Source of the DNA: Pachysolen tannophilus NRRL Y-2460
Lineage: Eukaryota
Length of the DNA: 64,000 nucleotides
Reading direction: 5' to 3'
Assembly: GCA_001661245.1 (NCBI GenBank)
Contig: KV454015.1
Coordinates: 1,155,759-1,219,758, forward strand
Below, piece by piece: positions 1 to 64,000 of the stretch. Every line of letters begins with the position of its first letter. Position 1 is the stretch's first letter. The position numbers and the translations under genes were made by a program. A model generated the notes under the pieces. The model saw only the letters and a program-made list of their open reading frames with translations, made no database searches and was not told the origin of the DNA.

Positions 1-109
1 AAAAATAAAAAGAAAAAGAAAAAGAAAAAAAAAAAAAGTTACAGAACAAATATCCAATATGAAAATACAAAAGCTAAATCTCAACACCTACCATTATTTA
101 AAAAACGCA

Positions 110-1237
110 TTAATCCTGTTTTATTTCTGGTTTAGTTGTAGCTGAAGGGTATGTCTTAGAAGCAACCCAACTAAACCAGCTTGTATAGGTAGAACCATTA
201 TTAATATTTTTATTATTTTTATCAGAAGAAGAATTTGTGGAATCATCTATTGAACTTGCTTTCAAATCATCAACATCTACCAAATCATACTCTTCATTAC
301 CAGAATTCACTCTTTTAATAGTACCATTAGAATTGTTATTGTTATCATCTTCTGAACCCGAGAAATCATTACGAGAATCATTCATCGAAGAGAAATCAGG
401 TAAAATACTCATTAAAGATTTTAATAAAGTCATATTTTTTTCATTAATATTTTTAGCCCAAAAATTTGAAGTTTCAGACAGATTTTTCAAATTCTTTCCT
501 GATAATTCTGTCAGTTTATTTTCATCAGAAACATTTAAAGCTTCACCATTATTATTTGAAGCTAAAATTTTTGTTTCCTTAAAGATAAAATAAACAGATT
601 CCATAAATGATTTATTCATAATATTATCATCTTGATTATTTAAAACTTCATCACCTGAACCAAAAATTTTTAAATTTCCCTTACCTTCAAAAAAGGAATC
701 AATAATTAAATTATATAGTTTAATAGAAACCCTTTTAATACTAGAAGTATTTAAATTTATAAATTCTGTCAATTTACTATCAAACTCAAGTAATAATGGT
801 ATTACATAAAATTCCCATATGACAATTGCACCATTAATCTTATATTGATTATCAACACCATCAGTATCATAACCATCGCGTGAATCCGCGCTTAATGAAG
901 CAAATAAACTTTTACTTTCTTCTTTAAATTTATAATCACGTTTATCTAACATTGGGAAAACTAACCAAGTTAATAAATAAATTTTGAAAAATTTCCAAAA
1001 TGGAATAAGCCTTAAAATCCAATCAAAATAATTATGTAAAGTAATTAATAAATTTAAAATTATCCAATAAATTAACCAATTAGTTAAATTTTTATTAACT
1101 TTATTTGTTTGATATGAAGCTATTCCAATTGAATTATGATTTGAATTAGATAGCAATTGAATTGCTTTATAAGATTGGTGTAATGGATACACAATCGAAA
1201 TCGTAAATGTAACAAAATCAAATAATAAATCAAACAT
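110..1237 (-). CDS. TB2/DP1/HVA22 (REEP/Yop1-like) ER-shaping protein, likely Atg40-type ER-phagy receptor
   Basis: N-terminal YPLHQSYKAI...NWLIYWI...RLIPFWKFFKIYLLTWL hairpin signature, followed by a long disordered Asn/Ser/acidic tail containing EEYDLVDVDD (AIM-like). Neighbours ISN1, as ATG40 lies near ISN1 in S. cerevisiae. Confidence 0.7.
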   Translation of the reverse strand: MFDLLFDFVTFTISIVYPLHQSYKAIQLLSNSNHNSIGIASYQTNKVNKNLTNWLIYWIILNLLITLHNYFDWILRLIPFWKFFKIYLLTWLVFPMLDKRDYKFKEESKSLFASLSADSRDGYDTDGVDNQYKINGAIVIWEFYVIPLLLEFDSKLTEFINLNTSSIKRVSIKLYNLIIDSFFEGKGNLKIFGSGDEVLNNQDDNIMNKSFMESVYFIFKETKILASNNNGEALNVSDENKLTELSGKNLKNLSETSNFWAKNINEKNMTLLKSLMSILPDFSSMNDSRNDFSGSEDDNNNNSNGTIKRVNSGNEEYDLVDVDDLKASSIDDSTNSSSDKNNKNINNGSTYTSWFSWVASKTYPSATTKPEIKQD

Positions 1238-1526
1238 ATTTGTCGCCCAATTGAATAATATCCCAAATTTAAAAATAATGATTGATCCAATAAAATTTAT
1301 ATCTATCTATAATTAGCAGATAAGCAAACTTGGATTTTATTTTATTAGCCACAAACGTCAAAAATTAACAAAAATTAATAGCTTGAATTTTGATTTTATA
1401 ATCAAGAAAATAAAAGGATAACAAAATCAAATTCAGAAAAAAAAAAAAAAAAAAAAGAAAAAGATTCTTTACTCTTTTAGATGGAAAAATTATAATATAT
1501 TAAATATATAAAAATATAAAATATAT

Positions 1527-1557
<31 letters not shown>

Positions 1558-1744
1558 ATAAAAGTATATGTTATAAAATCTATAATTATAAAAATATAAA
1601 ATACACAAGATTTTTTTCCCCTTTTTATCTCATCTCACTTTAATTACGAAAAAAGCAAAAAAAAAGACTGAAATTTCCAAATCGAGTAATATTGATAGGG
1701 AATTGCCCAATTCGGAAACAAACTTTTTTTTACTTAAAAATGTT

Positions 1745-3190
1745 CTAGTACTTGTTATCTATATATTTGAATAGATCAACTAAACAATTTCTAGTTTCCT
1801 CTGGGTTAGCTATCCATACTGTGCATGCACTTCTTCTTGCCTTGTAATCATTTGCACCTACTGTGGCAAATTGATCACCAATATGTAAAGTTGAATTACT
1901 TTTTGCATCTTTACCTAGAAAAGTTTGTAATACTTTAACACCTAATGATTTATCACCAATATCAACCCATACATCACTACCTCCATTAAATGCACAAAAT
2001 TCAATTTCTTGTGCTGGTTGAAAATTATTTAATTTGTTATCACATATTAGGACAACTTCTTCCAACAGTTCTCTAAGTAATTTAAATCCAGGTTTCAGTA
2101 CCATACCAACGGCTCTTTCCTTTTTAACAACAATTGCTGGTAATTCTAATTTTCTAATTAAATCGGATAAGACTGATTCTGCAAAATCCAAAGTATTAGT
2201 AATATTTATTGGATTCCAACCTGCCATTGCCGGTAAGATCCATTTTGATGGTTCTATGAATTTTAATTTTTTCAAAACGCTATCATATTGTAATAAATAA
2301 TTTGCTTCTCCACCCATAACTAAAAAACGTTCTTTTTGTCTTTCTGTTAAACCATAAATTTCCAATTCTAAAGCATCTATTAATCCGTATAATCTTTCAT
2401 AATATTTCAGACCATCTTTATAACCAGCAGCGGTAACAATACCAATGAAAAAATTTCTACTCAACAGTTGAATAATTAATGGTATTAAAGGTGAATCTGG
2501 CATTAAACAATCTCCATCATCATATAATGTAACATCTCCATCAAATGTAATTAATTGTAATTTATCCTCTTCTTGTATTGAAACTGAATTGAAATTCCCT
2601 GATAATTGTAAAAGTTGAGCTGTATTTAATATAACTCTTACATCGTTAAAACTAGGACAAACTAATCTTCTTTTACTAATTGATCTTTTTTCATCTTCAA
2701 TATAAAAAGCTTTTTCTAAAGGTAATTGAGTGAAAAATTCTCCAACTGAAGGAACCAACTGTTTTAACCTTGAGAATTCAGGAGTATTTTGTGAATACAT
2801 AAATATTTGATCATCAACAAGACGTTCAATATCTGAAAATACTTCAGCATATCTTCTTCTAGCATCTGCACTGATTTTCATATCATCAGCAACTGTTATA
2901 CCACTGGATTTCACTGCATGAAGAACAAAAGGTCCTGCTAATACACCTTTTATCCATTCAATAAATTCATCACGACGATGTTGTTTTAAAGCGTCTTGAA
3001 AGAAGAAAAAAATAAAAAAAATTTTTTTTGTTAATATATAAAAACCATAAACTTGTCAAGCGGAAATAATCACTTACATTCAACGCGATATCTAATTTCA
3101 ATTGCTCAGTTAGTAGTTAAACTTGAAGTGAAGAAAAAAAAAAAGTTCTTTTTTTCTTTTAAAAGCTAGAAAAACTTACCTTGAAGTCAT
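1745..3190 (-). CDS. ISN1: IMP-specific 5'-nucleotidase; 3 exons (3190-3180, 3091-3078, 2994-1745)
   Basis: Spliced N-terminus MTSRYRVEYALKQHRRDEFIEWIKGVLAGPFVLHA matches Isn1. HAD motif TFDGDVTLY, AFNGGSDVWVDIGDK and HIGDQF present. Introns 3179-3092 (GTAAGT..TACTAAC..TAG) and 3077-2995 (GTAAGT..TATTAAC..AAG). Confidence 0.93.
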
Positions 3191-3333
3191 TGTATAAAGA
3201 CTAAATTCAAGAATCTAATAAAAAAATGAAACTTGCTCATCTAGTTATTTATTATTATGTATGCATTTTTGTCTTTTTAGTTAGTTGAACTAAATAAAAT
3301 AAAATAAAATGAAATAAAAAATAAAAATTAAAG

Positions 3334-3406
3334 CACCCATGCTGGGAGTCGAACCCAGAATCTTTTGATTAGAAGTCAAACGCGTTAACCATTACGCTAC
3401 ACGGGC
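3334..3406 (-). tRNA. tRNA-Arg(UCU), intronless
   Basis: Reverse complement GCCCGTGTAGCGTAATGGTTAACGCGTTTGACTTCTAATCAAAAGATTCTGGGTTCGACTCCCAGCATGGGTG is 73 nt and folds as a cloverleaf. Anticodon TCT, GTTCGA T-loop. Confidence 0.95.
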
Positions 3407-4286
3407 TTCTTTACGTTTACTCCGGTTCCACTTTTTTTTCACATTGTGGGGCAACCAACCGACCAACCGATCTCCTTCCCCCTACTGATAAAGATTAAAC
3501 TCTTTTACAACATATACTCTACAATACAAGTTATAGATTATTACTATATTCATTAAGTGTCATTGAAACCACGCAAAAATGACCTGAATGAAAAGAACTT
3601 TTTTTTTTATTTTTTTTTTATTTGAATTTTTTTTTATTAACAATTTGTTTAATATACCCCAGATTCTAGTTTATGTTTATCCGGGAACTGATGTAATGTA
3701 ATGGTTGTAGTGGAAATTCAAAGAGTAATTTTTTGCATAAGTACCTAAAATTCTACATATTTAAAATTGAAAAACTTCAAACTAAGATAAGCAGCCATCA
3801 CTCACTACTTCTCCTCTTCTCTCCTCCTGCTTTTTCTAACAGTTTTTTCCTCTAGGTATATCAATTCCTTGTATAATATAAAAATATTTTTCCGAGATTT
3901 GATTTTCTTCTTTGCGGAAAAAATAAGTGAAAACGACCTAAAAAAGAAAAAGAGAAAAAAAGAGAGAAAAAAAACTTGTACACCACTTAATAAATTAGCT
4001 ACAAATCTGAAATTATTTAAATTAAGAAAAGAGATAAGATAGGGCTATAAAAAATAATATTCAAAATAATACAGTTGACAACAATCAAGCTTCTTGTTGT
4101 ATAGTTTATTGGGAGGTGATTGATGGATTAATATAAAGGAACAAGTTAATATAATATTCTTATTTTTTGTTATTATTATTATTACTTTTGTTATTATTTA
4201 ATTTTAAAATATTGTTGCTTCAGAAAACGGTGGAGTTGAAATAAAGGAAAAAAAAAAGTTGTTTAGTTGGTTTAGATAAGTTGCTG

Positions 4287-5627
4287 ATGTTTCTTCCGTC
4301 GAATATTCATAGCAATTCAGATGGGCCTCCTTTGAAATATACTCAAAGTGCTAGAGAAAGTATAAAAAAAACTCTTCTGTCGAATTCCAAATTTAATTCA
4401 AGTGCAACGATTTTAAAATACGGGAGTTCACCTTTGAGTAATCATTCAATTAATGCTTCAAGTTTAAGTGTTTCAAGTACTAGTAATATAAGTTCAGATC
4501 ATGAAGAACAACCGCTGCAGAAAAAGAAAAAAATATTTAGTGGATTATTATCTAGATCGAGTACTAATAGTAGTAAGAGATCATTGGTTTCTTCATCAAG
4601 TATGAATAACAATCGATCTTCAAATAATTTAGAACAACAATTAACAGATACATCATCAGTTATTTCAGATATAAGTTTATTAACTACAAATACAGAACAA
4701 GAATCTTTTATTTCAAATTCTGTTTTTTCAAATGATTTATCGTCAATATCTACAGCGAACACATCAGTAAATCAAGAAAGTATAATTGGATCCGGTAGTA
4801 ACAATGGAAATGGGAATGGGAAACAATTGGTTATAACTTTAGAAGAAGCTTTACCTTCTAATTTTCAAGATATGTATTCTCCAGATACATTAATAGATGT
4901 TCTTCCAAATGGACGACCAAAATTTACGAAAAGAGATATAATAGATTGGGAATTAAATGATATTCGAGCATTATTAATAGTTGATTCTTTGGAACCAAAT
5001 TGGAATAATCAAATTCCAGTGATATCCTCAAGAGAAAATATTTTTAAAATTCAATATTTACCCTTGGATTCTTCAGATAATCGTATTATTCAAACTTTAG
5101 TAGAATCAGATATTTACAGAGAAACTAATTTCCATATAAATTTTAGAGTGAAAAGTGCAACTTATATTGTGAAAACTGCAAGACAGAGACATGTCCGAAT
5201 GTTAAAAGATCTTTATCATATACAAGATGATTTACGAGATACTGAATTACTGAATACACCTTTTTTAAGGTATGAATTAAGAAACATTGTTGAAAATTTT
5301 TTATTGAATTTAGGAGTTGAAAGTCAATGCAGAAGTGATTTTAAAAAAAATTGCTCGGTTGTGAAAAAACAAAAAAGGCAATTGTACGGTTTAGATAATA
5401 TGATGTTCATAGATGACGATGGAACAGTATCAAATCGATCTGATGCAAAGACGTTGTTGAAAAAGGCAATTATAAACAGCGCAAACAACTGCGGTAGCGT
5501 CAATGTAAATAGAAATAACATGACATTCAAATTATCTCAGGAGGAAAAAGCAAAACTTTGGTACGATGTACAATTGAACATATATAGAAGATTAGAGTTG
5601 GATTGGCAACCGGACAATATTAGGTGA
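4287..5627 (+). CDS. STD1: Std1/Mth1-family glucose-signalling regulator (Rgt1 co-repressor)
   Basis: LEEALP..F.DMYSP..LPNGRPKFTKRDIIDWELNDIRALLIVD and C-terminal RLELDWQPD; Ser-rich N-terminus. First ATG at 4287. Confidence 0.85.
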   Translation: MFLPSNIHSNSDGPPLKYTQSARESIKKTLLSNSKFNSSATILKYGSSPLSNHSINASSLSVSSTSNISSDHEEQPLQKKKKIFSGLLSRSSTNSSKRSLVSSSSMNNNRSSNNLEQQLTDTSSVISDISLLTTNTEQESFISNSVFSNDLSSISTANTSVNQESIIGSGSNNGNGNGKQLVITLEEALPSNFQDMYSPDTLIDVLPNGRPKFTKRDIIDWELNDIRALLIVDSLEPNWNNQIPVISSRENIFKIQYLPLDSSDNRIIQTLVESDIYRETNFHINFRVKSATYIVKTARQRHVRMLKDLYHIQDDLRDTELLNTPFLRYELRNIVENFLLNLGVESQCRSDFKKNCSVVKKQKRQLYGLDNMMFIDDDGTVSNRSDAKTLLKKAIINSANNCGSVNVNRNNMTFKLSQEEKAKLWYDVQLNIYRRLELDWQPDNIR

Positions 5628-5942
5628 TTTATGTGTATTATTTATTTATTTTTTTTAGGTTTTTTTTTTTCTTTTGGGTGATTATCATTAATATAATAAA
5701 AGCTGGCCTCAATAAAATACTATTGACCTGTAGTCCTCATCAAGTTGTACTGTATTTCGAATGAACTTTACAAAAAATTCGAATTTTTTTCATTTTTCAA
5801 TTTTTGAAATTTTTCATTTTTCTTATTATTAAGGAAAATCAAGTAATTTTTTTGTAAAAGTGATATATAAAAACAACTATATATATATATATATATATAT
5901 ATAAATATATCTTTACTGATCTATTTATTTCAATTGCTACTG

Positions 5943-7721
5943 ATGTCGGTTTCAATGCAAGGATCTAAATCTACAGTTAATGAATATCTTGAGAACCTTC
6001 CTGATTCTATTCACTCAAAATTATATAAATCACCGGCAACATGTCTTGCTATATTTCGATTACTTCCCTCGTTGTCAAAATTTTATATAATGACATTGAT
6101 TTTTACGGAAAATGCAACTGTTAGCTATCCGGAATTGAATAAATGGCTTCGTACTTCTCCGCAACATCATTCGAATGTATCAGATGCTCTTCATGTTTCT
6201 CCAGCAAAACTATATAGAAATGAAAGTCTAAAAAGATTGAAATCATTGAATTTAATAAAAGAGATTAGAAGACAAATTACCAACCCAAATACAGGCGCTA
6301 CAACAAGTGTACTTTTCTTCCGGTTGAATCCAATTTTCAGAGATAGTTTAAGAAATGCATTGTCTGGAGGGAACACTGCTTTAGGAAATCTCACCAATAC
6401 AGCTGCTGCTACAACTGCTGTAGTAAAAGATGAAGAAGGTGATGTTGAAATGCAGAATGATCTTAATGGAATGTTTAAAGATGAAAATAAAGATGAAATA
6501 AAAATAAGTTTTTTAGATAAATGGTCTTTGAGTAAATGGGAAAATATTTTGCATTTTATGGTTGGTTCTGAGTTAGAGGAATTACCTAGTGTTGGTGTAT
6601 TATCGTTGTTAAAACATAGTGGTTTAATGGAAACACATGGCAAAAATGATGATTTAATGAATTTAGATAAGAATGAGAATAAAGAAGATTATGTAGAGGA
6701 TGATGTATCTACTTTACAAAATATGAAAATAACAAAAGAAGGTTTCCAATTTTTACTTCAAGATATAAATTCTCAAATTTGGATGTTATTATTACAGTAT
6801 TTAAAAATATCAGAAAGATTAATGATGAATCCAGTTGATGTGTTAAATTTTATCTTTGTATTAGGTTCTTTAGAATTAGGTAAAAGTTACAAGACAGATA
6901 GTTTATCTTCAACACAAAAAATCATGTTAGATGATTTAATTGATTATGGATTAATTTATCAACGACAATATCCAGAAGATAGTGAAAGAAAGGATAATCA
7001 TTTTTTCCCAACAAGATTAGCAACATCTTTAACTTCAGATAGTAAGACTTTTAGATCAGCTACTCAGGTTATGAACAAATCAATTAATCAATTTGATAAA
7101 AATAACCCGTCAAAGGACAATGGTGCAATTATTATAGAAACTAATTTCAAATTATATTGTTATACAGATTCACCTTTACAAATTGCTATTTTGAATTTAT
7201 TTGTTCATTTAAGGTCTAGATTTTCTAATATGGTTTGTGGAATTATAACAAGAGAATCAATAAGAAAAGCATTAGTCAATGGAATAACTGCTGAACAAAT
7301 TATTAAATATTTAGAAACACATGCACATTCACAAATGAAAAAACAAGCACAAGAGAAGTTATTAAGAAAAATAGATTTTGAAAGTTCTACTCATACTAAT
7401 GAAACTAGTGGTCGAGATGGTAAAAACCATTTCACTCCTGAATTAGAAATTATTCCTCCAACAGTAATAGATCAAATTAAGCTTTGGCAATTGGAATTGG
7501 AAAGAATTCAAACCTTTCGTGGATTTTTGTTTAAAGATTTCAACAATGACTTGGAATTTGAAAAATTATGGAAATATGCAACGGAAATTGGCGTATTACT
7601 TTGGAAAGATATTAATAAAAGGCAGTTTTTCGTTACTCAGGAAGGTAATTTACAAGTGGTAGAGTATGCAAATAGAATGTTGAGAAGGCAGAGATCAGAA
7701 CAATCTACTCCTCAACCTTAA
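5943..7721 (+). CDS. TFB2: TFIIH subunit Tfb2 (p52)
   Basis: LYKSPATCLAIFRLLP, WENILHFMVG, ITKEGFQFLLQ, IIIETNFKLYCYT, PPTVIDQIKLWQLE. ATG at 5943. Confidence 0.95.
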   Translation: MSVSMQGSKSTVNEYLENLPDSIHSKLYKSPATCLAIFRLLPSLSKFYIMTLIFTENATVSYPELNKWLRTSPQHHSNVSDALHVSPAKLYRNESLKRLKSLNLIKEIRRQITNPNTGATTSVLFFRLNPIFRDSLRNALSGGNTALGNLTNTAAATTAVVKDEEGDVEMQNDLNGMFKDENKDEIKISFLDKWSLSKWENILHFMVGSELEELPSVGVLSLLKHSGLMETHGKNDDLMNLDKNENKEDYVEDDVSTLQNMKITKEGFQFLLQDINSQIWMLLLQYLKISERLMMNPVDVLNFIFVLGSLELGKSYKTDSLSSTQKIMLDDLIDYGLIYQRQYPEDSERKDNHFFPTRLATSLTSDSKTFRSATQVMNKSINQFDKNNPSKDNGAIIIETNFKLYCYTDSPLQIAILNLFVHLRSRFSNMVCGIITRESIRKALVNGITAEQIIKYLETHAHSQMKKQAQEKLLRKIDFESSTHTNETSGRDGKNHFTPELEIIPPTVIDQIKLWQLELERIQTFRGFLFKDFNNDLEFEKLWKYATEIGVLLWKDINKRQFFVTQEGNLQVVEYANRMLRRQRSEQSTPQP

Positions 7722-7944
7722 CCTGTTAAAATAATCCTTAAATAAATAAATTAATAGATTAATAAATTGAAAGTTTTCAATGTAAAATAAAAACCATCAA
7801 ATTTTTCTTTCTTTTTTCTTTTTTTTTGGGGCATTTTTCATGTATATATATACTAAATGATAATAATACTTGTGATTTAATAATTACTATTTATTATTTC
7901 TATAGAGAGAGTAGGTTAAAATAGAATAAGGTTGTTTGAAGAAG

Positions 7945-8838
7945 ATGACAGCTGATATTATTGATGGTAAAGCCATCAGTGCTGAGTTACGGGTCAAGAT
8001 TCGTGATGAAATCAATGAGTTGAAGTCATTGAATAAAAATTTCAATCCTAAATTAGTTATTATTCAAGTTGGGTCAAGACCAGATTCATCAACTTATGTT
8101 AGAATGAAATTAAAAGCGTGTTCTGAAGTTGGAATTGACTGTATTTCTGAAAATGTTCCAGAGGATATTTCTCAAGAGGAACTTCTTGCAAAGATTGAAC
8201 TGTTAAACAATGATGATTTGGTTCATGGTATGTTAGTTCAATTACCATTACCACCTCATTTAAATGAATCTATAATCACAAATTCTGTTAAACAATCAAA
8301 GGATATTGATGGGTTTTCTCAATTAAATTTGGCTTCTGTTTTCAAGAAAAATGATTATCCATTATACTTACCATGTACTCCAAAGGGAATTTTATATCTT
8401 TTAGAACATGAAAAAGTTGGAATTTCACATAAAAATATTGTTGTTTGTGGTAGATCAGATATTGTTGGATCACCTTTAGCTAAATTATTGGAGAAAAAAG
8501 GTGCTACAGTTACTATATTACATTCTAAATCAACAGAGGAGCAAAAGAAATTTTATATTTCTAATGCTGACATAGTGGTGTCCGCTGTAGGTCAAGCTAA
8601 TTTTATCACTGGTGATTTCATAAAAACTGGTTCTACTATAATTGATGTCGGTACTAATTTCGTTCCAGATGCTACAAAGAAATCGGGCCAACGAATGTGT
8701 GGTGACGTAGATTTTGAAAGTTGTTTAGAGAAAGCAGGTAAAATTACTCCTGTTCCTGGTGGAGTAGGTCCAATGACTGTGGTCATGATATTGGTAAACG
8801 TCTTGGATTCTGCTAAGAAAGCAGCTGGTATAATTTAA
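7945..8838 (+). CDS. Methylene-THF dehydrogenase/cyclohydrolase (FolD-type), stand-alone N-terminal half of C1-THF synthase
   Basis: IIDGKAIS, YVRMKLKA, LVQLPLP, KDIDG, PCTPKG, GRSDIVG, IDVGTN, ITPVPGGVGPMTV. Ends in TAA at 8836-8838; no mitochondrial presequence. Confidence 0.9.
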   Translation: MTADIIDGKAISAELRVKIRDEINELKSLNKNFNPKLVIIQVGSRPDSSTYVRMKLKACSEVGIDCISENVPEDISQEELLAKIELLNNDDLVHGMLVQLPLPPHLNESIITNSVKQSKDIDGFSQLNLASVFKKNDYPLYLPCTPKGILYLLEHEKVGISHKNIVVCGRSDIVGSPLAKLLEKKGATVTILHSKSTEEQKKFYISNADIVVSAVGQANFITGDFIKTGSTIIDVGTNFVPDATKKSGQRMCGDVDFESCLEKAGKITPVPGGVGPMTVVMILVNVLDSAKKAAGII

Positions 8839-8930
8839 TCTATTTTAATTAAAAAGGTAGAAAGAAAAAATTGGCAAAATAATAAATTCAACACTGTTTA
8901 TTTTGCCATATTATTGCCAAAGAACATCTT

Positions 8931-9330
8931 TGAGTCATTGGCCTTTTTTTTTTTGTTTGTTTGTTGTTTTTACTTTCTTTCTTTCAAGATTTACTTGACA
9001 AAAATCTATAATTCATCTTTAAGCATTGTTTTATTAGCTCTCTTAACTTTTTTTATATAAAATTTTATATACGATTAATGAATGTTCAACACGATTAGTT
9101 TAATACTTACTCTCTTGATAAAAACTTCTCTTCTTGAAAACTGAAGCCTAATTTGATCCTCTCAAGGTGACATGTGATCTCCAAATAACCATTCATCTTC
9201 CCTAAAAGAAAAAAAGAAAAAACGCTTCAAATCCGAGTTTCATTTAACTCTGCTTAATTCAGAGTCAAAATTTTTTTTTTTCAACTTTTCACTCTTTTTT
9301 TTCTGTTTTGACTTCACCTTGGTATATAAG
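8931..9330 (+). promoter_or_regulatory. Putative promoter of the FTHFS gene: Gcn4/Bas1-type sites and TATA box
   Basis: TGAGTCA at 8931-8937, GAGTCA at 9262-9267, TATATAAG at 9323-9330. Motif matches only. Confidence 0.45.
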
Positions 9331-9456
9331 AAGACTTGAAAATCCATTTACTGCTATTCTTTATAATAGAATGGTGATTGAATATCAAATCTTTTTGATA
9401 TAGTTCCATATTACACAGACTTACTGACTGTTGTTGTTGTTGTATAATTGTATAAG

Positions 9457-11427
9457 ATGCCACAAGATTTTAAAAGATTGAAGTTGAATTTAGTTAAACC
9501 AGTCCCATCGGACTTTGAGATTTCTAGAAACCAAACACCAAAACACATTGTTGATGTTGCCAAAGAATCTGGAATCTTAGATGATGAGATTGAACCTTTT
9601 GGTTCGTATAAGGCAAAAGTTAAGCTTTCATTATTGGACAGATTACACGCTAGGAAGAATGGTAAATATATACTTGTTACAGGTATTACGCCTACACCAT
9701 TAGGTGAAGGTAAATCTACTACTACAGTTGGTTTAGCTCAAGCACTTGGAGCTTCTTTGAACAAGACAGCATTTGCCAATGTTAGACAGCCATCAATGGG
9801 TCCAACTTTTGGTATTAAAGGTGGTGCCGCCGGTGGTGGATTTTCACAAGTTATTCCTATGGATGAATTTAACATGCATTTAACTGGTGATATTCACGCT
9901 ATTGGTGCAGCTAACAACTTGTTAGCTGCAGCACTTGATACCAGAATGTTTCATGAGAAAACTCAAGCTGATAAGGCTTTATTTAGAAGGTTGTGTCCAC
10001 TTAATAAGGATGGTTCAAGAAATATTCCAAAAGGTTTAATACCAAGAATTGCTAAATTAGGGCTTGATAAAAAGCCAATAGAAGAATGGACTGATGAAGA
10101 AATTGGTAAATATGTCAGATTGGATATTAACCCTGAAACTATAACATGGAAAAGAGTTGTTGATGTGAATGATAGATTTTTAAGAGGTATCACAATTGGT
10201 CAAGCAGCCACTGAAAAAGGTTTTACAAGAGAAACAGGTTTTGATATTACTGTTGCATCAGAATGCATGGCTATCTTGGCATTATCAAACTCTTTAGTAG
10301 ATTTAAGAGATAGATTAGGTAAAATGGTAGTTGCTTCATCTCATCTGGGTGAACCAGTTACTTGTGAAGATTTAGGTTGTGCTGGTGCTTTAACTGCATT
10401 ACTTAAAGATGCCATTAAACCAAATATTATGCAAACTTTAGAAGGAACACCAGTTTTCGTTCATGCAGGTCCATTTGCTAATATTTCCATTGGTGCATCG
10501 TCAGTTTTAGCTGATAAGATGGCTTTAAAGTTAGCAGGTGTTGATCCTGGATTAACTCCAGAAGAAGAAGAAGAAAAAGTGGGTTACGTTGTTACAGAAG
10601 CAGGTTTCGATTTCACTATGGGTGGTGAAAGATTCTTGAATATTAAATGTAGATCATCAGGTTTAAAACCAGATGTTATCATTATTGTTGCAACAGTTAG
10701 AGCTTTAAAAGTCCATGGTGGTGGTTCAGAAGTCAAAAGTGGTCAAGATTTACCAATTGAATATACAACAGAAAATTTACCAATGCTTTCAAAAGGATGT
10801 GCTAATTTAGCAAAGCATATTGAAAATGCTAAACAATACGGAGTTGATGTTATTGTTGCAATAAACAAGATGTCTGCTGATACAGCAGCTGAGCATGAAA
10901 TCATTAGAGCCGAATCATTAAAAGCTGGAGCTATTGATGCTATTATCTCAAACCACTGGGAAGAAGGTGGTGCCGGTGCTGTTGATTTAGCTAAAGGTGT
11001 TGTAGCATGTGCTAATAAAGAATACCCATCTCAAAAAGAAAGAGAAGAACAATTCAAATTCTTATACGATTTGGAAAATTCATCCATTGCCGATAAGATT
11101 ACCGCAATTGCAAAGAAAATGTACGGTGCTGGTGAAGTTGAATTTTTACCACAAGCTCAAGAAAAGATTAAAGAATATACATCTCAAGGATTTGATAATT
11201 TACCAATCTGTATAGCCAAGACTCAATATTCTTTATCTCATGATGCTAAATTAAAAGGTGTTCCAACTGGTTTCAAATTCCCAATTAGAGATATCAAAGC
11301 ATCTGTAGGTGCAGGATATTTGTACGCTTTAGCCGCTGAAATACAAACTATTCCTGGATTAGCTACAAGATGTGGATTTATGAATGTTGAGGTTAATGAA
11401 GACGGTGAGATCGATGGGTTATTTTAG
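9457..11427 (+). CDS. 10-formyltetrahydrofolate synthetase, stand-alone C-terminal half of C1-THF synthase (ADE3 locus)
   Basis: [66 protein letters not shown], ends IDGLF. ATG at 9457. Confidence 0.92.
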
Positions 11428-11664
11428 GCTTGTGGTATTTTTATTAATAAAAATTACTTTTATCACCTATAGCTATATTTTTTGTTTGTTTGTTTGTTTG
11501 TTCTTTTTTTTTTATATATCTTTTCTTTTCATATTTAGAGTCTAAAAGAGAACTGACAATCACAGTCATTGCTACTAGATCAAATCAGATTTTATTATCC
11601 TATTAATTCTTTTAATTCTTCTAATTCTTATTCTTGTATTAATCGTTTTGTATTATAACTAAAA

Positions 11665-11670
11665 ACGCGT
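11665..11670. promoter_or_regulatory. MCB element upstream of the Mei5/Sfr1-like gene
   Basis: ACGCGT about 240 bp upstream of a recombination gene, in otherwise very AT-rich DNA. Confidence 0.45.
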
Positions 11671-11759
11671 TTTTTTTTTTTTAATATTAAAAAGAGCGCG
11701 CTTAATCAGAAATAAAAACAAAAGAGCAAATCAAATTAGATGGGTTCTAATTGAAGATA

Positions 11760-11799
<40 letters not shown>

Positions 11800-11909
11800 A
11801 TCACAGATGGCTCTATAGTATTAGTTTATTGATTGGTTAGCTAGATTATTTTCATTTGGTAGTAGAAAAGAAAGAAAACGAAAGAGGAGGAGAAACGAAA
11901 TATTGAATA

Positions 11910-13058
11910 ATGTCATCGACAGATATTCCTGACAAGGAAAACCTAAGTAATAAAGAAGATACCAAATCAATTTCCCATAATGACTTACGAACTCCTGCCC
12001 AAATGATTAGACGTGAAGAATCAATAAATTTAGTTACGCCATCAAAGTCACCAAACATAACGAAATTACCGCCTTTACCACAAGGAAGTTCTATCGTATT
12101 GCCGAAACGCAGAAAGATTTCAGAAACAGGGCCACAAGAGCCTACTTCATTATCATCATCATCGTCACCTAGTGGTAAACTGAGTAATCAGAACAATTCA
12201 TCGTCATTTACGCCATTAATACCAATAAAATCAAGAAATTTTACAACACCGTTACCTCATCGCGTTAGGAGAATACCTTCTTTGAATGATACACCTATTC
12301 CAGATTTGACTCCACCTACATCAACATCTATTAATGCATCACTTTCCTTTACAGAATCAAGTCCTCTGAAACTGGAATTTGGTTCTTCTCCTTTGGTTTC
12401 AAGAAATTTTTCTTCTCCATATCCTCCATTGAAAAGAAATCAAAGTGATTCTTCACCAATGAAAAACCAAAGTATGCAACTGAAAACATCACTGGGAAAT
12501 GAATCAGGTGAAACACAAAAATCATTGATAGGTGATTTTAGAAGAGAAGAAAACAACCTTGATAGAGAAACAAGAGAGATTCGTCATAAAATCGAAACAA
12601 TAAAACAGTTTAAAACCATTAGAGATAAACAAAAGATTCAAGAATTAGAAGAAAGAATAGCTAAATGGCGTCACATATCTTCATCTGCAGCACTGTATTT
12701 GATTAATGAAGTCAAGTTGAAAATTAGCAGGTCTGGAGGTTGGGCAGAATTTAAAAGAGCTCAAAGTAAGAAGAACAAATCACAATTTTATGATGAAACA
12801 ATTTTGGATAATTTGAAAAACTATAAAGAATCTATTGAATATACTCAGTTGGATAAATATGAACAGGAAGCTATTGATGAAAAACTTGCAGAAGAAGAGA
12901 AAAAATATGAAGATTTCTATAACGATGATGATATTGATAAAGACGCAAAATTTGAGGTTGAAGAATTTGCTAATGAAGAAGATGAGATGAAAGAAATCTT
13001 GAAAATATTTGGTATTGACGAGGAAAAATTTAATTTGATCTATAATAATACAGATTGA
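11910..13058 (+). CDS. Mei5/Sfr1-family recombination mediator
   Basis: Ser/Pro-rich disordered N-terminus, coiled coil, then IQELEERIAKWRHIS...KISRSGG. Lies between TFB2 and VPS30, as MEI5 does in S. cerevisiae. Confidence 0.7.
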   Translation: MSSTDIPDKENLSNKEDTKSISHNDLRTPAQMIRREESINLVTPSKSPNITKLPPLPQGSSIVLPKRRKISETGPQEPTSLSSSSSPSGKLSNQNNSSSFTPLIPIKSRNFTTPLPHRVRRIPSLNDTPIPDLTPPTSTSINASLSFTESSPLKLEFGSSPLVSRNFSSPYPPLKRNQSDSSPMKNQSMQLKTSLGNESGETQKSLIGDFRREENNLDRETREIRHKIETIKQFKTIRDKQKIQELEERIAKWRHISSSAALYLINEVKLKISRSGGWAEFKRAQSKKNKSQFYDETILDNLKNYKESIEYTQLDKYEQEAIDEKLAEEEKKYEDFYNDDDIDKDAKFEVEEFANEEDEMKEILKIFGIDEEKFNLIYNNTD

Positions 13059-13290
13059 TATAATTTATAATCTCTTGTTTATTTATTTGCTTTTAAAATG
13101 TGGGTATATCTATATATATATATATATATACTAGTATATAGTTGGTAATTTATTATAAATGTTTTTGCTATTATTGGGAATTTTTATTAGTAGCCCCAGT
13201 AGATAAAAAGATATGAAAATTAATATTCATTAAAAAGTAGTAATAATGGTTGATATATAATATAACAGAAGAAATCATTTATTATTATCA

Positions 13291-14673
13291 ATGTCTCAGT
13301 TAGATTACGAGTATAGATGTCAGAGGTGTAAGTTGCCTTTGATTATTCATGAGTCTTTAGATGATTTAAGTATTGCTCAATCAAGGTTATTGATATCATC
13401 AATTAATAGTAATAATAGTAATAATGGTAATAATCATAATACATCACAAAACAAGGATGAATTGATAGGAGAAAATCCAGTGATATCGAAAGATAGGTTA
13501 CAGTTACTTCAACAGGCTAGTTCAAATAATAAACCTTTATTGAATAGGACATTGTATAATGAGACTACAGACTCATATGTGTTATTACCTGAACAAAGAG
13601 AACGAGAAAATAGGCAAAAATCTTTACAAGCTTCTGATACTACCATGTCAGATAATATTAATACTTTAGATAATTTTTTCAATATCATATCATCTAAGCA
13701 AGAGATTGATTATCCAATATGTACATATTGTGCTAATTTATTAATTGAGCAAATGAAATTAAAGTTGGATCAATCTGTTAAGGAAAAAGATGTTTATTTA
13801 CAATTTTTAAAAAAATTATCCAAACAATCTGGACCTGATTTAAATAAATCAAAGGAAGCAGTACTGGAATTAGATAGATTGAAAACTCAAGAAAAAGATT
13901 TGAATCAAGAATTTGAAAATTTGAAAATTGAAGAGGAAAAATTATTACATGAATTAAAAGAATTGGAATTAGAAAATATAAAATTAACAAAAGAAGAAAG
14001 CGAAATTTGGATAAAGAGAAATAAATTTGAACAAGAGGTGATTGATTTTACTCAAGAAAGGGATAGTGTTAATGCAATGTATGAATTTAATTTAAATCAG
14101 CTAGATAAGTTAAGAAAATCAAATGTATATAATGATACTTTTAAAATTTCACATAATGGTCAATTTGGAACAATAAATGGTTTAAGATTAGGAAATGCTG
14201 ATAGTTCAAAAATATCATGGCATGAAATTAACGCAGCATTAGGGCAGCTAATTTTGTTATTATCGACTTTAGTAAATAAATTAAATATTAAATTAGATGG
14301 TTATAAATTAAGACCAATGGCTTCATATTCCAAAATAGAAAAAATTGATAAATCACAAAACAACAAGGCAATAACTTTAGAATGTTATTCCTCAGGTGAT
14401 TCTTCTTTTGAAAGATTATTAAACCATTACAAATTTGATACCGCAATGTGCACCATATTGGATGTTGTAAGACAAATTGGAAATTTTTTGAAAAATTTAG
14501 ATAACTCAATTGATTTACCATACGACATGGATGAAGAAAAAATAGGAGGACTAAGCATCAAATTACAATCAAAAGTTACAAGCGATGAATGGACCACGGC
14601 TTGTAAGTACTTGTTGACTAACACAAAATGGATATTAGCTTACGCTAGCGCTCATTCTAGTAACTTAAGATAA
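13291..14673 (+). CDS. VPS30: Vps30/Atg6 (Beclin 1) PI3K complex subunit
   Basis: CQRC, IDYPICTYC, coiled coil, FKISHNGQFGTINGLRLG, WHEINAALGQ, WTTACKYLLTN. Confidence 0.95.
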   Translation: MSQLDYEYRCQRCKLPLIIHESLDDLSIAQSRLLISSINSNNSNNGNNHNTSQNKDELIGENPVISKDRLQLLQQASSNNKPLLNRTLYNETTDSYVLLPEQRERENRQKSLQASDTTMSDNINTLDNFFNIISSKQEIDYPICTYCANLLIEQMKLKLDQSVKEKDVYLQFLKKLSKQSGPDLNKSKEAVLELDRLKTQEKDLNQEFENLKIEEEKLLHELKELELENIKLTKEESEIWIKRNKFEQEVIDFTQERDSVNAMYEFNLNQLDKLRKSNVYNDTFKISHNGQFGTINGLRLGNADSSKISWHEINAALGQLILLLSTLVNKLNIKLDGYKLRPMASYSKIEKIDKSQNNKAITLECYSSGDSSFERLLNHYKFDTAMCTILDVVRQIGNFLKNLDNSIDLPYDMDEEKIGGLSIKLQSKVTSDEWTTACKYLLTNTKWILAYASAHSSNLR

Positions 14674-14926
14674 GAAATTAGATGAGATGAGACTATACAG
14701 ATAATACCCCAATCACGTGACAACATTGTTTCTTCACCATAAATTTCACCACCGGAAAACAAAGCGAAAAAAGAAAAAGGAAAAAGTGGTTAAAGAAACC
14801 TCGACTTCCAACTGGTTTTTTGGCATTAGCTACTCTATTTCCAAGACATGACAGCTTATCAGTGGTTTATTATCTAGTCGGTCAATCTTCCTGTCCTTAT
14901 CAGAGTAGAAGGCTACTAGTATTGAC

Positions 14927-14932
14927 ACGCGT
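14927..14932. promoter_or_regulatory. MCB element upstream of the RNR large subunit gene
   Basis: ACGCGT 432 bp upstream of the RNR ATG; typical of S-phase genes. Confidence 0.5.
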
Positions 14933-15363
14933 CGTGTTAATTCTCAAATCATCCTGAAAAATGGCAGACATTTTTAATTTTTTTTTTCTTTTTTTTCGCC
15001 TTTTTATTTGATATTTCGAGCACTACGAAAAGTTTTTCTTTTCTTTTATAGTGGGCCTTAATATTAGTAAAACGAATAGTAATGATGAAGAATAGCTTTT
15101 TTTTGCTAAATGATGATGATCTATATTCTTTGTTTGTGATTATTTGATTTGATTCGTTTAGGTGTATATTTGTAGTGCTAGTTTAATAATCGAACTAATT
15201 AATTTTGTGATACCCCGATATTTTTGATTATTATTCTTTCGCTCATTTTAGTCTGAAATTTTTTTTTTCACCTTTAAGAAGAGAAGAGAAGAGAAGAACA
15301 AATATATATATTTATATATATATATATATGAAGATTGATTGATTTTATAATAGTCCATTAGCT

Positions 15364-17976
15364 ATGACAGAGGGACAGATACGTATAGTGAGTGATGACG
15401 GTTCTGTTGTGTTTTTTGAAAGAGAAAAGTTATTGGACTCATTAAGAAGCTTGAGTTTTGATTTTGAATCAAAAGAATATGTTGATGTGAATGTGATAGT
15501 AGATAAGATTTGTTTGGGATTACCGAATCAGTTGACTAAATCTGAGTTGGTTGACTTATCTGCTGAGACTGTAGGTGCTATGGTGACAATACATCCGGAT
15601 CATTCGTTATTGGCATCGAGAATATTAACCAAGAATTTACAATCGAAATTACCCAAGAAATTTAGTGATAATATAATTAGGTTAAGAAATTCTAAAAATT
15701 CTTCTTTTAAAAGAGCTCAACCATTGATATCTGATGAGTTGTATGAAGTTACAATGAAGCATAAGGAAGTTTTAGATGATGTTCTTGATCCTAATAGAGA
15801 TTTTGAACTTACTTATTTTGGTTATAAGACTTTAGAAAGATCATATTTGTTAAAAGTTGGTGGCCAAGTTGCAGAAACACCTCAATATATGTTGATGAGA
15901 GTTGCATTAGGAATATTTGGTAATGATATTCGCAATGCAATTAAAACTTATAACTTGATGTCTCAAAGATATTACATACATGGATCACCAACGTTATTCA
16001 ATGCAGGTACACCTAGCCCTTACCTTTCCTCATGTTTCTTACTTGCCATGGAAGAAGACTCAATAGATGGTATTTATAAGACTTTACATAAATCTGCATT
16101 AATATCAAAGGCTGCTGGTGGGATAGGGTTACATGTTCATAATATAAGAGCTTGTGGTTCTTATATTGCAGGTTCTAATGGAACTTCAAGTGGATTGGTG
16201 CCCATGTTAAGAGTATTCAATAATACTGCAAGATATGTTGATCAAGGTGGTAATAAAAGACCAGGTGCTTTTGCAATATATTTAGAACCATGGCATGCGG
16301 ATATCTTTCAATTTTTAGATTTAAAAAAAAATCATGGTAAAGAAGATTTTAGAGCAAGAGATTTATTTTATGCATTATGGATCCCAGATTTATTTATGGA
16401 GAAAGTTGAAAAAGATGAGGATTGGTGTTTATTTTCTCCAGATGAAGCACCAGGATTAAGTGATACATATGGTGATGATTTCGTTAAACTTTATCATAAA
16501 TATGAATCCGAAAAAAGGCATTTTAGGAAAGTGAAAGCACAAAAATTATGGTATGCTATATTAGAAGTACAAACTGAAACAGGTAATCCTTTTATGTTAT
16601 ACAAAGATGCATGTAATAAAAAATCAAATCAAAAGAATTTGGGAGTAATCAAATCATCTAATTTGTGTTGTGAAATTGTGGAATATTCATCTCCAGAAGA
16701 GGTTGCCGTTTGTAATTTGGCTTCCTTAGCATTACCTAGATTCATTAAGTCCGATTCAACTTGTAAATGGTATGACTTTAATGAGCTTCATGAAGTTACT
16801 AAAATGGTTGTTAATACTTTGGACAAAGTTATTGATGTTGGGAAATACCCAGTACCAGAAGCTGAATATTCAAATAAGAAAAATAGGCCGATTGCAATAG
16901 GTGTTCAAGGTCTTGCTGATACATTCATGGAATTGAGGCTACCATTTGATTCACAAGAAGCTAAGTCATTGAATATTCAAATTTTTGAAACCATTTATCA
17001 TGGTGCTGTTGAAGCCTCTGTTGAATTAGCCAAGGTAAAAGGTAAATATGCCAGTTATGAAGGCTCTCCCATTTCCAAAGGCCTATTGCAATTTGATTTA
17101 TGGGATCATAAACCATCCGATTTTTGGGATTGGGATACATTAAAGCATCAAATTTCTGAATATGGCGTAAGAAATTCTTTATTAGTAGCACCAATGCCAA
17201 CTGCATCCACTTCACAAATTTTAGGATATAATGAATGTTTTGAACCGACAACATCAAACATATATTCCAGAAGAGTGCTTTCTGGTGAATTTCAAATTAT
17301 AAACAAGCATTTATTGAGTGATTTGATAGATTTGGGATTATGGAATAATGATATGAAAAATTTATTATTAGCAGAAAATGGATCAATTCAAAATATTCCA
17401 AACATCCCCGAAGATATTAAAAAATTATATAAAACCGCTTGGGAAATTTCTCAAAAAGTTATCATAGAATTGGCTGCTGATAGAGCTCCTTTTATTGACC
17501 AATCTCAAAGTATGAACCTATATTTGAAAAATCCAACAATGGGTAAGTTAACAAGTATGCACTTTTATTCTTGGAAAAAAGGGTTGAAAACTGGAATGTA
17601 TTATTTGAGAACTCAAGCTGCCTCGTCTGCTATACAATTTACTGTTGATGCGGAAAGTTTGAAACGTAAAAACCAATCGCCAATTCCAAAAAATTGGGAA
17701 CATCTTATCAAAAAGAGAAAGAAGTACTCTCCATTTCCAATGGAAACTCATCATCATTTAGAATTGAATAAAAATTCATCTTGTATATTAAGTGATGATA
17801 ATAAGAATCAAGCCGAGTATGTCCAAGACAAAGAAGAGGAAAGAAACCTCGAAGTAAAAAATGGAAATCTGGATCGAGACGATAATAGAAATATTAAGAA
17901 ACATGACATATATGATTCCACACCAATCAGTTGTAATATATCAGAGCCTGAAAACTGTGATTCATGTTCTGGTTAA
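15364..17976 (+). CDS. Ribonucleotide reductase class Ia large subunit (RNR1/RNR3-like) with divergent ATP-cone
   Basis: [56 protein letters not shown]-terminal CDSCSG. Confidence 0.95.
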
Positions 17977-18140
17977 ATGGTTGAATAAATTATTTGAAAC
18001 TGTTTTACATAAAAATGAAAAACTTGTATATATATGTTTTTTCTTACATGTATAAAAAGCTAATGAAATGAAATTAAATTAAATTAGATTAGATTAAATT
18101 AAATATATACCTTCCTGAGGATGGAATAAAAATAAATAGT

Positions 18141-19172
18141 TCATATAAAGTCTGAATATGAATAATCGAGAAGTTGATATGAATAATTGATATATTGGTC
18201 AAATTTTCCACCAATGTATCCTGTTGATGGACCTAATTGTCCTATTTTATACAAACTTACAGCACCACAAATAGTTAGTCCATGAATAATGAAATAAGCA
18301 ATTTTTCTACTCTTGACGCTGTAGAATTTCAAATATCTCATCCAGCCACTGACAATATGATAAGAGGCGCACCATACCAAAAAGGTCAATCCAGTAAATG
18401 TAATTATATTCTTTCTTGCAAGCAGATGCGAGATATACCCCAAATTTATCAAGGAAGAGTCACCATCTATAATCAATGGAATTATTCTTTCCTGAAAAAT
18501 ATGATACAGTACTATAGGGACTAATAAGTATCCAGTAAAGCTTAAGGGTGAAAGACCCAATTTACGTGAAATAAAAGATTTCCTTGGACCTATTCCAAGA
18601 AAAGTGGCAACTCCACCAAGGCCATAATCATCATCAAGTTTCTTATTCTTTCTCTTGGTGACGTTAATTACATCAGATCTCTCTGGACGCTCAGAATTGT
18701 GTGTTTCACGCCTTTCCGGAGAAGAACCACTTCCTCCATAATATGATTTCTTTCTAATGTTTCTTAATATCCTAATAGTAATACCACTTAATATATGCAC
18801 AGTTAAGCTTCCAAAGATCAATATTCCTTCTAATCCAGGCATTTGATAAATCGTTCTAGACATCATCATAACTTCATCGGCAATTTCAACAGAGATTAAT
18901 GGCGATATTAAAACCGATGAGCCATGTAAAAGCAGGAAAACACTGAAAACAATTGAGGAATATTTTTGCAGTTTTAATAAATACCTTGTAATCTTTGAAA
19001 TTATCTTCTTCGAGGATTCATTCTCCAAAATTTCAACTTCTGAATTTCTTCTAGACTTGTTAATTCCGATATTATCTCTTGAAGTCATAGATCCGTTACT
19101 AATTTCTAGCGGTTCAGGCGATAATTGCTTCAAGTTTAAATACTTTTCTTCATCCTGATATTTATGAGACAT
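18141..19172 (-). CDS. MCP1: Mitochondrial outer membrane Vps13 adaptor Mcp1
   Basis: N-terminal PxP-like motif LKQLSPEPL, QKYSS..F..LH, R.IYQ....E, HILSG, DGDSSLINLGYISH, YHIVSG. ATG at 19172. Confidence 0.75.
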   Translation of the reverse strand: MSHKYQDEEKYLNLKQLSPEPLEISNGSMTSRDNIGINKSRRNSEVEILENESSKKIISKITRYLLKLQKYSSIVFSVFLLLHGSSVLISPLISVEIADEVMMMSRTIYQMPGLEGILIFGSLTVHILSGITIRILRNIRKKSYYGGSGSSPERRETHNSERPERSDVINVTKRKNKKLDDDYGLGGVATFLGIGPRKSFISRKLGLSPLSFTGYLLVPIVLYHIFQERIIPLIIDGDSSLINLGYISHLLARKNIITFTGLTFLVWCASYHIVSGWMRYLKFYSVKSRKIAYFIIHGLTICGAVSLYKIGQLGPSTGYIGGKFDQYINYSYQLLDYSYSDFI

Positions 19173-19567
19173 ATCCCAAAGCAAAGATAAAACCTATATC
19201 TTTGGTAAATGAATAATGCCAATAAATCAACTATAAATCAATAATTGCGTGGTGATGAGTTATTTAGAGATGATTAAAAAGCAACAGTAGTGGTATCGTA
19301 ATCAAAAATGAAGAGTCTTTTATTGGCTAGTAAATGGTGATATTAATTAAATACAAGAATATATTATGTACAAACATAGAGTTAAAGCTATCATGGATCC
19401 CAGGTCAACGAAATAACAGATCAAATGAAAAGAGAAGACAGCATAAGGAATATTAATAATAACATGAAATCATATTAATAAAGGAAGATAAAAAGAAGAG
19501 AAAAGACAAGAAAAGAAGAGGAAAAAAAACAAAAAAAAAAGAAAAAATTAAATAAATAAAGCTAAGT

Positions 19568-22402
19568 TCATCTAAACCATCCTTTATGATTTTTACTTTC
19601 ATCTCCACCATTATTGCTAGCCAAAGGCAGTTTATATTTCTGCAAAGCCAAGACATCTTCGATTTTATTCATAGCCAATTCTAACAACTCTTTACGTTGC
19701 TGTATTTCGACATGTCTTTTAACTTTTGGATCTTCTTTGGCAAAAAGTTCAATCTGCTCTTTTGTTAAATTACTTATCTTTATATCTAATTCTCGTGGAA
19801 AGTTATAGTAGAAATCTGATAATAATTCCACATTCAAGAATAGTACAGCGGTCTGGGTAAGTTTCTCAGCAACAGCATCTAAAAAGATTTCGGGACATTT
19901 GTATTTATTTTCTTTAAATTTACATTGAGATGATTTTAAAGCTTGTATTCTAAATTTCAATAATTCAGTTCTGTCTTTTAAAAACATTGCCTCTTTACCT
20001 CTTTTAATCAATGCATAACTAAAGTTAAGATTCTCATGTTGTTGTTGTTGCTGATCTTGCTTAGAATTATTTTGTTCCTCCAAATACGACACTAACTGTG
20101 ACAACTTTCTTCCTCCAACCTGTTTTTTAAGTTCATTATAAGTCTCAGTACATTGTCTCAACTCTTCTTTTAAAAGCATAATAGAATGTTCTCTTGATAA
20201 TGCCCATTCTCTATCTTCAAGTTCAATCTCATATTTATAAGGTTTAATACAATTTTCAACTTGATCGGCGGTGCTAAAAAATTTCCCATTTAATACTGAC
20301 TGAGCAGATTCTTTAACAACGTTTCTAGCCATTGGATGGCCCCTCAAAGTGGTGTTATCTACTATGTTATCAATTTCAGAAAGCAAAGCATGCGTTATTA
20401 ATAGTGTCGACATTCTTCCAACACCAGATTTAGTTAGACTCGATGTAGCTAAATCAAGTTTACGAACCCAATACAAATCATTAAGAGTAGCATGTTGTAA
20501 TTCTTGTAAATTTGGCTCAATAAGGTGTTCAGAGCCAGTAGAATTAGCTGGTGATGGTTTATTCCAATATCTTTCTGCTAATAATTCCAAGCATCTTTGA
20601 TCCAACTCACTTCTTAATAAAGAACGCAATTCAGGACGTCCAAACCTTTCAGAAAATTCTTTTACTGCAACTTTAACTGTATCTATAGAACCAGCTAAAT
20701 ATGTTTCTGGAGTTAAACTTCTATCATTGAATTCAACTTTAAATTTATATGAAGTTTCTTCCAATTCTTGTTGAACTAACATATAAGTAGGTCTCAAAGA
20801 CGAAGCCATTGATTTTTCCAAGACTTTCATCAATCTTTTCTTTAACAATCTTGTACCTACTGATGTTCCTTGAAATTCTTCTTTATTCTCTTTGAAATAT
20901 TGTCTTTCAAAATTTTGTTGAGAAACAAATGCTTGAAATCCAGTTGGTTTCCTGAAAATTGATTGTTGCGGTGCTTTAGTTACAACACCTACATATCCCA
21001 TTTTCAAAGGATACTTTTTATTTGTCAAAATTTCCCTTGCTCTTGTTGGATCAACTAAATCAATCTTAGTTATGACTCCAATTGTTCTTTCACCTCTTGA
21101 ATCAGCCATCTTAGCAGCTCTTATAGCAGCAGAATTCGCTAAATCAACATCTGCAGCACTGATTGCGAGGATAATATTTGGACTCTCAAGATACTTATCA
21201 CAAACAATTTTAATCTTTTTCTTCAACTCCATTGGTTGATCTGCAGCTTCTACTTGAATATATCCTGGCAAATCAACCAAAGATAAATCCGGAACTCTTG
21301 GAGATTTGATAATTAATTGAATTGGATCTGCACTGATACATTCATGAGCTGGAACTTGCATGTTTAAGTCATATAACAATTTTTGAACTGAAGTAAAATC
21401 GGTAATATTGTTCATCTGTAACGCTGGAAAATCTGCCACTTCAGCAGCCAATTCCGGTGAATTAACTAAAGTTAATTCAATAGGTCTTCTTGTAACCATA
21501 TTTGAACCTTTTGGTAAAAATTCTTGACCAACAATAGCTTCCAACACAGAAGATTTACCTGATGATTGAGAGCCAATCACAACAATCGAAGGTAACCTAA
21601 TATTATTTGAAGTATCCACTTTAGCTAATATGTTTCTAATTTCAATCATTTGCCTTGTCAAATTCAACATTTCATCATTAGTCGTATCTTCAAAATCATC
21701 ATCTTCATTGTCGTCTTCTTCTAAAAGTTCTTGTTCTTCTTCTTCACCTTCATTATTAGTATTTTCTTCATCTCCACTCAAACCGCTGCCAATAGCGGCT
21801 CCCACAGCAGCAGCAGTAGCCGCGCCATCGCCACCGTCATTTGGTGGCTGGGGACTACCATTTGGATTACCACCATTACCACTAGAATCCAACCCAAATT
21901 CAAGAGAACCGAAAAAATCATTAACATTATCCATTACATTATTAGCAAAGTCTCTAGCTTTGGATATTTGCTCTTGAGTAGCGCTAGAAGCCTGTTCTAC
22001 TTTATAGGCAACATAAGAACCTGCTGCTGCTAATCCACTGCCAACAGCTACCGGAATTTTTGTTACCCTTGCCGCAAATTTCCCTATACCAAACAAAGAG
22101 AAATTTCTCCTAACAACAATGTTATTCAAACTATTACTTGGTTTAGAAAATAAAAGTAATGGAGAAGAGATTATATTGGATCTCAATGTTGACGAGTTCA
22201 AGTTGGATTTCGGAATTAAAGGGTGATTCAAGTTATACAAACTATTTGCTTCATTATGATATGATCTAGGTAATGAATTTTTATTCAATAATGAAAATCT
22301 TTCAAAAAAATATGGACGATAGAAATGATGATATCCTTTAGCTTTCAACCTTGTGATTATTGTTGACGTTGTTGCTGATGAAGGTGCTCTTGGAAAGCTC
22401 AT
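19568..22402 (-). CDS. MGM1: Mitochondrial dynamin-like GTPase Mgm1
   Basis: Basic presequence, TM segment ending YVAYKV, second hydrophobic AATAAAVGAAIG, then LPSIVVIGSQSSGKSSVLE, DLPGY and TKID. Confidence 0.96.
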   Translation of the reverse strand: MSFPRAPSSATTSTIITRLKAKGYHHFYRPYFFERFSLLNKNSLPRSYHNEANSLYNLNHPLIPKSNLNSSTLRSNIISSPLLLFSKPSNSLNNIVVRRNFSLFGIGKFAARVTKIPVAVGSGLAAAGSYVAYKVEQASSATQEQISKARDFANNVMDNVNDFFGSLEFGLDSSGNGGNPNGSPQPPNDGGDGAATAAAVGAAIGSGLSGDEENTNNEGEEEEQELLEEDDNEDDDFEDTTNDEMLNLTRQMIEIRNILAKVDTSNNIRLPSIVVIGSQSSGKSSVLEAIVGQEFLPKGSNMVTRRPIELTLVNSPELAAEVADFPALQMNNITDFTSVQKLLYDLNMQVPAHECISADPIQLIIKSPRVPDLSLVDLPGYIQVEAADQPMELKKKIKIVCDKYLESPNIILAISAADVDLANSAAIRAAKMADSRGERTIGVITKIDLVDPTRAREILTNKKYPLKMGYVGVVTKAPQQSIFRKPTGFQAFVSQQNFERQYFKENKEEFQGTSVGTRLLKKRLMKVLEKSMASSLRPTYMLVQQELEETSYKFKVEFNDRSLTPETYLAGSIDTVKVAVKEFSERFGRPELRSLLRSELDQRCLELLAERYWNKPSPANSTGSEHLIEPNLQELQHATLNDLYWVRKLDLATSSLTKSGVGRMSTLLITHALLSEIDNIVDNTTLRGHPMARNVVKESAQSVLNGKFFSTADQVENCIKPYKYEIELEDREWALSREHSIMLLKEELRQCTETYNELKKQVGGRKLSQLVSYLEEQNNSKQDQQQQQHENLNFSYALIKRGKEAMFLKDRTELLKFRIQALKSSQCKFKENKYKCPEIFLDAVAEKLTQTAVLFLNVELLSDFYYNFPRELDIKISNLTKEQIELFAKEDPKVKRHVEIQQRKELLELAMNKIEDVLALQKYKLPLASNNGGDESKNHKGWFR

Positions 22403-22968
22403 CTTCTTATTTTTTTTAAAAAGAAAAAAAAAAAAAAAAAAATTTCCTCAGACTCTTCAATATCTGCCTTATATATAAGAGCAATCAATGATAACTCTAC
22501 CTGGCATTAATATCCAAGATCACAATATAAAATTTATTCCTGATTTATTTAAATTTTAAAGAACAATTTGATGATAACTCGCCTGATTTATCTTTTTATT
22601 TACCTTCAATAAACATTTTTTAAAAAGAATAACAAAAACAGCCCCTAAAAACGGTAACCAAACTAAAGAAGACAATTGATCAAGTAAGCTTAACGACGAC
22701 GACGACGACTACGACTACAACTACAAAGGCATAGACTACGGCTATGACAAGGGTGTCAGTAACATTGGATATGAAACTATTAAACTGTTATATTTAGCTA
22801 TTATTTGAAATGACAGATGTACTGATTTTTAAGATATGAAATTAAAATAAAAGCAATGTATGAAAAAAAAAAACGCCAATATAAATATCCTGAAATAAAT
22901 AAAAATCTATCAACTTTGAAACCCCACCGATTGAGCTCGGGCACACCAGACGGTATTATGTGCTTTAT

Positions 22969-25900
22969 CTAAACATCTTTATGCCATTTGAGTTTTAATC
23001 CCGGGCCTGAATTGGTATTAGCAGTGGGTCTAATTTCTTCTTCTTCATCCTCTGAGTCTCTGTCCCCAGTATTTGCCAAACCTAATGCATTCAAACGTCT
23101 GATACGTTCAATGTCCGTTTCTTCTTCTTCCCGTGACACTCTATTGTGATCTTGTTCCTCTTCTGTCTCCTCTTCTGTTTCTTCAGAGTATTCTCCTTCG
23201 TCTGAATTTTGTACTCCTTCTTCTTCTTCATCTTCATCTTCATCTTCAGAAGTTACCAGTCTAGGTGGAGGCGAATGCGATTTCATAACCTGGATATTAT
23301 CAGGACCAGTACTAACTATATTCGCAAATTTCGGAGTTTCCGCTTTCTTGCCATCTTTCTTGTACTCATCCAATATATTTGCTAACTTGTTTTGGATGTG
23401 TTTCTCATTTTCTCCAAGAAGCTCATCATCCTTCGCAGAATGCAGTACCCCTTCTGATTCTGGCACTAATACCAAATCAGAATTTCTTTCGCCAGCCTCT
23501 GCTGTAGACTCATTCATTCCATGTTGCTTTTCAAAATCTCCAGGAGTAGCTGAAGTAGGCGAAGATGTCGATGTTGATGATAACGTTTTACGAATACCAA
23601 CCAAGGAAAGTGCTTTCTTGGTTAATGTTGAAGCCAGAGCAGGTATAGTCGGTGTCTTATCAGCATCATTAAAATTAAGATGTTGCGCCTGGTGAGTATG
23701 TTGCCTTTCAATACCATCATTGCCAGGTTCGTGCTTTCTAATCTTGTAACGCTTCATAATTTCACCTTCTTCATTCTCTATAATAATTTCATCATCAATT
23801 CTGAAAGCAAAATATTTACCTTTCTTACGACTTTTTTCATCTTTATGAAGAGTTGGAATTGGTTGTATACTATCACCTGGGTGCAGAAAGCCACCATGAC
23901 CATGACCAGCACCAAGAGCTTCTTCTTCTTCTTCTTCTTCTTCTGTCTCGCTACGAAGTTTTTCAACCTCCCTTTGTTTTGCATCAATCGTAGTATCACT
24001 ATCTCTTATCTCAGATGAATCCTTTGATGAACTTCCTCTAGATAATGGTGTCAGGCTCTCATCATCATCTGGATAATCAACTACTGACATTACTTCTCCA
24101 TTCTCATCATCTATGATTAATTTATTACCCTCTTGATAACCTTTCTTCGCATGTCTTCTTTCACCATCAGAATCTCTTTCTTCAGATTCGTCCAATGGTA
24201 GTCCCAGTTGCTGTCTATGTCTAATACCCGAAGGAGGTGAAGCAGATGATGTTAAAACTCTACGAGGACCAAAATGTTGAGGAATTGTTTCTATTGCTTC
24301 CTCCGAAGAAGTTTCTTCCAGTTTTTTCTCATTTTCCTTTTCAATCATCTCAGCAGTGGTAGCTACTGCTGCAGCACGTTGCAGACGATCTCTATGAATT
24401 TTATTTAAATCCAAATTTTCTGAAACAGGTCTAGCCCTCTTCTTTTTTTTGAAATTCTTACGCTTCTTCATTCCACCAGCAGGACGTACTGGAATACCAC
24501 TTGTTTCAATAGTAGTAGTGGCACTTAAAGGTTGTTGTTGATGTTTTTCCAGAAATTTAGTATCAGAAGAAGCCATGGTATCAACTTTATGTAAAGAGAA
24601 TGAACGACCATTTGTTTCCAATCTTGGTAAACGAGACATCCATGATTGTGAATTTGGATTTGCTTGTGTTTGTGTAAATGACATTGTAAATGAAACCGTT
24701 CTTAAATGTCTACCAAGAACTATAACAGCGACAGAAGATCCATGGACTATAATTGAAGTTAATATGATAAATGTTACAATGGGCCAAAGATAAGTAATCA
24801 CATAATGATGACTTACTCCATCTGAAGGGATTTGATCTAAATAACTTTCATGATTTGTATAATGCTCTTCTAATAATTCTCTTGCTAATATTACTGCATA
24901 AACAGCACCTACTCCTATAGGACCAAAATGTCCAGCAAATAGAGCTTCTCTTGAAGTATTTAAATCTGGAGTTAATTTCCAAATTGCCATTACAGCAGGA
25001 ATTCTTCTTAAAAATATAATCACTATTGCAAGACAAATAAATTTCCAAATTGGTAAACCAATATCTGTTTTATTGTATAATTCCCAAGGAATAATTGCAC
25101 CAAAATAAACAAAATAAGCTAAATTTAAAATCAAATCAATGACTGTTGAAATATGAGAATCTTCTGTTTTCTTTGCATAAGCGCCATTCCAAGCAAACGC
25201 TGTACCGGCGGCAAATGCAACTAATAATTCATCAACACCAATAATGGATCCAATACCAGCACAAGCAAATGCTAATATAAGGAAAATTGCTAAAAAAGAT
25301 TCTCTATCTATAAGATTTGAATTTTCACAATAAATTAACATTTTTCTTGCTGACCAACCAATTATTGTTCCCAAGATACAACCAAATATACATTCATATA
25401 GAATTGTAACACAAATCCATTCTTTCACTATTTCTCCAGCATTTCCTTCATGAATGATCAAATTATAAGCTAAAAAGATAAATGGGAAAGCCATACCATC
25501 ATTACAACCACTTTCAGCACTTAATAAATTACGTAAATGACCAGGAACACGTTGAGCAAATTTACCTTTACCAACAACAGCTGCTGCCAAGACAGGATCA
25601 GTTGCAGTAACACAACCAGAGACTAATAAAGCTTCTGAAAAATTTAAATTAGGTCTAAAAATGATCCAAATAAATAATCCAACTATTAACCAACCAGCAG
25701 TCATTGTAGGAACAAGTAATATAAATAATGAAATCCAATGTTTTTTCATATATTTTTTCGGTAATTCAACTGCAACTGCAAAGATTTGAATACATAATAC
25801 AATTTTTGAAATTTGAAAAGTTAAATTTTCTAAACCCCATTGTGTTGGTATAAACCATTTTAAACAATGCGGTCCAACTATTAATCCAACAATAGTAGCA

Positions 25901-26151
25901 ACTGTAGCTTCACCAATATATAACCTTTCCTTAATAAATAATGAAACAAATGAAAATAATAACGAAAATATACCTATTATAGCATATGCCACATGTTCTC
26001 TACTAGCCTAAAGTTGAAATGAAGGTTTCGAAAAAACGAAACCAAAAATGCAAAAAAAAAAATTGTTAACATTTAATTCAATTAAATCAAACATGATTCA
26101 AAAACTTAAAAAGAAAACAAACAAACTTACATCTATTTGAGACCAAACCAT
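22969..26151 (-). CDS. NHA1: Plasma-membrane Na+(K+)/H+ antiporter; 2 exons (26151-26131, 26007-22969)
   Basis: Spliced start MVWSQID/ASREHVAYA resembles Nha1. TATDPVLA, AESGCNDG, GHFGPIGVGA, SIIVHGSS; long acidic tail. Intron 26130-26008 (GTAAGT..TAG). Confidence 0.93.
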
Positions 26152-26697
26152 TACTTCAAACTCCTATTTCACTTTTATCTATACAGGAAGATATTTCATA
26201 ATTAATCAACTTTTTTTTTAAAAAACTAATAAATTAATAAATTAATAAAAATTATAATATATTCTTATTCTGCCTTCTGTTGAAATCAAATTAATTTAAA
26301 AGTTATGTAGAGCGGCTTTTTACTTGCCATTTTAAAATAGAAGAAGAGCTATTACACTACCGCAAAAATAGAAGTTATAATAAAATTATCATATAAATAT
26401 ATATCTTTATAGTAGCTATATATATATATGAAACTATATCATTTCTCTTGTAGAAGAAAACAAATCAAATACCGTGAAATATACAAAATAACAAATTACA
26501 GAAAACTCAAAACCAAAACTTTTCAACCAACAAAAAAAAAAAAAAAAAAAAAAGATAAAGAAAACTTATAGCACATCACGAATAGAAAAGAATAAAGAAA
26601 ATAAAGTTAAAGCCAAGGTCAAGTCCAAGGCCTTGACCTTGATCTTGATCTTGACTTTAACTGATCAAAATAAAATAAGTATTTACCATCCTATCAT

Positions 26698-26999
<302 letters not shown>

Positions 27000-27190
27000 C
27001 TTCTTCTTCTTTTTTTCCAAAAATTAGATACCAAAAATTAAACCAGGTAACTAATTGATTAAATTATCGTATTATTATCTATTTCGTATATATTTTTGAT
27101 GATTTTTTAAATAAAAAAAAAAAAAATTTTTTTTTTCCACAAAGTGTCAGCAAAAAAATAAAAAATAAAAAAATAAAAAAAATTTTTAAG

Positions 27191-27200
27191 TGAAAAATTT
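27191..27200 (+). promoter_or_regulatory. RRPE element in the RPB10-NAN1 bidirectional promoter
   Basis: TGAAAAATTT between two divergent ribosome-biogenesis-regulon genes. Confidence 0.55.
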
Positions 27201-27310
27201 ATTGGTATTAAAGAAATTTTTTTGGTATTATAGAATTAGACGATATTAGTAATTTGTATCAGTATCTTTATCGGTTTGAGATTAAAGGTATAGAGGATAT
27301 AGTAGATCAG

Positions 27311-28850
27311 ATGCCTATATTGCAATCATCATTGGTTTCTGGGTCTTCTGGGTCTAGTGGATCTAGTAGAGTTAGCTCTGCTGAGTGGAAAGTTTCATTA
27401 CAAAATGGCGGAAGACTTTTATCATTAGGACAAATTTTTTCACTTGATGGGAGGTATTTTATAGCTTTATTCAAGAATCAGTTGAAAGTTTATTTTTTAT
27501 CTACTAGACAGTGTATCAAGACTGTTTTTCATGAGTTATCTTTAGTGGTTGATACTAGGATTTTAACATCAGAACCAAATCATTTATATTTATTTGATAG
27601 ATTTGGATCAGTTACAATAATTAATTGGAAAGATAAATTAATTGATTCAATAGTTGGGAAGTTTAAATTAGATTTTAATGGTTTCCCATTATTAAAAATT
27701 ATTGATTTTAATATTGAAAAAATTAATAATGATGATAAAAAAATTTCAGTTATTGCTGTGGTGGGTAAATTTACAAATACAAAAATACCAGCTCCTCATA
27801 CAAGAATTTTATGTAAATCTATATTTACAACAACTAGTACTAAATCATCATCATCACTTGATAAAAATTTTAATTTTGAAGAACTTTTAACTTTGAAAAA
27901 TATATTAATGTTTCAAAAATCTGTTAATAATGAAAATTTAATTTTTTTAAATAATAATAATGAAATTATTTCAATTAATTTAAAAAATTTTGGCAAAGAA
28001 TTAAAACTGAAAACGGTACCTTTTATATTTAAATCTCCAATTACATCTTTAGCAATATCTAATGATAATTCAACTATAGCATTAGGTACAACAACTGGTA
28101 TTATTCAACTTATATATATAAATAATTTGGATAAACCACAAAGATTATTGAAATGGCATATTGATCATGTTAAAGCTTTACAATTTAATCAAGATGATAC
28201 TTATTTACTTTCTGGTGGTATTGAAAAAGTATTAGTATTTTGGCAAATTGATACAGATAAACAACAATTTTTACCAAGATTAAATGGTATTATTGAAAAT
28301 ATTGATATTGGTATTAATACTGATTTATATTCAATCACTTTAAATTTAAATGAATTAAATGATACTGAATTATTGGTATTAAGTGGTGTAGATTTATCTT
28401 CAAGATTAAATGTTAATGGTGTTAGACCAAATTTTAATTTAAATTCAATTAAAAGTTTAGAAAAAAATAGAAAAAAATTGATTAAACAACATTTAGAAAA
28501 TAAAAATGATGATTTTGATATTACCAAAATTAAAAATGATTTAACTGCAATTTTTGAAATTCATCCTCTTACAAATTTATTATATTTTCCTAATGGTTCA
28601 ACTATACAAGCTTATGATTTTATACAAAATGAACAATCTTTTGTTCAAACAATTGTTCCAACATTACAAACTGGTAAAGTTAAATCTGAACAACAAATTG
28701 CTGATCCAAAGATTGAATTATTAAGTTTCACAAATGATGGGAAATGGATGTGTACATTTGATTCTACTCCAACTCCAAACTTGGATAATTTATTATCAAA
28801 TAAAGTTATAACTTATTCTTTAAAATTTTGGAAATATATTGAAAATATTG

Positions 28851-28890
<40 letters not shown>

Positions 28891-29965
28891 AAGACAATCA
28901 TCTTCAACAACCACTGGTCATTGGGAACTTTCAACAAAAATCATTTCTCCTCATGGTGATAACAATCCAATTGTTTCTATGATACCTGCACCTTCTTCAT
29001 ATCATGGTGGTGTTGCATTTTTAACTGCTGATAATAAAAGTGGATTAAGATTATGGAGACCAAGAATTCCAAAAGAAATATACCTGAAAATTGGAAATCT
29101 GACAAATAATGAAAAATTACAACAAACTGCTTGGACATTGAAAAAATCAAGAGATGGTAATGGTATATTTGAATCAAATTCAGTATCTTTAACTTGGTCA
29201 GAAGATTCATCAATTATTATAATGGGGTTTGAAAATTCTTTACAAATTATTGATTGTAATATTTTTAAAGAATTTGATTCAGAAACTTTTCAATTACCTT
29301 CTTTAAGTGGTTCAAGAATAAGATCTGTTAAAATCATTGATAATAAATTAATTTGTTTAGCTAAAAATAGGTTAATTTGTTATGATTTGTTAAATAATAA
29401 AAATGGAGAATTATGTGGGAAACTTTCAACTCCAACTGGTGGTGAAAATTTAATTGCTCTTGATAATAATATGAATTTAATTGCTTTAGTCATTAATTAT
29501 TATAATAAAGATGCAGATTATAATATTAATGCTAAAATTTTCATTTTCAAACCAGATTCTTTAATTCCTGTATACATTGCTAATCATTCACAATTTGTTT
29601 CATCGATACGTTACTCATCTAGTCTGAACTCTTTTATATTCATTGATTTAGATGCAAGAATTGGGCTATTATCTTTAACTACAGAAGATTTAACTTCTAA
29701 ATCATCTAATGTTGCACTTGATTACGCTTATGAAATGAATATCTTGCTACAAAATGCTCAGAAAAAAGCTAGAATCATATCATCATCTAACTCCAAGAAA
29801 GAAGGAAACGAAAATGGAAAGATTAATCCACAAGATTTCAACGAGGAAAGCAGAAACGCTAACAGCATATTATTGAATTCTAATACTTTTGAAAATCTCT
29901 TGGAAAATGTCGAAGGAGTCCAATTGGACACTTTGTTCGAGCGCATCATGGAAATCATAGGTTGA
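27311..29965 (+). CDS. NAN1: SSU processome t-UTP subunit Nan1/Utp17 (WD40)
   Basis: FSLDGRYF, KVYFLSTRQCI, QRLLKWHID, YLLSGGIEKVLVFWQ, QFLPRL, DGKWMCTFD, LKFW. ATG at 27311. Confidence 0.9.
28853..28888 (+). repeat. (AAT)12 microsatellite encoding poly-Asn in Nan1
   Basis: Twelve perfect in-frame AAT codons. Confidence 0.9.
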
Positions 29966-30031
29966 GACTCAGGCTAAGGCTGAGATATCCAAGTTGAACC
30001 TCGTGCCATCCCCACATCTTCCAATTCCATC

Positions 30032-30074
30032 TCCATCTCATCCATCTCATCCATCTCATCCATCTCATCCATCT
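30032..30074 (+). repeat. 9-bp tandem repeat (TCCATCTCA), about 4.8 copies
   Basis: Four full copies plus TCCATCT, between NAN1 and NPT1. Confidence 0.85.
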
Positions 30075-30411
30075 ATTGGCCGCCGTCGTATATAGATTAG
30101 TATTTAGGTCTTCTTTGATTACCCAATTAAGAAATTCCTTAATTAGGTAATTGTTTTTATTTTTTTTTTATTAATGTTTAAAATAATGTTTAATTGAAGC
30201 CATTTAGAAACCTCAAAGCCTTCTTTCAATTTTTAAAAGAAGTTGAACTAATACAAGAGAAATAGATAAGGTATTTTATCATCAATTTATTCAAGTTTTG
30301 AATCATCAATTTGCTATTTCATTTATTTTGCTTTTTTTGCCTTTTCTCCAATTTTTTCAATTCCTTTTTTTTTTTTTCCCCTTTTTTTTTTGGCCTTTCC
30401 AAAAAAAAACA

Positions 30412-31680
30412 ATGACAGCTGATAACGTTATAAAGTCTTTCTTAGACACCGATCTATATAAGATCACAATGCATGCTGCTGTGTATCTTCACTTTCCGAA
30501 TGTTCAGGTTTCGTACAAGTATACTAATCGTACGCCTTCGATGAAGTTGAATAAGGCTGCAATTGAGTGGTTGAAACTTGAGATATCTCTGTTGGAGTTG
30601 TTAAGATTTACTGATGATGAAGTACAGTATTTGTTGCAAGAGGTATCGTATATGCCAAAAGAATATTTTGAATATATTAAAGATTTTAAGCTTGACCCTA
30701 AGAATCAGGTCAAAGTTTATGAAGATCTGGATAGTCCAGATGGTTTTGGTTTAGAAATTGTTGGGAGTTGGGTGGAAACGATTTTTTATGAAATTCCATT
30801 ATTGTCATTAATATCGGAAGCTTATTTTAAGTTTGTTGATACCGATTGGAATTATGATGGACAATATGAACTGGCTAAGGATAAATGTGAAAAGCTTTTT
30901 GAAAACAATTGTAGTTTTAGTGAATTTGGTACAAGGCGTCGGAGATCATTTCATGCTCAAGATCTTGTGATCAAAGGTTTAGTCCAATATCAAAGCGAAC
31001 ATCCTGAAAAAAAACAATTATTACTGGGGACTTCAAATGTTTTCTTTGCTCGGAAATATGGTATTAGACCAGTTGGTACTGTTGCACATGAATGGATGAT
31101 GGGGATTGCATCGATAACTCAAGATTACAAGAATGCAAACAAATTGGCTATGGATTATTGGATTGAAACTTATGGTAAAGAACATACGGGATTGGCATTA
31201 ACAGACACTTTTAGCACGGATTATTTCCTCAAGACTTTTACGCCACCATATTCAGATTATTACACTGGTGTTAGACAAGATTCAGGAGATCCAGTCATCT
31301 ATACAGAAAAATTGGCAAATCACTACTTTAATGTATTGAAATATCCTAAATTTTCTAAAATTATATGTTATAGTGATTCATTAAATGTTGAGAAATGCAT
31401 AGAATATAAACATAAAGCAGATGAAGTTGGCTTAAAAGCAACATTTGGTGTTGGAACTTTCTTCACCAATGATTTCAAAAGTAATCTGCCTCCTTATCTG
31501 AAATCTTCACCTCTCAATATCGTTATCAAGTTACAGGAAGTCAACGGTAAACCAGCAATCAAGATTTCTGATAATATCGGTAAAAATATGGGTGATAAGC
31601 CCACAGTTGAACTCGTTAAAAAAGAACTTGGAATCATTGATAGAAATTGGACAGCAGGCGATGAGTCCCACAGGTGGTGA
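30412..31680 (+). CDS. NPT1: Nicotinate phosphoribosyltransferase
   Basis: [61 protein letters not shown], ends ESHRW. ATG at 30412. Confidence 0.96.
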
Positions 31681-32044
31681 AAAACTTGCCTGGCAACCTC
31701 TACCTTCTTATCCACTCTATTCTCTTTATCTCCATTGATGATGATGATGATGCTTGATCATTTTATATACTTTATATACAATTAACTAACTACTTCATAA
31801 TCGTACCTGCCACATATTTACTCGTAACAGGTAATCGTGGGTTCTGTGGCTGGTGTTTAGTGGTCTTTTTTTTTTACTCTTTTTAGTAATAATGTGTGGC
31901 TAAGGTTTACTAGGCTTTCAAATTTTCCGTTATATAATTTATCTCTTGTCTGTTTCTCTCATACTTTTGAAGATGATAATGTTGTTATATGTATTTTGTA
32001 CCTTGATGATAATTTAATAAGAATAGGTGAATGGAATTGTGGAG

Positions 32045-35000
32045 ATGGAACTTAATATTCAGAATTTAGTAGATGTGTTGCTGAAGTCTACTGCTCCTGA
32101 AAGAGAAGTTTATCGGCATGAGGCAGAAGATCAATTGAAAAAATGGGAAGTGGTACCAGGATATCATTACCTATTGCAAAGTATATATTTGGATACTTCC
32201 TTATCTTTACAAATACGATGGATTAGTGTTATATGTTTTAAAAATGGGGTAGAGAAATATTGGAGACAATCCCGAAAGAATTGTGTATCTAAGGATGAAA
32301 AATTAGAAATTAGGAAAAGATTATTTAATTTAATTGAGGAACCTAATAATCAATTAACTATACAAAATGCTCATGCAATTGCAAAGATTTGTCGATTTGA
32401 TTTCCCCGTTGAATGGCCTAGTTTATTTGAAGATTTGGATTTTTTTTTACAATCAAGTGCAAAGCAAAAAGAAATTGTAGGGTTACATAATTTATTAATT
32501 ATTTTAAACCAGATTATTAAGACTTTAGCTTCTGTAAGAATTGGAAGAACAAGATCTGCATTACAATCCAAGTCGGAATTTATAATGTCAGTCTTGGTTA
32601 AATTTTATGTCGAATTCTTCCAATCTTGGACAAAAGAGTTTGATGTAGCAGTAATGGAAGTTGGTTATATTTGTTTAAAAAATTTGAGAAGAATAATTGT
32701 AGAAGGTTTTGAATACCCTCATAGAGATCAATCTGTTTGTGATTTTTTCAAGATTAGTTTAAAACATTATCAAATGTTAATTATTGAACATGAAAATAAT
32801 TCTGTTGAATTATTAGAAAAATATATAAAATGTTATTCAAAATTATATTCTAATCTTATAAATAGCAATCCAACAGCTTTTATATTACTTCCTTCAAGTG
32901 AAGAAATTTTACTTTCAAATTTATCATTACTAGAATCAAAGGCTGAAATAGTTTATAATAGTGATGATGAAAACGACTTTTGGGAACAACTAGCTATAAG
33001 GTCTTTTTTGATGTTGAAAAAACTGTTAAATTATACTTTTAAAAAAGGTGCAACTGTATTAAAACAGAAAAATGATAGACTGGAAATTGATAAAAGTTTA
33101 GAACTCTTGAAAACAAAAATTTTTAAACAGGAAATCGTCGTTAGATTGTTTAATTTGATAATGACGTGGTATTTAAAATTAAGACCCACTGATTTGGAAT
33201 CATGGAGTGTAGAGCCAGAAGAATGGGTAAATGAGTCATTGAATACAAGCTGGGAATATCAAGTAAGGCCCTGTGCAGAAAATGTTTTCCAAGATTTAGT
33301 TTTATATTTTAAAGATCATTTGAAGAATTTTTTATTAAATCAAATTTCTGACAGATTATCTCTACTGAATTCTGGACAATCATTAAAAGATATCCTAGAA
33401 AAAGATTCTGTTTTTTGTGCTTTCCAATTATCAAGTTCATCTATATCTGATGAGATAGATTTCAATAATCTTCTAACAAATTTGTTTATTCCCGCGGGGA
33501 TGAGAAACGATATAACTGAGAATAGAATTATAAGAAGAAGAGTTTGCCTCATAGTGACAGAATGGATAGGAATGAATTGTTCCCGCGAAAGTCGAATCAA
33601 TATATATAAATATCTTTTGGTTTGTCTTGATCCAGCGGATAAGATTAACGATAAAGTTGTCAAACAAACAGCCGTACTGGCTTTAAGATATGTCATTGAT
33701 GATTGGGACTTTAACAAGACCGATTTTGACCCGTATTTGACTAAATTCGTGTCCTTGTTGATTAATTTAGTACCAGAATTATCTTTAACGGAATGTGTCT
33801 TATTTGTATTAAGAGTACTATCCGTTATTATTCAGCAAACTTCTCCATTACTGAATCAGGAAGTTCTTTTTGGAGTTATGTCCATTGTGCCCCAAATGTG
33901 GGAGAATTCAAATAATCTGAATGATATGATTTTAAAAGGAGATTTGTTAAGACTTTTAGAACATTTGACCAACTCATTAAATGATGCTTCTGTGGGAAGT
34001 TACCCTATATCTTTACCTTTAATAACTACCTGCTGTGACGATAAATCAGAATACTACCTGTTATTATCAGAAGATGGATATAATTTATGGTCAGCATTGT
34101 TGAAAAACTTTCCAGAAGAAGCAATGACTAACCTACCGGATGAGTTGATCAGAGATTTTGAAATAATTATCCAGGGTTTACTTAACTCCACTGAAATCTT
34201 GAATGTAATCCTTTCTATAATCCGAAGCTATGCTCTTATAGATTATCGTTTGTTCAATAATAACGAGAATAACAAAGGTTTAGAAATTTTTCGTACTTTG
34301 TCAGGATACTTGTCAAATATGCGTGACGACTCTTTATCGATTTTTGTTTCCATAATCGAAATTCTTGTATTAGAAAATCGTAAAGCACAGAATTCTACAT
34401 TATTACTATCAAATTTGGTTGAAAGCGGATTATTTAATGCAATGGTTGAGTACGGATTGGGAGATGTTCAAAATCCTTACAACTCTGTAAAAGTTCTCTT
34501 GGTACTACTAAGAATTGCCCATTTCTACCCTCAACAGTTTCCCTTAATGTTAGAACTGATAAACTCATCATTTCAAGGAGCAAATGGTGAAACTGATAGC
34601 AATAGGTTTTTTCAATATTTTCTTGATGAATGTTTATCAAAATATTCATCTATTACTGAACAACGAAATAAGAAAATTTTCTTTCTTGGGATCCTATCAC
34701 TATTTCAACCAACTAATAACGATGAAAAACGTGGAATAGTTTTGCTGCAGTTTTCGTCAATTTTACACAAATTGACTCAATTCTTAGAAGAAGTAAACGA
34801 GTCGATTAATGGTGATTGTGAAATATACCACAAAGGTTACAACTATGAGGATTATGAATATTTCTTAAATTCTGAAAATCAAGTTGACGGTGGGACTTTA
34901 CATGATAACAAAATGAATGGAGAAAGAAAAAGGTATGATTCAATGCTCAAAAATATAGATCCTGTACATACTGAGAATTTGAAAAGTTACACTTCAAAAG

Positions 35001-35104
35001 TTTTAATAGGATTGAAAGATGAATTAGGTGGAAACAAATTTGAGATGTTACTATCTGGGGTGGATGCAAGTACATTAGATCAATTAAAGTTGCTCATCGG
35101 ATGA
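32045..35104 (+). CDS. KAP120: Karyopherin Kap120 (importin-11 family)
   Basis: AEDQLKKWE, FKNGVEKYWR, RFDFPVEWP, EPEEW, RPCAE, RRRVC..EW, DDWDF, EDGY.LW. ATG at 32045. Confidence 0.88.
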   Translation: MELNIQNLVDVLLKSTAPEREVYRHEAEDQLKKWEVVPGYHYLLQSIYLDTSLSLQIRWISVICFKNGVEKYWRQSRKNCVSKDEKLEIRKRLFNLIEEPNNQLTIQNAHAIAKICRFDFPVEWPSLFEDLDFFLQSSAKQKEIVGLHNLLIILNQIIKTLASVRIGRTRSALQSKSEFIMSVLVKFYVEFFQSWTKEFDVAVMEVGYICLKNLRRIIVEGFEYPHRDQSVCDFFKISLKHYQMLIIEHENNSVELLEKYIKCYSKLYSNLINSNPTAFILLPSSEEILLSNLSLLESKAEIVYNSDDENDFWEQLAIRSFLMLKKLLNYTFKKGATVLKQKNDRLEIDKSLELLKTKIFKQEIVVRLFNLIMTWYLKLRPTDLESWSVEPEEWVNESLNTSWEYQVRPCAENVFQDLVLYFKDHLKNFLLNQISDRLSLLNSGQSLKDILEKDSVFCAFQLSSSSISDEIDFNNLLTNLFIPAGMRNDITENRIIRRRVCLIVTEWIGMNCSRESRINIYKYLLVCLDPADKINDKVVKQTAVLALRYVIDDWDFNKTDFDPYLTKFVSLLINLVPELSLTECVLFVLRVLSVIIQQTSPLLNQEVLFGVMSIVPQMWENSNNLNDMILKGDLLRLLEHLTNSLNDASVGSYPISLPLITTCCDDKSEYYLLLSEDGYNLWSALLKNFPEEAMTNLPDELIRDFEIIIQGLLNSTEILNVILSIIRSYALIDYRLFNNNENNKGLEIFRTLSGYLSNMRDDSLSIFVSIIEILVLENRKAQNSTLLLSNLVESGLFNAMVEYGLGDVQNPYNSVKVLLVLLRIAHFYPQQFPLMLELINSSFQGANGETDSNRFFQYFLDECLSKYSSITEQRNKKIFFLGILSLFQPTNNDEKRGIVLLQFSSILHKLTQFLEEVNESINGDCEIYHKGYNYEDYEYFLNSENQVDGGTLHDNKMNGERKRYDSMLKNIDPVHTENLKSYTSKVLIGLKDELGGNKFEMLLSGVDASTLDQLKLLIG

Positions 35105-35609
35105 AGAATCAAAAAATTAAGACAATGAATTTGTTGAATCGAAAGATTTCTTTTTTAATGTAAAACTACTGATTCATTATAATAATAATAATATTCCTTA
35201 GTACTTTAAAATTCAAAACCTTTTAATAATATGTGATTTGTTAAAAACAATAAATAAAAAATAAAAAAATATAAAAAAAAAATTATTAGAAATACTTCAA
35301 TACTTTTTTTTTTTTTTCTGACCTTTAATCTAACAACTGTGATTTTTATTCTTTTCACCGGAAATTTTAAATTGCCTGAATTAAAATCAAAACAGAGAAA
35401 ACCAAATGAAAAAATAAATAGAAAAAAAAAAAAAAAAAAAATAAAAATATAGTATAATGTTCTTTATGGTAATAGTTATAAAAATAAAAATAAAAATAAG
35501 ATGAAACAACACTTGTGTATACAACCCTCTTAATAAAAACTAACAAAAACAAAAACAAAAACAAAAAAAAAAATAAAAATAAAAATAAAAATAAAACAAA
35601 TCCAAACCT

Positions 35610-38195
35610 TCAATCCTTTTTCAAATTTTCTAATTTCACCGCGTTATCCAAAGCCATTAAAATAGTTTCATAACATATAACATATTGATTTAAAGTTTGT
35701 ACCATTGATATGCGTTGTCTTCTCAATTCATGGACTGTCTTGTAAATTAAATCATCATCACCCCAAAATTGTAATTCCCTGTGATACTGATAATGTCCAA
35801 TATCTTGATATTGATCTTTATCGTTATCTTCTTTGTTATTTTCTTTTGAATTTATTTTTTGTAAAGGATACAATTGCAGTTTCAATTTTGTATACGGTGT
35901 AGCATCCACAGAGTCCGATCTTCCAGAGATTGGTGTAACGCTTGACATATCTTTCATATCTTTCAGTGATGATGGATCTTCCAGTTCTAATGCCAGTAAA
36001 ATCAAATCTATAGTAATAAAAGTTCCAGTTCTTCCACATCCAGCTGAACAATGAACTGCAATAGGACTTTTTTCATTATTTACCAAACTTCTCTTCAATT
36101 CAATCAATCTAATAATAGAACTTGGTGAAGGTGGGATACCAAAATCAGGCCAATCTTTGAAAACTAATTGATGAATCAATCTGCTTGTAGAATTTTTACT
36201 AACTTCCAAAGTTCTAATAACGATATCCACATCTTCCACTAATTTTTCATGAATATTTCTGATTTCAATACCACTCTCATATTTCTGATTTGACCAATAA
36301 CTGTCCGATTTTCTAATTCCATTTTCATCAAGATTTGTTAAACAAACTATAATTTCAACTTTATTATACCAAATGGCTCTCCAAAAATCATCAAAAGTTG
36401 AAGGCAATGGCAGTTGTGTTGCTATATACCTGTTTTTGGAAATAGTTGGAACCATAACATAATTGGCATTAAAATAATCTCGATCATTCTCTACATTTTC
36501 CAACTCTTGACTATTACTATTTGTACTGCTGCCGTTCTTCAAAATATTATTATTTGCAGCATTAACAACCAGAGGTGAATGCAAATTTTTAACTCTTGAA
36601 TGTTCATAAGGCCAGATGTTTGAATACCTATTCTTACTTCCATACTCGATACCTTCAGGAAGAGTATAATTGATTTGATCACATGATGGGCAAGGTGCAC
36701 TTGGTGAACAAACTGAATCACAACAACAGTACAGTAGGTGCTGCGGTTGCTGCGGTTGTTGTAGTTGCTGTTGCAGTTGCTGTGTCAACAGGTGTTGACG
36801 AAGGCCTTCTTTGTTGCAACTACAATTTCTCTGAGGAACGTTTAAACGTACAACGTTTTCCAATCTTGTGTTTTCCAATTCTTCAATCTTGTTAAAATTT
36901 TTTTGTGCAATTTTAAAACCTTGTTTGGGATCAAGAAATGGTTTTAACCAGTTTGGTAACTGTTCACGATCCAATGAACAATTTGGTGGTAAATGTATAA
37001 TATCATCTTCCGAATCATAAGTGATACCTAAAAGAGGGACTTTTTTAATTGATGATGCAAAATTGCTACGGAATCCATTGTTTGAAGGTAAGGAAAATCC
37101 TGATAATGGAGCAGGAGAAACTTTAACATTTGCATTTGGAGCTGTTATTGCAGATAAATTAGATGAACTATCTGTTGTGCTAAACGACAGTGCAGATGTT
37201 GGAGAAGCTGGTGAAATTGGAGAATTTGAAACTTCCAAGGTGTCTATAATTGCCGATACTGGGTCTGTGGAAATTATATTTGAAACTCCATTATTAATAA
37301 CAAAAATAGAGACATTTTTTTGTAAATTTTTTTCTTCGAAATAGTTTATAAATTTTAAAACAGTTTGGTATAAATGGAAAGATGCATTGCATAAAGTACT
37401 TGCATCATCATACAATACAATTTTTAAATTTTCATTTTCATTATTAATATTATCCTTTTTTAAGTGTGCCAATTTGGATTGTAGAAATATTTGTTGATTT
37501 TTTTGCATTGAACCAATAACATTTTTTAATGTAAAAGTTTTTCTTTTCAATAATGTTGTTGGTACACAAACATTTAAAGAATGAATTATTCTTGACAGTA
37601 AATATGAGGTATAAGGTCTAACGTCTATCACTACTGTATGTTCATCATTTAAAAATCCCAAAGATAAATCATCTTTATCCAACAGTTTAACACAATCTGG
37701 AAGAACATAACTATGAATACAATTTCTTTTGAATCCAAAAAAGGATGGAGTTGATGTCTTATTCCCAGAAACAGCATCATGCACCTGAAGAAAACTAAAA
37801 TCTGGTTTCTTATCCAAAGATTTCGAGTTTTGTTGTTGTTGCTGCTGTTGATTTTCTAGGTATGTTGTATCTGTTTTCAACAATGGAACACCTTTTGTCA
37901 GAGGCGACATCATAGATGCCGAAGCAGCCGCGGAAGCAGCCGCTGATGTAGGTGTGGATCCCGATGCTGATGCCGATGCCGATGTCATTGTCAGTGTCGG
38001 CGCTTTCGCTAATGGCGCCGATGGCGCAGATGGGCTATTATTGAAATAATTTCCATTCTCTTTATTATTGTTATTCAAAAAAGTTGCAGCCGCCAATGAA
38101 GTGGTTGTACTTGGAGAATTTTCTTGTGAATGTGGATGTGAATGTGAATGTGAGTGAGAATGAGAATGAGAACGCGGGAAAATTGTAGTCGTCAT
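35610..38195 (-). CDS. MAPK tyrosine phosphatase, Ptp2/Ptp3 type (rhodanese-like + PTP domain)
   Basis: IDVRP..SLNVCVPTTLLKR rhodanese-like domain; KNRYSNIWPYEHSRV, DYFNANY, WPDFG, VHCSAGCGRTG, QRISMVQT. ATG at 38195. Confidence 0.92.
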   Translation of the reverse strand: MTTTIFPRSHSHSHSHSHSHPHSQENSPSTTTSLAAATFLNNNNKENGNYFNNSPSAPSAPLAKAPTLTMTSASASASGSTPTSAAASAAASASMMSPLTKGVPLLKTDTTYLENQQQQQQQNSKSLDKKPDFSFLQVHDAVSGNKTSTPSFFGFKRNCIHSYVLPDCVKLLDKDDLSLGFLNDEHTVVIDVRPYTSYLLSRIIHSLNVCVPTTLLKRKTFTLKNVIGSMQKNQQIFLQSKLAHLKKDNINNENENLKIVLYDDASTLCNASFHLYQTVLKFINYFEEKNLQKNVSIFVINNGVSNIISTDPVSAIIDTLEVSNSPISPASPTSALSFSTTDSSSNLSAITAPNANVKVSPAPLSGFSLPSNNGFRSNFASSIKKVPLLGITYDSEDDIIHLPPNCSLDREQLPNWLKPFLDPKQGFKIAQKNFNKIEELENTRLENVVRLNVPQRNCSCNKEGLRQHLLTQQLQQQLQQPQQPQHLLYCCCDSVCSPSAPCPSCDQINYTLPEGIEYGSKNRYSNIWPYEHSRVKNLHSPLVVNAANNNILKNGSSTNSNSQELENVENDRDYFNANYVMVPTISKNRYIATQLPLPSTFDDFWRAIWYNKVEIIVCLTNLDENGIRKSDSYWSNQKYESGIEIRNIHEKLVEDVDIVIRTLEVSKNSTSRLIHQLVFKDWPDFGIPPSPSSIIRLIELKRSLVNNEKSPIAVHCSAGCGRTGTFITIDLILLALELEDPSSLKDMKDMSSVTPISGRSDSVDATPYTKLKLQLYPLQKINSKENNKEDNDKDQYQDIGHYQYHRELQFWGDDDLIYKTVHELRRQRISMVQTLNQYVICYETILMALDNAVKLENLKKD

Positions 38196-38592
38196 TATAT
38201 CAATTATGTTATGTACTTCAAAAACAAGTAAAAAAACCAAAAAATTGATAAATCGTTCTTTCTTTCTTGTTGGTATAAATGATAATTACAAAACATAGAT
38301 CAATTAATAAATAACTAGTTTTGAAAATGGATTCAATATATTAATCAAATCTTTTGTTTGTATTAAAATAATAAAAATGGTTAAGTCAAAACAAACAAAA
38401 TTTTAATTAACCGCCAATGGAAAACTACTGGTATTAAACAAAGGAAAAAGGAAAAAAAATTATGTCAGGTGTACTAAATTATAATAAAAAATAAGAAAAA
38501 AAAAATAATGAATTCAAACCACTGCGAACCCCTTTTTTATTTTCCCCCAGATCCAAAATGAATCAAAAAATGATTGATAATTAATAATAATT

Positions 38593-38628
<36 letters not shown>

Positions 38629-39558
38629 TAATTAAATAAATTGATAAATATGATCACTCGTTGCTGACCTCTCTTGTTAAAAGAAAAAAGATTACAAAAG
38701 AAAAGGAAAAAACAATACAAAAGACACCAAGGAAGTTAACGATTCTATAGAGGAAAAGTCGGTCGTGCAAAAACAGATTTTTTTTTTTATTGTTTTTTTT
38801 TTTTCAAAAAAAATTATGATGTCATTTTACTATAAATAGAATTACGTAAGCCCTTAATTTTTTCTTTTTTTTCTTTTTTTCTTTGCTTTGTTTTGTTTTG
38901 TTTCTAGAAACTACTTGTTACCTTATTTTGGAAAATAGTGTAGGTAACTAGGTGTGATGAAACTAGGTACGGTAAAATGGGTAAATGGGGGGAATAAATG
39001 AATTTGTAAATAATTTTTTTATTTTTATTATTTTTTTTTTCTTTCTTTAGTTAACGGCGGAATGGTTTTTTTTTTTTAAAAAAAAAAAGATCAAAACCAA
39101 ACCAAACCAAAACTTTTAATAACTTTAAAAAAAAAACTTAACAGCGCATGGAATTGAACTAAAAAATTAAATAAACTGTAAATATGTTTCCGAAACATGA
39201 CGATGCCCATCTCCTTATTGTAAGAAACATTTTCTTCTGCAAGGTTTCTATTTCAAACATAGACATTATTTTTTGTTTTCTAGACTTTTCTTTTCTTTTG
39301 TTTTCTTTTCTTTTATTCTCATCTAGTTATTTTTCTTTTTTTTGGCGGAGGGAAGGGGGGGATGTGTATGTAAAGGAAGGGGGCGGATAGTGATAGAAGG
39401 TCACACACTTAAGCATTAATTCACATATAATATGCTGGAAAATAATGAAAATTATGAAAATCAAAAGTAGTGTCATAATGATCAAGTGTTTTTTTTCAGT
39501 TTGTCGTTCTTTTTTTACAAATTTTGAAATTTTTCTTCTATCTTTAATACCTGAAAAG

Positions 39559-39568
39559 AAAATTTTCA
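39559..39568 (-). promoter_or_regulatory. RRPE element upstream of HAS1
   Basis: AAAATTTTCA (= TGAAAATTTT) 170 bp before the ATG of a ribosome biogenesis gene. Confidence 0.5.
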
Positions 39569-39737
39569 CCTGAAAAAAAAAAAAAAAAAAAATTTTTTTT
39601 ACTTTTTCTTTTTTCGTCTTTATTGTTTAATCGCACACGACCAGAACAAATTGCAAATTTTTAAAGATATTTTAGTATCTGATTTAATAGAGTAAAATTA
39701 AGAAAAGAAAAGGGTATTTTTTGTTTTTTTTTTGGAC

Positions 39738-41519
39738 ATGGCTACGGAAAAGACAGTAAAGAGTAAGATCTTGAAAGGGAAGAAGAGGGGTCATGATGCT
39801 GACGGTGGGAAAGTGGTGCAAAACGGAGCGAAGAAACAGAAGCAGAAGCAGAAGCATGATGAGGATGATGAGGATGAGAATGAAGGTACAGATGAATTGG
39901 TACAAGAACTAGATGAAGAGTTTAATGAAGTTAGTGAATTATTAGGAGTTGACGTAGAACCTGAAACTGCGGAAAAGGAAGAAGAAGAAGAAGAAAAGGA
40001 AAACTCTGATGTTGAGAATGAATATGAAGATGAAAATGGGAATATTTCAAGACCACAGAATACAACCAAACAAGAAGAAATGCTGCAACAGACCATAGGA
40101 CAACAAGCTCATGGGAAAATTGCAGAGTCATTCAAAGAGTTGGAACTTTCAGAGCGTACTTTGAAAAGTATCTCGGAAATGGGGTTCACCAAAATGACTC
40201 AAGTTCAAGCAAGAACAATTCCTCCTTTATTAGCAGGTAAAGATGTCTTGGGTGCTGCAAAGACAGGTTCAGGTAAAACACTTGCTTTTTTAATTCCAGC
40301 TATTGAAATGTTACATTCTTTGAAGTTTAAACCAAGAAATGGGACTGGTGCTGTGATTATAACACCAACTAGGGAATTGGCCTTACAAATATTTGGTGTT
40401 GCTAGAGAATTGATGAATAATCATTCACAAACTTTTGGTATTGTAATTGGTGGAGCTAATAGAAGGGCAGAGGCTGAAAAATTAACAAAAGGTGTTAATC
40501 TATTGGTTGCCACACCAGGAAGATTATTGGATCATTTACAGAATACTAAAGGTTTTGTTTTCAAAAATTTAAAAGCATTAATTATTGATGAAGCAGATAG
40601 AATTTTAGAAATTGGTTTTGAAGAAGAAATGAAACAAATAATTAAAATTTTACCAAATGAAAATAGACAGACAATGTTATTTTCTGCAACACAAACTACA
40701 AAAGTTGAAGATTTAGCAAGAATTTCTTTAAGACCAGGTCCATTATATATTAATGTTGATCAAGAAAAGGATAGTTCTACAGTTGATGGTTTAGAACAAG
40801 GTTATGTTGTTTGTGATTCAGATAAGAGATTCTTATTATTATTTTCTTTTTTGAAAAAAAATCAAAAAAAGAAAATTATTGTGTTTTTATCATCTTGTAA
40901 TTGTGTGAAATATTATGGTGAATTATTAAATTATATTGATTTGCCTGTATTGGACCTTCATGGGAAACAAAAACAACAAAAGAGAACAAATACTTTTTTC
41001 GAATTTTGTAATGCAAAACAAGGAATTTTAATATGTACTGATGTTGCTGCAAGAGGATTAGATATTCCTGCAGTTGATTGGATCATTCAATTTGATCCTC
41101 CTGATGATCCAAGAGATTATATCCATAGAGTAGGACGTACAGCAAGAGGTTCAAATGGTAAAGGTAAATCTTTAATGTTTTTAACTCCATCAGAATTGGG
41201 ATTTTTACGTTATTTAAAAGCAGCAAAAGTTCCTTTAAATGAATACGAATTTCCTTCAAATAAAATTGCAAACGTCCAATCACAATTGGAAAAATTAGTT
41301 AAATCAAATTATTGGCTTCACCAATCTGCTAAAGACGGTTATAGATCGTATTTACAAGCTTATGCATCACATCACCTTAAAACTGTTTACCAAATAGATA
41401 AGATAGATTTAGCAAAAGTAGCCAAATCTTTTGGTTTCAGTGTACCACCAAAAGTCAATATAACAATCGGAGCCAGCGGAAAATCTTTGGATAAGAAGAA
41501 GAAAAACACACGAAAATAA
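39738..41519 (+). CDS. HAS1: DEAD-box RNA helicase Has1
   Basis: [55 protein letters not shown] at 39738. Confidence 0.96.
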
Positions 41520-41887
41520 GCATAGAGAAATTCCCATTATATATATATATATATAAAAATTATATAAATTATATATCTTGTAGTTATCTAGTTTTTTAAT
41601 TGAAAAATATAAAAAATTTTTCACTTTTATTTTTAAACGAAAGCAAAGAAAAAAAAAAAAAATTTTAAAAAATTTTCTCTTTTTCAAATCGGTATATGGA
41701 AATTAGTCATTTAACTAAACTAGACTCAATTATCTTATTGTCAGTAGATTGAACCACATATATGACTTTATCAATAACTTGAGACATCTTAGCCATTAAT
41801 TAGATATACTCTAATTACCAAAAAAGACCGGGAAAATATAGTTAGTTAGTTAGTTAGTTAGTTATATTTAAATCTAAAGAAAAAAAA

Positions 41888-42928
41888 ATGTCAAATGATC
41901 AAAACTCCAAAAACGAAAGCGAAATAGACGATTATGTTCTGGAAAATTTGGCTGAGTTATCCGTGAACCAGCCCACACCAAAATCACCATTGTCAAATCC
42001 AAGTAGTCGTCGTGCTGGTTATTTTGCTGCTCCAAGTTCGGTATTAAACAATGGGCTAGGACTCTCTACAACTGCGTTAAGTTCGGTTCATGGCTCATCG
42101 TCATCGCTAAATGGTAGTAGTGGTAGCGATACTGCAACTGCAACTTCAACTACAACTGGAAAGTATAATCATGGTAAATTTTCGAATAATAACCATCATC
42201 ATCCAACTCCTCTTCGGGATCCGGTTCACAGACAACAATTTGCTACACCTCTTAACACAAGACCGGCTTCACCGTATACATTAAACCCACCAGTTGATTC
42301 AGATGGATTATCATGGCCCTCAGTAGGTGCAAGAAAGAGATTAGAAAGTACTGAGGAAGAGGCTAGAGAAAGAGAATTGAAAATTGCAGATGCTGTAAAG
42401 ACAATATTAACAGAACTTGGTGAAGATGTAAATAGAGAAGGACTATTGGAAACACCAGAGCGTTATGCAAGAGCAATGTTATTTTTCACAAAAGGTTACG
42501 AAGATAATATTAAAGATGTGATCAAGAGAGCAGTTTTTGAAGAAGATCATGATGAAATGGTCATTGTTAAAGATATTGAAATTTACTCTTTATGCGAACA
42601 TCATTTGGTTCCATTTTTCGGTAAAGTGCATATTGGATATATTCCAAATAAGAAAGTGTTGGGTTTATCCAAATTAGCGAGATTGGCTGAGATGTATTCA
42701 AGAAGATTTCAAGTCCAGGAAAGGTTAACTAAACAAATTGCAATGGCTTTAAGTGATATCTTGAAACCTAGAGGTGTGGCTGTTGTAATTGAAGCAACAC
42801 ATATGTGTATGGTTAGTAGAGGTGTTCAAAAGACGGGTTCAAGCACATCCACAAGTTGTATGTTAGGCTGTTTCAGAAACCAGCAAAAAACCAGAGAAGA
42901 GTTTTTGACATTGTTGAGTAGAAAATAA
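41888..42928 (+). CDS. FOL2: GTP cyclohydrolase I, with long Ser-rich N-terminal extension
   Basis: [63 protein letters not shown]. Confidence 0.96.
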
Positions 42929-43236
42929 ATCGAATGCAGAGAATAAGAGGAAGAAGAAAAAAAAATTTCAACAACTTTTTTTTCTTTTTATATATACTTT
43001 TTTGATTCTCTTGCTATGTTAATGTTCTTTTTTTTTTTGTTATTTTTATTTGTTTTAGTTAGATTTTTGTACTTTTTTTTTTGTTTTATTTTTACTTTCT
43101 AATGATTTATGGGAATTTTACTTCAACAGGTTATGTGAATTTTATTATTCAGTATATATATAAATAAATAATACAGTCTATATATATATATATATATTAC
43201 TTTTCTATTAAATGAAAATAAATTAATGCTTTTAAG

Positions 43237-43806
43237 TCATAAGGGGAAACTCATCAATTCAACTATTACTTCCAACTCATCTAAATCGTACAGAATATCC
43301 AATTCTAACATCCATTCTCTACCTTCTTCTTCATCTTCTACGTATCCTAATAAGTTTTTATCTACAAAATGGTAAGTAACAAGTTGACCATTTTTTTGAG
43401 AATCTTGGTATTTTTCTTCAAATTGAAAATTTGTCTTTAGTATATTGTTTAAATGTGGTAAAAGATCTCTTGAAATATAATGGGTCAATTTTTGCAAATA
43501 ATGATGACGAATTTGCATTCTCTTCTTTTTTTCATTTCTTTCTATTTCACTAGAAGTAGTTGTATTTTTAAAAAATTCCTTATGATGTTCAATTTCTATA
43601 GGATTAAATATTAACTTAAAATGAATAAATTTAAACTCAAATGTATCTCCCAATTCAAACGTTTCCACTAAAGATAACTCAAAATCTTTAAAATTATTGA
43701 AAACTTTCAACAGCTTATCACCATTATCATTGTCTTTATCGTTGGAAATTACATTTGCAGATTTGCATAACTTTACTGAATCTGAAAGTGTATCAGCTTT
43801 TGTCAT
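43237..43806 (-). CDS. Divergent Rgi1/Rgi2 (respiratory growth induced)-like protein
   Basis: MTK.D start, KVF....FE, H.KL.F.P, L..YI..DLL, VTYHF, GR.W.L.L...V.V....P pattern parallels Rgi1 by eye. Confidence 0.6.
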   Translation of the reverse strand: MTKADTLSDSVKLCKSANVISNDKDNDNGDKLLKVFNNFKDFELSLVETFELGDTFEFKFIHFKLIFNPIEIEHHKEFFKNTTTSSEIERNEKKKRMQIRHHYLQKLTHYISRDLLPHLNNILKTNFQFEEKYQDSQKNGQLVTYHFVDKNLLGYVEDEEEGREWMLELDILYDLDELEVIVELMSFPL

Positions 43807-44104
43807 TTTTTTTTTTTAAAAAAGAATAAATCAAATGAATAAATGAAAGAACAAGCCAAATCTATAATAGCAACAACTATATGACTTACTAAGACCACAC
43901 AATCTTATCTATATTTATAATTGGCCAACCTCTTTTTTTTTTACTATTTTTTTTTTTAAACGTGATATTTCTACTGCAACAATATGCGCACTAATATGAA
44001 AAATTTCTATTTTCATTAACTGGTCAGTTTTTTATATTCTTTTTTTTAAATTGAATTTTTCATTATTCCTCATATAACCTATATACTAATTCACTAATCT
44101 ATGC

Positions 44105-44860
44105 CTATAGTATCCTTCCTAAACCATTACACAGGTTACAAATTTCTTCATCTAAAAAAAATGGAACTAAACCTTTACCACCACATTTGTAACATAAGCT
44201 ACCACCTATTGCAGGATCACCAGGTTTTACAACCCTAGCATTTGGTGGAGGAGGACCAGGACTCATACCAGGCACAGCAGCTGGAGATCCCATATACCCA
44301 TTATTGGTTCCATTGTAGCTATTCATTCCAGGAAAAGGGGGTACATATGGACCAGGTCCCGAAGTAGGAATAGCTGCAAATGGTATCTGCGATGCCATAG
44401 GAGTTTGTGGTGGAACGTATTGTGAATTTGGTGATGAACCATAACTTGGACCATAATATATATCTGGTCTAAATTTCTTCCAACAATCTTTACAAACTCT
44501 ACCATTTTTCAATTTATAACCTGTATTTTTACATTTTTTGCAAAAATAGCCCTTTGGGTATCGGAAAGGTAAATCTAAATTGGCTGTATATATATCTGAA
44601 GCGTCTGTACTACTATTATGACTCTGTTGACTATGTTTAGGAGGAACTGAATTACCAGACAATTTCTGTGAAGATTGTGAAGCTTCCACCAGTGCTGGTG
44701 GGCGCGCCGGTGGTCGAGTTGATGGCCTAACTGATGACAGTGGTCTAGCACTGGAAGAAGAACCTGTCTCTTCATTTAAAACTTCTTCATATGAAGGCGG
44801 ATCCAGCGGTGGCCGTTGTTGTTTCAAACTTTCCGATTTTTGAAAACTATCTTTCCCCAT
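44105..44860 (-). CDS. HUA1: Proline-rich zinc-finger protein Hua1
   Basis: PPSYEE, YPKGYFCKKCKNTGYK..G..CKDCW, VVKPGDPAIGG.LC..CGG.G...C..C.GLGRI. ATG at 44860. Confidence 0.88.
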   Translation of the reverse strand: MGKDSFQKSESLKQQRPPLDPPSYEEVLNEETGSSSSARPLSSVRPSTRPPARPPALVEASQSSQKLSGNSVPPKHSQQSHNSSTDASDIYTANLDLPFRYPKGYFCKKCKNTGYKLKNGRVCKDCWKKFRPDIYYGPSYGSSPNSQYVPPQTPMASQIPFAAIPTSGPGPYVPPFPGMNSYNGTNNGYMGSPAAVPGMSPGPPPPNARVVKPGDPAIGGSLCYKCGGKGLVPFFLDEEICNLCNGLGRIL

Positions 44861-45205
44861 CTTATAATACACAAAATTTTCACCTCAAAATACAATCAAT
44901 TCATAAGAAATAATAAATGGCGAAAAAAAAAAATCATTAATTATCATCATCATCTTCGGGAACTTCTCTCTTATTTAGAAATAACATATCAAAAACCCAA
45001 GTCGTGCGCGTAAAATCAAAAATGGTTAAATTGGTAATAACGACAACAATCATATCAACAAACAGTAACAACAACAAGAAGAAGAAGAAGAAGAGAGAGA
45101 GAGTGTGTGTTTTAAGAGATCTTTATATATTTATATATATATATAAAAGGTATTGAATTATTCGATTATTAAAGATTAGTATTCTTATTTGTTTGAGCTG
45201 TGATT

Positions 45206-45947
45206 ATGATTTGGCTTTCGGAATCGCAGAGTATGTGTATTTATATGTGAGATTTTATATGTGTTATGGTTACTAACTTTTTCATGTTTTTACAATATAG
45301 AATTTGGTGTTGGTTTTACTGCTGCTGGTAAGTTTTCCATATTGTTTCTTGGGCTTGTTTTACTGATATACTAACCATGTTGGTTAACGGCTTAGGTGTG
45401 TTGTTTTTCATATTTGGTATTTTGACCATCTTTGACTCGGCATTATTAGCCTTGGGTAATGTATGTTACTACTTAATTACTTTTGAAATTTTTTTTTTTT
45501 TCTTCTTGACCACTAAGACTAACTATACCAATTGCCTTACTTTTCTTTTTTTTGCCTTTTTTTAGATCTTGTTTGTTACCGGGATAACGTTAATTATTGG
45601 TCCTAAGAAGACATTGATTTTTTTCACAAGACAACATAAGATAAGAGGAAGTATATGTTTTGCCTTGGGAATATTGTTAATCTTATTGAAAAGATCATTT
45701 TTAGGGTTCATAGTAGAAACTATTGGGATATTGGCCTTATTTGGAGATTTTTTCGCAATAATAGTTCAGTTTTTAAGATCAATTCCTTATGTGGGTCCTT
45801 TATTATCACATCCATATATTGCGCCAGTACGTATATTTTTTTTTCCATATTTCCACCACTATCAAAATTACAAGACTAACATATTTTTTTTTGGCTACAC
45901 AATAGACTATTGATAGAATTGCTGGAGTAAGAGTGCTTCCTGTTTGA
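45206..45947 (+). CDS. GOT1: Golgi transport protein Got1 (139 aa); 5 exons (45206-45230, 45301-45327, 45396-45460, 45566-45826, 45906-45947)
   Basis: Spliced product [42 protein letters not shown]...[19 protein letters not shown]. Four introns with GTATGT/GTAAGT/GTATGT/GTACGT donors, TACTAAC or GACTAAC branch points and TAG acceptors; frame is maintained. Confidence 0.93.
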
Positions 45948-46413
45948 ATAAGAAGGAAAACAAAACTTTGGATATTAATTGTCTCTTAACAAACTATTTC
46001 CTCTCTTTTTTTTTTTTCTTCTTCTTCTTCTTTTGCCACTTTCCTAACTTTATCCCACCATTTACTTTTTTTACTTTCAATTTCAATACTCTTATCAAGA
46101 ATGTATTATTATTGTCGTTGGTTCTGTTGTATCTATATCTACTATCATCGTCAACGTATACACAATATCAAATGGCAGTAGTGTGTAATATATCAAGTTT
46201 CCATTTTTAAAAATTTTTTTTTTTTTTCACTTTTAAGTTTTTAAGCCGCACGCAGATAACTGTGGAAAAAAAATTTTTTTTTTTTTGCTTTCTTTTTCAA
46301 AAAACTTTTCAATAGTACTGGTATTAAACAAATAATATATGTGATATCCAGGATAAGAGAAATAGTACAGTTTTTAGTAGGAGTAATATAATAGATAATA
46401 ATAGAGAGATATC

Positions 46414-47181
46414 ATGCCTCCTAATCGTAATAATAAGTGGCATAACCGTAATGGTGCGGGTGCTGGTAGTGCTGGTGCTGTTGATATATCTCTGTCAGTT
46501 GGAGGTGGAAAATCGAAATTAAAGAAAAAAATTAGAGATATTGAAAGACTTTTGAAGAAAGATAATTTACGTTCGGATGTAAGAGTAAATAATGAAAGAG
46601 CATTAAAGACTTTAAAAGCAGATTTAACCAATACGGAGTTGAATTTGAAAGCACAAAAAATATCAAAGAAGTATCATATGGTGCGGTTTTTTGAACGTAA
46701 AAAGGCAATAAGAAAATTAAAACAAGCTCAAAAGAATTTAGAAATTTTAGAAAATACAGATAAATCAGCTAAAAAAGATATAAAGAAAGCAAGGAAAATT
46801 TTAAGACATTGTGAAATAGATTTAGCATATGTTATAAATTTTCCTAAAACTGAAAAATATATTTCATTGTATCCAAATGATCCAAATATTGATAATAAAG
46901 ATAATTTAGATGCAAATGTTAAAAAAGGTTTACTTGAAACAGAAAGGAAAAGAGAAATTTATAAAAGAGATTTTGAAAAACTTATGGATGAAGGAAGATT
47001 ACCAATTAGAATTGAAGATGTATTACAAGGGAAAAAAATTGACAATTCAAAACTTCTTAAGAGAGATCAGTTTACAGCAATTGATGCTCCTGAATCAGTG
47101 GAGTCTAAAAACGATGAAAAAGAAAGAGAACAAGAAATACAAGATGATAGTGTTGGTGATGGTGATGAATTCTTTGAGTAA
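46414..47181 (+). CDS. EFG1: rRNA-processing protein Efg1 (not the Candida APSES factor)
   Basis: KLKKKIRDIERLL, KYHMVRFFERKKA, DLAYVINFPKTEKYISLY, ends DEFFE. Confidence 0.92.
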   Translation: MPPNRNNKWHNRNGAGAGSAGAVDISLSVGGGKSKLKKKIRDIERLLKKDNLRSDVRVNNERALKTLKADLTNTELNLKAQKISKKYHMVRFFERKKAIRKLKQAQKNLEILENTDKSAKKDIKKARKILRHCEIDLAYVINFPKTEKYISLYPNDPNIDNKDNLDANVKKGLLETERKREIYKRDFEKLMDEGRLPIRIEDVLQGKKIDNSKLLKRDQFTAIDAPESVESKNDEKEREQEIQDDSVGDGDEFFE

Positions 47182-47280
47182 ATGATAAACTCATCAAATG
47201 CATAATATTTATACATACATAATTATATATATAATAAAAAATTTATTAATATTATTATTACAAAATTGTTAGTTAAACCC

Positions 47281-50200
47281 CTATTTACTCTCTAAAACAT
47301 GATCTACTTCGTAAATAATGTCCATACCATCATTAACACACATGATTTTAAGTTTACGTCCATATAACTCTTCTGGAACATCAATTTTACAACTAACAAC
47401 AACGTTATTACTATTATTATTCTGCGAACCTTTACCTAACATTCTAGGAGATGCCCTCTTGATAACGTATAACTCATCAATAGATGGATCACACATAATA
47501 ATAAACCATGTCTCTCTTTGAGCCTTTAAAAATTTTGAACAATATATCTTAAAGTCTGAATTTAACAGTTTATTATCATGCATTATCTCAATATTTAAAT
47601 TTGAAGGATCATTTTTTTGCTTAATAATAACTTTTCCAGAAGGTATATGTGATGCAACTTTTAAGAAATTCTTTCTGTTTTCACCACGAATATTGTTTTC
47701 ATTTGCAAATTGTTCTAGCTCTCTATAATTCAATTTTCCCAATTGATCTAACGAAATTTGAGGTGATGCTTTGTTATGTTCTTTTACAGCTCGAATATCT
47801 TGCTGACCATCAAGAGTATACCCAGGTACCCTTTGCGGGGTAAATCCAGGAAGCGAAGTAATAGGATCATCATCAAACCAAACGCCTTGTTTGATGCATA
47901 TCATGACCTTAACCAATATTAAAACCACAGAAAGATAACCCATTTCTGCAGCACAATCTATATAAGCTTGCAAGATACGTAAACTTTGGTCCAAAACTGA
48001 AACCGTATCCTGAGCATAGTCAGCAATTGGTAAGTCAACTCTACTCATATAAGCTTGAAGCAATAAATATGCCTTCACATGAGGATCCCAATAAAATTCA
48101 CATTGTAAATCCTCTGCAGGATATCTCATTTCTTGAGACATTTCTATATTGATTAACTCTTCACCATGGCGAGTAGCCAATTCATCATATTCAGTAGCTT
48201 GACACAACAACTTTAGACAATCCCTAAAAGTAGCATTTCGGGTGATATTATTGATAAATATACGAACTGTCTTATGAGAAAGATAGTAGTATGAAGAAAT
48301 ATGCAAGAAAGGCGTCGCTTTCAAATTGTCTTCGCCGATTAGAACACAATTGGACTCTTCAAGATTACGCACTGCATCATCTATTAATTTTGTAAGAAAT
48401 TGACTTACACCAAAATTAGATTGATCTTCAATACCATAATATGTAGGATTATTATGGGCCCTTCTGTACAAAAAAGTACAAGTAAGGAAATCCATTGCAT
48501 CTTGTCTTGTCTTGATAGTTCCTGCTGAGATTTCGGCACCAATATGATTGTCTAATACTTTATGCAAAGAACTTTCGACAGGAAAACCCACGTTTAAAAA
48601 ATGTTTGTAAAACATCTTTTTGGACTCTTTAGTGAAAACCATAGCGACACCGTAAGTATCGAATTTCGGACGACCAGATCTACCAAGCATTTGTAATATA
48701 TCTGTAAGATCCATATCCCTGTATGCTTCAATCTTAGCATCAAAATATTGAGTACCTTTAACAATAACTAAATGCGCTGGTAAATTAACACCCCATGCCA
48801 AAGTACTTGTGGCAATTAATATTTGAATCTTGCTGCTTTCAAATAGTTTATGAGAAATCTGTCTATCACTTTCAGTAAGACCAGCATGATGCAACCCAAT
48901 ACCAAATTGTAAAGATAAACGAAGAGTTTCATCTTTCACACTTCTCAAAACAATATCTAATTCATCTTCTTCAATCTTCAAAAATCTTCGAGGATTTTCC
49001 TCCATTCCACACAAATGAATTATGTCCAAAGCAGTCAACCTTGTTTGACGACGTGATGCCACAAATATCAAGACAGGTTTCGTCGGAGAATGTTTTTTTA
49101 TTGCCATAAACGACGGCTTATTCATAGTCTTCATTAAAGGACAAAATGCTAAATTATCAGGAAAGCCATCGATGTACATTTGCAACGGAACAGGCCTAAC
49201 AGATTGCGGAAAGTTAAACAATCCTTCCTTAACTCCAAGCCAGCCAGCCATATCCATTGCGTTTGCCACAGCTGTAGACATTCCTAACAATCTTACTGGC
49301 TTCTTAGTTTGTGAGGAAATATAATTCATACGAGAAACAATCATTTCCAAAATTGGACCTCTATCACTAGCCAATAAATGAATTTCATCCATTATAACTA
49401 AAGACACCTTCTGAACAAATACTCTCGTTTGCCAATTACGAGAAATACCATCGAATTTCTCAGGTGTGGTAATTATTATATCCGCATTTCTGACATCTTT
49501 TGAATCGGGTAACGAGTCACCTGTTAGTTCTACTAGTTTGTAATTTGTGTTTGCAACTATGGTTCTAGTCCAATCATCAACCCTTTCCCTAACCAATGCC
49601 TTCATAGGCGCAATGTATACAACTTTAGATCCAGGAAATTCTCTGAAAGCATGCCAAATAGCTAATTCAGCAACAACCGTTTTTCCGGATCCCGTAGGTG
49701 ACCCTACAAACACACTTGAATTAGTATTATATAATGAGTGGAAAGTCATAGTTTGCATCGGATTAAAATATTTAAATCTTTGGCTATAGATTTTCTCAAT
49801 CTCAGGTGAATGTAGAGCTGTAATTGGCAACGGTTGTAATTTGAGTAACTTTGTTTGCAAATTCTCATTATGCGGCTTGATCAAATGTTGAAAAGAAATC
49901 GAATGAACAGTCTCTGAGCCTATCCATGTATCAGAAATACAGCGCACAATTATCTGAGGAGGTAATGGATCACTTAATGAAATCATGAAATCCATCTCAT
50001 GAACACCTTTCATCGATCTTTTATTTAAAATATATTTTTCAAAATGTAAAATCGTGGATTTGTTAGATTCCTCGACCAATATCCAAAAAAACTGCACAAC
50101 TCCATGATATTTTTCATCCCAGACAAAGTCAGGTTCTAGTTCTACATGAACTCTCATGACATTTAGTGTAATCGGAAAAATCTCAGCATTTAAAAGAACA

Positions 50201-53200
50201 GTTGGAAATCGTCCAATTAACCGGTATAACACCTTTCCCATTCTGACATTATGAACTAATTCACCTAGCTCGCCAGCATCCATTCCCCTCAAAATATCCA
50301 TTGATGGATTTTTGCTTTCAATGTTTCTCATGATCTGCTGGGGCAATTCAAACTGATGTATAGGGTGACTAAGTGACCACATTCTTTTATCAATAGATTT
50401 ACAAATAGTTAACATAATCTTGGTGAATACTCCCCACCTTCTATTTAGGCCCACTAAAAATAAAGCTCGGCAAATTCTTGCAGAATTTTGGGCAACATAC
50501 AGAGCATCAGATGCCAATGCAGAGTCTTTAATATTATCTTGAGACACATATGCTTGTAACAAAATATTGGTTTTTCCTTGAGCAGAATCAGGAGTTCCCC
50601 CTATTTGGCAAACAGCCTTTTCTAGCAACTGCATCAATTCCTGTGACTCTTCTTCTCTAAACTTTATAGAATCGAATTCTGCACTTGTACTAATGATAGA
50701 TAGGACATCTGCCTCAGAAGCAGTAGGTTTAATCAATTGGTTAAATATCTCAACAGAATCATTTAACAAATAAAAATCTGAGGCAATCCTACCTAAATCT
50801 TTCGCAATGAATGACATAGTTCTTTCATCGAACACAATCATTTGTAAATAATGTAGTCTTCGAGCAGCAGAAATAATCATTTCTCTACGCCTTTGTACTA
50901 ACTGAGGATCTTCTGCTAATTCTTTCCAATCAATAGCATAAGCAAAGGGGTTTTGCCTCATTCGGACATTTAAATATGTATAACCTAACCACAGTACACC
51001 TTCGTCCACATTTGTTACAGTACCTAGTGAAATTTCTGCATTTAAATTATCAACAATCTTTTCTGAGAATTTTGATTCAATTGGGTGTTGTTGAGTTAAA
51101 AGGGAAATATAATGATCCAAACGATCACCAGTAGTACACAAAATACCAGTACCAAAAACTTCTTGCGTATCATTGGAAATTCTAGGTTTTTTACTGTAGC
51201 TAGAATCAGCTCCTAATGTAGTGAATTGAGGACGACCTGCTCTACCAAAAATTTGAATAATGTCTGATATTCCTAAATCCACAAATCCACCACGTTTTGA
51301 ATCATAAACTTGAGTACCTTTTATGATCACCACTGCAGCAGGTAAATTAACACCCCAAGCTAAAGTAGCAGTACAACATAGAACCTTTATCGCACCTGAT
51401 AAAAACATTTTTTCTGTTAAACGTCTATCAGATCTCGGCATACCAGCATGATGGACACCAAATCCAGATATAAACAATTCTCTCATATCTTTATTTTTGT
51501 TTTTACTCATTTCTCTGCTAAATTGTTCATATGAAGGGGACTCAGTACAATCAAACAAATCAGAATCATTAAAATTTCTTGAAAATTTGATGAAAGTTTT
51601 TGATGTATTTATAGTATCTTTTCTTGAATGAACAAAAACCATAACTTGGTGACCCTCTTCTAATTTAGAGATCAATTTTTCATATGAAACTCTGTCTATT
51701 TTCTCCCTAGCCTCTTTAGAACCACTCTTACCTTTGATACCAAGTATTTCTTGTCTTAATGGAACTGGTCTGAATGAACTATCAAAATAAAACATACCAA
51801 CTTGCCTATTAACACCTAAAAAGTCTGCAACGTCCATAAAATTGGGTAAAGTTGCAGATAAACCTAGTATTCTTATCATCGATTGAGTACTTTCTACTTG
51901 TCTCAATGTTCTAGCAACCAATGTTTCTATCACGGATCCACGATCTTCATGTAAAAGATGTACTTCATCAATTATGAGTAATTTCAATTTTTCAACTAAT
52001 TCTGTATCACCATTAGATTTTCTTGTTACAACATCCCATTTTTCAGGAGTTGTCACTATAACCTGTGTTCTTACTATTTCAGCTTTTGTTAATTGCATAT
52101 CACCTGTTAATTCTCTAACTTGGATTCCCAACCATTGTAACTTTTTGCTGAATTTTTCCACAATTTCTGCAGCTAATGCTTTTAACGGAGCTACATAAAC
52201 AATTTTGAATTCACTATAATTAATATCCACTTGAATACCGTCTTCAGATTCTGTCTGAGAGACAAATTGATTTATTGTATGTAGTATAGTTAATAATGCA
52301 ACATCTGTTTTACCAGCACCTGTTGGAGCACATACTAGCATATTTTCATTTGTATTATAGGCAACTGGATAAAGTAACAGTTGAATTCTATTTAAAGATT
52401 TATAATCTTTAAAAGTACCTTGACATAAGAAATCCAAATCTTTTATATACACGATTTTTTCTTTTTTCAATTTAGATTGAGATTTTTTAGTATAAGGTAT
52501 TATAAATTCTTCATGAGTATCAAAGCTATACCTTTGAGAATCTTTTGGTAAAGAATATTTTTTCCCTGTAACGGAGATCATATTACCTCCAGCATCATCT
52601 GATTTAAAAACGTGAGGGTATATTGTCTTTGATTTATAAGAATCCAACGTTTGTGTTTTTGCTAGCCTTGCGTTTTCTCTAACTTGAATATTTCTTTCAG
52701 CTTCAGTCATAAACTTAAATTTCCCATCATCTTGAGATAAAGGAGATTTAATTTTTTTGTTAAATTCATCAATTAAAACATCTTTATTTGAAATAATTTT
52801 TGCAATTAAATCAAACTCATCAAAACCTAACAAGTTGATTAAAACTTCTTCAAGATCACTAGATTCAAGTAAGCATTGCATTATATTTTGGAAAAGTTGA
52901 TTATCTTCATTAGCGCTATTGTTGTTATTGGCACCATTGGAACCATTGGAACCATTACTGCCATTATTATTTTCAATTCTATTACATTCTCTTCGTACGT
53001 CATTCAACAAACTTTCTTCTTCATCCGAGGAAAACCCAGCCTGCTCTTGTTCCTCCAACATCTGCTGAAACTCATCTTCAACACCACTAAAACCGCTCAA
53101 TAACAGATCCACATTTGGTGTTATTGTTGAATTAATTTTTAAATCTCCAATATTATCATTAATATCATTTGGTAACGGCAATTTAACAATTTCTTTACTC

Positions 53201-53301
53201 TGAACTTGATCATCATCAATAAAATTCACATGGTTCAATGAGTCCATCATGGAGGCCATTGCCTCCATATACGCTTTGGTCGACACAAAATACGACCCCA
53301 T
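47281..53301 (-). CDS. SLH1: Ski2-like tandem helicase Slh1/Rqt2 (ASCC3 ortholog)
   Basis: Two helicase cassettes (APTGAGKT/DEVH/RAGRPQF and SPTGSGKT/DEIH/RSGRPKF) with Sec63 domains. ATG at 53301; convergent with EFG1. Confidence 0.95.
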   Translation of the reverse strand: MGSYFVSTKAYMEAMASMMDSLNHVNFIDDDQVQSKEIVKLPLPNDINDNIGDLKINSTITPNVDLLLSGFSGVEDEFQQMLEEQEQAGFSSDEEESLLNDVRRECNRIENNNGSNGSNGSNGANNNNSANEDNQLFQNIMQCLLESSDLEEVLINLLGFDEFDLIAKIISNKDVLIDEFNKKIKSPLSQDDGKFKFMTEAERNIQVRENARLAKTQTLDSYKSKTIYPHVFKSDDAGGNMISVTGKKYSLPKDSQRYSFDTHEEFIIPYTKKSQSKLKKEKIVYIKDLDFLCQGTFKDYKSLNRIQLLLYPVAYNTNENMLVCAPTGAGKTDVALLTILHTINQFVSQTESEDGIQVDINYSEFKIVYVAPLKALAAEIVEKFSKKLQWLGIQVRELTGDMQLTKAEIVRTQVIVTTPEKWDVVTRKSNGDTELVEKLKLLIIDEVHLLHEDRGSVIETLVARTLRQVESTQSMIRILGLSATLPNFMDVADFLGVNRQVGMFYFDSSFRPVPLRQEILGIKGKSGSKEAREKIDRVSYEKLISKLEEGHQVMVFVHSRKDTINTSKTFIKFSRNFNDSDLFDCTESPSYEQFSREMSKNKNKDMRELFISGFGVHHAGMPRSDRRLTEKMFLSGAIKVLCCTATLAWGVNLPAAVVIIKGTQVYDSKRGGFVDLGISDIIQIFGRAGRPQFTTLGADSSYSKKPRISNDTQEVFGTGILCTTGDRLDHYISLLTQQHPIESKFSEKIVDNLNAEISLGTVTNVDEGVLWLGYTYLNVRMRQNPFAYAIDWKELAEDPQLVQRRREMIISAARRLHYLQMIVFDERTMSFIAKDLGRIASDFYLLNDSVEIFNQLIKPTASEADVLSIISTSAEFDSIKFREEESQELMQLLEKAVCQIGGTPDSAQGKTNILLQAYVSQDNIKDSALASDALYVAQNSARICRALFLVGLNRRWGVFTKIMLTICKSIDKRMWSLSHPIHQFELPQQIMRNIESKNPSMDILRGMDAGELGELVHNVRMGKVLYRLIGRFPTVLLNAEIFPITLNVMRVHVELEPDFVWDEKYHGVVQFFWILVEESNKSTILHFEKYILNKRSMKGVHEMDFMISLSDPLPPQIIVRCISDTWIGSETVHSISFQHLIKPHNENLQTKLLKLQPLPITALHSPEIEKIYSQRFKYFNPMQTMTFHSLYNTNSSVFVGSPTGSGKTVVAELAIWHAFREFPGSKVVYIAPMKALVRERVDDWTRTIVANTNYKLVELTGDSLPDSKDVRNADIIITTPEKFDGISRNWQTRVFVQKVSLVIMDEIHLLASDRGPILEMIVSRMNYISSQTKKPVRLLGMSTAVANAMDMAGWLGVKEGLFNFPQSVRPVPLQMYIDGFPDNLAFCPLMKTMNKPSFMAIKKHSPTKPVLIFVASRRQTRLTALDIIHLCGMEENPRRFLKIEEDELDIVLRSVKDETLRLSLQFGIGLHHAGLTESDRQISHKLFESSKIQILIATSTLAWGVNLPAHLVIVKGTQYFDAKIEAYRDMDLTDILQMLGRSGRPKFDTYGVAMVFTKESKKMFYKHFLNVGFPVESSLHKVLDNHIGAEISAGTIKTRQDAMDFLTCTFLYRRAHNNPTYYGIEDQSNFGVSQFLTKLIDDAVRNLEESNCVLIGEDNLKATPFLHISSYYYLSHKTVRIFINNITRNATFRDCLKLLCQATEYDELATRHGEELINIEMSQEMRYPAEDLQCEFYWDPHVKAYLLLQAYMSRVDLPIADYAQDTVSVLDQSLRILQAYIDCAAEMGYLSVVLILVKVMICIKQGVWFDDDPITSLPGFTPQRVPGYTLDGQQDIRAVKEHNKASPQISLDQLGKLNYRELEQFANENNIRGENRKNFLKVASHIPSGKVIIKQKNDPSNLNIEIMHDNKLLNSDFKIYCSKFLKAQRETWFIIMCDPSIDELYVIKRASPRMLGKGSQNNNSNNVVVSCKIDVPEELYGRKLKIMCVNDGMDIIYEVDHVLESK

Positions 53302-55105
53302 AAAGTTAATCACAATCACAACTTGTATATAACAAACGAAAAACTCTACTTAATACACTGTTGCCTTCCCATCATCTTCTTCTTCTTGTTCTTCCTTTGT
53401 TTTTTTTTGTTTTTTTTGTTTTTTGATTTTGACTAATCAAACTTTCATCTTTTTCTTTATACTAAAAAGTAGAAAAAAAAAAAAAATAACCAGAAACTTA
53501 AGTAGTGCAAATGAAACACAAAAAATCAAAAGAAGAGCCTTGGTATTCAGTTACAGTTCTATTGTACATTTTGAATCAAGAGTGAACAAGCGTGTTTCAA
53601 AATTCTAAAAGTAAAAAGTAGAAATACTGCGCAGAGCACAGTTTTGCAGTTTCGCAGTGCGAGTGAGCTTCTTTTTTTTTCTTCCCTTATTCCGGTAGTA
53701 ACTAAAGAGAGAAAAATATGAAATATGGAAAATACAAGTTACATGCAGTAGAAAATATGTGCCCAATAAGTGTCAGCCAGCCTCCAAGTAATTAAACAGC
53801 ATCTTGTCGAAAACTGGGTTTATGGAATCTAGAGAATGTACAACAACAACAATTATGGAAAACAAATTTTTAAAAAAAAAAGAAAAAACAAAAAACTAGC
53901 AAAAAAAATCTTTTATGTCATCATCATCTCTGATCTCTTTTGTTCTTGTTCTTCTTCGATGTTCAAATCAAATCAAATCAATTCCTCCGGTAGACGCAGT
54001 ATCTAAAAAAAAAAAAAATTTCGCCCTTTTTAATAACAATAACAATCAATAACAGTGAAAAAAAAAAATTTTTTGTGAAAAAAAAAATTTTCCGAAAGAA
54101 AAATGCACGTTGGGGCAAGTTTCTTATTTCTTAGTTCTTATTTTGGCTTGGATCACGAAAAAAAAAGAAACGAAAACAAAATTAGACGCCGTTGTTGTTA
54201 TGGCCGTGAGTTTAGATAGATAGAAAGATACAAGAAAAAAAAAAAATAAATAAACTTTGCATGTCAAGCACAACAAACTTTTTGAGTTTTGATTTGTTTA
54301 GTAATGCGAAGAAACCCCATTTGAATCTGGAATCTTCAAACATTACCAAACCACTCAGTTGGTGGATCAGTGGAGTAAAGAGTAATGTGTAATGAGTAAA
54401 GTGGCACACGGTACTTGATACATCAACCTGGTATTACGTCTATAACGCACATAACTCATGTTTGCTTTCATGCCTTTCTATCTTTCTTTCTCTCTCTCTA
54501 GAAATTACAAAAAAAAAAAAAAAAAAAAAAAAAATCCAGTTAAACAAGTTTTTGAGTTTGGTTCAAAACAAAAAGTTAAGATACAATTAGTTAAATGATA
54601 TTAATACTGATTTCTGTTTTTTTAATAGGAGGTGGTTTAAATTTTAATTCAATAATACTGTATTTTTTCTTTCTTTCTTTCTTTCTTTCTCTATGTGTGG
54701 GGTAGGGCATGCCCCTTTATGGTCACTACCGCACACCAGTCCCCGCAAATCTAGAAATTTTCCGATTCGATCACGAAAAGGAAATTTTTTTTCCTTTATA
54801 AAAGTGCATAAAAATTGAAAATATCATGCACGGTGCACCCCAGTTTTCGTTTTAAAACAATGCAGCATACTTATTTTCCACATATCTTTGATTTTAGGCC
54901 GTGAAAATGTTCACCCATTTCATTTTTCCTGTTTTTTTTTTTTTCTTCTTCTTTCTAGCGTCGTTTCGAAAGCATATAAAAACGGATGAATTTCCTGGGG
55001 TAGAATATGAAATGGAAAAGAGAAAACATTAAAAATTAAAATTTCAAGAATCATTCTTTTGTTAGAAAATAGTTAGTTTACTTAAACTTTTAACTTTTAA
55101 CATAT

Positions 55106-55136
<31 letters not shown>

Positions 55137-55146
55137 AATATAAAAA

Positions 55147-56811
55147 ATGTCATCTTCGGCTGAAGATATAATAATATCGGCAAATGATGAAGTTTCTAAA
55201 CCTGTTGATGAAAAAAAGCCAACTCTTTTAATTCCAGCTACAGAGACTTCAGCAGGTGAAGACCGTATTAAACAGTATCTTCCTAAATATGATAGATTTT
55301 GGATGAGAACACCACATTTTTTAAAGTTGAATGCACTTATGGTTGTTGTTTCATTATCTTCTACCAATACTGGTTATGATGGTTCTTTGTTGAACTCTTT
55401 GCAAACATTTGATGAATGGGTTAGTTACATGGGTAACCCAGATGGTGCAGTCTTGGGTGCATTAAACAATGGTGTTGTTTTCGGTGTTGTTTTAAGTTTC
55501 TTTTGTGCTTCTTATATTTCAGATAAATATGGTAGAAGAAATACTATTGCATTTGGTAACATTTTCATGCTTATTGGTGTTATTATTCAATCTTGTTCTA
55601 TAAATTATGGTCAATTTTTGGTTTCAAGAATGATTATTGGTTTTGGTAATGGTATTGCAATTGTTCCATCTCCAACTTTAATTAGTGAATTGACTTATCC
55701 AACTCATAGACAAATTGTTACAACTTTTTATAATAGTTGTTGGTATCTTGGTGCTATTGTTGCCGCATGGGTCAGTTTTGGTTCAAGAAATGTCACCCAT
55801 AATTGGTGTTGGAGAATCCCATCCATCGTTCAAGGTTTCTTCCCATTGGTCCAAACTTTATTTATCTATTTTGTACCAGAAAGTCCAAGATTTTTAGTTA
55901 ATAAAGGTCGTTATGATGAAGCTAGAGAAATCTTATTAAAATATCATGCAGGTGGTGATGAACAATTAGGTGGAGCTTTAGTAGATTTTGAAATGGCTGA
56001 AATTCAATCTGCAATTGAATTAGAAAAAATTGCAGCAAGGAGTAAATATTCAGATTTTTTCAAAACTCCTGGTAATAGAAAAAGATTTTTCTTACTTACA
56101 TGGATTGCTATTATGATGCAATTATCAGGTAATGGTTTAGTCTCATATTATTTAAATAAAGTCTTAAATTCTATTGGTATGACTTCAACAGACGAAAAAT
56201 TGATTGTCAATGGTGGTTTAATGATTTATAACTTTGGTATTTCAATGATTATTGCATTCTTTGTTAATTTTTTCAAAAGAAGAACAATGTTTTTGTTTTC
56301 TAACGTTACTATGTTAATTGTTTACGTTATTTGGACAATTCTTTCTGCTATCAACCAAGAAAGAGATTTTGCAGATAAATCATTGGCACAAGGTGTCTTG
56401 GCAATGATCTTCTTCTACTACTTGGCTTATAACGTTGGTTTAAATGGTCTTCCATACCTTTACTTAACAGAAATTTTACCATTCACATTAAGAACAAAAG
56501 GTATCAATTCATGTTTGTTCATCCAACAATTTGTCCAAATTTACAACGGTTTCGTCAACTCAATTGCAATGGATGCTATTGAATGGAAATACTACATTGT
56601 CTACTGTTGTATCTTGGCTGTTGAACTTGTTGTTGTTTACTTCACTTTTGTTGAAACTTCAGGACGTACTTTGGAAGAAGTTGCAGAAGTCTTTGGAGAA
56701 CAACCACAAGAATTATCTAAAGATTTCGACACTTTAAAAGGTACCGATGAACAAATTGAAAACAAGGACACTGCTTCCAGCGATAGTCAAGATAACGTCA
56801 TTGTTGTTTAG
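55147..56811 (+). CDS. MFS sugar porter, LAC12/cellodextrin-transporter-like
   Basis: GYDGSLLN, SDKYGRR, LISELTYPTHR, YNSCWYLGAIVAAW, WRIPS, PESPR, QLSGNGLVSYY, TEILP..LR, VETSGRTLEE. Confidence 0.85.
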   Translation: MSSSAEDIIISANDEVSKPVDEKKPTLLIPATETSAGEDRIKQYLPKYDRFWMRTPHFLKLNALMVVVSLSSTNTGYDGSLLNSLQTFDEWVSYMGNPDGAVLGALNNGVVFGVVLSFFCASYISDKYGRRNTIAFGNIFMLIGVIIQSCSINYGQFLVSRMIIGFGNGIAIVPSPTLISELTYPTHRQIVTTFYNSCWYLGAIVAAWVSFGSRNVTHNWCWRIPSIVQGFFPLVQTLFIYFVPESPRFLVNKGRYDEAREILLKYHAGGDEQLGGALVDFEMAEIQSAIELEKIAARSKYSDFFKTPGNRKRFFLLTWIAIMMQLSGNGLVSYYLNKVLNSIGMTSTDEKLIVNGGLMIYNFGISMIIAFFVNFFKRRTMFLFSNVTMLIVYVIWTILSAINQERDFADKSLAQGVLAMIFFYYLAYNVGLNGLPYLYLTEILPFTLRTKGINSCLFIQQFVQIYNGFVNSIAMDAIEWKYYIVYCCILAVELVVVYFTFVETSGRTLEEVAEVFGEQPQELSKDFDTLKGTDEQIENKDTASSDSQDNVIVV

Positions 56812-57272
56812 AATTTAATTATTTCCTTGTTTTTTTTTTTCCTCTTTTTCTTTATCTTTTTCTTTTTTTTCTCGTTGTTCAGTTATTTACAGTTTTATAT
56901 TGTCACTTTTACGTTTTATGACTCTTCATAGCCTATGCTATTTTCTTCTCATTTCTGTTTTTTTTTTTTATTACTTATATTTATTGACGGGGAGAGATTT
57001 TCATTGTTGTATCTTGAATAAAATTGATTAGATGTACTTTTTAAAATGAACTTTTATTAAAAAAATATTATAAAAATCCTGTAATTTGCCTTATTTCCTC
57101 TTTGGGATTTGCCTTTTTAAATTTCAAAAAAGGGCAAAAATGTCACGGGATCTGTGCCCTTTTCCTGAAAGTGATTTAAATCTTGATAAAACAAACAAAC
57201 AAACAAATTGATTGATTGCAATTTAAATTGTGATTTTTTAAGATCTTGATCAAGGCGGTTAAGTGTTGGAAG

Positions 57273-58551
57273 ATGTCTGGAAGTTATGGAGACGTTTTTC
57301 TGGAGATTGTATGCATTAGTTTTTATTTTATCTTTTTTTTTTTTTTGGTTGAAAATTTGTGTTTATTTATGATTAAATATTAAAGAACTTGTTCTAACTT
57401 CAACAATTTTTTGTGTTTTTCTTTTTGTGATCTAGGATTTTGATTCAAAAGATGTTTTCGAAACTTCTGATCATGAGGACTCTTTGAGTCTTATCCCGTT
57501 GGAAGAAACTTTTTCTGGTAGGAGTTCTATTGAGGAAACTGAATTTTCATCCTCGAATGCAAGACTGGTTTTTGAAAATGAAATAGTGGATAGCGCTAAT
57601 GCTGATTTTAGCGGTGCTGTTGTAAATGGCGGGGTGGGAAGCCGTGGCAATATCTCCTTCAAAGTCCCGGAGACTATTGAGCAAAAATTTGTTAGGCTTC
57701 AAAGAGAATTTGAAGAGTTGAAGTTAGCAAAGTTAAATGATCAAAGAGAGTGTTTAAACCCACTGATAAAAGATGATGATGTTGATAATTTTCTTAAAAT
57801 GTTGGAAAATTTGAATTCAAATAAATTTTTTGAAATACAATCGGATTCTACTGCTTTATCTAAGCTAAAAGATGAGCTTAAAATTGATTTAACTCCATAT
57901 CCAGTAAAAATTGCAAATGAATCAACAATCACTTCTGACCAAATAGCAGGACTAGATTCAAGATTGGCGAAATTAGAATCAATTCTTGGATATAGTGAAA
58001 GTACCGAGGCACAAAATTTCACCATTCAAAGTATGATTAATGATTTATATAGACAGGTCTCAATAATGAGTAATCCAGATTTTATTAAAAATGATGTTGA
58101 ACCATTAATTGAATCTTTAGAAAGACTGAAAAAATTCAATAATGATTCTAGTGAAAGAATGAATAGGATGGCTTTTTTACAAAAAAAAAATCCTTATACT
58201 TTGGAAAATGATGAATCAAATAATACAAGTATAATAGAATCTAAGAAAATTCATCTGATATATGAAAAATTGGTATCTTTGCCAAATTTTGAAGAATTAC
58301 TTCCCTCAGTTATTAATAGACTTAAATCATTAAATAAATTGCATTTACAAATAGGTTCTTCTGTGGATTTTGTGGATAACTTGGATAACAGATTAACCGG
58401 TTTAGAAACTTCTATCAAAGAATGGGATGAAACCTTGGACCACATGGAAACGAAATTTAATGAATATCAAAAACTTTCAAATAATAATAAACAAGAAATC
58501 AAAGCATGGATAGATGATTTAGATAAAAAAATAGAAAAAATTAATGATTAG
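57273..58551 (+). CDS. JNM1: Dynactin subunit dynamitin (Jnm1/p50); 2 exons (57273-57308, 57436-58551)
   Basis: Spliced N-terminus ...EI/DFDSKDVFETSD, ETIEQKFVRLQREFEEL, LDSRLAKLESILG, LLPSVINRLKSL..LH. Intron 57309-57435 (GTATGC..TTCTAAC..TAG). Confidence 0.85.
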
Positions 58552-58583
58552 AAAATTTGAATTAATTTTGAATTACATCAATA

Positions 58584-59766
58584 TTATTTAGTAACTATTT
58601 GCACAACATCTTGATCATGAACTTTATGAGCCAATCCACATTTTTGTGGTGAATGTTTCGCACTTGAACCCCAAACTAATGCATATTTGAATTGACTCTT
58701 GAAATCCCTATGGATTGAGTCACACACGTCTTCTATGGTGGAATCTTTTCTAACAACTTGAGGTAAATTCAAATCTGGTAAAGTTCCTTTCCTCTTTGTA
58801 TATAATCTTATCAAATTCAATTTATACCAAATTTCTTCTATCAAATCTTGAATTCCAAGCTCTAATTCACATGACATCACAACGGTATCTGGTTCTCTAG
58901 CTAAACGGTCAACTTCTTCCAACGATACTGCATCAATTTTGTTGTATACATATATACAATTTATATAAGTTATATGTTTCTCATTTATGATATCAATGAA
59001 ATCATCTATTGTAGCATTCTCATCTCTAACTAAGATGTCTGCATTATGGATCTTATAATCTTTTAAAAGAGCATAACATATTTTTTCATTCAAATATTTT
59101 GGTGGTACTGTTGAATTGAATTTGATACCACCACTTTTCCTAATTTTAAAATGAATGTTAGGTTTTGCTTTATTCAATCTAATACCAACTGCTTCTAATT
59201 CTTTGGTTAATATATCTTTCTGGTCAGCGCCCTTGGTAGCATCCAAGACCATCATAATTAATTCTGCTGTAGTAGCTGTCGAAACAACTTGTCTACCTCT
59301 TCCTTTACCCTCACTCGCACCTTTTATAATACCTGGCAAATCAACAATTTGAATTTCAGCACCCTCATATTCCAAGACACCAGGAACAGAAGTAAGAGTT
59401 GTAAAAGCATATTGAGCAACCTCAGATTTGGTCTTGGTAATTTTGGATAAAAAAGATGATTTACCAACAGATGGAAACCCAATCAATACAACTCTTGCAT
59501 CTCCACTTTTAGCAACTTCAAATCCTTCACCTTTTGATGAGTTAGATCCAGGAGCAGGTTCCAATAATTGCTGTCTATATCTAGCTAATTTCCCCTTAAG
59601 TAAACCTATATGATACTCTGTGGCTTTATTCTTTTGAGTTCTTGATAATTCAAGTTGAATTTGTTCGATTTTCTCTCTAATTAACACAAAGAATAATTCG
59701 TCAGTAATCGATGAAGCAAATAAAGATAAATAACAGATTGGCTAATACTCACAATATACCACCCAT
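58584..59766 (-). CDS. RBG2: DRG-family ribosome-binding GTPase Rbg2; 2 exons (59766-59753, 59676-58584)
   Basis: Spliced MGGILEKIEQI...[44 protein letters not shown] domain. Intron 59752-59677 (GTGAGT..TACTGAC..TAG). Confidence 0.93.
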
Positions 59767-60026
59767 ATTTTATTTACTTTCACATCAAGGATTTAAATGA
59801 ATAAATTAAACTCTATTTTATTAAATAATAATTTTTTGTATATGAAAAAAAAAATTTTTTTTTATCACTCTACTATTAAAACAAATTAATTTCTTACAAA
59901 CCATTTTTAAAAGAAAGCAAAAAAAACAAAGCAATGAATAAATATAATAAATAGCAGAAAATAAAGAAAGAAGGAAGGAAGGAAGGAAATGAGTGTGAAG
60001 AAAAATTTTGTAATATTGTCTATTTT

Positions 60027-62111
60027 CTATTTTTTAACACCAATATCTTTTAATTGGAAAGTTCCTCTTAGAGGTGGAACTAATAACTCGTAATCAGCAG
60101 TTTCAGAATGTAAATCAGCTGGTTTCTTTTCTACATGTAAAGTTACCACCAAAGAGTTTTGCTCAACAGGGTACAGTACCACTCCTGCTTTCTTCCCCTT
60201 TTCAACGTTTTTTGGGGGAGGTTTTGTGGGTTTGGAAACGGGGCCGGGAATGATTTTTTCACCAACTTCATGAGAAGAATTGATATAACGTGGATTATTT
60301 TTTATTGGAATCAAATCGCACCAGTTTCTTTTATTCAAAAAATGAGTATTGTCTCTGTGATTACCGTCAACGTCTTTGGTAAATAAAGGGATAATGTCTT
60401 CGTCAGTGTGTTTATCAAAATGATGGACCCTTGTTCTTTTATTCAATAGCTTCGCCATGGCATTTGGAGGCGGGGCATTAACAATTGCTGAAGAGATGAC
60501 ATTAAAGATCAATCTAGGATCATCCTGTGGAGATTCCAATCTTTTTATTGATTCTTCTTTCTTATGTAAATGTGGCATCTTGGTTTGAAATCGGCCAATA
60601 CAACATAGGTGAACATCACCAGACAAGATTGTAATTCTGACCCCGTTTTGTGCTCCAAACCTAGTTAAATCTGCTACTAATTTGTTTCTTTCTTTCTTGT
60701 GATGTCTGGCACACCAATGATCATCCAAATCATCCAATACTTCCATCGACCCATCAAATTCATTGACTAAACCTTTAGCAATAATACCTTTACGTGCTAA
60801 ATATTTAAAAGGAAACAATAAACTTGAATTTAATAAATATTCTAACCAGACAAGTCTAGGATAAGCGATTGGTATACCCAACAATACTAATAAATGTTTA
60901 ATTTCACCACCACTTTTATCAAATTCTGTTTGTATTCGTTGAAATATTAATTCATAAGTGTTATCTTCAATAACTTTGTATTTACTCCTTTCCGTTCTAC
61001 AGTCAAATCCAACAAAACCTATCTCTCTTCCTAACCTAACATAAACCGAATGTGAAGGCTTCTCTATAAAAGGTCCATCAGAGTCACCTAATATCCAAGA
61101 TGGTTCGTCCATAAAACTTTTTTCAGAAATACTAGTTTGATGTTGGAATAACATGTAGTATTTAAAAGCATATTCTCCTACACCTTTAAAGATTGGCTGA
61201 TTCATTGCAGAATCCAGATACGATCCATATCCATCAATTATATCATGATCATCATATATGTTAATTGATGGGATTTGAGACATTGCTATGGGGAACATTT
61301 TTTGTTGAGTTCCACCTTTAGGTCCTGTCCAATATCCTTTACCAAACCATTTTAAATAATGATTAAGGTAAAATTTTTCAAAAGAATCCTTCATATTTTG
61401 AGTGAAAGGATCATTAGAATGTAGTTTCTTATGTGCTAGCCATTTACTAAATTCTATTGAAGTTTGTTTAACAGCATCAGCATAAATTTGATCTCCACCA
61501 CCAATCATGACATGGTAAGGAACCAGATTATGGTTTCTCAATACATCCAACCATAAAGAACCTTTATAAATTGAAGGATCTGCACCTAAAGAAAACCCAT
61601 TACAAGAATGTGAAACAACATTCATTGTTTGTTGTGCACCTGGAATGAAAAATTGATGATCAGGTTTGAAAACACCATTAATACTATATTTTACTCTTTG
61701 TTCATAAGCTTCTAAACCTAAAAAAATTTTGAATCGCCAAAATGTATAACCTTGCTCTTGAGCAAATTTAACTGTTTCAAAATGGCCCTTTCTAAGATTC
61801 CATTCATCTGTAACAATATCATCTTTCTTTGCAGGTCCAACAAAATACCTTACACTTGGGCTTTGAGTATAATCACTATTTTCATCTTTTGTAACCAACA
61901 TAAGTGATGCTCGATAATTATTTGAACCATTCTCCAAAGTACCCAATAATCTTAAAATTGGCCCACACCTAATATCTAATTTTGGTTCTCCAATTGGTCT
62001 AGATACTGGACACTCATGAGGAAACTTGCTCGATTCCAAATCTTCAAGCCGATTGAGATAATTCTCAATCGGTATAGGATCAAACCACGTTTCGTAAACT
62101 TCCAATGACAT
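60027..62111 (-). CDS. PhoD-like metallophosphatase-domain protein (YGR266W-like)
   Basis: CGPILR, HSCNGFS, HVMIGGGDQIYAD, DDHDIIDGYGSY, DCRTER, PIAYPRL, LDDLDDHW, LSGDVH. Confidence 0.8.
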   Translation of the reverse strand: MSLEVYETWFDPIPIENYLNRLEDLESSKFPHECPVSRPIGEPKLDIRCGPILRLLGTLENGSNNYRASLMLVTKDENSDYTQSPSVRYFVGPAKKDDIVTDEWNLRKGHFETVKFAQEQGYTFWRFKIFLGLEAYEQRVKYSINGVFKPDHQFFIPGAQQTMNVVSHSCNGFSLGADPSIYKGSLWLDVLRNHNLVPYHVMIGGGDQIYADAVKQTSIEFSKWLAHKKLHSNDPFTQNMKDSFEKFYLNHYLKWFGKGYWTGPKGGTQQKMFPIAMSQIPSINIYDDHDIIDGYGSYLDSAMNQPIFKGVGEYAFKYYMLFQHQTSISEKSFMDEPSWILGDSDGPFIEKPSHSVYVRLGREIGFVGFDCRTERSKYKVIEDNTYELIFQRIQTEFDKSGGEIKHLLVLLGIPIAYPRLVWLEYLLNSSLLFPFKYLARKGIIAKGLVNEFDGSMEVLDDLDDHWCARHHKKERNKLVADLTRFGAQNGVRITILSGDVHLCCIGRFQTKMPHLHKKEESIKRLESPQDDPRLIFNVISSAIVNAPPPNAMAKLLNKRTRVHHFDKHTDEDIIPLFTKDVDGNHRDNTHFLNKRNWCDLIPIKNNPRYINSSHEVGEKIIPGPVSKPTKPPPKNVEKGKKAGVVLYPVEQNSLVVTLHVEKKPADLHSETADYELLVPPLRGTFQLKDIGVKK

Positions 62112-62553
62112 TCAGATATTTTCTCTTTTTTTTTTTTTTTTTCCTTTCTAAAAGCTTTCTGAAATTTAATGAGCAACTTATCTACCACATTTTACTACCC
62201 TTTAAATAAAATTAAACTGTTATAAAGAAAATAGAGTATTTGCTGTCTTTCGAAAAGCGATTTGGCTTAATTTTTTCTGTTTTTTTTTTTGGTCTGTGTT
62301 TTTTATGTATCTTTTCGAGAGGGCTTATGAAACCATGTTTGATTGCTAAAAACATGGTTTTAATTGAAGTTCTTTATAAATTACTAGGAAATGATAGAAT
62401 AATTAAAAGAAAGGTATACATGTATATAAGATTGATATTTCATCGATAGTGGTCATAAATAAATATATTAAATTAAGTGCATTAAGCAAAATAGAAAAAA
62501 AGTACAAAAAATTGAATATTATAATATATGTGGGTACAAAATTAGATTATGAT

Positions 62554-63501
62554 TTATAAATACAACTTTCTTGTGTTGATAGTTTTTTCAAGAAGTCTCT
62601 TTGTAGCATCCATTTCTTGCATCTTCATAGGCTTATCTAAGGTGTAGTCAATTCCCGCATTTTTGAATAGTTTTAAACTTCTTTCGTCTTGTAAACTTGT
62701 AAAAGCGATTAGTCCAAGTGTTGATAATTCTTGAAATGATCTAATTTTTTCAGCCAATTGTAATCCAGTTATCAATGGCATTTCTATATCTAAAAAAATC
62801 AAATCATAATCGAAATTTGGATTTATCTTTAAATCTTTATTTGGTGTAATGATAGATACTGATTTGTTGTTTTTGTTGTTGTTGTTGTTTATATCTTCAT
62901 TATTTTTATATTTAAATACTTTATTTAAAACTTCTTGTGGGTATATTGTCGAATGTAAGATGCAATTATTATTAAACATTTTGTTTAAAATTTTTTTCAA
63001 AATCATTATATTTATTGGATTATCATCAACTATTAAAAATTTAAAAATTTTTGAATTAGATTGAACAAGTTCTGTTATTGAACATGATTTAAATGAATCT
63101 CTAATAAATCTATCATTAAATGATTCTAATGGTGGAGGTGATTCAGGTAAATGTAAAACATAATTATCAATCAACGAGGTTCGAAAATAAGGTTTAACCA
63201 AATCACTTAATGATACTGGTGATACTGGTGAAACTAATGGTGTTGGATAATGTGATTTGTGTTCATTGCCAAATGTCTTTTCAATACGAGAATGATTATG
63301 ATTATGGACCAGATCAGTTGCAGTGGAACAATGCAAAGTTGAAAATGCAAGTGACCCATCACATTCAGCGGTATCTTTTCTCTTTGGTGAAAACCTATGT
63401 TTTTTCAATTTCATGGCTTTAACAACAAGATTTTCTTTTAAATCCATAGGTGAAGCCAGTTCAATATTATTGACTTGTGCATGATCATGAAAAGTATCCA
63501 T
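62554..63501 (-). CDS. Stand-alone response regulator, Srr1-like
   Basis: Receiver domain FLIVDDNPIN...YDLIFLDIEMP...LIAFTS...AGIDYTLDKP after a disordered N-terminus; no output domain. Confidence 0.75.
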   Translation of the reverse strand: MDTFHDHAQVNNIELASPMDLKENLVVKAMKLKKHRFSPKRKDTAECDGSLAFSTLHCSTATDLVHNHNHSRIEKTFGNEHKSHYPTPLVSPVSPVSLSDLVKPYFRTSLIDNYVLHLPESPPPLESFNDRFIRDSFKSCSITELVQSNSKIFKFLIVDDNPINIMILKKILNKMFNNNCILHSTIYPQEVLNKVFKYKNNEDINNNNNKNNKSVSIITPNKDLKINPNFDYDLIFLDIEMPLITGLQLAEKIRSFQELSTLGLIAFTSLQDERSLKLFKNAGIDYTLDKPMKMQEMDATKRLLEKTINTRKLYL

Positions 63502-64000
63502 TGCTAAAGATACTTTAGCTAAGGATTATTATTTAATTATTAACAAAACAGAAATTAATTACACCGACAAAAAAAAAATTAAAAAAAAAAAAAATTCAAA
63601 CTATTCATTCATTTATACCTTTACAAGATAACAAACAACAACAGTATTATCACGAAACGGAGATTTCTTGCGAAATGATAAAAATATTTATTTACTTTAA
63701 GATGCGAAATGTTTTATTTAAAAGCTAATTCACATAGGTAAAAAAAAAAAAAAAAAAAAGAAAAAGAAAAAAAACTCAAGAATATCTTGTTGCTATAATA
63801 TTGACATTTAAACTATTCTAGAATCGGCAGCATCTGTTGAATCTCCTGCATCTTTAACCATTTTTTCCTCATCAATCACTCCGGAGAACTCTGGAACCGT
63901 CCCAGGTCTTTATCTTTTCTGCAGGAATATGCAACATATTAGGGACACATTCAGAAAGATTGTCATAGCAACTTTAACAATTTAGACGCACTTGCATAAA

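Follow-up and report, generated by a model that had tools for sequence, protein, structure and literature searches.

The DNA analyzed here, referred to as the window, is a single stretch of 64 kb. Its open reading frames (ORFs) of at least 200 amino acids comprise 15,368 codons, of which 86 (0.56%) are CTG, and 23 of the 26 ORFs are affected. The genome has 30% G+C, and CTG is a rare G-ending codon. The genes and sites that were compared are given below.

1745..2881, minus strand: ORF for Isn1 (IMP 5'-nucleotidase; Pfam), with 4 CTG codons
2066..2068, minus strand: CTG, Isn1 residue 272; residues counted among 144 homologs: Q 37, V 23, A 19, S 15, I 8, L 8, T 6
2465..2467, minus strand: CTG, Isn1 residue 139, in a conserved Leu column
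3333-3406: tRNA-Arg(TCT), the only tRNA found in the window
7945-8838: FolD-like ORF, with a CTG (residue 86) at 8200..8202, plus strand; the best five PDB homologs have T, Q, K, R, and D there
9457-11427: FTHFS ORF, with a CTG (residue 297) at 10345..10347, plus strand; residues at this site in the best five PDB homologs, which are bacterial FTHFS: E, S, D, D, and D
30412..31680, plus strand: NPT1 (nicotinate phosphoribosyltransferase; Pfam), with 6 CTG codons; 119 homologs aligned
32045..35104, plus strand: KAP120/importin-11 (Pfam), with 10 CTG codons; 119 homologs aligned
35610..38195, minus strand: tyrosine phosphatase (PTP; Pfam), with 14 CTG codons; 119 homologs aligned
36411..36413, minus strand: CTG, PTP residue 595, in the motif YIATQ[CTG]PL
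47281-53301: Slh1 ORF, in which the CTG residues 308, 770, and 934 were compared
50500..50502, minus strand: CTG, Slh1 residue 934; yeast Slh1 has N, ASCC3 has A, and SNRNP200 has V
50992..50994, minus strand: CTG, Slh1 residue 770, in the motif EGV[CTG]WLGY, a variable polar site; yeast Slh1 has E, ASCC3 has K, and SNRNP200 has N
52378..52380, minus strand: CTG, Slh1 residue 308, in the motif LNRIQ[CTG]
57799-58551: dynamitin-like ORF, with a CTG (residue 153) at 58255..58257, plus strand

Eight of these CTG codons, all but the one at Slh1 residue 934, had been singled out in a first-pass annotation of the window, and all eight are in frame. From 30411 to 35404 and from 35610 to 38400, zero letter differences were found between the window and contigs assembled from three public runs, which belong to two studies. 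The 30 CTG codons of NPT1, KAP120, and PTP are therefore not assembly errors. A tRNA search of the 64-kb window returned no tRNA(CAG).

CTG does not behave as a leucine codon

NPT1, KAP120, PTP, and Isn1 were written with X at CTG and aligned to 119 to 144 homologs each (for Isn1, 144 of 150 library representatives aligned). Profile log-odds decoding was then applied to the 52 codons represented by 8 or more columns. For CTG, 25 columns were alignable, including 9 of 10 in KAP120 and 6 of 14 in PTP. Across the four genes, 51 of the 52 codons decoded as in the standard code, and CTG was the sole failure. The Leu score was -1.15 bits/column at CTG, compared with +1.53 to +1.92 for TTA, TTG, CTT, CTA, and CTC. 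When homolog residues were tallied, Leu was the top residue in 5 of the 25 CTG columns, compared with 196 of 268 columns for the other five Leu codons (Fisher p = 2.2e-7). The proposal of the first-pass annotation that CUG had been taken away from Leu, and that a nonstandard code operates here, was therefore supported, with CTG being the only nonstandard codon among 52.

Several features of the CTG columns would nevertheless fit a Leu codon under the standard code, if CTG were a mutationally young, rare G-ending codon at fast-evolving sites of a genome with 30% G+C. Leu was the most frequent top residue among the CTG columns, and two of its five columns were strong, namely, Isn1 residue 139 (Leu in 126 of the 140 homologs with a residue there) and NPT1 residue 205 (87 of 119 homologs). 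The former had been noted in the first-pass annotation as a counterexample, and it is a real one. In addition, CTG columns were generally poorly conserved, with a median top-residue frequency of 0.35 versus 0.60-0.71 for the other Leu codons. However, Leu led in 20 of the 26 columns of CTA and CTC, which are equally rare or rarer (p = 6.8e-5 for the difference from CTG), and these two codons scored +1.6 to +1.9 bits. The rare G-ending codons TCG, GGG, and GTG also decoded normally in the same profile test. In recoded clades, CUG codons tend toward poorly conserved sites, as passages of a published comparison state (PMC5951914).

Other conserved CTG columns were occupied by Gln (KAP120 residue 545, 113 of 119 homologs) or Pro (Isn1 residue 262, 90 of 138 homologs). 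The Leu, Gln, and Pro at Isn1 139, NPT1 205, KAP120 545, and Isn1 262 are all one base change from CTG. Two homolog motifs cited in the first-pass annotation did not hold up. At PTP residue 595, where ATQGP or ATQAP had been expected, Asn was commonest, ahead of both Ala and Gly (N 58, A 29, G 20, and S 10; n = 119); Ala was present in both of the closest homologs and in the public model P0241. At dynamitin-like residue 153, where KINALY had been cited, the residue in mammalian dynactin subunit 2 is Gln, though the alignment is weak (E = 0.03-0.06).

Serine or alanine at CTG

Among candidate residues, Ser scored best at the CTG columns, with -0.08 bits/column, ahead of Gln (-0.50) and Ala (-0.59). 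Even the Ser score was below zero, whereas true Ser codons scored +0.96 to +1.58 bits/column in the same test. With BLOSUM smoothing, the Ser score was +0.25, and Ser was best in 615 of 1000 bootstraps. Ser was the top residue in 3 of 25 CTG columns versus 90 of 194 columns for true Ser codons (p = 0.001), and Ala was the top residue in 0 of 25 versus 43 of 94 for GCN codons. The one near-invariant small-residue CTG site was Slh1 residue 308, with Ser in all four distinct PDB homologs of the N-terminal cassette (yeast Slh1, human ASCC3, and two SNRNP200 sequences) and Thr at the equivalent position of the C-terminal cassettes of the same homologs. In a power control, 300 samples of true Ala codons at nonconserved sites were called Thr in 239 cases, Ala in 39, and Ser in 21. 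The first-pass annotation had wavered between Ser and Ala, which fits these results, as 25 alignable columns cannot separate the two. The alignment signal of the window leans toward Ser, and this lean is probably misleading. The assignment to Ala thus comes from outside evidence, that is, from public records, the tree, and the literature, and not from the alignments of the window.

Translations under NCBI table 26, which we take to be the Pachysolen tannophilus nuclear code with CUG as Ala, were identical to public proteins for 7 of the 13 ORFs tried, including NPT1 and KAP120. Matches to public proteins were found for 0 of 3 ORFs with table 1 and for 0 of 3 ORFs with table 12, NPT1 being one of the ORFs without a match in either case. 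The public PTP model P0241, whose first residue is Met95, covers 13 CTG codons and has Ala at every one of them. Over eight public gene models of this same DNA, Ala was recorded at 47 CTG positions, which is evidence of how the annotators translated the codon and not of what the ribosome inserts.

For phylogenetic placement, NPT1 and KAP120 were concatenated (15 rows and 1401 columns, with CTG as X), and a chimera of two Phaffomycetaceae species served as the outgroup. The window was sister to Kuraishia, Candida boidinii, C. arabinofermentans, and Ogataea (the Leu2 lineage, Pichiaceae) with support of 95/96. It fell outside the Leu2 crown (99/98) and outside a crown of eight CUG-Ser1 species (100/100). 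Placement of the window with the Ser1 clade was not rejected by the AU test (p = 0.092). In a tree of NPT1 only, the window was not joined to two Ser2 species, and its position relative to Ser2 was unresolved. The published position of the Ala clade, in passages of two reports, is sister to the Leu2 lineage (PMC5951914; PMC4986446), and the position of the window in the two-gene tree would fit that clade.

Direct evidence on CUG decoding in P. tannophilus has been published (PMC4937558). Mass spectrometry (MS/MS) gave Ala at 97.2% of 907 fully supported CUG positions, and 26 of the 907 showed another or an additional residue; these residual differences were no commoner than those at the unambiguous AUG. 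The tRNA(CAG) carries G3:U70 and A73 and has no long variable arm, a structure required for charging with Leu; its anticodon and G37 are Leu-like. In 2014, an analysis based on alignments alone had put Pachysolen under a Ser code, according to passages of PMC4986446. In 2016, the same group reversed this assignment by mass spectrometry (PMC4937558). Because the earlier Ser call was overturned in this way, the lean toward Ser can be regarded as a known artefact for the Pachysolen lineage, and to follow it here would be to repeat the mistake of the 2014 literature.

Reading of CUG as alanine and competing readings

We are highly confident that the window comes from the nuclear genome of a budding yeast in the CUG-Ala clade (Alaninales), most likely P. 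tannophilus, with CUG read as Ala (table 26). The reassignment of CUG to Ala is real but already known, having been described in 2016 and entered as an NCBI table. The window provides another sighting of this sense-codon reassignment and nothing new about the reassignment itself. On the published model for P. tannophilus, extended here to the window, the ancestral tRNA-Leu(CAG) would have been lost, and a tRNA-Ala gene would then have acquired the CAG anticodon. Alanyl-tRNA synthetase reads the acceptor stem (G3:U70 and A73) and not the anticodon. Because the synthetase ignores the anticodon, such a tRNA-Ala would still be charged with Ala and would place it at CUG. The former Leu-CUG codons would have vanished, and the present CTGs would be new mutations, located mostly where change is tolerated. 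An origin of this kind would explain why the CTGs match no single homolog residue.

The conserved columns at Isn1 139, NPT1 205, KAP120 545, and Isn1 262 could also be taken as marks of residual non-Ala decoding that depends on site or context. This presupposes that Ala is not tolerated at these sites, and the Leu-like anticodon loop of tRNA(CAG) would be responsible. If true, the Ala clade would have a low-level dual code, and these codons would not be plain substitutions of other residues by Ala. We consider this very improbable.

That CUG is read as Ser through an anticodon-mutated tRNA-Ser(CAG), as in CUG-Ser1 (table 12; Candida and Debaryomyces) or CUG-Ser2, would account for the best score at the CTG columns, the three Ser-topped columns, and Slh1 residue 308. 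It is also compatible with the AU test and with the NPT1 tree. However, the unsmoothed Ser score and the share of Ser-topped columns were far from those of true Ser codons, table 12 reproduced none of the public proteins tried, the best tree put the window with the Leu2 lineage outside the Ser1 crown, and the corresponding published call was reversed. A Ser code is thus very unlikely.

Ambiguous decoding, in which Ala would be accompanied by a smaller share of Leu or of some other residue, would require two competing tRNAs, as in Ascoidea asiatica, or a mischarged tRNA(CAG). Such decoding is suggested by the mixture of Leu-like columns (NPT1 60, 154, and 205; Isn1 139; and KAP120 327) with small or polar ones, by the Leu-like anticodon and G37, and by the 26 deviating positions in the MS/MS data. 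A precedent exists in the dual Ser/Leu decoding of A. asiatica (PMC6041473). However, the predominance of Ala in the published spectra, residual differences on the level of AUG, and a tRNA without the arm needed for Leu charging all argue against it, and a mixture of columns is to be expected when codons are young and have come from those for Leu, Gln, Pro, and Val through changes of one base. It seems highly doubtful that CUG is ambiguous in this sense. Least of all can the standard code be upheld, being almost certainly wrong in view of the behavior of CTA, CTC, and the other rare G-ending codons, the negative Leu score, and the lack of table 1 matches among the three ORFs compared.

In practice, table 26 is required for annotation, since the standard code gives an incorrect Leu at each of the 86 CTGs and so affects 23 of the 26 long genes. 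As for the method, 64 kb suffices to reject Leu as the reading of CTG, and it is too little to name the replacing residue.

Comparison with known CUG codes

The CUG-Ala clade (order Alaninales) includes Pachysolen, Nakazawaea, and Peterozyma. CUG-Ser1 (table 12) is used by Candida albicans, Debaryomycetaceae, Metschnikowiaceae, and Babjeviella, and the CUG-Ser2 clade comprises Ascoidea and Saccharomycopsis, with the stochastic Ser/Leu decoding of A. asiatica among its codes.

The window resembles the CUG-Ala code in that CTG is not Leu-like, lies at poorly conserved sites, and is given as Ala in public proteins, and in that the window is sister to Leu2. In CTG density and in the share of genes affected, the window (86 codons; 23 of 26 ORFs) is like P. 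tannophilus as published, with 16,824 CUG codons and 80% of its 5288 genes affected (PMC4937558). In the features compared, no difference from Pachysolen was found.

CUG-Ser1 is similar in mechanism, with CUG lost from Leu to a tRNA that has a mutated anticodon and a synthetase blind to it, and also in the rarity of CTG and its weakly conserved sites; Ser was even the best-scoring residue at the CTG columns of the window, though with a non-positive score. It differs in that CUG is read as Ser and not Ala, in that table 12 matched 0 of 3 ORFs, and in the position of the window outside the Ser1 crown, with the AU value (p = 0.092) as given above.

CUG-Ser2 shares with the window a reassigned CUG, few CTGs in conserved genes, and conflicting alignment results, according to passages of PMC5951914. 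It differs in the source of the tRNA and in the residue, and the same passages place Ser2 as sister to Leu1. The tree of NPT1 only keeps the window apart from the two Ser2 species, with the relationship between them unresolved in that tree.

Leucine and the CTG codon

The window has a G+C content of 30.4%, and 26 of its ORFs are 200 aa or longer; Pfam marked most of these as ordinary budding-yeast genes. The genes named in this way were Isn1, Std1/Mth1, Tfb2, a FolD-like dehydrogenase/cyclohydrolase, FTHFS, Atg6, the ribonucleotide reductase large subunit, Mgm1, Nha1, nicotinate phosphoribosyltransferase (NPT1), importin-11/KAP120, a tyrosine phosphatase (PTP), a DEAD-box helicase, GTP cyclohydrolase I, Efg1, Slh1, a sugar transporter, and dynamitin. 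CTG accounted for 86 of 15,368 codons (0.56%), spread over 23 of the 26 ORFs; the remaining Leu codons were TTA (828), TTG (427), CTT (182), CTA (78), and CTC (18). All eight CTG codons named in the first-pass annotation were found in the full CTG list of these ORFs, in frame and correctly located.

Some of the genes compared with homologs
1745-2881, minus strand, Isn1
30412-31680, plus strand, NPT1
32045-35104, plus strand, KAP120
35610-38195, minus strand, PTP
47281-53301, minus strand, Slh1

NPT1, KAP120, PTP, and Isn1 were translated with X at every CTG, so that the queries were free of any assumption about the codon. For each of the first three, 119 of the 120 listed matches were used, the omitted row being the window's own protein; for Isn1, 144 of 150 library representatives were used, six of at least 700 aa being left out. 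Sequences were aligned with MAFFT under Henikoff weighting, and a column was kept when its weighted occupancy was at least 0.5, which left 25 usable columns for the 34 CTG codons of the four genes. Codetta-like log-odds were summed over columns for the 52 codons with at least 8 columns.

The standard amino acid was recovered for 51 of the 52 codons, and CTG was the sole failure. Its Leu score was -1.15 bits per column over 25 columns, compared with +1.87 for TTA, +1.53 for TTG, +1.67 for CTT, +1.92 for CTA, and +1.60 for CTC. Leu was the top homolog residue in 5/25 CTG columns versus 196/268 columns for the five remaining Leu codons taken together (Fisher p = 2.2e-7). The rare codons CTA and CTC together had Leu on top in 20/26 columns (p = 6.8e-5 against CTG), and neither rarity nor a final G explains the failure, since TCG, GGG, GTG, CAG, GAG, and AAG were all decoded correctly. 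Thus, the earlier proposal that CTG had been taken away from Leu was borne out far beyond chance, and, as judged from homolog alignments, CTG is not a Leu codon in the window.

Segments 30411-35404 and 35610-38400 showed zero letter differences from contigs of three public runs (two studies); none of the 30 CTG codons in NPT1, KAP120, and PTP is therefore an assembly error. At intergenic positions 30170-30171, the window has AT where the contigs of all three runs have TA, and behind 31865 and behind 35303 these contigs carry one extra T per T run. Because these differences were common to both studies, they may be small assembly or contig errors.

Serine or alanine at CTG

Homolog residues at individual CTG codons
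PTP residue 595: Asn 58, Ala 29, Gly 20, Ser 10 of 119 listed homologs; Ala in the two closest among them
Slh1 residue 308: Ser in 4/4 distinct PDB N-terminal-cassette homologs; Thr in their C-terminal cassettes
Slh1 residue 770: Glu in yeast Slh1, Lys in ASCC3, Asn in SNRNP200
Slh1 residue 934: Asn in yeast Slh1, Ala in ASCC3, Val in SNRNP200
FTHFS residue 297: Glu, Ser, Asp, Asp, Asp in the five best PDB matches (bacterial)
FolD residue 86: Thr, Gln, Lys, Arg, Asp in the five best PDB matches
Isn1 residue 272: Gln 37, Val 23, Ala 19, Ser 15, Ile 8, Leu 8, Thr 6 of 144
Isn1 residue 139: Leu in 126/140
Dynamitin residue 153: mammalian dynactin-2 has Gln (E = 0.03-0.06, a weak alignment)

The first-pass annotation had read PTP 595 as a Gly/Ala site; both residues do occur there, with Ala in the two closest homologs, but Asn is the commonest. 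Its near-invariant Ser at Slh1 308 was seen in every N-terminal-cassette homolog compared, and its one counter-example, Isn1 139, is a genuine Leu column. The Ala that it described as frequent in dynamitin (KINALY) was not borne out, mammalian dynactin-2 having Gln in that weak alignment. NPT1 205 resembles Isn1 139, with Leu in 87/119 listed homologs. Two further CTG codons face other conserved residues: KAP120 545 (33677-33679) faces Gln in 113/119 listed homologs, and Isn1 262 (2096-2098) faces Pro in 90/138; CAG and CCG are each one base from CTG. If CTG is Ala, both would be lineage-specific replacements of conserved residues.

When all 25 columns were scored, the best residues at CTG were Ser (-0.08 bits per column), Gln (-0.50), Ala (-0.59), and Thr (-0.94), none of them positive. 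Ala was the top residue in 0/25 CTG columns versus 43/94 at GCN codons, and Ser in 3/25 versus 90/194 at Ser codons. Conservation was low, with a median top-residue frequency of 0.35 at CTG columns versus 0.60-0.71 at the other Leu codons. BLOSUM-smoothed scoring, which recovered the standard residue for 50/51 codons other than CTG, gave Ser +0.25, Gln +0.14, Thr +0.10, Ala 0.00, and Leu -0.13, with Ser best in 615/1000 bootstraps. Cross-entropy against columns with a non-consensus query residue had no power to separate Ser from Ala, true Ala samples being called mostly Thr; its six commonest calls in 1000 CTG bootstraps were Thr 384, Ser 192, Met 125, Asn 92, Gln 90, and Pro 59. In 300 control draws of 25 columns, taken from true Ala codons in columns with a non-Ala consensus, 239 were classed as Thr, 39 as Ala, and 21 as Ser. 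Because true Ala sites were mostly misclassed in this way, the slight Ser lean is not evidence for Ser. No obvious internal repeats pairing CTG with GCN or TCN were seen in the low-complexity ORFs.

An alignment-only study is described as having placed Pachysolen under the Ser code in 2014 (PMC4986446), an assignment overturned by the same group with mass spectrometry in 2016, as stated in PMC4937558. The earlier caution about choosing between Ser and Ala from sequence was justified: alignments over these 64 kb rule out Leu and cannot name the new residue.

Public protein records were compared with translations under table 26 (CTG as Ala), table 12 (Ser), and table 1 (Leu). Table 26, NCBI's "Pachysolen tannophilus nuclear code", gave NPT1 and KAP120 proteins identical to public ones letter for letter by exact look-up, and tables 1 and 12 gave no exact public protein for NPT1, KAP120, or the PTP ORF. 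Five of ten further ORFs (18144-19172, 11910-13055, 44108-44860, 60030-62111, and 13291-14670) were also exact under table 26, making 7/13 ORFs tried; the six others probably have differing public gene models. PTP is one such case: its public model, P0241, begins at Met95, and all 13 CTG codons within it are given as Ala. The public records thus show Ala at a total of 47 CTG positions, which documents the choice made by annotators rather than the behavior of the ribosome.

Gene structure and neighborhood

In Saccharomyces cerevisiae, FolD-like and FTHFS domains lie in one trifunctional C1-tetrahydrofolate synthase. Here, they occupy separate ORFs (7945-8838 and 9457-11427, both plus strand) in the same frame, 618 bp apart. 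The spacer contains in-frame stops, TATATAAG near 9322, and TGAGTCA at 8932; a regex search of it found no GTATGT/GTAAGT 5' splice site and no TACTAAC-type branch point, and TACTGAC, which nearly matches the latter, occurs some 30 nt upstream of the FTHFS ATG. Neither ORF, translated with table 26, was identical to a public protein, and the public model must therefore be a different one. The split may reflect fission of the gene or an intron whose signals are atypical.

Several ORFs begin inside their Pfam profiles: Isn1 (match from position 50 of 407), 22969-25749 on the minus strand (Na_H_Exchanger, from position 67 of 375), and dynamitin at 57799-58551 on the plus strand (from position 192 of 396). 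A Drg-like ORF (58584-59255, minus strand) has the C-terminal MMR_HSR1_Xtn and TGS domains only. Upstream exons, and hence introns, are thus likely for these four.

NPT1, KAP120, and PTP adjoin in the window (30412-38195). The Babjeviella homologs of NPT1 and PTP have consecutive locus numbers (160854 and 160855), and in Scheffersomyces amazonensis the gene model P0160 joins NAPRTase and importin domains in a single protein of 1392 aa. This neighborhood seems to be conserved across clades.

Relation to the CUG-Ala code of Pachysolen

Pachysolen tannophilus sits in the order Alaninales (NCBI taxonomy). A tree was built with IQ-TREE (LG+C20) from concatenated NPT1 and KAP120 (15 rows, 1401 columns, CTG as X), the outgroup row being a chimera of two Phaffomycetaceae species. 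In this two-gene tree, the window was sister to Kuraishia, Candida boidinii, C. arabinofermentans, and Ogataea (support 95/96), outside the crown of those four Leu2 (Pichiaceae) lineages (99/98) and outside the eight-species crown of the CUG-Ser clade Ser1 (100/100). Grouping of the window with Ser1 was not rejected by the AU test (p = 0.092). The NPT1-only tree, the sole one with species of the other CUG-Ser clade, Ser2, was an unresolved polytomy that did not place the window against Ser2. Ala-clade relatives, sought among database proteins as an excess of Leu opposite query Ala, were not seen. The position of the window matches that described for the Ala clade (PMC5951914; PMC4986446), which is defined as Pachysolen, Nakazawaea, and Peterozyma (PMC5951914).

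Under the published mechanism, tRNA-Leu(CAG) would have been lost and CUG codons would have dwindled, after which a tRNA-Ala would have acquired the anticodon CAG. As AlaRS does not read the anticodon, CUG would have become Ala, and present-day CTG codons would be young. Four of the seven most conserved CTG columns show a residue one base from CTG (Leu twice, Gln, and Pro), and such consensus residues (Leu, Met, Val, Pro, Gln, and Arg) were in no significant excess overall (11/25 CTG columns versus 753/2316, p = 0.28). Intron-aware ARAGORN and Rfam scans found no tRNA(CAG) in the window; the sole RNA gene detected was a tRNA-Arg.

RNA gene
3333-3406, minus strand, tRNA-Arg(TCT), 74 nt, Rfam tRNA score 73 bits

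The evidence beyond the alignments all favors the CUG-Ala code already described in P. tannophilus (NCBI table 26). The CUG reassignment seen here is already known, and the genes of the window need table 26 for translation. For P. tannophilus, a tRNA(CAG) is reported that has G3:U70 and A73 and lacks a long variable arm (PMC4937558). Tandem mass spectrometry is reported to have given full fragment-ion support at 907 CUG positions, 97.2% of them Ala, in a genome with 16,824 CUG codons spread over 80% of 5288 genes (PMC4937558); the CTG density of the window is close to that given there. CUG codons of recoded clades are described as tending toward poorly conserved sites (PMC5951914), and the CTG columns of the window are poorly conserved in the same way.
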